From NCBI GenBank assembly GCA_020349685.1, contig CP070698.1, forward strand, positions 1,632,537 to 1,665,329: a stretch of 32,793 bases of DNA. Reading direction: 5' to 3'. The translations under genes and the position numbers were made by a program. The notes beneath the pieces were generated by a model, which did not search any database, was not told the DNA's origin, and worked only from the letters and a program-made list of their open reading frames with translations. Position 1 is the stretch's first letter. Every line of letters starts with the position of its first letter. Shown here in pieces: positions 1 to 32,793 of this stretch. The DNA comes from a bacterium. GTDB taxonomy: Bacteria; BMS3Abin14.

Positions 1-68
1 AGGCGCATTGGTTACTGATCCGGGCGCCGTTTCCAGGCGCATTGGATACTGATCCGGGCGCCCATCCC
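1..68. repeat. Two tandem copies of a 34-nt unit (aggcgcattggWtactgatccgggcgcc plus 6-nt linker); may continue upstream of the window
   Basis: Units 1-34 and 35-68 align at 30/34 positions; the 28-nt cores differ at one base. Frames 1 and 2 have stops inside the repeat. Frame 3 stays open to TAA 90-92, so the tail of an upstream gene cannot be fully excluded. Confidence 0.8.
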
Positions 69-81
69 GGCTCGTGCGAGC

Positions 82-390
82 TTGACGGATAACAGGAAGG
101 TTCTGCCATTGGTCATCGGAGTTCTCCGCCTGACACTGTACATGTCCGAGAGCGGTTCCCTGAAGGGGAAGCGAAGGATCCTGCGGAGCATCAAGGATCG
201 CCTCCGCTCCCAGTTCAACGTTTCCGTGGCGGAGGTGGATCACCAGGATCTCTGGCAGAAGGCCGAGCTGGCCATCGCCCTGGCGGCGGCCGACAGGGAT
301 TACGCCGACAAGGTGATGCAGACGATCCTCGGCAAGGTCGAGTCCTGGCACCTGGCCGAGGTGATAGACGTTCAGATGGAGATAATATAG
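82..390 (+). CDS. DUF503 (YlxP-like) family protein
   Basis: 102-aa ORF with the VIGVLRL...SLKGKRR...VAEVDHQD...A pattern typical of DUF503, in its usual position just upstream of rbfA. TTG at 109 (preceded by AGGAAGG at 93-99) is a plausible alternative start. Confidence 0.8.
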   Translation: MTDNRKVLPLVIGVLRLTLYMSESGSLKGKRRILRSIKDRLRSQFNVSVAEVDHQDLWQKAELAIALAAADRDYADKVMQTILGKVESWHLAEVIDVQMEII

Positions 391-395
391 GAAAG

Positions 396-475
396 GACGC
401 AGCACGCAGCACCCAGAACGCAGTGGTAATTCAAATGAGTAGTTTAAACTGCGTCCTGTGTCCTGTGTTCTGCGT
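396..475. repeat. Inverted pair of 4x7-nt arrays (GACGCAG CACGCAG CACCCAG AACGCAG / ACTGCGT CCTGTGT CCTGTGT TCTGCGT) around a 24-nt AT-rich spacer
   Basis: Arms 396-423 and 448-475 are both 28 nt. Unit-by-unit pairing gives 6-7 bp helices (including one G.U and one mismatch) separated by single mismatches. Located between the DUF503 stop (388-390) and the rbfA ATG (485). Confidence 0.9.
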
Positions 476-484
476 ACTGCTTTT

Positions 485-847
485 ATGAGCCGCACCTTCA
501 GTTACAAAAGATCCGACAGGGTCAGTGAACTCCTCAAGCACGAGCGTTCGGATATCATCCGCAAGGAGGCCAAGGATCCGGCCATCGGCGAGATAACGAT
601 CACGCGGATCAAGTTAAGTGACGATCTGAGGTCCGCGACGGTCTATTTCGGTGTCCTGGACCGGACCACCGAGATCTTGCAGGCCGAGGAGGGGCTTGGG
701 AGGGCCAGCAGCTACATCCACCGTCTTCTCGGGAAGCGCCTGAGGCTCAAACACATTCCGAAGCTGACCTTTGCCTTCGATCGGAACCTCGATTACAGTT
801 TCCGGATTTCGAAACTCCTGAGCGAGATAGAAGAAGAAGGTGACTGA
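485..847 (+). CDS. rbfA: Ribosome-binding factor A
   Basis: Translation (SYKRSDRVSELLKHE...ITITRIKLSDDLRSATVYF...LRLKHIPKLTFAFD) is a clear RbfA. The ORF track opens at GTG 458, inside the repeat; ATG 485 gives the canonical N-terminus. Confidence 0.9.
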   Translation: MSRTFSYKRSDRVSELLKHERSDIIRKEAKDPAIGEITITRIKLSDDLRSATVYFGVLDRTTEILQAEEGLGRASSYIHRLLGKRLRLKHIPKLTFAFDRNLDYSFRISKLLSEIEEEGD

Positions 848-1796
848 TCTGGCCAGGATGAGAAAGAAAAGGGACGACCAGGGTTCCAATGTCCAGGGTG
901 TCCTGATCGTCGACAAACCGGAAGGCCTCACCTCCCATGATGTGGTTCAAAAGGTGAGGCGGGCTTTTTCCACACGGCAGGTAGGGCATGCCGGGACCCT
1001 GGATCCCATCGCTTCCGGCGTCCTGGTCCTCCTTGTCGGATCCGCCACCCGCATCGCCCAGTACCTGCAGGAGGACGACAAGGAATATCATCTGGTCATG
1101 AAACTGGGCATTGAAACCGACACGCAGGATATAACGGGCGAGATCCTTAAGCAGAAGGATCTCGCCGGCGTCACCGAGGAAAACCTGGTTTCGGCCATCA
1201 GCAGGTACAGGGGAACCTTCTCCCAGGTGCCGCCCTCCTTCTCGGCTGTCAAGAGGTCAGGAAAACCGCTTTACCGGCTCGCCCGGCAGGGTGTGCGGAT
1301 CCAGGCCGATCCGCGGGAGGTCACGGTGTACGATATCGAAGTGTCCAGGGTAGACCTGCCCCACGTCTGGATGAAGGTCGTCTGTTCCAAGGGCACCTAC
1401 ATGAGGACCCTTTGCCACGATATAGGCCGTGACCTTGGTGTGGGGGGGTGCATGGAGTCTCTGGTAAGGGCCAGGAGCGGGCGGTTTTCCATGGAGGATG
1501 CGGTTTCGCTTGATGATGTGACAAGGGACCCTGTGCCGGAAAAGTGGCTCAGGCAGGCGGCCGACGGACTGGGTTTTCCTGTTACGGAACCCGGTGACGA
1601 GGATCTCATGAGGCTCGTTTCGGGCACCCGCATTCGCTGCGACGACTGCAGGCGGGAAGGACTGGTCTCGGTAACGAGGAAAGGACGGCTCATCGCCCTG
1701 GCCCAGGCTATGAAGACGGAAGGAACGGTCATGCTCTCCCCGCGAAGGGTGCTTGAGCCTGATCTTAAAGAACTTTTCAAACAAATGGATAAATGA
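840..1796 (+). CDS. truB: tRNA pseudouridine(55) synthase TruB
   Basis: GVLIVDKPEGLTSHDVV...GHAGTLDPIASGVLVLLVG catalytic motif region. Overlaps the rbfA stop by 8 nt. ATG 858 is an alternative start. Confidence 0.95.
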   Translation: MTDLARMRKKRDDQGSNVQGVLIVDKPEGLTSHDVVQKVRRAFSTRQVGHAGTLDPIASGVLVLLVGSATRIAQYLQEDDKEYHLVMKLGIETDTQDITGEILKQKDLAGVTEENLVSAISRYRGTFSQVPPSFSAVKRSGKPLYRLARQGVRIQADPREVTVYDIEVSRVDLPHVWMKVVCSKGTYMRTLCHDIGRDLGVGGCMESLVRARSGRFSMEDAVSLDDVTRDPVPEKWLRQAADGLGFPVTEPGDEDLMRLVSGTRIRCDDCRREGLVSVTRKGRLIALAQAMKTEGTVMLSPRRVLEPDLKELFKQMDK

Positions 1797-1828
1797 TATA
1801 CATCTGATTTTCGGAAGGAGGAAACACT

Positions 1829-2098
1829 ATGCCGCTCAGCAGTGAATCGAAGCGGGAGATCATCGACGGAAACAGGCTCCACGAGAGCGATACGGGATCA
1901 TCCGAGGTCCAGATCGCCCTTTTATCCAAGCGAATTGACGAACTTACCGAGCACTTCAAGGTCCACAGCAAGGACCATCATTCCCGTGTCGGTCTATTAA
2001 AGCTCGTCGGCCGCAGGCGCCGTTTGCTCAACTATCTGAGAACGACGGATATCGAGAGATATCGATCTATCGTGAAGAAGTTGGGCCTCCGCAGATAG
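1829..2098 (+). CDS. rpsO: 30S ribosomal protein S15
   Basis: 89 aa, ...[53 protein letters not shown] upstream. Confidence 0.97.
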
Positions 2099-2132
2099 CC
2101 CCTCAATACCATTACATTCCAGGAGTTCCATA

Positions 2133-4247
2133 ATGAAGCAACAGGTACAGCTTGAGTGGGGCGGGAGGACCATTTCCCTAGAGACAGGTGCCGTGGCCAG
2201 ACAGGCCAACGGCGCTGTTTGGGCAAAATACGCCGACACGGTCGTTCTGGCCACAGCAGTCGCCATGCCTGAACCGAGGGAAGGCGTGGATTTTCTTCCC
2301 CTCACGGTCAACTATCAGGAGAAGACCTACGCCGCCGGCAAGATTCCCGGCGGTTTTTTTAAGAGAGAAGGCCGTCCTACCGAAAAGGACACGCTCACAA
2401 GCCGTCTCATCGACCGGTCCATCAGACCCCTGTTCCCCAAGGGTTTCAACCATGAGGTCCAGATCATCATCAATATCCTCTCGGTGGATCGCGAGAACGA
2501 CCCGGACATCCTGTCCCTGATCGCCTCCTCGGCGGCTCTCATCGTGTCGGACATCCCTTTCGACAGTTCAGTGGGAGCCGTGCGCGTGGGCTTTTCCGAG
2601 GGCGGTTTTCTGCTCAACCCCACCTTCGCCCAGCTCGAGAACAGCAAAATGGACCTCATCGTGGCAGGAACCAGCGAGGCGGTCATCATGGTGGAAGGTG
2701 AGGCCAGAGAGGCCTCCGAGGAGGAGATGCTTCAGGCCCTCGAGTTCGCCCACGGAGAGATCCGGAAGGTCATCGAGATCCAGCGGCAGCTGGCGTCTAT
2801 GGCCGGCAAGCAGAAATGGGATTTTCAGTCCCCTGCCGTGGACGAAGATCTCGAGAGGACCGTGGATCAGTTTTGCCGGGCAGAGATGGCCGAAGCTCTG
2901 AGGATCCCCGAAAAACAGGCCCGCAGGGATCGCCTTTCAGAGATCCGGGACCAGACTGTCTTTGAATACGGCCTCAGTGAAGACGGTGAATCCCTCGCGG
3001 GTCAGATCGACGACACCCTCAGGTCCATGGAAAAGGAGCTGATGCGGGCCATGATCCTGCAGGAGGAACACAGGATCGATGGCCGCAGGCCCGATGAGAT
3101 CCGGGACATCACCTGCGAGGTCGGCGTCCTCCCGAGAGCTCACGGCAGCGCCCTTTTCACCAGAGGGGAGACCCAGGCCCTCGTCGTTACCACCCTCGGC
3201 ACCAAGGACGATGAGCAGATCATCGACGCCCTGGAAAAGGACTACCGGCGAAAGTTCATGCTGCATTACAACTTCCCGCCCTTTTCCACCGGAGAGGCCA
3301 AATTCCTCCGGGGAGCGAGCAGGCGCGAGATCGGGCACGGCAACCTGGCCCAGAGGAGCCTCACATCCATCCTTCCCTCTAAAGAGGATTTTCCCTATAC
3401 CGTCAGGATCGTTTCAGAGGTCCTCGAGTCCAACGGTTCCTCCTCCATGGCCACTGTGTGCGGGGGAAGCCTCTCCCTCATGGACGCGGGCGTACCGGTC
3501 GCCAAGCCCGTGGCCGGTATCGCCATGGGGTTGATCTTTACACCCGAAAAATCGGTGGTCCTGTCCGATATCCTCGGGGCTGAGGATCACCTCGGTGACA
3601 TGGATTTCAAGGTCGCGGGCACCCGCGACGGTATCACCGCCTTCCAGATGGACCTGAAGATCGCCGGTGTGAGCCGGGAAGTCATGGCCCTGGCGCTCAA
3701 CCAGGCAAGGGACGGAAGGAACCACATCCTCGATGTCATGGACGCGACCCTCGGCCGCGCCCGTGATTCCATATCGCATTACGCCCCCCGCATCATCACC
3801 ATCCACGTTAAACCCGACAAGATAAGGGAGATCATCGGCCCCGGCGGCAAGGTGATCCGTTCCATTGTCGAGCAGACGGGTGTCAAGGTGGAGGTGGAAG
3901 ACGACGGTACCGTCCTCATTGCCTCCGCCGACGAGGCCGCCTCCCAAAGGGCTCTCGAAATGATACAGGCCATCGTTGAGGAGCCCGAGATCGGAAGGAT
4001 ATACAGGGGCACCGTGAAGAAGATCATGGATTTCGGAGCTTTCGTGGAGGTGGTCACCGGAACGGACGGCCTGGTCCACATCTCGCAGCTGGCCGATCAC
4101 CGTGTGGCCAAGGTCGAGGACGTGGTCAAGGAAGGGGATGTTGTAAACGTCAAGGTCCTGGATATCGACCGAGACGGCAAGATCCGCCTGAGTATCAAGG
4201 AGGCTGAAAAAGAACTGGGATCCGGCGGCCAATCGGACCCCAAATGA
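2133..4247 (+). CDS. pnp: Polyribonucleotide nucleotidyltransferase (PNPase)
   Basis: 704 aa with two RNase PH-like halves, KH (IGPGGKVIRSI) and S1 (GRIYRGTVKKIMDFGAFVE) domains. Canonical rpsO-pnp synteny. Confidence 0.98.
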   Translation: MKQQVQLEWGGRTISLETGAVARQANGAVWAKYADTVVLATAVAMPEPREGVDFLPLTVNYQEKTYAAGKIPGGFFKREGRPTEKDTLTSRLIDRSIRPLFPKGFNHEVQIIINILSVDRENDPDILSLIASSAALIVSDIPFDSSVGAVRVGFSEGGFLLNPTFAQLENSKMDLIVAGTSEAVIMVEGEAREASEEEMLQALEFAHGEIRKVIEIQRQLASMAGKQKWDFQSPAVDEDLERTVDQFCRAEMAEALRIPEKQARRDRLSEIRDQTVFEYGLSEDGESLAGQIDDTLRSMEKELMRAMILQEEHRIDGRRPDEIRDITCEVGVLPRAHGSALFTRGETQALVVTTLGTKDDEQIIDALEKDYRRKFMLHYNFPPFSTGEAKFLRGASRREIGHGNLAQRSLTSILPSKEDFPYTVRIVSEVLESNGSSSMATVCGGSLSLMDAGVPVAKPVAGIAMGLIFTPEKSVVLSDILGAEDHLGDMDFKVAGTRDGITAFQMDLKIAGVSREVMALALNQARDGRNHILDVMDATLGRARDSISHYAPRIITIHVKPDKIREIIGPGGKVIRSIVEQTGVKVEVEDDGTVLIASADEAASQRALEMIQAIVEEPEIGRIYRGTVKKIMDFGAFVEVVTGTDGLVHISQLADHRVAKVEDVVKEGDVVNVKVLDIDRDGKIRLSIKEAEKELGSGGQSDPK

Positions 4248-4262
4248 CCCTTATTCCGCCGG

Positions 4263-5534
4263 ATGACCGCTAGATCAGGAGCAGGCGTTGTCAAGGAGAT
4301 CCTCCCCAATGGGCTCAGGGTTATCATCGAGCCCCTTAGGGAGTTCTCCTCTGTCAGCATAGGGATCTGGGTCCTGGCCGGATCAAGGGACGAAGGGAAC
4401 AGCCAGTCCGGAATCAGTCACCTCATCGAACATCTCGCCTTTAAAGGAACTTCCCGCCGCACCGCCAGGGAGATCGCTCTGGAAATAGACTCCCTCGGAG
4501 GTTCGCTCAACGCCTTTACCAGCAAGGAGTTCACCTCCTTCTACGCCAGGGTCCTGGGGGAAAACCTTTCCCAGTCCATGGATGTCCTGGCTGACATCAC
4601 CTTGAATTCTGTCTTTGCCGTCGAGGAGCTTTCCAAGGAGAAGGATGTCATCCTCCAGGAGATCTCCATGGTGGAGGACACCCCTGACGATTTTATTCAC
4701 GATCTGCACTGCCAGGAGTTCTGGGCGGACCAGGGGCTGGGAAAACCGGTCCTCGGGACTCAGGACTCTCTCCTGGCCGTCCAGCGCGATCAAATTGTTG
4801 ATTTTCACGGCAACCGCTACCGAGCCGGCCAGATGATCATCACGGCTTCGGGCGCCCTGGAGTTGGACAGCTTCCTCAGGGAGGTGGAAGGGACCTTCGG
4901 CGGCCTTCAACGGGGTGAGGAGCCCGCTCCGAGAGCGCCTTCCCTGGCCACGCCCGGGATATGCGTAAGGACCCGGCCCGTGGAGCAGGTCCACTGCTGT
5001 GTGGGCTACGAGGGGCTGCCTGCCGATGACGACCGGCGCTATGCGATGTATCTCCTCAACACCATCCTCGGGGGCGGGATGAGTTCAAGGCTCTTCCAGA
5101 AGATAAGGGAAGAGTATGGTCTGGCATACTCCGTATACAGCTACCACTCCGCCTACCAGGACACCGGGATGCACACCGTGTACAGCGGGACCTCCGTGGA
5201 CGGTTTTCCAAAGAGCCTGGCGATCATTCGCGAGGAGACCCAAAGGCTTACTGAGGAGAAGGTGCCCGATATCGAAATGACAACGTGCAAGAGACAGCTC
5301 AAGGGGAACCTTCTCCTTGGGCTGGAGAGCACGAGCAACAGGATGAACCAGCTCGCCAGGAACGAGATATATTCGGGCCGCAACATTACCCCCGAGGAGA
5401 TCAGCGAGAGGATCGAAGCGGTGACGACCGATGATATACGTGACCTGGCCTCGGAGATTTTCCGGCACGTACCTCCTGCCATAACGGTGATAGGCCCTGT
5501 GAGCGAGGCCCAGGTCCATGAGATCGCGGGATAA
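4263..5534 (+). CDS. M16 (pitrilysin/insulinase) family zinc peptidase
   Basis: Inverted zinc motif [11 protein letters not shown] (HxxEH). 423 aa. Usual position downstream of pnp. Confidence 0.9.
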
Positions 5535-5985
5535 TTCCCCAGCACCTGAGATCCTCATCACCCCCCTGCCCCACGCCGGGGACCTGGAGCTTCCCGCCTA
5601 TGCCACCGATCGTTCGGTGGGGATGGATCTTGCCGCTGCCATCGGGGGGGATCTCGTTATCGAACCCGGACACACAGCCCTCGTTCCCACAGGTTTTGCC
5701 ATCGCGATCCCGGAGGGGTACGAGGCACAGGTCCGCCCGAGAAGCGGTCTGGCCCTGGAAAACGGCATCACCATACCCAACTCTCCCGGTACCATCGATC
5801 CTGATTACAGGGGAGAGATAAAGGTCATTCTCCTGAACCTGGGACCCTCGGCTTTCCGGATAACCCGGGGTATGAGGATCGCGCAGATGGTCATCGCTCC
5901 CGCCGTTCAGGCCAGCCTGAAAGTCGTCGACGAGCTGCCGCCCACCGAAAGGGGTGAAGGCGGGTTCGGGCACAGCGGGAAATGA
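5518..5985 (+). CDS. dut: dUTP diphosphatase
   Basis: [28 protein letters not shown] and GFGHSG motifs of trimeric dUTPase. The ATG overlaps the peptidase gene end by 17 nt. Confidence 0.93.
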
Positions 5986-5987
5986 AA

Positions 5988-6068
5988 TAGTGTCTGGTCT
6001 CTGGTTCTAGTGTCTGGTAACGGCTTTATGCCCGATGTTATTACTAGAACAAGAAACTAGAACTAGAC
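5988..6068. repeat. Inverted arrays of the GTCTGGT/CTAGT family (left 5988-6018, right 6043-6068)
   Basis: Left arm tagtGTCTGGT CTCTGGT TCTAGT GTCTGGT; right arm ACTAGAA CAAGAAA CTAGAA CTAGAC. Starts 3 nt after the dut stop. Confidence 0.85.
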
Positions 6069-6104
6069 GCTATTTTTCAACGCGGTTCTTTTTCGGAGCA
6101 TTTT

Positions 6105-6887
6105 TTGAAAAATCTTATCGGCGTCAGCGCCCTGGCAAGCGGAAGCAAGGGCAATTCCATCCTCATCGACGGGCCCGACGGGTCGCTGATCGTCGACGCG
6201 GGCCTCAGCGCCAGGGAGATCACCCGGCGTCTGGAAGTCATGGGGGCCCCTCTCGACAGATTGTCAGGGATCCTCGTGACCCATGACCACTCTGATCATC
6301 TGCGCGGGGTGCGGGTGTTGGCCAAGCGCCTGGGACTGACCGTTTACGGCACAGCGGATACCCTCAAGGCTGCGGGCCTCGATGGTGAAACCCCATTGGA
6401 AGTGGTCAGATCCGGTGTGGATTTCGAGGTGGCAGGTTTTACGGTCAGACCCTTTTCCCTGCCTCACGACGCTGAGGACCCTGTGGGCTACCTCCTGGCC
6501 ATGGGCACGGTTAAGATCGGTATCGCCACGGACCTGGGCTGCGCGACAGCCCTGGTCAGGAGGCGGCTGGCCGGCTGTGATATGCTGATCCTGGAATCCA
6601 ATTACGAGGAGAAGATGCTTCTTCAAGGACCTTACCCCTGGTTCCTGAAGCAGCGGATACAGGGCCGGATGGGGCACCTTTCCAACGAGGATTCTTCGCA
6701 GATCCTGGGCGAACTTCTCCACCCGGGCCTGCAAAGCGTGATCCTGGCCCATCTCAGCGAGGTCAACAACTGTCCCGGGGCCGCCCTTGAGAGGGCGGAG
6801 GGGGCCGTGGGAGGCCGGAACAACGGCGTGAGGATCACCGCCGCCTCTATGGCGGAGCCGACGGAGATGTTTTATATAGAAAAGTGA
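6105..6887 (+). CDS. MBL-fold metallo-hydrolase
   Basis: HxHxDH motif (THDHSDHLRG) plus downstream D/H ligand positions. TTG start per ORF track. Confidence 0.85.
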   Translation: MKNLIGVSALASGSKGNSILIDGPDGSLIVDAGLSAREITRRLEVMGAPLDRLSGILVTHDHSDHLRGVRVLAKRLGLTVYGTADTLKAAGLDGETPLEVVRSGVDFEVAGFTVRPFSLPHDAEDPVGYLLAMGTVKIGIATDLGCATALVRRRLAGCDMLILESNYEEKMLLQGPYPWFLKQRIQGRMGHLSNEDSSQILGELLHPGLQSVILAHLSEVNNCPGAALERAEGAVGGRNNGVRITAASMAEPTEMFYIEK

Positions 6888-7085
6888 TTGGTAATTAGTG
6901 ATTAGTGATTGGGTAAAAATATATTCAAGTTCTATTGTATAGTGAATTATTGATCACAAGTCACTGATCACCAATCGCTGTTGAGAATTGACTGGGTATA
7001 GGTATTAATTGATCGGAATAAATAACAGCGGGTTCTTGAATATTAGCGACTAACCAATCTCCAGTCACTAATCACAAATCACTGG
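6884..7085. repeat. Three-arm heptamer repeat region (GTGATTR family)
   Basis: Arm 1, 6884-6911: GTGATTG GTAATTA GTGATTA GTGATTG (contains the MBL stop TGA 6885-6887). Reverse-complement-type arms at 6949-6976 (TTGATCA CAAGTCA CTGATCA CCAATC) and 7051-7085 (..CACTAAT CACAAAT CACTGG). The last arm ends 20 nt before the purB ATG. Confidence 0.9.
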
Positions 7086-7105
7086 TTTTAAACAAGGAGC
7101 ACCCC

Positions 7106-8410
7106 ATGATCCCTCGCTACACCCGACCAGAGATGGCCGCCATCTGGGAACCGGAGAACAGGTTCCGCATCTGGCTCAAGGTGGAGATCGCGGCCTGCGA
7201 AGCCTGGAACAGGCTGGGCCGTATCCCTGACGAGGCCCTGGAAGTGATCAGGGAGCGGGCGGATTTTGACATCGACCGCATCGATGAGATCGAAGAGGAG
7301 GTCAAGCACGACGTTATCGCCTTCCTGACCTCCGTTGCCGAGAAGGTTGGTCCGGAATCGAGATTCATCCACATCGGGATGACCAGCTCCGACGTCCTGG
7401 ACACATCCTTCGGGGTGCAGCTGGTCCAGGCAGGGGAACTGATCATTAAAGGCCTGGAAAAGGCCAGGATCGCGGTCCGTTCCAAGGGGCTCGAGCACCG
7501 GGATACGGTGATGATGGGCCGCTCCCACGGGATGCACGCCGAGCCCACGACTTTCGGGCTCAAGATGGCTATCTGGTACGAGGAGCTGGGACGGGCCCTT
7601 GACCGGATGCGGCAGGCCGTGGAAGCGGTGGCTGTAGGCAAGATCTCCGGGGCCGTGGGGACCTACTCCAACATCCCGCCCGAATTAGAGGCGCACGTCT
7701 GCAAGAGCCTCGGTCTTGTTCCGGCCAAGGCAGCGACCCAGATCCTCCAGCGGGACCGGCACGCGCAATACATGACGGCACTGGCCCTGACGGCTTCCAG
7801 CATCGAGAAGTTTGCCGTCGAGATCCGCCATCTCATGAGGACGGAGGTCCGAGAGGTCCAGGAGGCCTTTACAAAGGGGCAGAAGGGTTCTTCGGCCATG
7901 CCCCACAAGAAGAACCCCATCCTTTCGGAGAATCTCACGGGTCTTGCCAGGCTCATCCGGGGATACTGTCTCTCGGCCATGGAAAACATCCCCCTCTGGC
8001 ATGAGCGGGACATCAGCCACTCCTCGGTCGAACGGGTCATTTTCCCTGACGCCACCATCGTGATGGATTTCATGCTCCACCGTTTCACCTCGCTGGTGGA
8101 GGGGCTTGTGGTGGATGCCAGGATGATGCGGCGCAACATGGAGCTTTCCGGAGGAACGACCTTTTCACAGACCCTCCTCCTGGCTCTGGTGGACAAGGGG
8201 ATAACGCGCGAGGAGGCTTACGCCATCGTTCAGCGCAATGCCCACCAGGCGCTGGATTCCGGACGCCCCTTCTCTGATCTTGTCAGGGAGGATCCCGCGG
8301 TAGCCAAGGCCCTTGATCCCGCGGCCCTCGACTCGGTCTTCGATCCCGCCGCCATGCTCAAACGAACGGAGATAATCTTCGAAAGGGTGTTCGGGGAATA
8401 CAGTGACTAG
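7106..8410 (+). CDS. purB: Adenylosuccinate lyase
   Basis: 434 aa, MIPRYTRPEM..IW; fumarate-lyase signature region GSSAMPHKKNP. AAGGAG RBS. Confidence 0.97.
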   Translation: MIPRYTRPEMAAIWEPENRFRIWLKVEIAACEAWNRLGRIPDEALEVIRERADFDIDRIDEIEEEVKHDVIAFLTSVAEKVGPESRFIHIGMTSSDVLDTSFGVQLVQAGELIIKGLEKARIAVRSKGLEHRDTVMMGRSHGMHAEPTTFGLKMAIWYEELGRALDRMRQAVEAVAVGKISGAVGTYSNIPPELEAHVCKSLGLVPAKAATQILQRDRHAQYMTALALTASSIEKFAVEIRHLMRTEVREVQEAFTKGQKGSSAMPHKKNPILSENLTGLARLIRGYCLSAMENIPLWHERDISHSSVERVIFPDATIVMDFMLHRFTSLVEGLVVDARMMRRNMELSGGTTFSQTLLLALVDKGITREEAYAIVQRNAHQALDSGRPFSDLVREDPAVAKALDPAALDSVFDPAAMLKRTEIIFERVFGEYSD

Positions 8411-8590
8411 GTGAAGAAAAGCGGTGACTAGGTAACTATGTGACTAGGTACCTAGGTATCCAGGTACCCGGGTACCTGGATCTGTAAATGTCTCAATACA
8501 TGAGCACCTAGATACATAGACACTTAAATACTTAGAAACATAGACACTTAGATACATAGATACGTAGATACGTAGATACATGGACACTCA
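8403..8590. repeat. Repeat region: 3x GTGACTAGGT, 4x 8-mers (ACCTAGGT ATCCAGGT ACCCGGGT ACCTGGAT), then 11x 8-mers of the GAYACNTA family (8503-8590)
   Basis: Contiguous 8-nt units read directly: AGCACCTA GATACATA GACACTTA AATACTTA GAAACATA GACACTTA GATACATA GATACGTA GATACGTA GATACATG GACACTCA. The first GTGACTAG contains the purB stop. The array ends 22 nt before the purL GTG. Confidence 0.92.
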
Positions 8591-8612
8591 ATTAACAGCG
8601 GGAGTATAGCGA

Positions 8613-11591
8613 GTGGCGGTAAGGATCGAGGTCGGCTACAGGGATCCAGTGCGGGACCCCAGGGGAGAACGGGTGGTGCGGGAAGCCAGGGAGCTTGCCG
8701 GGCTGGAACTTCGCTCCGTGCGGACGGTGGCGGTCTATACCCTGGATATGGACCTCACGGGGGAGGAACTGGAGAAGGTGGCGTCGGGTCCCTTTACCGA
8801 CCCTATCATCCAGACTTATGCCATAGGCAGGCCGGTGGGAGGGATCTTTGACCTTGTCATCGAGGTCGGATACCGGCCCGGGGTCACCGATAACGTCGGA
8901 AGAAGCGCCGGCGAGGCGGTGGCCCAGCTTCTCGGCAGGCCCCTCGCGCCGGAGGAGGGCGTCTACACCTCCATACAATATCAGATCCAGGGTGATCTCA
9001 CGCAGCCAGATGCCCAAAGGCTCGCATCGGAGGTCCTGGCCAACGAGCTCATTCACCGGTGGAGGGTGGTCCCCGCCGGCGATTTCGACAAAGCGGCAGG
9101 CCTGAAACCGGAGGTTCCCAGGGTCAGCATAAGCGGCGGTGGCCGCGTGCGCGAGGTGGATCTGAGCTGTTCTGACGAGGACCTGATGAAGATCAGCCGG
9201 GAAGGCCTTCTCGCCCTCTCCCTGGAGGAGATGAAGGCCATTCAGGCCCACTTCGAGGACCCCGAGGTGCAGGGGGAGCGGAAGGAGAGGGGACTCGGGT
9301 CGCGGCCAACGGACGTGGAGATCGAGGTCCTGGCCCAGACCTGGTCCGAACACTGCAAGCACAAGATCTTCAATGCCCTGATCAGGTACGAAGACGAGAG
9401 GGGCAACACCGAAACGGTGGACTCTCTCTTCAAAACCTATATCGTCGGCGCCACCGAAAGGGTGCGCGGGGAAATGGCCGCGAAGGACATCTGCCTCTCC
9501 GTCTTCAAGGACAACGCCGGAGTCATACGGTTCAACGACGACTTCAACCTCGTTTTCAAGGTGGAGACCCATAACTCCCCGTCTGCTCTTGACCCTTACG
9601 GTGGTGCCCTGACCGGGATCGTCGGTGTCAACCGTGATCCCTTCGGAACGGGACTGGGAGCGAACCTTCTCTTTAACACCGATGTCTTCTGCTTTGCCTC
9701 TCCCTTCCACAGCGATCCCCTGCCGCCCCGCATCCTCCATCCACGCAGGATCTATGAAGGTGTGGTGGAGGGGGTGGAGCACGGCGGCAACAAAAGCGGT
9801 ATCCCCACCGTCAACGGTGCCGTGGTCTTCGATGAGCGGTTTTTAGGCAAGCCCCTCGTCTACTGCGGTACCGCCGCAGTTATGCCCGCCAAAGTCGCCG
9901 GCCGGCCTTCCCACGAGAAAGAGGTAGGTGTGGGTGACAGGGTCGTCATGGTGGGTGGACGCATCGGCAAGGACGGCATCCACGGCGCCACATTCTCCTC
10001 GGAAGAGCTCCATGAGGGATCCCCCGTTTCTGCGGTCCAGATCGGCGATCCCATAACGCAGAAAAGGATGTTCGATTTTCTGCTTGTGGCCAGGGAGGAA
10101 GGGCTTTACTCGAGCATCACCGACAACGGCGCGGGGGGACTCTCCTCGTCGGTTGGGGAGATGGCCAGGGACACGGGCGGCGCCGTCCTGCACCTTGATC
10201 TCGCGCCTTTGAAGTATCCCGGTCTGGATCCATGGGAGATCCTCATTTCGGAGGCCCAGGAGCGCATGACCGTTTCCGTTCCACCCCGCAACCTCAAACG
10301 GTTCATGGAGCTATCCGAGAAGATGGGCGTGGAATCGACCGACCTGGGGGAGTTTAACGATTCCGGTCGCTTTGAACTTCTCTATGACGGCAGGGTGGTG
10401 GGCAGCCGGTCCATGGAGTTTCTGCACGAGGGCGTTCCTCAGATGGTCCTCGATGCCCGGTGGGAGCCTCCCCCGCTGGCGGAGCCCTCCTTCGAGGCAC
10501 CCGGGGATCTGGACCCCATCCTTCTCGACCTTCTTGGCCGCCTCAACATCTGTTCCAAGGAATCCATCGTACGCAGGTACGATCACGAGGTCCAGGGGGG
10601 CAGCGTGGTCAAGCCCTTTACGGGTGCCGCCAACGACGGTCCCTCGGATGCCGCCGTCGTTCGCCCCATCCTGGACTCCTTCGAGGGGGTCGTCGTTTCC
10701 AACGGCATCGTGCCCAGGTACAGCGACATCGACACCTACGCCATGGCCGCCAACGCCGTTGACGAGGCTTTCAGGAACTACGTTGCCGTTGGTGGAGACC
10801 CGTCCTGGGCCGCCGCGCTCGACAACTTCTGCTGGTGCGATCCGGTGCAGTCCGACAAGACCCCCGACGGCACTTACAAGCTGGCGCAGCTCGTCAGGGC
10901 CAACCGCGGTCTGTACGATGCCGTTACGGCTTACGGCATCCCTCTCATATCGGGCAAGGACAGCATGAAGAACGATTACATCATGGGCGACGTGAAGATC
11001 TCCATCCCGCCCACCCTGCTGGCTTCGGTCATCGGGCGCATGGATGACGTGCGCAAAGCCGTTACGATGGACCTGAAGAGTCCGGGCAATCACCTCTATA
11101 TGCTGGGTGAAACGGCCCGGGAGCTCGGCGGGTCGGAGTATTACGCGCTCCTGGGGTACGTGGGTGCCCAGGTACCCGCTGTGGACTTTGACAGGGCCAG
11201 GGAGAGGTACGAGAGATATCACAAGGCCCTGCTCAAGGGCCTCATCCGTTCCTGCCACGACTGTTCGGACGGCGGCATGGCCGTTGCCCTGGCCGAAATG
11301 GCCTTTGCCGGTGAGGTGGGGCTGGTGGTGGATCTCAACGCCGTCCCCGCGACCGGTGACCTGCGAGACGATGAGCTGCTGTTTTCCGAAACAGCATCGC
11401 GCCTGCTGGTGGAGGTGGCCCCTTCCGATGCGCCCCAATTCGAGGAAGCGATGGGAGAAACGGCCTGGGCCCGCATCGGCACCTGCACGGAAGAAAAGCA
11501 GCTGGTTGTTAAAAAGGGTGATGGGAAAGTGCTGTCGCTGTCCCTGGAGGAGATGAAGGAAGCATGGCAAAGGACGTTGAGAGGGCTATGA
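8613..11591 (+). CDS. purL: Phosphoribosylformylglycinamidine synthase, large PurL-type subunit with N-terminal PurS-like/linker region (no glutaminase domain)
   Basis: 992 aa with AIR-synthase-like repeats (ETHNSPSALDPYGGA, GGLSSSVGEM, ISGKDSM). A separate purQ follows. Confidence 0.95.
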   Translation: MAVRIEVGYRDPVRDPRGERVVREARELAGLELRSVRTVAVYTLDMDLTGEELEKVASGPFTDPIIQTYAIGRPVGGIFDLVIEVGYRPGVTDNVGRSAGEAVAQLLGRPLAPEEGVYTSIQYQIQGDLTQPDAQRLASEVLANELIHRWRVVPAGDFDKAAGLKPEVPRVSISGGGRVREVDLSCSDEDLMKISREGLLALSLEEMKAIQAHFEDPEVQGERKERGLGSRPTDVEIEVLAQTWSEHCKHKIFNALIRYEDERGNTETVDSLFKTYIVGATERVRGEMAAKDICLSVFKDNAGVIRFNDDFNLVFKVETHNSPSALDPYGGALTGIVGVNRDPFGTGLGANLLFNTDVFCFASPFHSDPLPPRILHPRRIYEGVVEGVEHGGNKSGIPTVNGAVVFDERFLGKPLVYCGTAAVMPAKVAGRPSHEKEVGVGDRVVMVGGRIGKDGIHGATFSSEELHEGSPVSAVQIGDPITQKRMFDFLLVAREEGLYSSITDNGAGGLSSSVGEMARDTGGAVLHLDLAPLKYPGLDPWEILISEAQERMTVSVPPRNLKRFMELSEKMGVESTDLGEFNDSGRFELLYDGRVVGSRSMEFLHEGVPQMVLDARWEPPPLAEPSFEAPGDLDPILLDLLGRLNICSKESIVRRYDHEVQGGSVVKPFTGAANDGPSDAAVVRPILDSFEGVVVSNGIVPRYSDIDTYAMAANAVDEAFRNYVAVGGDPSWAAALDNFCWCDPVQSDKTPDGTYKLAQLVRANRGLYDAVTAYGIPLISGKDSMKNDYIMGDVKISIPPTLLASVIGRMDDVRKAVTMDLKSPGNHLYMLGETARELGGSEYYALLGYVGAQVPAVDFDRARERYERYHKALLKGLIRSCHDCSDGGMAVALAEMAFAGEVGLVVDLNAVPATGDLRDDELLFSETASRLLVEVAPSDAPQFEEAMGETAWARIGTCTEEKQLVVKKGDGKVLSLSLEEMKEAWQRTLRGL

Positions 11592-11596
11592 AAAGC

Positions 11597-11720
11597 AGGA
11601 TTCAGAAGCCAGAATCCAGGAGCCAGAATAAGATCGATTTCTTTTATTGAAAGGACGTTGCATCGAGTCTGTTTTATCTTCTGAATTCTGAATTCTGAAT
11701 TCTGAATTCTGGATTCCTGA
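11597..11720. repeat. Inverted heptamer arrays: left 5 units (AGGATTC AGAAGCC AGAATCC AGGAGCC AGAATAA), right 6 units (TTCTGAA x4, TTCTGGA, TTCCTGA)
   Basis: Left arm 11597-11631 starts 6 nt after the purL stop. Right arm 11679-11720 abuts the purQ SD (GAGGAG 11719-11724). Shifted by 3 nt the left arm reads TTCAGAA GCCAGAA TCCAGGA GCCAGAA, and TTCTGAA is the reverse complement of TTCAGAA. Confidence 0.92.
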
Positions 11721-11733
11721 GGAGAATAGTTGT

Positions 11734-12552
11734 ATGACCGCGACACCGAGAGCCATCGTCATCACCGGCAACGGGACCAACTGTGAAAGGGAAGCGGCCG
11801 AAGCCTGCAGGCTGGGGGGGTTCGACGCCCATAATGTTCACATCTCCAGTATTCTGTCGGGGGAGGTGACCCTGGACAGCTACCAGTTCCTGAACCTCAC
11901 GGGCGGTTTCCTGGACGGGGACGACCTGGGGTCGGCCATGGTCCAGGCCAACCGCCTTAAATACGCCATGGTGGCCGATGACGGTGAAAGGGTCCTGGAG
12001 CAGGTGTTGAGGTTTATCGATGCAGGGAAACCGATCCTGGGTGTGTGCAACGGTTTCCAGCTCATGGTGAAAATGGGCCTTCTCCCCGGCCTGGACGGAG
12101 GTCTTGTCCGGTCCACGACCCTGACCTTCAACGATTCCGGCAGGTATGAGGACAGGTGGGTGACCCTCCTCGTGGATGAAGAGTCACCCTGTATATTCAC
12201 CAGAGGGATCCAAAACGTCTCCCTCCCCGTGCGGCACGGCGAAGGGAAATTCGTGGTGAGGGATGAAGCGGTCATGGGTCGCCTCGAGGCCAAAAGACTT
12301 CTGACGGTGCGGTACATGGATCCGGCCACGGGGAAGATCACCATGAAGTACCCTGAGAACCCCAACGGATCCAGTGAGGCCGTCGCGGGGATATGTTCAC
12401 CGTCAGGCCTTCTCTTCGGGCTGATGCCCCACCCGGAAGCTTACCTGCACAGGGTGAATCATCCGAGATGGACCCGTGAGAACCTTCCGGAGGAGGGGGC
12501 CGGGATTGCATTTTTCAGGAACGCGTACGAGTATGTGGTTCAGGCCCTTTAG
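11734..12552 (+). CDS. purQ: Phosphoribosylformylglycinamidine synthase I (glutaminase subunit PurQ)
   Basis: 272 aa. Type-1 glutamine amidotransferase with nucleophile elbow GVCNGFQ and the C-terminal MPHPE motif. Confidence 0.95.
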   Translation: MTATPRAIVITGNGTNCEREAAEACRLGGFDAHNVHISSILSGEVTLDSYQFLNLTGGFLDGDDLGSAMVQANRLKYAMVADDGERVLEQVLRFIDAGKPILGVCNGFQLMVKMGLLPGLDGGLVRSTTLTFNDSGRYEDRWVTLLVDEESPCIFTRGIQNVSLPVRHGEGKFVVRDEAVMGRLEAKRLLTVRYMDPATGKITMKYPENPNGSSEAVAGICSPSGLLFGLMPHPEAYLHRVNHPRWTRENLPEEGAGIAFFRNAYEYVVQAL

Positions 12553-12584
12553 CGGAAGGACGCTGATCGGGGCCACTCGACATG

Positions 12585-12919
12585 GCGACGAAACGACTGA
12601 GCGACGAAGCGAAGGCGCAACTGAGGTTACCACTCAAATCCAAAACCCAAAATCCGATGCGTCCGAGCAGCTAGAGTCAAATGACAATTCACAAAGGCTG
12701 ATTCAACAGGGATAAAAGGGATACAGGGGATAAGGAACGACGTTAATGCGTGCGAGCGTATGAGCGTGAAGGGTGAAAAGGCAGGGAATCTGCAGGCTGA
12801 CACACCCACGCACTACGTATCCACGAAACCACATGGTTTTCCATCCCCTTCATCCCTGTTAAATGAAAATATTTAAGGTTCAATCTGAAACGTGAAACTT
12901 GAAACCTGAAACCCTAACG
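12585..12919. repeat. Composite repeat region in the 377-nt purQ-purF spacer
   Basis: Sub-arrays: AAAYCC 7-mers 12636-12656; AGGGATA family 12707-12737; 4x 8-mers GCGTGCGA GCGTATGA GCGTGAAG GGTGAAAA 12748-12779; CAC-rich 8-mers 12801-12832; reverse-complement AGGGAT-type arm 12838-12864; CTGAAAC GTGAAAC TTGAAAC CTGAAAC 12885-12912, abutting the purF SD. Confidence 0.85.
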
Positions 12920-12929
12920 AAGGAAGTAC

Positions 12930-14357
12930 ATGGAACATTTAGACAAATTCCGTGAAGAGTGCGGTGTGTTCGGTATTTACGGTCACCAGGAAGCCGCGAA
13001 CATGGCCTACCTGGGGCTGCACGCCCTTCAGCACCGGGGGCAGGAGAGTGCCGGCATTGCGACCACAGACGGCACCAGGGTCTTCCGCCACGCCCAGATG
13101 GGTCTCGTGAGCGATATCTTTACACCGGCCACGATCGCCAAACTCCCCGGCAGTCTCGCCATCGGGCACAACCGCTACTCGACGACCGGCGAAAGTCTGG
13201 CGGAAAATATACAACCCATATCGGTCACCTACGCCCGTGGGGGCCTCGCCGTGGCCCACAACGGCAACCTGGTCAACGCGCACGATATACGCCGGGACCT
13301 CGAGGAGTCGGGCGCCATTTTCCAGTCCAGCTCCGACACCGAGGTCATCGTCCATCTCATGGCCCGGTCCCGGGGAGGACACGTTCTCGACAGGCTCATC
13401 GAGACGCTCAATCAGATACGAGGCGCCTATTCCCTGCTCATCCTCACGGAGAAAAGACTGATCGCGGTGAGAGACCCGAGAGGTTTCAGACCCCTCTCAA
13501 TGGGCCGCCTGGGAGACTCGGTGGTTTTCAGCTCGGAGACGTGCGCCCTGGATCTCATCGAAGCAGAGTTCGTCAGGGACGTCAGTCCGGGGGAGATCAT
13601 CATGGTTGACCAGGACGGTGTTACCTCCCTTTTCCCGTTCCCCAAGATGAAGGCCGCTCCCTGCATCTTTGAATATGTCTATTTCGCACGTCCCGACAGC
13701 GTGATCGATGGCATAAGCGTCTACCAGGCCAGGAAAACACTGGGTCTTCAGCTCGCCCGCGAGGCCCCGGTTTCAGCCGATATAGTCATTGCTGTTCCCG
13801 ACTCCGGTGTTCCCGCCGCCATTGGCTATGCCGAAGGGATGGGACTTCCCCTCGAGTGGGGCCTGATACGCAACCACTACGTCGGGAGAACGTTCATCGA
13901 ACCGAGCCAGTCCATCCGGCATTTCGGCGTAAAACTGAAGCTCAACCCCTGCAGGGACTCGATCCGTGGCAAGCGCGTCGTTCTCATTGATGACTCCATC
14001 GTGAGGGGCACGACCAGCCGCAAGATCGTAAAAATGGTCCGGGATGCCGGAGCCACTGAGGTACACATGAGGATCAGCTCCCCCCCGACCGTCAACCCCT
14101 GTTACTACGGTATCGACACCCCCACCCACCAGGAGCTCATCGCCTACAGCCACACGGTCGAGGAGACCAGGCGATATATCACAGCCGATTCCCTCGGATA
14201 TCTGAGCCTGGAAGGCTTGCGGGCCGCGGTGCGGCCTGACCTGTCCCAGGAGCAGGGCGGCCTGTGCGAAGCCTGTTTTTCGGGAGACTACCCGGTCGCA
14301 TTCCCCAGGGACGATACCCAGATGTCGCTCTGGGCCCAGAGGATCACTCATGTCTGA
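12930..14357 (+). CDS. purF: Amidophosphoribosyltransferase
   Basis: 475 aa. N-terminal nucleophile CGVFGIYG, PRTase motif [14 protein letters not shown]-terminal Cys cluster. Confidence 0.97.
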
Positions 14358-14790
14358 AACGGCGGCCTACATGGCCCTTATCGAGACCGCCTCGCCCGAG
14401 GGTGTCTTGAGCCGCCTGCAATACCTCAAGAAACACGGGCCTCACGAAATGGGCTGGAGCTACGCCAATATCCTCGATGTCGCCCGGACTCTGGATCGGC
14501 AGCTCAAAAAAAAAGGGTATTTCAGGGTCTATCTCCACGTTTCCAACGGTGAAAAAGGCGTCCGCTACAGCATGAAGGTCAGGGACCTTGTTACCTACAG
14601 GGAGCCGTACATATTCAATGATCCCGTCGACGGCCGCAGCTATCTGGTTCATTCCAGGATGAAGGTCGAATCCATCACAGAACTCGCGCAGCCAAGGGAT
14701 CTGAGTGATTTCATGAGTGTGGACAAGAGGAAACCGGACATCAGGCACCTGCAGCTGGGTTTTCTCTTTGTGGTGGACCCCGAGGTATAG
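14350..14790 (+). CDS. Hypothetical cytoplasmic protein (146 aa), no family recognised
   Basis: The ATG overlaps the purF stop (ATGTCTGA). Third codon positions are strongly G/C-biased in this frame, as in neighbouring genes. No TM or signal peptide. Confidence 0.6.
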
Positions 14791-16455
14791 ATGGACCCCG
14801 TAAAGTTGGCAGTGCTCGCGGCAGGTGCCTTCTTTCTGGCTTTCGGACTCGCCGCGTACAGACATTTTTACACCGTACTTGGAGCCACGGCGGGCCTGGC
14901 GGCATGGATGGCGCTGAGGGAAACCCTGGTGCAGGTCCCGGGTCTCAAAGAGCATCCCGGTACGGCCAGCCTCCTGATCCTGGTCCTGCTGGTCCTCACG
15001 GGGGTATTCTTCGCCTCCAGGTTCCGAAGGCTTCTGGCTTTTTTCAGCGGCCTTGCCACCGGCGTCATTCTTTCCCAGGCGGTTTCCGGTTTCATGACGG
15101 CCGGCGATCTTTCGGGCGCCGCCTTTGGCTTTAGCCGAATCGACTCCATGGATATTCTCGCGGGGATGATCGCTGGAGTCCTCTTTCTCCTCTTCGAGCG
15201 GGTTTTCGCGGTACTCCTGACATCGGTGGTGGGAAGCTTTCTCTGTGCATGGGTTATCGGGGGCAGGTGGACCTTCCTGGCGTGCCTTCTCGTCGGGCTG
15301 GTGGCCCAGCCCCTCGTCTTCACGAGGTTCAAACCCCAGCCGTCTGCCGCCGGCGGGAGGGACCGGACCGGGTCGACAACCCTCCTGGCTTTCCTGCTGC
15401 TCCTGACGGTGCCCTCATCGGCGGCAGCGGACTGGACGGTGGAGAGGATCAACTTCTCCACATCCCGAGTGGTGATAGCAGCCGGATGGAGGGACGGGCT
15501 GAGGGAGGGTGAAAAATATGCCGTCGTCGACGAACGCGGTATGCTGGTGACAAGGCTCTCCGTTGGTGAGATCTACTCGACCTCCTCCTATTCCGAGGCC
15601 CTGTCCCAAGACACCCTGAAGAAGGTCCGGTCCGGTATGCGGGTCATGGTCCTCGAGGAGTTCGAGTTCAACCAGGCCCTGAAACTCGGAGGGGAATCAC
15701 GACTTCTGGAGTTTCTCGATAATTATCCCGAAAGCAGAAGGCGTCAGGAGATCATCGAGGCGCTGGATGAAAACCGTTTCAGGCTTGCCGAGCTAACGGG
15801 TACCATCGAAGCTTACCGCGGGTTTCAGAGGAAATACCCGACCAGCCGATACGCCTCCGCGGCAAGGGAAAGAGAGGAGAGGCTCGCTTTTGAAAGTGCG
15901 CGGAGTGTTGGAAGCGAGGAGGCTTTTCGGGATTTTCTGACCGCATACCCGGGGACCACTCTGATCTCGGGCATGGCTGAGGTGCAGGCCTATCTGAGGG
16001 CCCGGAAGACGGACAAGGTCTTTGCTTTTCAGGACTTTCTGGCCGCATATCCCAGGAGCAGCCTCGCTGACGAGTTCATTCCCAGCATCGACGAGTTCGA
16101 GCTTTGGGCGGAGAGACTCGAGTTCGGCAGTGATCCGGTCCAGGCTGTCAGATACTTCGCTCAGCTGGGTGATGCTACCGCCGTCCCTTTCCTTGTGGGC
16201 AAGCTGAATGTCAAGGCCCTGGAAAAGGAGGCGGGCAGGGCCATCCTCATGATCGGGAAGCCCGCACTGAGCGTCCTGATGGAGGTTCTCATCTCTCCGC
16301 TGCAGTCCGTGGAGCTCAAAGACAAGATCGCCTACCTTATTGCCGAGATGGGTGAATTGTCGACGATCCCGGCCATGAGAACCTATGTCGAAAAGGAAAA
16401 AACTCAGGCCGGCCGCGAGGCGCTCTTGATGCTGGAAGAGAAGGTCGCCAGGTGA
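14791..16455 (+). CDS. Multidomain membrane protein: N-terminal polytopic TM region, small beta-rich domain, four FLxxYPxS TPR-like repeats, C-terminal HEAT-like repeats
   Basis: The ATG directly abuts the upstream TAG. About 6 hydrophobic helices in the first ~190 aa. Repeats LEFLDNYPES, GFQRKYPTS, DFLTAYPGT, DFLAAYPRS occur at ~35-aa spacing. Confidence 0.75.
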   Translation: MDPVKLAVLAAGAFFLAFGLAAYRHFYTVLGATAGLAAWMALRETLVQVPGLKEHPGTASLLILVLLVLTGVFFASRFRRLLAFFSGLATGVILSQAVSGFMTAGDLSGAAFGFSRIDSMDILAGMIAGVLFLLFERVFAVLLTSVVGSFLCAWVIGGRWTFLACLLVGLVAQPLVFTRFKPQPSAAGGRDRTGSTTLLAFLLLLTVPSSAAADWTVERINFSTSRVVIAAGWRDGLREGEKYAVVDERGMLVTRLSVGEIYSTSSYSEALSQDTLKKVRSGMRVMVLEEFEFNQALKLGGESRLLEFLDNYPESRRRQEIIEALDENRFRLAELTGTIEAYRGFQRKYPTSRYASAAREREERLAFESARSVGSEEAFRDFLTAYPGTTLISGMAEVQAYLRARKTDKVFAFQDFLAAYPRSSLADEFIPSIDEFELWAERLEFGSDPVQAVRYFAQLGDATAVPFLVGKLNVKALEKEAGRAILMIGKPALSVLMEVLISPLQSVELKDKIAYLIAEMGELSTIPAMRTYVEKEKTQAGREALLMLEEKVAR

Positions 16456-16544
16456 TATAAATAAAACAAGGCCGGCGTAGAAAGGTTGAAGGGCAAAGTG
16501 ATTCGCAATAAAACCAGGTACATATTCTAAATCCGGACTGAGCG

Positions 16545-16949
16545 ATGTCAAAAAGACGAAGAGAGATTAAAAAGCGAAAGAGGATCACCGGGGAAAACGA
16601 TGAGGGGGAGAGCCTCCAGGTTCAGGAGTCCGCTGAGGATGTTGTGATCAGCAGGGAGGAACCACAAGAGGACCCTGATACCGAAGAGCTGGCACCCGCC
16701 GAATCACCCCTCGATGACAGTCAGATCGTATCGGCAGCAGCACCGGCACCTGCCGGCAAACCTGCTCCTGAAAGGAAAACACGAAGCAGGCAGCCAAAGG
16801 GGGCTCCGGCGGCCGATTCCTGGCTGGGCCGGAACAAGGAAAACTTTCTCCTTGGCCTTCTCGTACTTTATGTTCTCCTTCTGGGTCTCGGGACCGTTGG
16901 GGAGCTTTTCGAGATCGAATGGATCCTGAATCTCCCGCTTTTCAGATAA
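16545..16949 (+). CDS. Hypothetical small protein with charged disordered N-terminus and a single C-terminal TM helix
   Basis: MSKRRREIKKRKR..., then an acidic/Pro-Ala rich stretch, then FLLGLLVLYVLLLGLGTVG. Weak RBS; a competing antisense ORF exists. Confidence 0.5.
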   Translation: MSKRRREIKKRKRITGENDEGESLQVQESAEDVVISREEPQEDPDTEELAPAESPLDDSQIVSAAAPAPAGKPAPERKTRSRQPKGAPAADSWLGRNKENFLLGLLVLYVLLLGLGTVGELFEIEWILNLPLFR

Positions 16950-17012
16950 AGTTCCGCGGGTAAAGGGGGATGCCGGGCTCCCGGTCGATCTCTGGACACA
17001 CCGGAGGTGATC

Positions 17013-17456
17013 ATGGTGTCGATGGTGAGGCGTTGGCAGAAATGGGGCCTCTTTTCCCTTCTCCTCATAATCCTGATCTGCGCTCCGCTGTCTGCCGACG
17101 TGGCCTACATCATAAAAAGACCCTCCGGTGACAGGGATGTGTCGGTCATCTTTTCGTACGATCCGGAAACCGAAGCGGATATCCTGGCCAAGATCAATGA
17201 GGATGGGCACATCCTCACGTGGCAGATCCAGTGCGCCGAAAAATACGTTTTTTACCGTCCCTTCCAGTTTACGCAGGGCAGGTTCAGTGTCAGGCCCGTC
17301 ATGTGCCTCGTGAAGAAGTTCTACTGCCAGATGGACGGGGACAAAGAAGGTTTCGTCTATCAGGGTTACCTGTTTTTGGAACCCATGTTCGATCTATCGA
17401 GCCCCGTTAACATCACCCTTGCTGATAAGACGATCCAGGCCACCTTCATCCAATAG
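17013..17456 (+). CDS. Hypothetical secreted protein
   Basis: Signal peptide WGLFSLLLIILICAPLSADVA. GGAGG at 17003-17007 favours ATG 17013 over the ORF-track GTG 17007. Confidence 0.65.
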   Translation: MVSMVRRWQKWGLFSLLLIILICAPLSADVAYIIKRPSGDRDVSVIFSYDPETEADILAKINEDGHILTWQIQCAEKYVFYRPFQFTQGRFSVRPVMCLVKKFYCQMDGDKEGFVYQGYLFLEPMFDLSSPVNITLADKTIQATFIQ

Positions 17457-17509
17457 GTTCAAGGTGGTTTTCAGGGGGCCCTGTTTTGAAGGGATAGGGG
17501 GGAAGGACA

Positions 17510-18322
17510 GTGAGCAAAGCCGTACAGACGCTAAAGATCCTGGCTTTGGCCGTGCTTTTCACGGCTGCCGGATGTCAGACGCTGCCTGAAGCTGACTCAA
17601 CGGGATCGGAAATATCGGGCATCAGCGGGCGGGTCGTGCTCAAGCGCACCGGCCAGCCAGTGGCGGGAGCATACATCTACGCCTACACGGACTACAGCAA
17701 GAACCTCATCGGTGTCGCCGACCACGTCAGCAAAGGCTCCGACGAGGAGGGCTCCTATGTACTGAAACTGCCGCCAGGGGAGTATTACCTTGTCGCCAGA
17801 AAGAGGGTCTCCGGAGCCAACTATGGACCCATCGTCACGGGCGACCTTTACGACCACAGGTTCGAACAGCAGGCGGTCAGGATAAGGGCAGGTTCCGTTC
17901 TGGAGAAGAACTTCGAGTTGGCTGAGCTCAGCGAACCGATGTTTTTTCAGGTTTTTACGGAAAGCCAGAGGAAGAGCGCCACCGGCATCCGGGGAAGGCT
18001 CCTTGACCGGAGTGGTGAGCCGGTCCAGGGGGCCTTTGCCACAGCCTACAGGGACAGCAACATGAGGCGGCTCCCGGATCACGCTTCTACCCTGACGGAT
18101 GACAACGGCGGCTTTATCCTTTATCTGCCCACCGGGGGAAAGTGGTACATCGGGGCCAGATCCCATGCCAGGGCGGTTCCCCAGCCCGGTGAGCCGGTGG
18201 GCCGATACCAGGGGTCAGCCGACCATTCCCTCGAGGTGGTGGAAAACAGCTTCCTCGAGGGGATAGAGATCGTCCTGAAGCCCTTCGCCTCTGAAGTTCC
18301 CCCCGGGTACACTCCCTACTGA
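17510..18322 (+). CDS. Lipoprotein with two carboxypeptidase-regulatory-like (CarboxypepD_reg) beta-sandwich repeats
   Basis: Lipobox LFTAAGC. Two internal repeats (ISGRVVL..G.PVAGAYIYAY...EEGSYVLKLPPGEYYL and GIRGRLLD..GEPVQGAF..TDDNGGFILYLPTGGKWYI). Confidence 0.8.
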   Translation: MSKAVQTLKILALAVLFTAAGCQTLPEADSTGSEISGISGRVVLKRTGQPVAGAYIYAYTDYSKNLIGVADHVSKGSDEEGSYVLKLPPGEYYLVARKRVSGANYGPIVTGDLYDHRFEQQAVRIRAGSVLEKNFELAELSEPMFFQVFTESQRKSATGIRGRLLDRSGEPVQGAFATAYRDSNMRRLPDHASTLTDDNGGFILYLPTGGKWYIGARSHARAVPQPGEPVGRYQGSADHSLEVVENSFLEGIEIVLKPFASEVPPGYTPY

Positions 18323-18367
18323 GGTCCTGCAGGTGGACGACCCCGGGGAAAAGACAGGAGTGATCTG

Positions 18368-19213
18368 ATGAGCATCAGGCGCAGTACCGGCAAAGCCTTG
18401 GCCGCCGCAGCCGCTATTCTGGCGCTGATATTTCTTTTTCTGCAGCCTGACCGGTCCGACGCCGCCCAGGATAAGGAGAAAAAGTCGGGGATAAGGGGCA
18501 GGATCGTCATGAAAAGCACCGGCGAACCCGTGGCCAAGGCTTACGTCTATGCCTACGTGGGCAAGATTGAAACGAGAGCGGCCCAGTTGGGGATCATCGG
18601 GATCACCGACTGGGTGAGCCGGGGTTCGGCGGAGGACGGAACCTACAAACTGGACCTTCCTCCCGGCGAATATTTTATCGGGGCACGGAAAAGAGCTAAC
18701 GGGCTGAACTATGGACCCCTTTACAGGGGAGACTATTACGATCACCAGCATGCGCGAAAAGCCTTCGTTGTCAGAAAGGGTAAATACGGGGAACTGGATT
18801 TCAAGCTGATCAAGCTCGAGGAACCCATGTTCTTCCAGGGACTCACCGCTGTGGAAAAGGTCACCGATACGGGGATCAGGGGCAAGCTCCTGGACGAGAA
18901 CGGGGAGCACATCCCAGGCACCTTTGTCATGGCCTATTCCAATGACGACATGCAGAGGGCTCCCGATTTCGCCTCCACTCTGACCGACGACGAGGGAAAC
19001 TACACCCTTTACCTGCCCAAAGGCGGACGTTACTGGCTTGCCGGCAGGTTCTACGCGATGAAGATGCCCCAGAAGGACGAACCTTTCGCACGATACGAGG
19101 GTTCCCAGGATCATTCCGTCGTCGTCGAACAAGGTAAGTTCCTGGAAGGCATAGATCTTGTCCTGAGGCCCTACGACGGAGACACTTCCGGAAGTAAGAT
19201 GCCCATGCACTGA
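18368..19213 (+). CDS. Paralogous secreted protein with two CarboxypepD_reg-like repeats
   Basis: Collinear similarity to 17510-18322 throughout (GIRGRIVMKSTGEPVAKAYVYAY, GTYKLDLPPGEYF, EEPMFFQ, GIRGKLLDENGE, TDDEGNYTLYLPKGGRYW, FLEGIDLVLRP). Signal peptide without a lipobox Cys. Confidence 0.8.
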   Translation: MSIRRSTGKALAAAAAILALIFLFLQPDRSDAAQDKEKKSGIRGRIVMKSTGEPVAKAYVYAYVGKIETRAAQLGIIGITDWVSRGSAEDGTYKLDLPPGEYFIGARKRANGLNYGPLYRGDYYDHQHARKAFVVRKGKYGELDFKLIKLEEPMFFQGLTAVEKVTDTGIRGKLLDENGEHIPGTFVMAYSNDDMQRAPDFASTLTDDEGNYTLYLPKGGRYWLAGRFYAMKMPQKDEPFARYEGSQDHSVVVEQGKFLEGIDLVLRPYDGDTSGSKMPMH

Positions 19214-19216
19214 TCC

Positions 19217-20185
19217 ATGACCACAGCCCGCGGGATATCCATAACCAGGCTTGTCAACCGCCTTCTGGACCTGCCCCTATCAGACAGAGGCCTGGCGGGG
19301 GAGGATCACTTCCAGGTGCTGGGAGAAGCGGTTGATGCCGATGCCTTTGCCCTGATCCAGATCCGGCCTGCCGGGGAAAGCGCCCGGCTTCTATGCGGTG
19401 TGGGTCTGCGCACCAGCGTCCCCCTTGAGGGAGCTGCGCTTAAGGCGCCAATGCTGGTCGACCGCACCATCAACTTGCCCGACACCCATGCCGTCGCAGC
19501 GCAAGGTCCCTTTAAAGGGGATCCCTTTCTGACCGCGGAGGGCGCCCGTTCCCTTTTGATGAAGAAGTTCGCGTTCGGGGAGACCTATCTCGTCATCGCG
19601 GCCCTCAAAAAAAAGGAGGGAGCATTTAAACGCGGTGAGGTGGAAAAGTTCAACGCCCTTTGCGGCGTGATCAATCTCCTGGGGTGCCGCGGTCACGACC
19701 GGAAACAGCAGGACCAGCCAAAGAGTGTGGATGATCTGACGGGCCTTGGGCTCTTTGCCCAATTTCACGACACCCTCGTCAAGGAGCTCTCGCGGGCCAG
19801 GCGCGGCGGCGGCACGGTGACCGCCGGCATCATGTCGGTACTGGCGGTCGACCCGGTTTTCCAGGACGATGCCCTCCTTGATGTCACGCGGACCTTTGAG
19901 GGACAACTGCGGAACTTTGACACCCTTGTCCGCTATGGATCAACGGAGCTCGCCTTTGTACTTCCGGACCTCAGGAGCGAAGAGGGGATGCGAGTGATGG
20001 ACCGCGTTTTGGGGGAGGTGGTTTCCTCCCTGGGGGGGGAAGGTAAGGCGCCGGAGATCTATATCGGATTGTCCTGTTATCCCCAGGACGGCGCTACGGC
20101 GGAAAGGCTCATCGAAATGGCGGAAGCAGCCGTGAACCGGGCTGTCGAGGAATCCAGGCCCGGAGTCTACAGGTGGGAGGAATAA
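19217..20185 (+). CDS. GAF-like N-terminal domain + degenerate GGDEF domain protein (GGDEF replaced by GSTEL; RxxD I-site retained)
   Basis: DDLTGL start of the GGDEF fold. RNFDTLVRYGSTELAF aligns with RxxDxxxRYGGEEF of active cyclases. Starts 4 nt after the upstream stop. Confidence 0.75.
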   Translation: MTTARGISITRLVNRLLDLPLSDRGLAGEDHFQVLGEAVDADAFALIQIRPAGESARLLCGVGLRTSVPLEGAALKAPMLVDRTINLPDTHAVAAQGPFKGDPFLTAEGARSLLMKKFAFGETYLVIAALKKKEGAFKRGEVEKFNALCGVINLLGCRGHDRKQQDQPKSVDDLTGLGLFAQFHDTLVKELSRARRGGGTVTAGIMSVLAVDPVFQDDALLDVTRTFEGQLRNFDTLVRYGSTELAFVLPDLRSEEGMRVMDRVLGEVVSSLGGEGKAPEIYIGLSCYPQDGATAERLIEMAEAAVNRAVEESRPGVYRWEE

Positions 20186-20187
20186 GG

Positions 20188-20257
20188 ATCTGGTGTCTAG
20201 TGTCTGGTGTCTGGAGAAACCGCTTGACACGCTGACGCGGAGACACGGGGATACGTT
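20188..20257. repeat. Heptamer array ATCTGGT GTCTAGT GTCTGGT GTCTGGA (20188-20215) followed by 8-mer array GACACGCT GACGCGGA GACACGGG GATACGTT (20226-20257)
   Basis: Read directly. GACAC is the reverse complement of GTGTC, so the two arrays are partly complementary. Starts 3 nt after the GGDEF-like gene stop. Confidence 0.85.
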
Positions 20258-20353
20258 GAAGAGCTGTTAAGTGAACAGATGCATCGGTACACCTGTGTAT
20301 ATATGTACTGTCTCAATCTTGGATTTTGAATCGAAAGTGATGGGAGACACTCC

Positions 20354-21856
20354 ATGCGCACCATAGTAATCCTTCTGCTCGTTCTTATTCTGCCCCTTCC
20401 CCTCTTCGCCCAGGATGCGGGCAAGGCTCCGGTAAGCCTCCAGACGGAGGAGTGCCTCGGTTGCCACATCATCGTCACACCGGGGATCGTCAAGGATTGG
20501 GAGAAAAGCCGTCACTCCCGGACGGTGCCTGCGGAGGCTCTCAAGAAGGACAAGCTGACCCGACGGATATCCTCCGAGTCCATCCCCGAGGCATACGCGA
20601 AGGTGGCTGTGGGCTGCTACGAATGCCACGGCCAGAACACGGACCGGCACGCGGACAGTTTCGAGCACAACGGCTACACGATCAACGTCATCGTGTCCCC
20701 CACGGACTGCTCCACATGCCACGCCGTGGAGGCCCGCCAGTACAGCGGAACCAAGAAGGCCATGGCCCACGGGAACCTGGTCGACAACCCCCTGTACATG
20801 ACCCTCGCCAACTCCATACTCGGCCACAAATCCTGGGTTGATGGAGACCTCAAGGCAGCCCCGGCAAGCAGCAACTCCCTCAGCGAGACGTGCCTGGGAT
20901 GCCACGGCACCAGGATAGAGGTAAGGGGGATGAAGACCATTGATACAGACCTCCTGGGGGAGATCCAGGTTCCGGACCTGGCTGGATGGCCCAACGAGGG
21001 GGTCGGGCGCATCAACCCGGACGGCAGCTTTGGTTCCTGTACGGCCTGCCATCCACGCCACTCCTTTTCCATCGAGATCGCCCGCAAACCCTACACCTGC
21101 GCCCAGTGCCATCTGGAGCCGGATGTCCCGGCCTGGAACGTCTACAAGGAAAGCAAGCACGGCAATATCTATCTTTCGAAAAAACACACATGGAACTTTG
21201 AAAACGTACCGTGGGTGCTGGGGGAGGACTTTACAGCGCCCACATGCGCGGTTTGCCATAACAGCCTGATAACGAACCCGGACGGGGAAGTTCTGGCCGA
21301 GAGGACTCACGATTTCGGAAGCCGCCTCTGGGTGCGCCTTTTCAGCCTTATTTACAGCCATCCCCAGCCGCGTAAGGGAGATGTCACCGTTATCCGGAAC
21401 GCCGACGGCCTTCCCCTGCCCACCACCTTTGCCGGCGAACCGGCTATGGAGTATCTCATCGATGAAGCGGAGCAGGATAGGCGCAAGGCCAGCATGAGTG
21501 CTGTCTGCGGAGGCTGTCACAGCACTGACTGGTACACCTCTCACTTCGACAAGATGGACCGCACCATCGAGGAGGTGGACCGCATGGTGCACACGTCGAC
21601 CCGGGTCATGCAGTCGGCCTGGGATGAGGGCCTGGCCGATGCCGGCAACCCCTTCGACGAAGCTCTCGAAAAGAGGTGGGCACTTCAGTGGCTGTTCTAC
21701 GCCAATTCCATCAAGTATTCCTCCGCGATGACGGGGGCGCCCGATTACGCCACTTTCAAGAACGGCTGGTGGGAGCTTTCGAGGAACCTGGAGGAGATGA
21801 AGGAGCTAATGGAACTTAAGAGAAGTACCCAGTACTCAGTACCCGGTACCAAGTAG
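20354..21856 (+). CDS. Secreted octaheme c-type cytochrome, probably hydroxylamine-oxidoreductase (HAO)-like family
   Basis: Signal peptide plus exactly 8 CxxCH motifs (CLGCH, CYECH, CSTCH, CLGCH, CTACH, CAQCH, CAVCH, CGGCH). Size (~500 aa) and motif spacing resemble HAO-type octahemes. Family assignment is from memory, not a search. Confidence 0.85.
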   Translation: MRTIVILLLVLILPLPLFAQDAGKAPVSLQTEECLGCHIIVTPGIVKDWEKSRHSRTVPAEALKKDKLTRRISSESIPEAYAKVAVGCYECHGQNTDRHADSFEHNGYTINVIVSPTDCSTCHAVEARQYSGTKKAMAHGNLVDNPLYMTLANSILGHKSWVDGDLKAAPASSNSLSETCLGCHGTRIEVRGMKTIDTDLLGEIQVPDLAGWPNEGVGRINPDGSFGSCTACHPRHSFSIEIARKPYTCAQCHLEPDVPAWNVYKESKHGNIYLSKKHTWNFENVPWVLGEDFTAPTCAVCHNSLITNPDGEVLAERTHDFGSRLWVRLFSLIYSHPQPRKGDVTVIRNADGLPLPTTFAGEPAMEYLIDEAEQDRRKASMSAVCGGCHSTDWYTSHFDKMDRTIEEVDRMVHTSTRVMQSAWDEGLADAGNPFDEALEKRWALQWLFYANSIKYSSAMTGAPDYATFKNGWWELSRNLEEMKELMELKRSTQYSVPGTK

Positions 21857-21858
21857 GA
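21824..21858. repeat. 5x7-nt array AGTACCC AGTACTC AGTACCC GGTACCA AGTAGGA forming the 3' end and stop codon of the cytochrome gene
   Basis: Read directly. Encodes ..STQYSVPGTK*. Complementary to the array at 22015-22042. Confidence 0.85.
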
Positions 21859-21878
21859 AAGAGAAACATCTTTAAATG

Positions 21879-21906
21879 AAAAAGGCGGCAACAGCCGCCT
21901 TTTTTT
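21879..21906. terminator. Bidirectional rho-independent terminator
   Basis: Perfect 6-bp GC stem GGCGGC/GCCGCC (21884-21889/21894-21899), 4-nt loop, flanked by A5 and T7. Sits between convergent genes. Confidence 0.85.
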
Positions 21907-21963
21907 GTGGAGATCCAGATTATCCGGTTTCCGGTGTCCAGAAAAGGTAGAACGCATTATATA

Positions 21964-21991
21964 AACCTCAAACATCAAACCTCAAACTTTC
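21964..21991. repeat. 4x7-nt array AACCTCA AACATCA AACCTCA AACTTTC
   Basis: Read directly. Lies immediately 3' of the minus-strand lipoprotein gene stop (21994-21996). Confidence 0.8.
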
Positions 21992-21993
21992 CT

Positions 21994-22752
21994 CTACGGC
22001 TTAGGCACTTCTTCTTGGTACGGGGTACTGGGTACCGGGTACTGCTTTTCCGGTACCCTCCCCAGCATCCTGTCGAAGGCCCTGGACAGCGGGATGATCT
22101 CGGTCTCATAGGAGATGCGGCGTCCTGGAAACCTCGCGATGCGTCTTCCGGCGGCGGGATCGACAAAGACGATGTTGGTTTCCAGAAAAGAGGGGGGAGC
22201 CTGATACTGCTCCCTGCCTTTGCTCAGAAGTCCGGTGACGAGGCTCTGCACCAGATTCTCACCTGTGCTGTGATATTCGCCGTAGCCATGGGCCAGGACC
22301 AGGAGGTCCGCTCCCAGCTTCTCAGCGATAAGGGCAGCGCCGGCCATCCCTTCCTCATGGGGAGCGGTCCGGTCAGCTCCCATCAGACCCTGGGAGGCAG
22401 CCAGGCTGATGAAGGCTTCGGCCAGGTCCTCCTCCTCCATAAGCCTCTCGCTGAGATCATCCGGTGACAGCACCTGGTACCCTTTGTAGCGCGTCACTAT
22501 CGAGAGTGCCTCCTGCACCTTTCCTCCCATCTGATCAGACAACTCCGTGTCCTCGGAGGTGAAGGGCGGTCTCCCTGTGGCGATGATCATCCTGACAGGC
22601 AGCACCGCGACAGTATCGTAGAGGGATGCGTCCCAGAGGGGCGGAGGGGGTGTGTAGGTGCCGGCGCAACCGGTAACGAGGAGAAGGGGGCAAGTAAAGA
22701 GGATAAGGAAAAGAAATTTAATGGCCGCTGCTTTCATGGAATTATTGTACAT
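21994..22752 (-). CDS. Hypothetical lipoprotein
   Basis: Signal peptide with lipobox LLVTGC; 252 aa; no family recognised. The last ~12 codons are encoded by the NNGGTAC heptamer array at 22015-22042. ATG at 22737 is an alternative start. Confidence 0.75.
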   Translation of the reverse strand: MYNNSMKAAAIKFLFLILFTCPLLLVTGCAGTYTPPPPLWDASLYDTVAVLPVRMIIATGRPPFTSEDTELSDQMGGKVQEALSIVTRYKGYQVLSPDDLSERLMEEEDLAEAFISLAASQGLMGADRTAPHEEGMAGAALIAEKLGADLLVLAHGYGEYHSTGENLVQSLVTGLLSKGREQYQAPPSFLETNIVFVDPAAGRRIARFPGRRISYETEIIPLSRAFDRMLGRVPEKQYPVPSTPYQEEVPKP

Positions 22753-22776
22753 GAAAATGCGGGAAGGAGAAAAGCA

Positions 22777-22811
22777 GTGTCTAGAGTCTGGAATCTAGAG
22801 TCTAGACTCCA
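22777..22811. repeat. 5x7-nt array GTGTCTA GAGTCTG GAATCTA GAGTCTA GACTCCA (partly self-complementary via TCTAGA cores)
   Basis: Read directly. Fills most of the 62-nt gap between the helicase stop and the lipoprotein start on the minus strand. Confidence 0.85.
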
Positions 22812-22814
22812 GTG

Positions 22815-24197
22815 CTACTTCTTCCTCCTCGGTTTCCCCTCCTTCCCTCTTCTTGCCTGTCTCTTGCTCCTCGGACTGGAACCCGGCCTAGGTCGGGCTG
22901 CCTGACTTTTCTGGCCGCGGCGGCGCTTCTCGTCACGCTCGAGGGCCATCATCCTCCTGATCGTGAATTCGGGGGTCAGATCCTGACCGAAATCCTCATC
23001 GAAGGGTATCTGTGAGGGGATCTTGTCAGCCAGGAGCTCTTCTATGGAGGGAAGGCTGTAAACGTACTGATCGCAGGCGAGGGTATAGGCTTTGCCCCTC
23101 TTTCCGGCTCGCGCCGTGCGGCCGATGCGATGCACGTAATCTTCAGGGTCCTGGGGTACGTCGTAATTGATGATATGGGTCACGTCGTCGATGTGCAGGC
23201 CCCGCGATGCCACATCAGAGGCGATGAGCAGAGGCAGTTTGCCAAGTTTAAAACGTTCCAGAACACGGTTCCTTGCCGATTGTCGGAGATCCCCGGTCAG
23301 GAGGCCGATGTCTGTAAAGCCGTGATCTTTCAGCTTCCGGACCAGCCAGCTGGCGGTGATCTTCATGTTGGTGAAGATGAGCCCCTTGGGTACTTCCTCC
23401 TTTTTGAGTATTCCCAGCAGGAGCGGGAATTTCATCTCCCGGTCCACGTGGTAGACCATCTGATCAATCCCTTCCGCGGCAAGCTTTTCCGGCCTGACCT
23501 CCACGTCCCTGGGACGGTTCATGAAATCCCTGGCGATGGCTCGGGTCCTGCGGTCCAGGGTCGCCGAGAAGAGGAGGGACTGTCTTTTGTCGGACGAAGG
23601 GAGCTGGCGGAAGATATTCCTCAACTCGTCCCAGAAACCGAGGTCGAGCATGCGGTCCGCCTCGTCGATGACCAGGTATTGGATCTGCCGCAGGTCGAGA
23701 ATTTTCCGCCTCATGAAATCGAGCAACCGCCCTGGTGTCCCTATGACGACATCAGTGCCTGCTTTCAGAACACTTTCCTGCCTGTTGAAACCTTCCCCGC
23801 CGTAGATGGCAGCCAGGCGCAGGCCGGTATTTTTACCGAGGAGCTGTCCTTCCCGGTAGATCTGCAGAGCCAGTTCACGGGTAGGCGCCAGAATGAGGGC
23901 GAGGGGCTCCCGGCGTCGGGGAGGCGGACCGCTCTGGAGGATCCGGGCGAAGAGGGTGATGAGAAAAGCGGCTGTTTTCCCCGTTCCGGTCTGGGCCTGG
24001 GCACAGACGTCCTGCCCCTCGAGGGTGATGGGCAAGGATCTGCCCTGGACCGGGGTCATCTCCGTAAAGCCGGCATCCCGGATGCCGGCCATGACCTCTT
24101 CGGGAAGACCGAGGGAATCGAAACCCCCTGAAGGGGTGAGTGGGGGAGTGGGAGGGGGGGAGAAAGAGTTTTCCTTTGGTTGTTCGTTGTCTGTCAC
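22815..24197 (-). CDS. DEAD-box ATP-dependent RNA helicase (RhlE/CsdA-like) with basic C-terminal tail
   Basis: Q motif GFTEMTPVQ, Walker A AQTGTGKT, DEAD (VIDEADRMLD), SAT, HRIGRTARAG. Arg/Lys-rich tail. Confidence 0.95.
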   Translation of the reverse strand: MTDNEQPKENSFSPPPTPPLTPSGGFDSLGLPEEVMAGIRDAGFTEMTPVQGRSLPITLEGQDVCAQAQTGTGKTAAFLITLFARILQSGPPPRRREPLALILAPTRELALQIYREGQLLGKNTGLRLAAIYGGEGFNRQESVLKAGTDVVIGTPGRLLDFMRRKILDLRQIQYLVIDEADRMLDLGFWDELRNIFRQLPSSDKRQSLLFSATLDRRTRAIARDFMNRPRDVEVRPEKLAAEGIDQMVYHVDREMKFPLLLGILKKEEVPKGLIFTNMKITASWLVRKLKDHGFTDIGLLTGDLRQSARNRVLERFKLGKLPLLIASDVASRGLHIDDVTHIINYDVPQDPEDYVHRIGRTARAGKRGKAYTLACDQYVYSLPSIEELLADKIPSQIPFDEDFGQDLTPEFTIRRMMALERDEKRRRGQKSQAARPRPGSSPRSKRQARRGKEGKPRRKK

Positions 24198-24526
24198 GGG
24201 TTGTTTTTCCTTTATATTCTGAAAACTTCAATGCTGTGGGAGTTTAGGGTAATCGGGAGGGTGTGTCAACGGTGCATCATCCTGTTTACCTTTGTCATTC
24301 CGGAAATCGCATGAAGAACCGTGCGATTATCCGAAATCCATTTTCACCAGCAATTCCTTCAAATCTGTTAATTTAACAGGGATGAAGGGGATAAATGGGA
24401 TGGGAAAAGAAGTTTCAACCTTTTACGTCGCAGTTGTCGGTTTGTTTGTTACAGTTTCATTGGGCGTTAGACGTCAGGCGACTTTCTTCCTCTGGACTCT
24501 ACACACTACACTCTGGACTCCACACA

Positions 24527-24560
24527 AAATAAAAAGGTCCCGGAAAATCGGGACCTTTTA
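24527..24560 (-). terminator. Rho-independent terminator following the tRNA pair (hairpin also readable on the + strand)
   Basis: 7-bp stem GGTCCCG/CGGGACC (24536-24542/24549-24555) extendable by A-T pairs, 6-nt loop. In minus sense it is followed by TTTTTATTTT. Confidence 0.8.
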
Positions 24561-24566
24561 GTTTGG

Positions 24567-24641
24567 TGGTGACCCCACCGGGATTCGAACCCGGACTACC
24601 AACGTGAGAGGCTGGCGTCCTAACCGTTAGACGATGGGGCC
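24567..24641 (-). tRNA. tRNA-Glu (anticodon CUC)
   Basis: Reverse complement GGCCCCATCGTCTAACGGTTAGGACGCCAGCCTCTCACGTTGGTAGTCCGGGTTCGAATCCCGGTGGGGTCACCA. 7-bp acceptor stem, anticodon loop CUCUCAC, T-arm CCGGG-TTCGAAT-CCCGG, encoded CCA. Confidence 0.9.
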
Positions 24642-24646
24642 TTTAT

Positions 24647-24720
24647 TGGCTGGGGAGGAAGGATTCGAACCCTCACATACGGAGCCAGAGTCCGCTGTCC
24701 TACCATTAGACGACTCCCCA
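24647..24720 (-). tRNA. tRNA-Gln (anticodon CUG)
   Basis: Reverse complement TGGGGAGTCGTCTAATGGTAGGACAGCGGACTCTGGCTCCGTATGTGAGGGTTCGAATCCTTCCTCCCCAGCCA. U1-A72 pair typical of bacterial tRNA-Gln, anticodon loop CUCUGGC, TTCGAAT T-loop, encoded CCA. Confidence 0.9.
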
Positions 24721-24744
24721 AACGAAACAAAAGAAATAGACCAT

Positions 24745-25485
24745 TCAGGCAGTCTTGTCAACGGCCATGGGGCTCTTCCCCGCTCGCACGGAGGCGGCCT
24801 CTCCGATGATCCTTTCCTCATCCACCAGGTGGCCGTCCTCGATCTTCAGGATCCTGCGGGCGGTCCTGGCCGACTCCTTGCTGTGGGTGACCATGATGAT
24901 GGTCATGCCCTCGGCGTTGAGCTTTTTCAGCAGGCCCATGATCTCGCCGCTGGTCTTCGAGTCAAGGTTGCCCGTGGGCTCGTCGGCAAGGAGGATGGGC
25001 GGATTGTTGACTATGGCGCGCGCGACGGCGACCCGCTCCTGCTCGCCTCCCGAGATCTGCCCGGGCAGCCTGTTGACCTTGTCGCCGAGGCCGACCCTGT
25101 CGAGAGCCTCTTCGGCCATGGCCCGCTTTTCGTTGTTCCTGGCCTTGATCGTGACGAGGGGAAGCATGACGTTCTCGGCCAGGGTCAGGTAGGGGATCAG
25201 GTTGAAGCTCTGGAAGACGAAACCGAGATATTCCCTGCGAAAGTCTGCTCTCTGGTCCCGGCTGAGGTTGTAAATATCGATATCATCGACGAGGAAATTG
25301 CCTTCTGTTGGCGTGTTGAGCGCGCCCATCATGGACAGGATGGTGGATTTTCCCGAACCGGATTCACCCATGATGGCGACGAACTCCCCCGTTTCGATCT
25401 CAAAACTGATACCGCGTACCGCCTGAACGAGCGCCTCGCCCGTTCCGTAATGCTTTACGAGGTTCTGGGCTTTAATGTAACTCAT
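24745..25485 (-). CDS. ABC transporter ATP-binding protein (MacB/LolD-like)
   Basis: Walker A GESGSGKST, signature SGGEQERVAVARA, Walker B ILLADEPTGNLD. Confidence 0.95.
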   Translation of the reverse strand: MSYIKAQNLVKHYGTGEALVQAVRGISFEIETGEFVAIMGESGSGKSTILSMMGALNTPTEGNFLVDDIDIYNLSRDQRADFRREYLGFVFQSFNLIPYLTLAENVMLPLVTIKARNNEKRAMAEEALDRVGLGDKVNRLPGQISGGEQERVAVARAIVNNPPILLADEPTGNLDSKTSGEIMGLLKKLNAEGMTIIMVTHSKESARTARRILKIEDGHLVDEERIIGEAASVRAGKSPMAVDKTA

Positions 25486-25495
25486 GATGGCCTCC

Positions 25496-26653
25496 TTACA
25501 GCGCTCTCAAAGCGTCGTTGGGGTCGAGTTTTGCGGCAAGCAGAGCCGGGTAGGTGCTGGCGATGAGTCCCAGCAGGACCGACATGACCAGCGCACCGAC
25601 GGCGAGTAAAGGATCGAAGTGGACGGCGACGTCGGAACTCTCGGTAAAGAAGGGCAGCGCTGCCACGGTCGTTCCAAGTCCTCCGAAGTAACCCAGCAAT
25701 CCGGCCAGGGCCGACACGAGAGCCGCTTCTAAGAGCACGATCCTGATGACGTGGCTGCGACGGTACCCGATGGCGCGGAAGATCCCGATCTCCCTTGTCC
25801 TCTCGCGAACGCTGCCCATCATGGTAACCAGGACCACGAGACTTCCGACCAGGACCACAACGGCTGAAACACCCAGGGTGAGCCTCTGAAAATGAGCCAG
25901 CGTTTCCATGCGGCCTTTAACCACCTGCTGGATGCCCATGACCTTGCCGCCGGGGACCACCTCCGAGATCTGGCGGACCATCTCCTCGACGGGGCAGTCC
26001 TTGCAGAGAGCAGCCACTTCCGCCATGGAAACGCGTCCCTCCATGCCGAACATGCTCTGGGCCGTTGCGAGGGGAGTGAAGATGATCTGGTCATCCTGCG
26101 AACCGGTGGGTGCGATGACGCCGGTTACGGTAAGGTCCCGTCCCGATGCGTGGAAGGTATCCCCTTCACCGAGGCCGAGGGTCCTGGCCGCTTCCGCTCC
26201 GAGGAGCACTTCGTTGCCGACAGGCGCTTTGCCCTGAACTTTCCACCAGGGTTTGAGGATCTTCGTGGCTTCGAAGTCCACACCGGATAAAAGAACCTTG
26301 TTTTCGTTGACCTGGACCACACCGAGGGCTACCGGCCCCAGAGCGGCCACGTTGGCCGCGTTCTTGATACCGCTGATCTTTTCAAGCTGCGACTGGTGGA
26401 TCTCCTCCATCTCGAAGGAGACGCCCCCGAGGGACAGGCCGCCGTAGGTGAGGGAGAGGTTCTCCGTCTTGGGGACGATGAGGATGTTGGCGCCGAACTT
26501 GTCCAGTTTGTCCGTGATGTCCTCTTTCATGGTGGCGGTCAGGCTCACGAGGGCCACCACGGTGGTGACCCCGATGAGCAGACCGGCCAGGAGAAAGGCC
26601 GCCTTGGCCTTCCTCCTCCTGAGGTTTAAAAGAGCGATGTCTTTGAGTGTCAT
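25496..26653 (-). CDS. ABC transporter permease, FtsX/MacB-type (periplasmic domain + 4 TM)
   Basis: 385 aa. N-terminal TM, a large extracytoplasmic domain, then a C-terminal FtsX-like 3-TM bundle (REIGIFRAIGY motif). Confidence 0.9.
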   Translation of the reverse strand: MTLKDIALLNLRRRKAKAAFLLAGLLIGVTTVVALVSLTATMKEDITDKLDKFGANILIVPKTENLSLTYGGLSLGGVSFEMEEIHQSQLEKISGIKNAANVAALGPVALGVVQVNENKVLLSGVDFEATKILKPWWKVQGKAPVGNEVLLGAEAARTLGLGEGDTFHASGRDLTVTGVIAPTGSQDDQIIFTPLATAQSMFGMEGRVSMAEVAALCKDCPVEEMVRQISEVVPGGKVMGIQQVVKGRMETLAHFQRLTLGVSAVVVLVGSLVVLVTMMGSVRERTREIGIFRAIGYRRSHVIRIVLLEAALVSALAGLLGYFGGLGTTVAALPFFTESSDVAVHFDPLLAVGALVMSVLLGLIASTYPALLAAKLDPNDALRAL

Positions 26654-26657
26654 GGCC

Positions 26658-27227
26658 TTAGCTCCTATTGAAGTTGAAGTAGAAGGAACCCTGCTCGATG
26701 ATGTCTTTCACCTTCACGATGATCTTGTCGCCCTGCGCGGTGCGGGAGAGGGGCGCCGGGTTGCATCCACCCTTGACCTCGTTGATCTTGACCGAGGCGA
26801 ACCTGAGACCGCAGTTGTTGCAAACCATGAAGTCGCCCTCCTGGCGGTATCCCTTGCCGGCCGACCAGCAGGTGTCGCAGGAGTCGAAGGCGGCCCGGAT
26901 GACCCCGTCGGAGCTCTTGAGGAGGAAGTAGCGGATGTTAAGGCCCTGAGGCGACCGGTAGGAATAGTATTTGGCCTTGCCGTCGGCGAAGTCGCTGGCG
27001 TTGTAAACGAACTCGGTCACGTTGCCCTGGGGAGCCGCTGCGGTGGCGGCCACGGGGCCGGCTTCCTTCTCGCCGCCCAGGAAGTACAGGGCGCCGCCCG
27101 CCAGGACGAAAGCGACCAGGAGGGTGAAGATCAGGGGGGTCTTGCTCTTCTTGCCGGTCCCGAGGACAGCGGCTTTTTTGGCTTCACTGGATTCCGGGCT
27201 GGCGATTGTTTTCTTTTTCTTGGACAT
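26658..27227 (-). CDS. Membrane-anchored Cys-motif protein, DUF2318-like
   Basis: One TM, then FDSCDTCW...VCNNCG...GGCNPAPL, matching my recollection of the DUF2318 Cys pattern found next to FtsX-type ABC genes in iron-uptake loci. AAGGAGA RBS. Confidence 0.65.
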   Translation of the reverse strand: MSKKKKTIASPESSEAKKAAVLGTGKKSKTPLIFTLLVAFVLAGGALYFLGGEKEAGPVAATAAAPQGNVTEFVYNASDFADGKAKYYSYRSPQGLNIRYFLLKSSDGVIRAAFDSCDTCWSAGKGYRQEGDFMVCNNCGLRFASVKINEVKGGCNPAPLSRTAQGDKIIVKVKDIIEQGSFYFNFNRS

Positions 27228-27249
27228 GGTTGATCTCCTTGTATGATTG

Positions 27250-27284
27250 GATCTTAAGATCTCAAATCTCAGATCTCAAAGTTC
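27250..27284. repeat. 5x7-nt array GATCTTA AGATCTC AAATCTC AGATCTC AAAGTTC
   Basis: Read directly. In the 5' leader region (minus sense) of the DUF2318/ABC operon, about 10 nt beyond its SD. Confidence 0.85.
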
Positions 27285-27407
27285 TCGTGTTTGGTGGTGC
27301 TTCTATATTGAACAGCTGGGTGTTGCTCAGGTGGCGATTAGTCGGGGCTGTGGACGAAGTCAAGACGTACTTCGCCCTGCGCTCTCCGCACTACGCCGAG
27401 AGTTTTT

Positions 27408-27797
27408 TCAACAGAGATGGGATGCGTTGGAAAGGTAGACCGGTGCGCTCAGGGGGGGACCGGTTGATAGAGCGGTAACGGTGTGTCGGGGTATCGGGGT
27501 ATCGGCGTTGTTACCAACTTCGTGAACCAGAGCTGTAAAAACATTGTTCTGGTGAGCAGACCCCGTGAAACAGCATATGGCGGTATCGAAGAGCTCCTCG
27601 TACTGCCCTGTCTCGAAACCGCAGGTGACGTTGCTCATCTGGCAGCAGGACGGAGCTTCCAAGGAGGTCGTTCCCACCCAGTCGCCGGGCTTGCAGCAGG
27701 CCATACCGCAATCCAACAAGGAAGCAAGAGCCATGGCCCCTGTCAGGTTCATGGCCAGAACGACCATCATAGCTATATGCAGCGACTTTCTAATCAT
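27408..27797 (-). CDS. Small secreted cysteine-rich protein, no family recognised
   Basis: Signal peptide, then CGMACC..(17 aa)..SCC..(6 aa)..C..(17 aa)..CC and a C-terminal Cys. Preceded by a near-consensus sigma70 promoter. Confidence 0.6.
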   Translation of the reverse strand: MIRKSLHIAMMVVLAMNLTGAMALASLLDCGMACCKPGDWVGTTSLEAPSCCQMSNVTCGFETGQYEELFDTAICCFTGSAHQNNVFTALVHEVGNNADTPIPRHTVTALSTGPPLSAPVYLSNASHLC

Positions 27798-27828
27798 GTC
27801 AGTTTTTATATTTTACCTCTCATGCCAA

Positions 27829-27857
27829 AATATAATCACTTCAAATTAGGTTGTCAA
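27829..27857 (-). promoter_or_regulatory. Putative sigma70 promoter for the Cys-rich gene
   Basis: In minus sense: TTGACA (27857-27852), 17-nt spacer, TATATT (27834-27829). The -10 lies ~32 nt upstream of the ATG at 27797. Confidence 0.5.
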
Positions 27858-27986
27858 TTGAATTTGTCAGGTATACTTGATCTTTATTACGACCGGCTCG
27901 TCTGGGAGTTACGATGGATTATTATCCGTAACAAATACATGAAAGTGTTGGGGGGCCGCCTGCACTGAAATTGTCGAATGATAAAA

Positions 27987-28048
27987 GGTGAACGGTAAAC
28001 GGTGAACCGAAAAGACCTCTCCAGACACTAGAACCAGACACCAGATAC
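27987..28048. repeat. GGTGAAC GGTAAAC GGTGAAC (27987-28007), then CCAGACA CTAGAAC CAGACAC CAGATAC (28021-28048)
   Basis: Read directly. 28021-28038 is an 18-nt exact reverse complement of 6000-6017. Confidence 0.88.
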
Positions 28049-28098
28049 TGACCCTGCTTCCCCTTAATCACTCTCCTTCTTCAGGGGGAAGCTGGGTC

Positions 28099-28126
28099 TT
28101 GACATCCCTCCCTCGCGGGTTAAATT
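28099..28126 (+). promoter_or_regulatory. Putative promoter for hsp20
   Basis: TTGACA (28099-28104), 16-nt spacer, TAAATT (28121-28126). It would give an ~80-nt AU-rich leader. Confidence 0.4.
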
Positions 28127-28206
28127 TCCCTGTGTTACGATGGTAAATAAAAACCTTTTTAAAAATAATCAGTTACAGTATCAATTGTAAAGAAGGAGGA
28201 AACACG

Positions 28207-28650
28207 ATGACAGCTAACATCAGATCACCTTTCAGAGAGTTGATGGCCCTTCAGGACCGGATGAACCGGATCTTCGACAGCAGCGTTCACGGCGAGGGAA
28301 CCGGCGAGGAGATGGAGTCCGCGGCCTGGACACCGGCTGTGGACATATACGAGACCAAGGACGCCATCATGGTCAACGTCGAGGCTCCCGGCATGAGCAG
28401 GGACCAGTTCTCCGTCGAGGTTAAGGACGACGTGCTGAACCTCAAGGGGGAGCGTCCCTTTGAAAAGGACGTGTCCAGGGAGCATTATCACCGGATCGAA
28501 AGGGCTTACGGTAAGTTCCGCAGGTCCTTCATCCTGGGTGTGCCCATCAACAACGAGGGGATCACGGCAGCCTACAGGGACGGTGTCCTGGAGATCGTCC
28601 TGCCCAAGGTGGAAGAGGCGAAAGCCAGGAAAATAGAGATTACGGAATAA
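28207..28650 (+). CDS. Hsp20/alpha-crystallin family small heat-shock protein
   Basis: 147 aa. WTPAVDIYETKD...VEAPGM...ERAYGKFRRSF.L...I.A.Y.DGVLEIVLPK. Strong AAGGAGG RBS. Confidence 0.95.
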   Translation: MTANIRSPFRELMALQDRMNRIFDSSVHGEGTGEEMESAAWTPAVDIYETKDAIMVNVEAPGMSRDQFSVEVKDDVLNLKGERPFEKDVSREHYHRIERAYGKFRRSFILGVPINNEGITAAYRDGVLEIVLPKVEEAKARKIEITE

Positions 28651-28772
28651 AGAATCGGGAATGAGGAATAGGGAAGAGGGAAGGTAGAATTTGACATTTA
28701 TGCACAAGTCAGCAGGTGCGGCAGTGATCTGTCTCACGGGATTTCATTCCCTGTTCCCTATTCCCTGTTTTA
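28645..28772. repeat. Inverted heptamer arrays: 7 units GAATAAA GAATCGG GAATGAG GAATAGG GAAGAGG GAAGGTA GAATTTG (28645-28693) and CATTCCC TGTTCCC TATTCCC TGTTTTA (28745-28772)
   Basis: Read directly. The hsp20 stop TAA (28648-28650) lies in unit 1. The right arm ends 15 nt before the dnaJ ATG. The left arm carries five GGA motifs. Confidence 0.9.
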
Positions 28773-28787
28773 CCTCCAGGGTTGCCC

Positions 28788-29888
28788 ATGCCTGACAAAC
28801 GCGACTACTACGACATCCTCGGCGTCTCCAGAGGCGCCTCGGCTGAAGAGATCAAAAAGGCGTACCGGAAGCTTGCCCGCAAACATCATCCGGATGTCAA
28901 CCCCGGGGATGCGGAGGCGGAGAACCGCTTCAAGGAGATCAGTGAGGCCTACGCGGTTCTTTCGGACAAGAAGAAAAGGGCTGAATACGATCAGTTCGGT
29001 CACGCCGGGCCACAGGGAGCGGGTTTTGATTTTTCCGATTTCGACTTCGGGGGTTTCAGGACCGGTGGTTTCGATATCGGCGGTTTTACCTACGAGGATC
29101 TTTTCGGCGATCTGTTCGGCGGTGGTGCCAGGCGGCGGGGCCCGTCACGCGGAGAGGACCTGAGCTACCGCCTCCAGATCTCCTTCAAGGATGCCTATAA
29201 GGGGGCCGAGATCCCCATCATGTTCAATCACACGGGAGTCTGCGGTCGCTGTGGAGGAAACGGTGCCGAACCTGGAACCGGCACAGCCAACTGTCCCCGA
29301 TGCCAAGGCACCGGCCAGGAAAAGGTGGCCCAGGGCGCCTTCCATTTCGCCCATGCCTGTCCCCAGTGCAATGGAACGGGTAAGATCGTCAGCAATCCCT
29401 GCTCCGAGTGCCGGGGCCAGGGCGGTGTTCAGAAACAGGAACGTTTGACGGTCAAGATCCCTGCCGGTGTCGATACGGGATCGAAGGTCCGTGTCGGTGG
29501 CAAGGGCAACGCCGGGGCAAGGGGCGGCCCGCCGGGAGATCTCTACATCCTCGTGGAGGTGTCACCGGACAGCCTGTTCCGAAGGGACGGTGCCGATATA
29601 TCCTTCGATCTGCCCCTCACATTTGCCGAAGCCGCCATGGGTGCCAGGGTCCGGATACCCCTGCCCGGGGGGGCGTCCACGACCCTCACAATTCCACCCG
29701 GAACACAGGGCGGACAGAAACTCAGGCTCAAGGACAAGGGGTTCCCCGGGCTCCGGGGCAGAGGACGGGGGCACCTTTACGCGGTGGTCAAGATCAGGGT
29801 GCCCAAAGCCCCCAAAGGCAAGGCCGGAGAACTTATCAGGGAGCTCGAGGAAGCCCTGGATATGGACCCAAGGAAAGGATTGTGGTAA
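28788..29888 (+). CDS. dnaJ: Molecular chaperone DnaJ (type I, with zinc-finger domain)
   Basis: J domain DYYDILGV...HPD, G/F-rich linker, four CxxCxGxG motifs. The ORF track opens at TTG 28782; ATG 28788 gives the canonical MPDKRDYY N-terminus. Confidence 0.95.
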
Positions 29889-29891
29889 AGT

Positions 29892-30296
29892 ATGCGTGGC
29901 GATGAAAAGGTGACAAGTATCGCCGGGATCTGCCGCAGACTGGGCATTCAGCCCGTCGAACTTGAGGCCATGGAGGAGGAGGGCCTCATCACCCTGGCGG
30001 CCGTAAGAGACGGGAAAGCGCTGCCTTCCGAACAGCTGGACCGGTTGGAGATGATCCTACGGCTTCAGCGCGATCTTAGCATAAATCTGGCAGGGATCGA
30101 TGTCATACTAGAGATGCGCGCCAAGATGATCCAGATGCGTGAGGAGGTCGATGACATCCTCGAATTCATAAGGCGCCGTATCTCCAGTGATCTCAGGGAG
30201 ATGCTGGGCGAGGAGGATTTCCCCATGGCGCTGGGTCCGGGGGATGAATTCCTTTCCATCGGGAAAGGAAAGGCAGGCAAGCGCCGAATTGATTAA
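29892..30296 (+). CDS. MerR_2/CbpM-like chaperone-modulatory protein
   Basis: 134 aa, 3 nt after dnaJ. ICRRLGIQPVELEAMEEEGLI and LQRDLSINLAGIDVILEMRAKMIQMREEV resemble E. coli CbpM ([29 protein letters not shown]). Confidence 0.65.
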   Translation: MRGDEKVTSIAGICRRLGIQPVELEAMEEEGLITLAAVRDGKALPSEQLDRLEMILRLQRDLSINLAGIDVILEMRAKMIQMREEVDDILEFIRRRISSDLREMLGEEDFPMALGPGDEFLSIGKGKAGKRRID

Positions 30297-30408
30297 TCGG
30301 TTCTCCCGGCTTCCCTGCCGAGGGTGTGAGTGGAAATGGGGGCGAAAGGGAGAAAGAGCTTAACGTCCAAATAAGAGGGATAAAAAAGACGGCTGACAGC
30401 GGATTGTT

Positions 30409-30443
30409 TTTGAATCCTGAATTTTGAATGATGAATAGTGAGG
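30409..30443. repeat. 5x7-nt array TTTGAAT CCTGAAT TTTGAAT GATGAAT AGTGAGG
   Basis: Read directly. The last unit contains the htpX SD (GAGG). Same TGAAT core as the purL-purQ spacer array. Confidence 0.85.
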
Positions 30444-30453
30444 TAACCTGATT

Positions 30454-31296
30454 ATGAGTAACGTTTTAAAGACAACCTTCCTTCTCGGAGCCCTGACGGG
30501 GCTGCTTCTCCTTTTCGGACAGGTCTTCGGGGGACGCACCGGGATGATCATCGCCTTCGGTTTCGCCGTGGTCATTAACTTCGGCAGCTACTGGTTCAGC
30601 GACAGGATCGTTCTGGCCCTCTACCGCGCCAAGCCTGTGACCGAATCGGACGACCCGGAGCTCATCTCCATCGTCCGGAACCTGGCCACAAGAGCGGGTC
30701 TGCCCATGCCGAGGGTTTTCCGGATACCCCAGCCGACCCCCAACGCTTTTGCGACCGGAAGGAACCCCCAGAACGCCGTTGTGGCGGTGACCGATGGCAT
30801 CCGGAGCCTCCTCACACCGGATGAGCTTGCGGGAGTGATCGGGCACGAACTGGCCCACATCGGCCATCGGGATATCCTCATCTCCTCCATCGCGGCCACG
30901 CTGGCAGGTGCCATCATGATGCTGGCCAACATGGCCCGGTGGGCCCTGATTTTCGGAGGCGGCAGAGACGAGGACAGCAACCCCGTCGGTGCTCTTCTGA
31001 TGGCCATACTGGCTCCCATTGCTGCCATCATCATCCAGATGGCGGTATCGCGTTCCAGGGAGTATCAGGCCGATCAGACCGGTGCCAGGATCGCCGGGAA
31101 CCCCGAAAGCCTGGCGTCAGCCCTGGAGAAACTGACGATGGCATCGAAAAGGGTCCCTATGGCATCGAACCCTGCCACAAGCCACATGTTCATCGTGAAA
31201 CCGTTCTCCGGCAGGAGCGTGATCGCACTCTTTTCCACCCACCCGCCCGTGGAGAAGCGTGTTCAGCGCCTGCGGGAGATGAAACGGGGAAGGTAG
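30454..31296 (+). CDS. htpX: Zinc metalloprotease HtpX (M48)
   Basis: 280 aa. 2+2 TM topology, HELAHIGHRD (HExxH), downstream EYQAD. Confidence 0.93.
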   Translation: MSNVLKTTFLLGALTGLLLLFGQVFGGRTGMIIAFGFAVVINFGSYWFSDRIVLALYRAKPVTESDDPELISIVRNLATRAGLPMPRVFRIPQPTPNAFATGRNPQNAVVAVTDGIRSLLTPDELAGVIGHELAHIGHRDILISSIAATLAGAIMMLANMARWALIFGGGRDEDSNPVGALLMAILAPIAAIIIQMAVSRSREYQADQTGARIAGNPESLASALEKLTMASKRVPMASNPATSHMFIVKPFSGRSVIALFSTHPPVEKRVQRLREMKRGR

Positions 31297-31316
31297 CCAA
31301 GGTGTCGAGGTAACAA

Positions 31317-31501
31317 CGTACCTAAGTATCTATGCAACCAGGTATCTAGGAATTATTTGCGTCGTTGACACTTCGATACCCAGACACTTGGACACTTGGA
31401 TACCTAGATACCTAGACACGTAGACACTTAGACACTAGATATGTAGATACCTAGACACGTAGACACTTAGACACGCAGACACTTACATACATAGATACAT
31501 G
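31317..31501. repeat. Left 8-mers GTACCTAA GTATCTAT GCAACCAG GTATCTAG (31318-31349), then 17 contiguous units of the GAYACNTA family (31367-31501)
   Basis: Units: GACACTTC GATACCCA GACACTTG GACACTTG GATACCTA GATACCTA GACACGTA GACACTTA GACACTA GATATGTA GATACCTA GACACGTA GACACTTA GACACGCA GACACTTA CATACATA GATACATG. A 29-nt block is exactly duplicated (31407-31435 = 31446-31474). Confidence 0.93.
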
Positions 31502-31535
31502 TTAAAACATCAGGGGAGAGCAGGAGGATCGCACA

Positions 31536-32793
31536 ATGAAGAAAGCGTTTCGAGGTCTAACCTTTGGGCTCGTCGCGGTCAGTTTTCTTTTGATCGGGCT
31601 GATCGTGGCTTCCAATTTCTCCCTGACGCCAGACACCCAGGCGAGGACAGAGGCCCTCTGGACCGAGGGCACGGAAAAGGCACCCTCCGGTCAGCCGGGC
31701 TCCTTCGCGGACCTGGCAGAGAAATTCTCACCGGCAGTCGTCAATATCAGTACTGCCACGGTTGTCAAGGAGGGCGAAGTTCAGCATCCGTTCGGAGGTG
31801 AGGACAGCCCCTTCAAAGACTTTTTCGGTGATGAATTTTTCAAGCGCTTTTTCGGTGACAGGCCCCAGCGGCCCTTCAAGAAGAACAGCCTCGGTTCCGG
31901 TTTTATCATCAACAGCGATGGGTACATCATCACCAACAACCACGTCGTCGACGGGGCTGACGAGGTCGTCGTGATCCTTGAAGAGGGGGATGAATATCCA
32001 GCCAAGATCCTGTGAAAGGATGAGAAGACGGACCTGGCCCTTATCAAGATCGAACCGAAAAACGGTCTGCCCACATGCAGGCTGGGTAATTCTGATAAAG
32101 CCCGTGTCGGAGACTGGGTCCTCGCCATAGGAAACCCCTTCGGTCTCGGGCACACCGTGACGGCAGGCATCATCAGCGCCAAGGGGCGCGAGCTGGGCGC
32201 CGGCGCTTATGACGATTTTATCCAGACGGACGCTGCCATCAATCCGGGCAACAGCGGTGGCCCTCTTTTTGATACCGCCGGCAATGTCGTGGGTATCAAC
32301 AGTGCCATCTACACACGCAGCGGCGGCAACCAGGGGATCGGTTTTGCGATCCCCATCAACCTGGCCAAGGCCATCGTGTCCCAGCTCGAAGAGAAGGGAT
32401 CGGTGACCAGGGCTTGGCTGGGGGTTCTCATCCAGCAGATCACCCCTGAGATCCAGGAATCTCTGGAGCTCAAGACCCGGGAGGGGGCCCTGGTGGCCGA
32501 TGTGGTCCCGGATGGGCCGGCGGCCAAGGCCGGGATCCAGAGGGGAGATGTGATCGTACGCTTCAATGGCCAGGAGGTTGAAAGCCAGCATGAGCTGCCC
32601 ACCATGGTGGCCTACCTGCCGGTTGGCAGCGAAGTGAAGGTCGTTGTCCTCAGGGACGGCAAGGAGAAGACCATCCAGGTCACCCTTGAGGAGATGACCG
32701 ATGAAGCCGTCGCTTCAGGTCCGGCTGCCGAAGACAAGAAGGTGAAGGAAGAGATCGGGTTCACGGCACAGGACCTGACGCCCGAGATCGTTG
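31536..32793 (+). pseudogene. Do/HtrA (DegP/DegQ)-family serine protease interrupted by an in-frame TGA at 32013-32015; 3' end beyond the window
   Basis: AGGAGG RBS and signal anchor. His region ITNNHVV lies before the TGA. Asp (TDLALIKI), Ser (GNSGGPL) and a PDZ domain continue in the same frame after it. The TGA sits where the family has a conserved Gly (..[16 protein letters not shown] vs ..VGxDxxxDlAl). Pseudogene, sequencing error or readthrough cannot be told apart from sequence alone. Confidence 0.8.

What the first reader, a model, noticed from the sequence alone, without database searches (positions are those of the whole stretch)
396..31501. Window-wide system of degenerate 7/8-nt tandem arrays that bridge stop codons to the next RBS
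At least 15 intergenic gaps carry runs of 3-17 contiguous, imperfect 7- or 8-nt units. The loci are 396-475, 5988-6068, 6884-7085, 8403-8590, 11597-11720, 12585-12919, 20188-20257, 21824-22042, 22777-22811, 24376-24405, 27250-27284, 27987-28048, 28645-28772, 30409-30443 and 31317-31501. At co-directional junctions the first arm starts in, or within about 6 nt of, the upstream stop codon (MBL, purB and hsp20 stops lie inside unit 1; DUF503, dut, purL and GGDEF stops lie 3-6 nt before). At five of these junctions a reverse-complement-type arm ends 9-22 nt before the next start or touches its SD (rbfA, purB, purL, purQ, dnaJ). Single-orientation arrays at purF and htpX likewise abut or contain the SD. 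Folded as RNA, this would place the stop codon and the next ribosome-binding site at the base of a long mismatch-punctuated hairpin. That suggests structure-mediated translational coupling, mRNA stabilisation or thermosensing. Unit sequence differs between loci but families recur. All unit lengths I saw are 7 or 8, apart from occasional 6-nt units in the 5988-6068 arrays, and I saw no arrays with a 6- or 9-nt period. Most families contain TGA/TAG/TAA, so three consecutive units close all three frames; the ACGCAG arms at 396-475 are an exception. The only analogues I know are cyanobacterial STRR heptamer repeats and REP/BIME elements. I am not aware of this stop-to-start inverted architecture being described.
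Basis: partly seen in the sequence, partly recalled or inferred. Interest (0 to 1): 0.75.

Follow-up and report, generated by a model that had tools for sequence, protein, structure and literature searches.

The report
Intergenic inverted heptamer/octamer repeat arrays
The gaps between genes in this uncultured sediment bacterium are packed with fast-changing runs of 7-8-base repeats, usually as inverted pairs; the pattern is real but of a kind already seen in Xanthomonas, Geobacter and cyanobacteria, and nothing here shows it couples translation.

Summary
The arrays are real. Tandem Repeats Finder recovers almost all 15 loci. Intergenic autocorrelation peaks at lags 7, 8 and 14 (z = 6-8), while coding DNA shows only period 3. 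Inverted arms pair far better than shuffled controls. Eight syntenic relatives, plus six shorter metagenome contigs covering the DUF503-rbfA junction, show the same thing.

Three sub-claims fail:
- 9-nt and 6-nt units exist.
- Stop codons are not enriched in units (33 of 85 observed, 38 expected).
- The architecture has been described before: Xanthomonas GGGAATC convergent pairs and G. metallireducens paired tandem repeats, including MTYCTGA.

Hairpin potential is the same on both strands. Mismatches split G:T 85 versus A:C 83, and z-scores are equal on sense and antisense. So there is no mRNA-specific signature for translational coupling or thermosensing.

The arrays behave as hypermutable DNA repeats:
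- Two near-clonal strains differ by whole units, changed in both arms together.
- One entire stop-to-start cassette is swapped between those strains.
- Arms that share the same irregularity are dispersed among spacers.

Verdict: a new, very dense, multi-family member of a known kind of repeat. Function is unproven. A REP-like effect on mRNA remains possible.

The parts
397..423 (.). Left arm, ACGCAGC x3.9, 6 nt after the DUF503 stop (388-390)
448..480 (.). Right arm, ACTGCGT/CTGTGTC x4.7, ending 4 nt before the rbfA ATG at 485
5990..6018 (.). Left arm, GTCTGGT-type units with one 6-nt unit; the same irregular arm recurs at 20189, at 28021 (reverse complement) and in L084
6043..6067 (.). Right arm, ACTAGAAC-type units (inverted partner of 5990-6018)
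6883..6915 (.). Left arm, AGTGATT x4; the MBL stop TGA (6885-6887) lies in unit 1
6951..6978 (.). Inner array of GATCAC/GTCAC units within the loop
   Evidence: read directly
7051..7083 (.). Right arm, AATCACT-type units, 82% complementary to 6883-6915; ends about 10 nt before the purB SD
8403..8477 (.). Octamer array GTGACTAG/GGTACCTA; the purB stop (8408-8410) lies inside the first unit
8496..8587 (.). Octamer array TAGATACA x about 11, inverted relative to 8423-8477. The cassette is present only in a subclade; relatives have a 1-3 nt purB-purL spacer
11596..11628 (.). Left arm, CAGAAGC/CAGAATC x about 4.7, 4 nt after the purL stop
11679..11716 (.). Right arm, TTCTGAA x5.4 (the same unit as G. 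metallireducens class 3 MTYCTGA); touches the purQ SD GAGGAG
12585..12612 (.). Octamer array GCGACGAA x3.5 in the purQ-purF spacer
12633..12655 (.). Short CAAAACC-type array
   Evidence: read directly
12701..12733 (.). 9-nt array AACAGGGATAAAAGGGATACAGGGGATAA (left arm of the GGGAT element)
12843..12864 (.). Right arm of the GGGAT element, ATCCCCTTCATCCCTGTTAAAT
12885..12913 (.). Heptamer array CTGAAAC x4.1, single orientation, abutting the purF SD
20189..20214 (.). TCTGGTG x3.7, 3 nt after the GGDEF stop
20226..20255 (.). Octamer-like GACACGCT/GACGCGGA/GACACGGG units
   Evidence: read directly
21818..21856 (.). AGTACCC x4.6; encodes the C-terminal tail of the multihaem cytochrome; left arm of an 85%-complementary, 39-nt pair
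21963..21987 (.). AAACCTC x3.6, single array between the convergent genes
22011..22049 (.). GGTACTG x4; right arm, inside the 3' end of the convergent minus-strand ORF
22777..22811 (.). GTCTAGA x4, a self-complementary array (TCTAGA palindrome)
24376..24405 (.). Solo arm of the 9-nt GGGAT element (TTAACAGGGATGAAGGGGATAAATGGGAT)
24496..24525 (.). ACTCTAC x4.3
27250..27284 (.). ATCTCAA x3.1 in a divergent intergenic region
27982..28007 (.). TAAACGG x3.7
28021..28045 (.). CCAGACA x3.7 (reverse complement of the TCTGGTG arm family); lies 5' of the promoter-like site at 28099-28126
28632..28682 (.). GGGAATA-type x7 (resembles Xanthomonas GGGAATC); contains the hsp20 stop (28648-28650)
28744..28769 (.). 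TTCCCTG x3.3, inverted partner, just upstream of dnaJ
30408..30436 (.). TTTTGAA/TCATGAA x3, single orientation, upstream of htpX
31317..31353 (.). Octamer left arm, GTACCTAA/GTATCTAT
31367..31498 (.). Octamer array GACACTTA/TAGATACC x15, much longer than its partner arm

Best explanation
These are DNA-level, hypermutable short-unit tandem repeats. They are heptamer/octamer simple-sequence arrays with some 6- and 9-nt units, and they occupy nearly all free intergenic DNA of this lineage, mostly as inverted ('foldback') pairs and sometimes nested.

Shown here:
- They gain and lose whole units.
- Both arms of a pair can change together.
- Arms with the same internal irregularity are copied among spacers.
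- A whole cassette can be replaced between near-clonal strains.

Inferred:
- Units change by replication slippage.
- Arms are kept alike by template switching between the arms (quasipalindrome correction) or ectopic conversion, not by selection on an mRNA helix.
- The arrays abut the stop codon and the SD because purifying selection trims them only where they hit coding sequence or the ribosome-binding site. The 'stop-to-RBS bridge' is therefore a passive boundary effect.

Because they are transcribed inside operons they must form imperfect hairpins in mRNA. They may have REP-like side effects on stability or processing, but no dedicated translational function is indicated.
For: Whole-unit change: L082 and L083 are 98.1% identical over 20 kb, and 37 of their 38 indels lie in the intergenic spacers that carry the arrays, many of them whole-unit changes.

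Concerted arms: in their MBL-purB spacer the left arm loses 7 nt, the central GTGCAC array 16 nt and the right arm 7 nt, with no substitutions.

Cassette swap: their DUF503-rbfA spacer is entirely replaced (a CAGAATC cassette against a GCGGATT cassette), while the flanking 150 nt differ at one base on each side.

Turnover at one site: the same spacer carries at least 8 unrelated unit families across 15 genomes.

Copying between spacers: an irregular arm, GTCTGGT-TCTAGTGTCTGG, with its 6-nt unit in the same place, recurs at window 5988, 20189 and 28021 (reverse complement) and in L084. Two L086 spacers 6.6 kb apart share one nested composite, 76% identical over about 200 nt.

Strand symmetry: G:T 85 against A:C 83 mismatches with 126 transversions. 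z-scores are equal on both strands and the energy difference is explained by composition.

Other points: arm lengths can be very unequal (31317-31353 against 31367-31498). Arrays occur at convergent and divergent junctions and run into CDS tails where no in-frame stop intervenes. Period-7/8 arrays of three or more copies are otherwise absent from coding DNA here. The same kind of array occurs across phyla: TTCTGRA x3 in at least 120 loci against about 2 expected, and GGGAT 9-mers in Geomonas and Holophagaceae.
Against: - At the DUF503-rbfA junction the architecture is conserved (about 85-97 nt, roughly 4+4 units, a 14-25 nt loop) in 11 of the 15 genomes compared, although the sequence family changes. 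That looks like selection on structure or a site-specific generating process.
- In the ACGCAGM cassette one genome (L207) has changed C to T in every right-arm unit, turning mismatches into A-T pairs.
- No enzyme or mechanism for cassette replacement is identified.
- Only about 190 kb of this lineage was examined, not a whole genome.
- The slippage and template-switch steps are inferred from sequence comparisons, not observed.
Confidence: 0.6

Rival explanations
1. Functional intercistronic RNA hairpins. The inverted arrays are selected because the long stem in the polycistronic mRNA protects upstream segments from 3' exonucleases, provides RNase III processing sites, or brings stop and start together for re-initiation.
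For: - Stems fold far better than shuffles.
- They sit in spacers without terminator- or promoter-like sites, so they are probably co-transcribed.
- Architecture at DUF503-rbfA is conserved while the sequence family changes.
- Both arms change together in L082/L083.
- L207 shows a concerted compensatory-looking change.
- rbfA lacks an SD and starts 4-9 nt after the arm in all relatives.
Against: - No wobble asymmetry (85 against 83) and many transversion mismatches; only about 77% of aligned positions are Watson-Crick.
- Equal z-scores on both strands.
- Very unequal arms at 8423-8587, 28632-28769 and 31317-31498.
- Single-orientation arrays are common.
- Arrays also occur at convergent and divergent junctions and 5' of a promoter-like site.
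- The cassette in purB-purL interrupts a 1-3 nt junction that is already tightly coupled in relatives.
Confidence: 0.2
2. Arrays of protein-binding sites. Candidates are a nucleoid-associated protein (IHF/HU, as proposed for the G. metallireducens paired repeats) or a single-strand-binding OB-fold protein (Csp/S1, as proposed for TAACTGA repeats). Each unit would be one binding register.
For: - Regular short units.
- Identical units recur in distant phyla (TTCTGRA; GGGATRAAG; a GGGAAT-like unit at 28632).
- Published proposals exist (PMC2700814; PMC4679880).
- Symmetry on both strands fits DNA binding.
Against: - More than 20 unrelated unit sequences occur within 33 kb, and families swap at one site. 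That is hard to reconcile with sequence-specific recognition.
- A 7-8 nt period does not match the helical repeat.
- No candidate protein is linked in the window.
Confidence: 0.1
3. Classical non-autonomous transposons (MITE or foldback type). Their terminal inverted repeats are built of subrepeats, and they are mobilised in trans by a transposase encoded elsewhere in the genome.
For: - Inverted arms flank unique cores and can be nested.
- Arms sharing the same irregularity are dispersed.
- A composite is duplicated in L086.
- Cassettes show presence/absence between genomes.
- A separate, genuine MITE of about 150 nt is active in the lineage.
Against: - No target-site duplications or fixed termini could be found.
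- The L086 composite junction has only its 2 known copies in the complete 2.78-Mb genome.
- GGGAT arms occur in both head-to-head and tail-to-tail configurations in different taxa.
- Loops are unrelated between cassettes of one family.
- No transposase is present in the window.
Confidence: 0.1

Closest known systems
G. metallireducens paired tandem-repeat sites, classes 1-3 (GTTGCTYN x4, TCTCCGTS(Y) x3, MTYCTGA x5), annotated as putative IHF/HU global-regulator sites (Aklujkar et al. 2009, PMC2700814)
   Same: Intergenic position. Three to five tandem units of 7-9 nt. Pairs on opposite strands at variable distance. Several families in one genome. The class 3 unit MTYCTGA equals the window's TTCTGAA arm at 11679-11716.
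   Different: The density here is much higher (about 7 arrays per 10 kb) with many more families. Nesting and cassette swapping were not described there. The IHF/HU role was only proposed, never tested.
Xanthomonas GGGAATC heptamer repeats, with 70-75 convergent inverted pairs per genome (Rehm et al. 2015, PMC4692102)
   Same: Intergenic heptamer arrays of 2-26 units, degenerate units, and frequent inverted pairs able to form stem-loops. Length and sequence vary between close species at the same junctions. The window's 28632-28682 array is GGGAAT-like.
   Different: Xanthomonas has one G-rich family, interpreted as G-quadruplex-forming. Here there are dozens of families, most not G-rich.
Cyanobacterial STRR heptamers and over-represented long SSRs (Mazel 1990 and Mrazek 2007, both cited from memory and via PMC4692102)
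   Same: Tandem heptamers concentrated in non-coding DNA, several unit families, and unknown function. The control Nostoc loci also score high for period-7 arrays, and TTCTGRA arrays are common in Nostoc.
   Different: STRR arrays are mostly single-orientation; few inverted pairs were found in Anabaena. Here about half of the spacers carry inverted arms.
TAACTGA direct repeats of Beggiatoaceae, cyanobacteria and Bacteroidetes (MacGregor 2015, PMC4679880)
   Same: Heptamer arrays placed within a few nucleotides of start codons, with a patchy cross-phylum distribution of one unit and a suggested post-transcriptional role.
   Different: There it is a single unit and almost always direct, with 1 indirect set among 170. 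Here there are many units and inverted pairs dominate.
REP/BIME and REPIN elements of enterobacteria and pseudomonads
   Same: Extragenic and often just after stop codons inside operons. Inverted doublets form hairpins. Known (from established literature) to stabilise upstream mRNA, which is the most plausible side effect here.
   Different: REP units are 20-40 nt imperfect palindromes with conserved tags, mobilised by RAYT transposases. Here the arms are tandem 7-8 nt units without internal palindromy, and no RAYT link was seen.
MIRU intercistronic repeats of mycobacteria (from memory: Supply et al. 1997)
   Same: Repeats fill operon spacers from stop to start and were proposed to mediate translational coupling.
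   Different: MIRUs are 40-100 bp direct units carrying small ORFs that overlap the flanking genes. That is not the case here.

Membership tests
Intergenic long-unit SSR arrays (STRR / heptamer SSR type) | Head-to-tail units of about 5-11 nt (mode 7), three or more copies, degenerate | tested here: met
   TRF: in the lineage, period 7 = 52 arrays, period 8 = 18, period 9 = 4, period 6 = 2
Intergenic long-unit SSR arrays (STRR / heptamer SSR type) | Confined to non-coding DNA | tested here: met
   Lag-7/8 signal appears only in intergenic DNA. The only coding overlap is in 3' tails at 21824-21856 and 22011-22049
Intergenic long-unit SSR arrays (STRR / heptamer SSR type) | Copy-number polymorphism between close strains | tested here: met
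   L082 against L083: whole-unit indels, with 37 of 38 indels in the intergenic spacers that carry the arrays
Paired inverted tandem-repeat sites (Geobacter classes 1-3, Xanthomonas GGGAATC pairs) | Two arrays of the same unit on opposite strands, at close and variable distance | tested here: met
   (32 of 67 spacers against 0 of 201 shuffles)
Paired inverted tandem-repeat sites (Geobacter classes 1-3, Xanthomonas GGGAATC pairs) | Shared unit consensus (MTYCTGA; GGGAATC) | tested here: met
   TTCTGAA x5.4 at 11679-11716 matches MTYCTGA. GGGAATA/GGGAATG units at 28632-28682. Most other families are different
Paired inverted tandem-repeat sites (Geobacter classes 1-3, Xanthomonas GGGAATC pairs) | Binding by IHF/HU, or G-quadruplex formation | not testable with these tools
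   Needs ChIP or biophysics. Most units here lack G-runs
REP/BIME/REPIN | A 20-40 nt imperfectly palindromic unit with a conserved tag | tested here: not met
   Arms are tandem 7-8 nt units. Only the GTGCAC and TCTAGA arrays are self-complementary
REP/BIME/REPIN | A cognate RAYT transposase in the genome | not testable with these tools
   None in the window; the rest of the genome is not available
MITE / foldback transposon | Terminal inverted repeats | tested here: met
MITE / foldback transposon | Target-site duplication and fixed ends at filled versus empty sites | tested here: inconclusive
   Empty (1-3 nt) and filled purB-purL sites were compared. The ends are blurred and no duplication is recognisable
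MITE / foldback transposon | Many near-identical full-length copies per genome | tested here: not met
   The L086 composite junction has only 2 copies in the complete genome CP070719.1. Loops differ between cassettes of one family
Structured cis-regulatory RNA (thermometer, riboswitch, leader) | Match to a curated RNA family | tested here: not met
   Rfam at gathering threshold finds only two tRNAs
Structured cis-regulatory RNA (thermometer, riboswitch, leader) | Strand-specific conservation of pairing (G:U tolerated, A:C not) | tested here: not met
   G:T 85 against A:C 83; equal z on both strands
MIRU-type coupling repeats | Direct units of 40-100 bp carrying a small ORF that overlaps the flanking stop and start | tested here: not met
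   Units are 6-9 nt, and 52 of 85 arrays carry a stop in at least one sense-strand frame

The most novel reading that the evidence does not exclude
The spacers are not junk. On this reading each operon junction in the lineage needs a roughly 90-150 nt foldback cassette (4+4 units, short loop) whose sequence is free but whose architecture is maintained. A dedicated or strongly biased process, such as templated arm-to-arm copying plus cassette replacement, would rewrite these cassettes faster than 1% genome divergence. That would be a new kind of 'operon punctuation' acting at the DNA or RNA level. It could explain the unsolved, decades-old heptamer-repeat phenomenon seen in cyanobacteria, Xanthomonas, Geobacter and Beggiatoaceae.
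Probability: 0.12. Interest if true: 0.75.

Novelty: new member of a known kind. Interest (0 to 1): 0.35.

Why it matters
Intergenic heptamer and octamer arrays have been catalogued since 1990 in cyanobacteria, and later in Xanthomonas, Geobacter and Beggiatoaceae. They still have no demonstrated function or generating mechanism.

This lineage is an extreme, multi-family case with good comparative material. It shows directly that:
- Arrays turn over by whole units.
- The two arms of a pair can change together.
- An entire stop-to-start cassette can be exchanged between strains that differ by about 0.4% in flanking genes.

These observations constrain any model, and they argue for a DNA-level process over an mRNA-helix model. 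They also point to cultured carriers of the same nested architecture, such as Geomonas and G. metallireducens, where experiments are possible.

In practice, such arrays are hotspots of strain variation and of assembly and annotation error. Gene tails at 21824-22049 are array-encoded.

Tried and rejected
- Exact look-up of the window's PurB found no contig on record. The window's own genome is not in genome contigs; the best relative there is 77% identical.
- The organism could not be named. Relatives are labelled only 'bacterium'. Accession searches in the literature found nothing. A guess of phylum MBNT15/Deferrimicrobiota could not be verified.
- The first raw sense-versus-antisense folding test looked significant (57:26, p=3e-4). 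I rejected it after composition control and the mismatch-type test.
- Stop-codon enrichment in units was tested and rejected.
- The high-copy mobile-composite idea was tested in a complete genome and rejected for that element.
- The GGGAT 18-mer scan needs care. About 69 chance hits are expected in 596 Gb, so only the paired and clustered hits in Geobacterales and Acidobacteriota are meaningful.
- Covariation analysis of the ACGCAGM cassette has too few sequences (4) to be decisive.
- The metagenome scan with RbfA returned only 6 loci.
- The STRR keyword search was swamped by unrelated 'STRRIDE' papers.

Full report
OBSERVATION. I drew a provisional gene map from long ORFs and confirmed it by Pfam and by synteny. 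With that map, base autocorrelation in the 4.1 kb of intergenic DNA peaks at lag 7 (z=7.3), lag 8 (6.2), lag 14 (7.9), lag 16 (5.2) and lag 24 (7.1) against shuffles. The 28.7 kb of coding DNA shows only period 3. Arrays of period 7/8 with at least 2.8 copies number 23 in the window, or 7.0 per 10 kb. The window plus eight syntenic relatives hold 85 in 192 kb. Seventy-nine unrelated purB loci hold 97 in 1.30 Mb, or 0.74 per 10 kb with a median of 0.

Inverted partners are real. The repeat finder lists arm pairs at 396/449, 5993/6043, 6883/7051, 11596/11679, 12701/12843, 21818/22011, 28644/28744 and 31322/31400. In 67 spacers of the lineage, a strand-agnostic stem score of 24 or more occurs in 32, against 0 of 201 shuffles. 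It still occurs in 12 when the 3' half is reversed, a control that keeps periodicity. ViennaRNA z-scores for five window spacers are -2.8 to -5.3. The arrays cannot be assembly artefacts, because orthologous arrays occur in independent NCBI, JGI and ENA assemblies.

GENE CONTEXT. The window carries DUF503-rbfA-truB-rpsO-pnp-M16 peptidase-dut-MBL-purB-purL-purQ-purF. After several unnamed ORFs come a GGDEF protein, a multihaem cytochrome, a convergent ORF and a DEAD-box helicase, followed by tRNA-Glu and tRNA-Gln. Then follow FtsX/MacB, FtrD-like, hsp20, dnaJ, htpX (M48) and an HtrA-like gene. There is no transposase in the window. No plus-strand terminator-like or promoter-like site lies in the spacers from 390 to 13000, which is consistent with co-transcription but does not prove it.

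RELATIVES. The window's PurB belongs to a 2.03-Mb contig, and its relatives are labelled only 'bacterium'. Eight syntenic loci with PurB identity of 73-86% were fetched, including the complete 2.78-Mb genome CP070719.1. Six further DUF503-rbfA junctions came from metagenomes. Nearly every orthologous spacer carries arrays, but the unit family is not conserved.

At DUF503-rbfA the families are:
- ACGCAGM in the window, L206, L207 and L209.
- TCAGTGA/GATCACG in L205 and L208.
- GTGATTA in L001.
- AGTGAAC in L081.
- CAGAATC in L082.
- GCGGATT in L083.
- TTGAGAA in L084.
- A nested CAGGAGT plus TTGGAAA composite in L086.
- CAGGAGT/ACTGAYT in L210.
- None in L085.

The purB-purL spacer is 1-3 nt in L001, L084, L085 and L086. 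In the window, L081, L082, L083 and L087 it holds a 143-295 nt octamer cassette (GGTATCTA ... TAGATACC). This is a clade-specific insertion into a formerly tight junction.

DYNAMICS. L082 and L083 are near-clonal. They are 98.1% identical over 20 kb, and about 99.6% over the first 10 kb. Thirty-seven of their 38 indels are intergenic. Outside the replaced DUF503-rbfA spacer they fall in the arrays as unit-sized length changes. In the MBL-purB spacer the left arm loses 7 nt, the central palindromic GTGCAC array loses 16 nt and the right arm loses 7 nt, with no substitution anywhere in the spacer. Their DUF503-rbfA spacer is completely different from the third base of the stop codon to the base before the ATG (97 nt against 95 nt, different unit families, different loop). 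The flanking 150 nt of coding sequence differ at one position on each side. So whole cassettes are exchanged on a time scale of well under 1% divergence.

Arms are also copied between spacers. The irregular arm GTCTGGT-TCTAGTGTCTGG, with its 6-nt unit in the same place, occurs at window 5988, 20189 and 28021 (reverse complement) and in L084. Two L086 spacers 6.6 kb apart share one nested composite, including the junction between inner and outer arms. That composite is not a high-copy element, though. Its junction has only those two copies in the complete genome.

STRAND SYMMETRY. If the stems were maintained as mRNA helices, mismatches should be biased towards G:U on the transcribed strand. 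I aligned arms with a scoring scheme blind to strand. That gave 999 Watson-Crick positions, 85 G:T, 83 A:C and 126 transversion mismatches, so there is no bias. A raw comparison of folding energies favoured the sense strand (57:26). Shuffled sequences of the same composition show the same offset (-3.6 against -3.0 kcal/mol observed), and mean z-scores are -2.17 (sense) and -2.35 (antisense). The tool's dinucleotide-shuffle z-scores agree. Hairpin potential is therefore a property of the DNA duplex, not of one transcript.

1. Proximity to stops and SDs is confirmed. The best stem begins a median of about 8 nt after the stop and ends about 26 nt before the start. C-termini of DUF503, dut, purL and purQ are conserved right up to the stop, and arrays begin 0-10 nt later in genome after genome.
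2. Where a unit has no in-frame stop, the ORF simply reads into the array. The cytochrome ends ...STQYSVPGTK* and the convergent ORF ends ...KQYPVPSTPYQEEVPKP*. This is what a passive boundary predicts.
3. 'Most families contain a stop codon' is not supported. Thirty-three of 85 units carry a sense-strand stop, against 38 +/- 3.6 for shuffled units.
4. 'Only 7 or 8' is wrong. 9-nt arrays lie at 12708-12733 and 24379-24401, and 6-nt units occur in L001.
5. Downstream genes keep canonical SDs outside the stems.
6. For thermosensing, Rfam finds nothing. The arrays 5' of hsp20 lie upstream of the only promoter-like site, at 28099-28126.

BEYOND THE LINEAGE, AND THE LITERATURE. The 9-nt element with terminus AACAGGGATRAARGGGAT occurs as close inverted pairs in Geomonas, Citrifermentans, other Desulfuromonadales, Holophagaceae and Pyrinomonadaceae. 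Single hits elsewhere are at chance level, since about 69 are expected. Geomonas propionica shows the full nested architecture directly after a stop codon: GCAAAGGC x7, then GGGATAAAA x3, a loop, and then both in reverse complement. The configuration of the GGGAT arms is head-to-head in some taxa and tail-to-tail in others, which argues against fixed transposon termini. TTCTGRA x3 arrays occur in at least 120 loci from many phyla, against about 2 expected.

Published descriptions match what is seen here:
- G. metallireducens has 'putative global regulator binding sites' made of 3-5 tandem 7-9 nt repeats, in pairs on opposite strands, including MTYCTGA (PMC2700814).
- Xanthomonas has about 185 GGGAATC arrays, with 70-75 convergent inverted pairs and strong interspecies length variation (PMC4692102).
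- Beggiatoaceae have TAACTGA arrays next to start codons (PMC4679880).

MECHANISM. Best supported (about 0.6): these are hypermutable DNA repeats of the heptamer-SSR kind arranged as foldback pairs. Shown here are whole-unit change, concerted arm change, copying among spacers and cassette replacement. Inferred are slippage, arm-to-arm template switching or ectopic conversion, and purifying selection at the CDS and SD boundaries. Together these produce the stop-to-RBS appearance. Three rivals remain:
- Selected intercistronic RNA hairpins (about 0.2). The conserved 4+4-unit, roughly 90-nt architecture at DUF503-rbfA and the compensatory-looking change in L207 favour this. Strand symmetry, 23% mismatches, unequal arms and non-operonic sites count against it.
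- Protein-binding arrays (about 0.1).
- Classical MITEs (about 0.1).

NOVELTY AND LIMITS. The kind is known. The lineage, the density, the multiplicity of families and the documented cassette swap are new details. I examined about 190 kb of the lineage and not a whole genome. All mechanistic steps are inferred from sequence comparison.

Noticed in passing
window 31536-32793 (in-frame TGA at 32013-32015): The HtrA/DegP-like gene reads through the whole region in one frame except for a single in-frame TGA (…[20 protein letters not shown]…). From memory, the equivalent position in E. coli DegP is Gly. This is a pseudogene, a sequencing error or local recoding. TGA is a normal stop elsewhere in the window.
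   Followed up: partly
L081 11381-11560, 18842-18959, 19662-19785; L082 19937-20075, 20127-20230; L085 9571-9733; L208 468-613: A separate dispersed MITE-like element of about 150 nt (GC-rich hairpins, 'GATCAATGAC...GTCATTGATC') is present in several copies in relatives. In L081 it sits inside the loop of the purB-purL array hairpin. BLAST did not find it in the window.
   Followed up: partly
window 1-62: Two direct copies of a motif of about 30 nt, AGGCGCATTGGWTACTGATCCGGGCGCC, lie upstream of DUF503. It shares the GATCCGGGCGCC core with the relatives' MITE-like element.
   Followed up: no
window 458-487 and orthologous sites in L081-L084, L205-L210: rbfA most likely starts at ATG 485, not GTG 458. 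It has no recognisable SD in any relative; the array arm ends 4-9 nt upstream in an A/T-rich stretch.
   Followed up: partly
window 21824-21856 and 21994-22049: The C-terminal tails of the multihaem cytochrome and of the convergent ORF are encoded by the AGTACCC/GGTACTG arrays. A canonical bidirectional terminator (21884-21907) sits between the arms.
   Followed up: yes
window 12701-12864, 24376-24405; L081 MBL-purB; L104 1638-1717; L091 2040-2110: A 9-nt GGGATRAAG array element with a conserved AACAGGGAT end is shared with Geomonas/Geobacteraceae and Holophagaceae/Pyrinomonadaceae, in opposite arm configurations in different taxa. Cross-phylum sharing of the same unit is unexplained.
   Followed up: partly
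L213-L292 (genome-contig scan): Arrays of TTCTGRA x3 occur in at least 120 loci across Nostoc, Verrucomicrobia, Bacteroidetes, Acidobacteriota, Planctomycetota, Chlamydiae, CPR and others, including one array of at least 24 units in a Planctomycetota MAG (L221). Why the same heptamers recur across phyla is unknown.
   Followed up: no
L082 vs L083, whole loci: Divergence is mosaic: about 0.4% in the first 10 kb and about 2.5% in the second 10 kb. This suggests recent recombination within the population and may be how spacer cassettes are exchanged.
   Followed up: partly
window 24532-24720: tRNA-Glu(CTC) and tRNA-Gln(CTG) lie on the minus strand, followed by a strong terminator-like hairpin (24532-24559). 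The long ORF called at 24634-25566 overlaps the tRNAs at its 5' end, so its annotated start is probably wrong.
   Followed up: no
window 8403-8446: The octamer GTGACTAG, which includes the purB stop codon, is repeated at 8403, 8423 and 8439. It looks as if the array was seeded from, or has overwritten, the gene's last codons.
   Followed up: no
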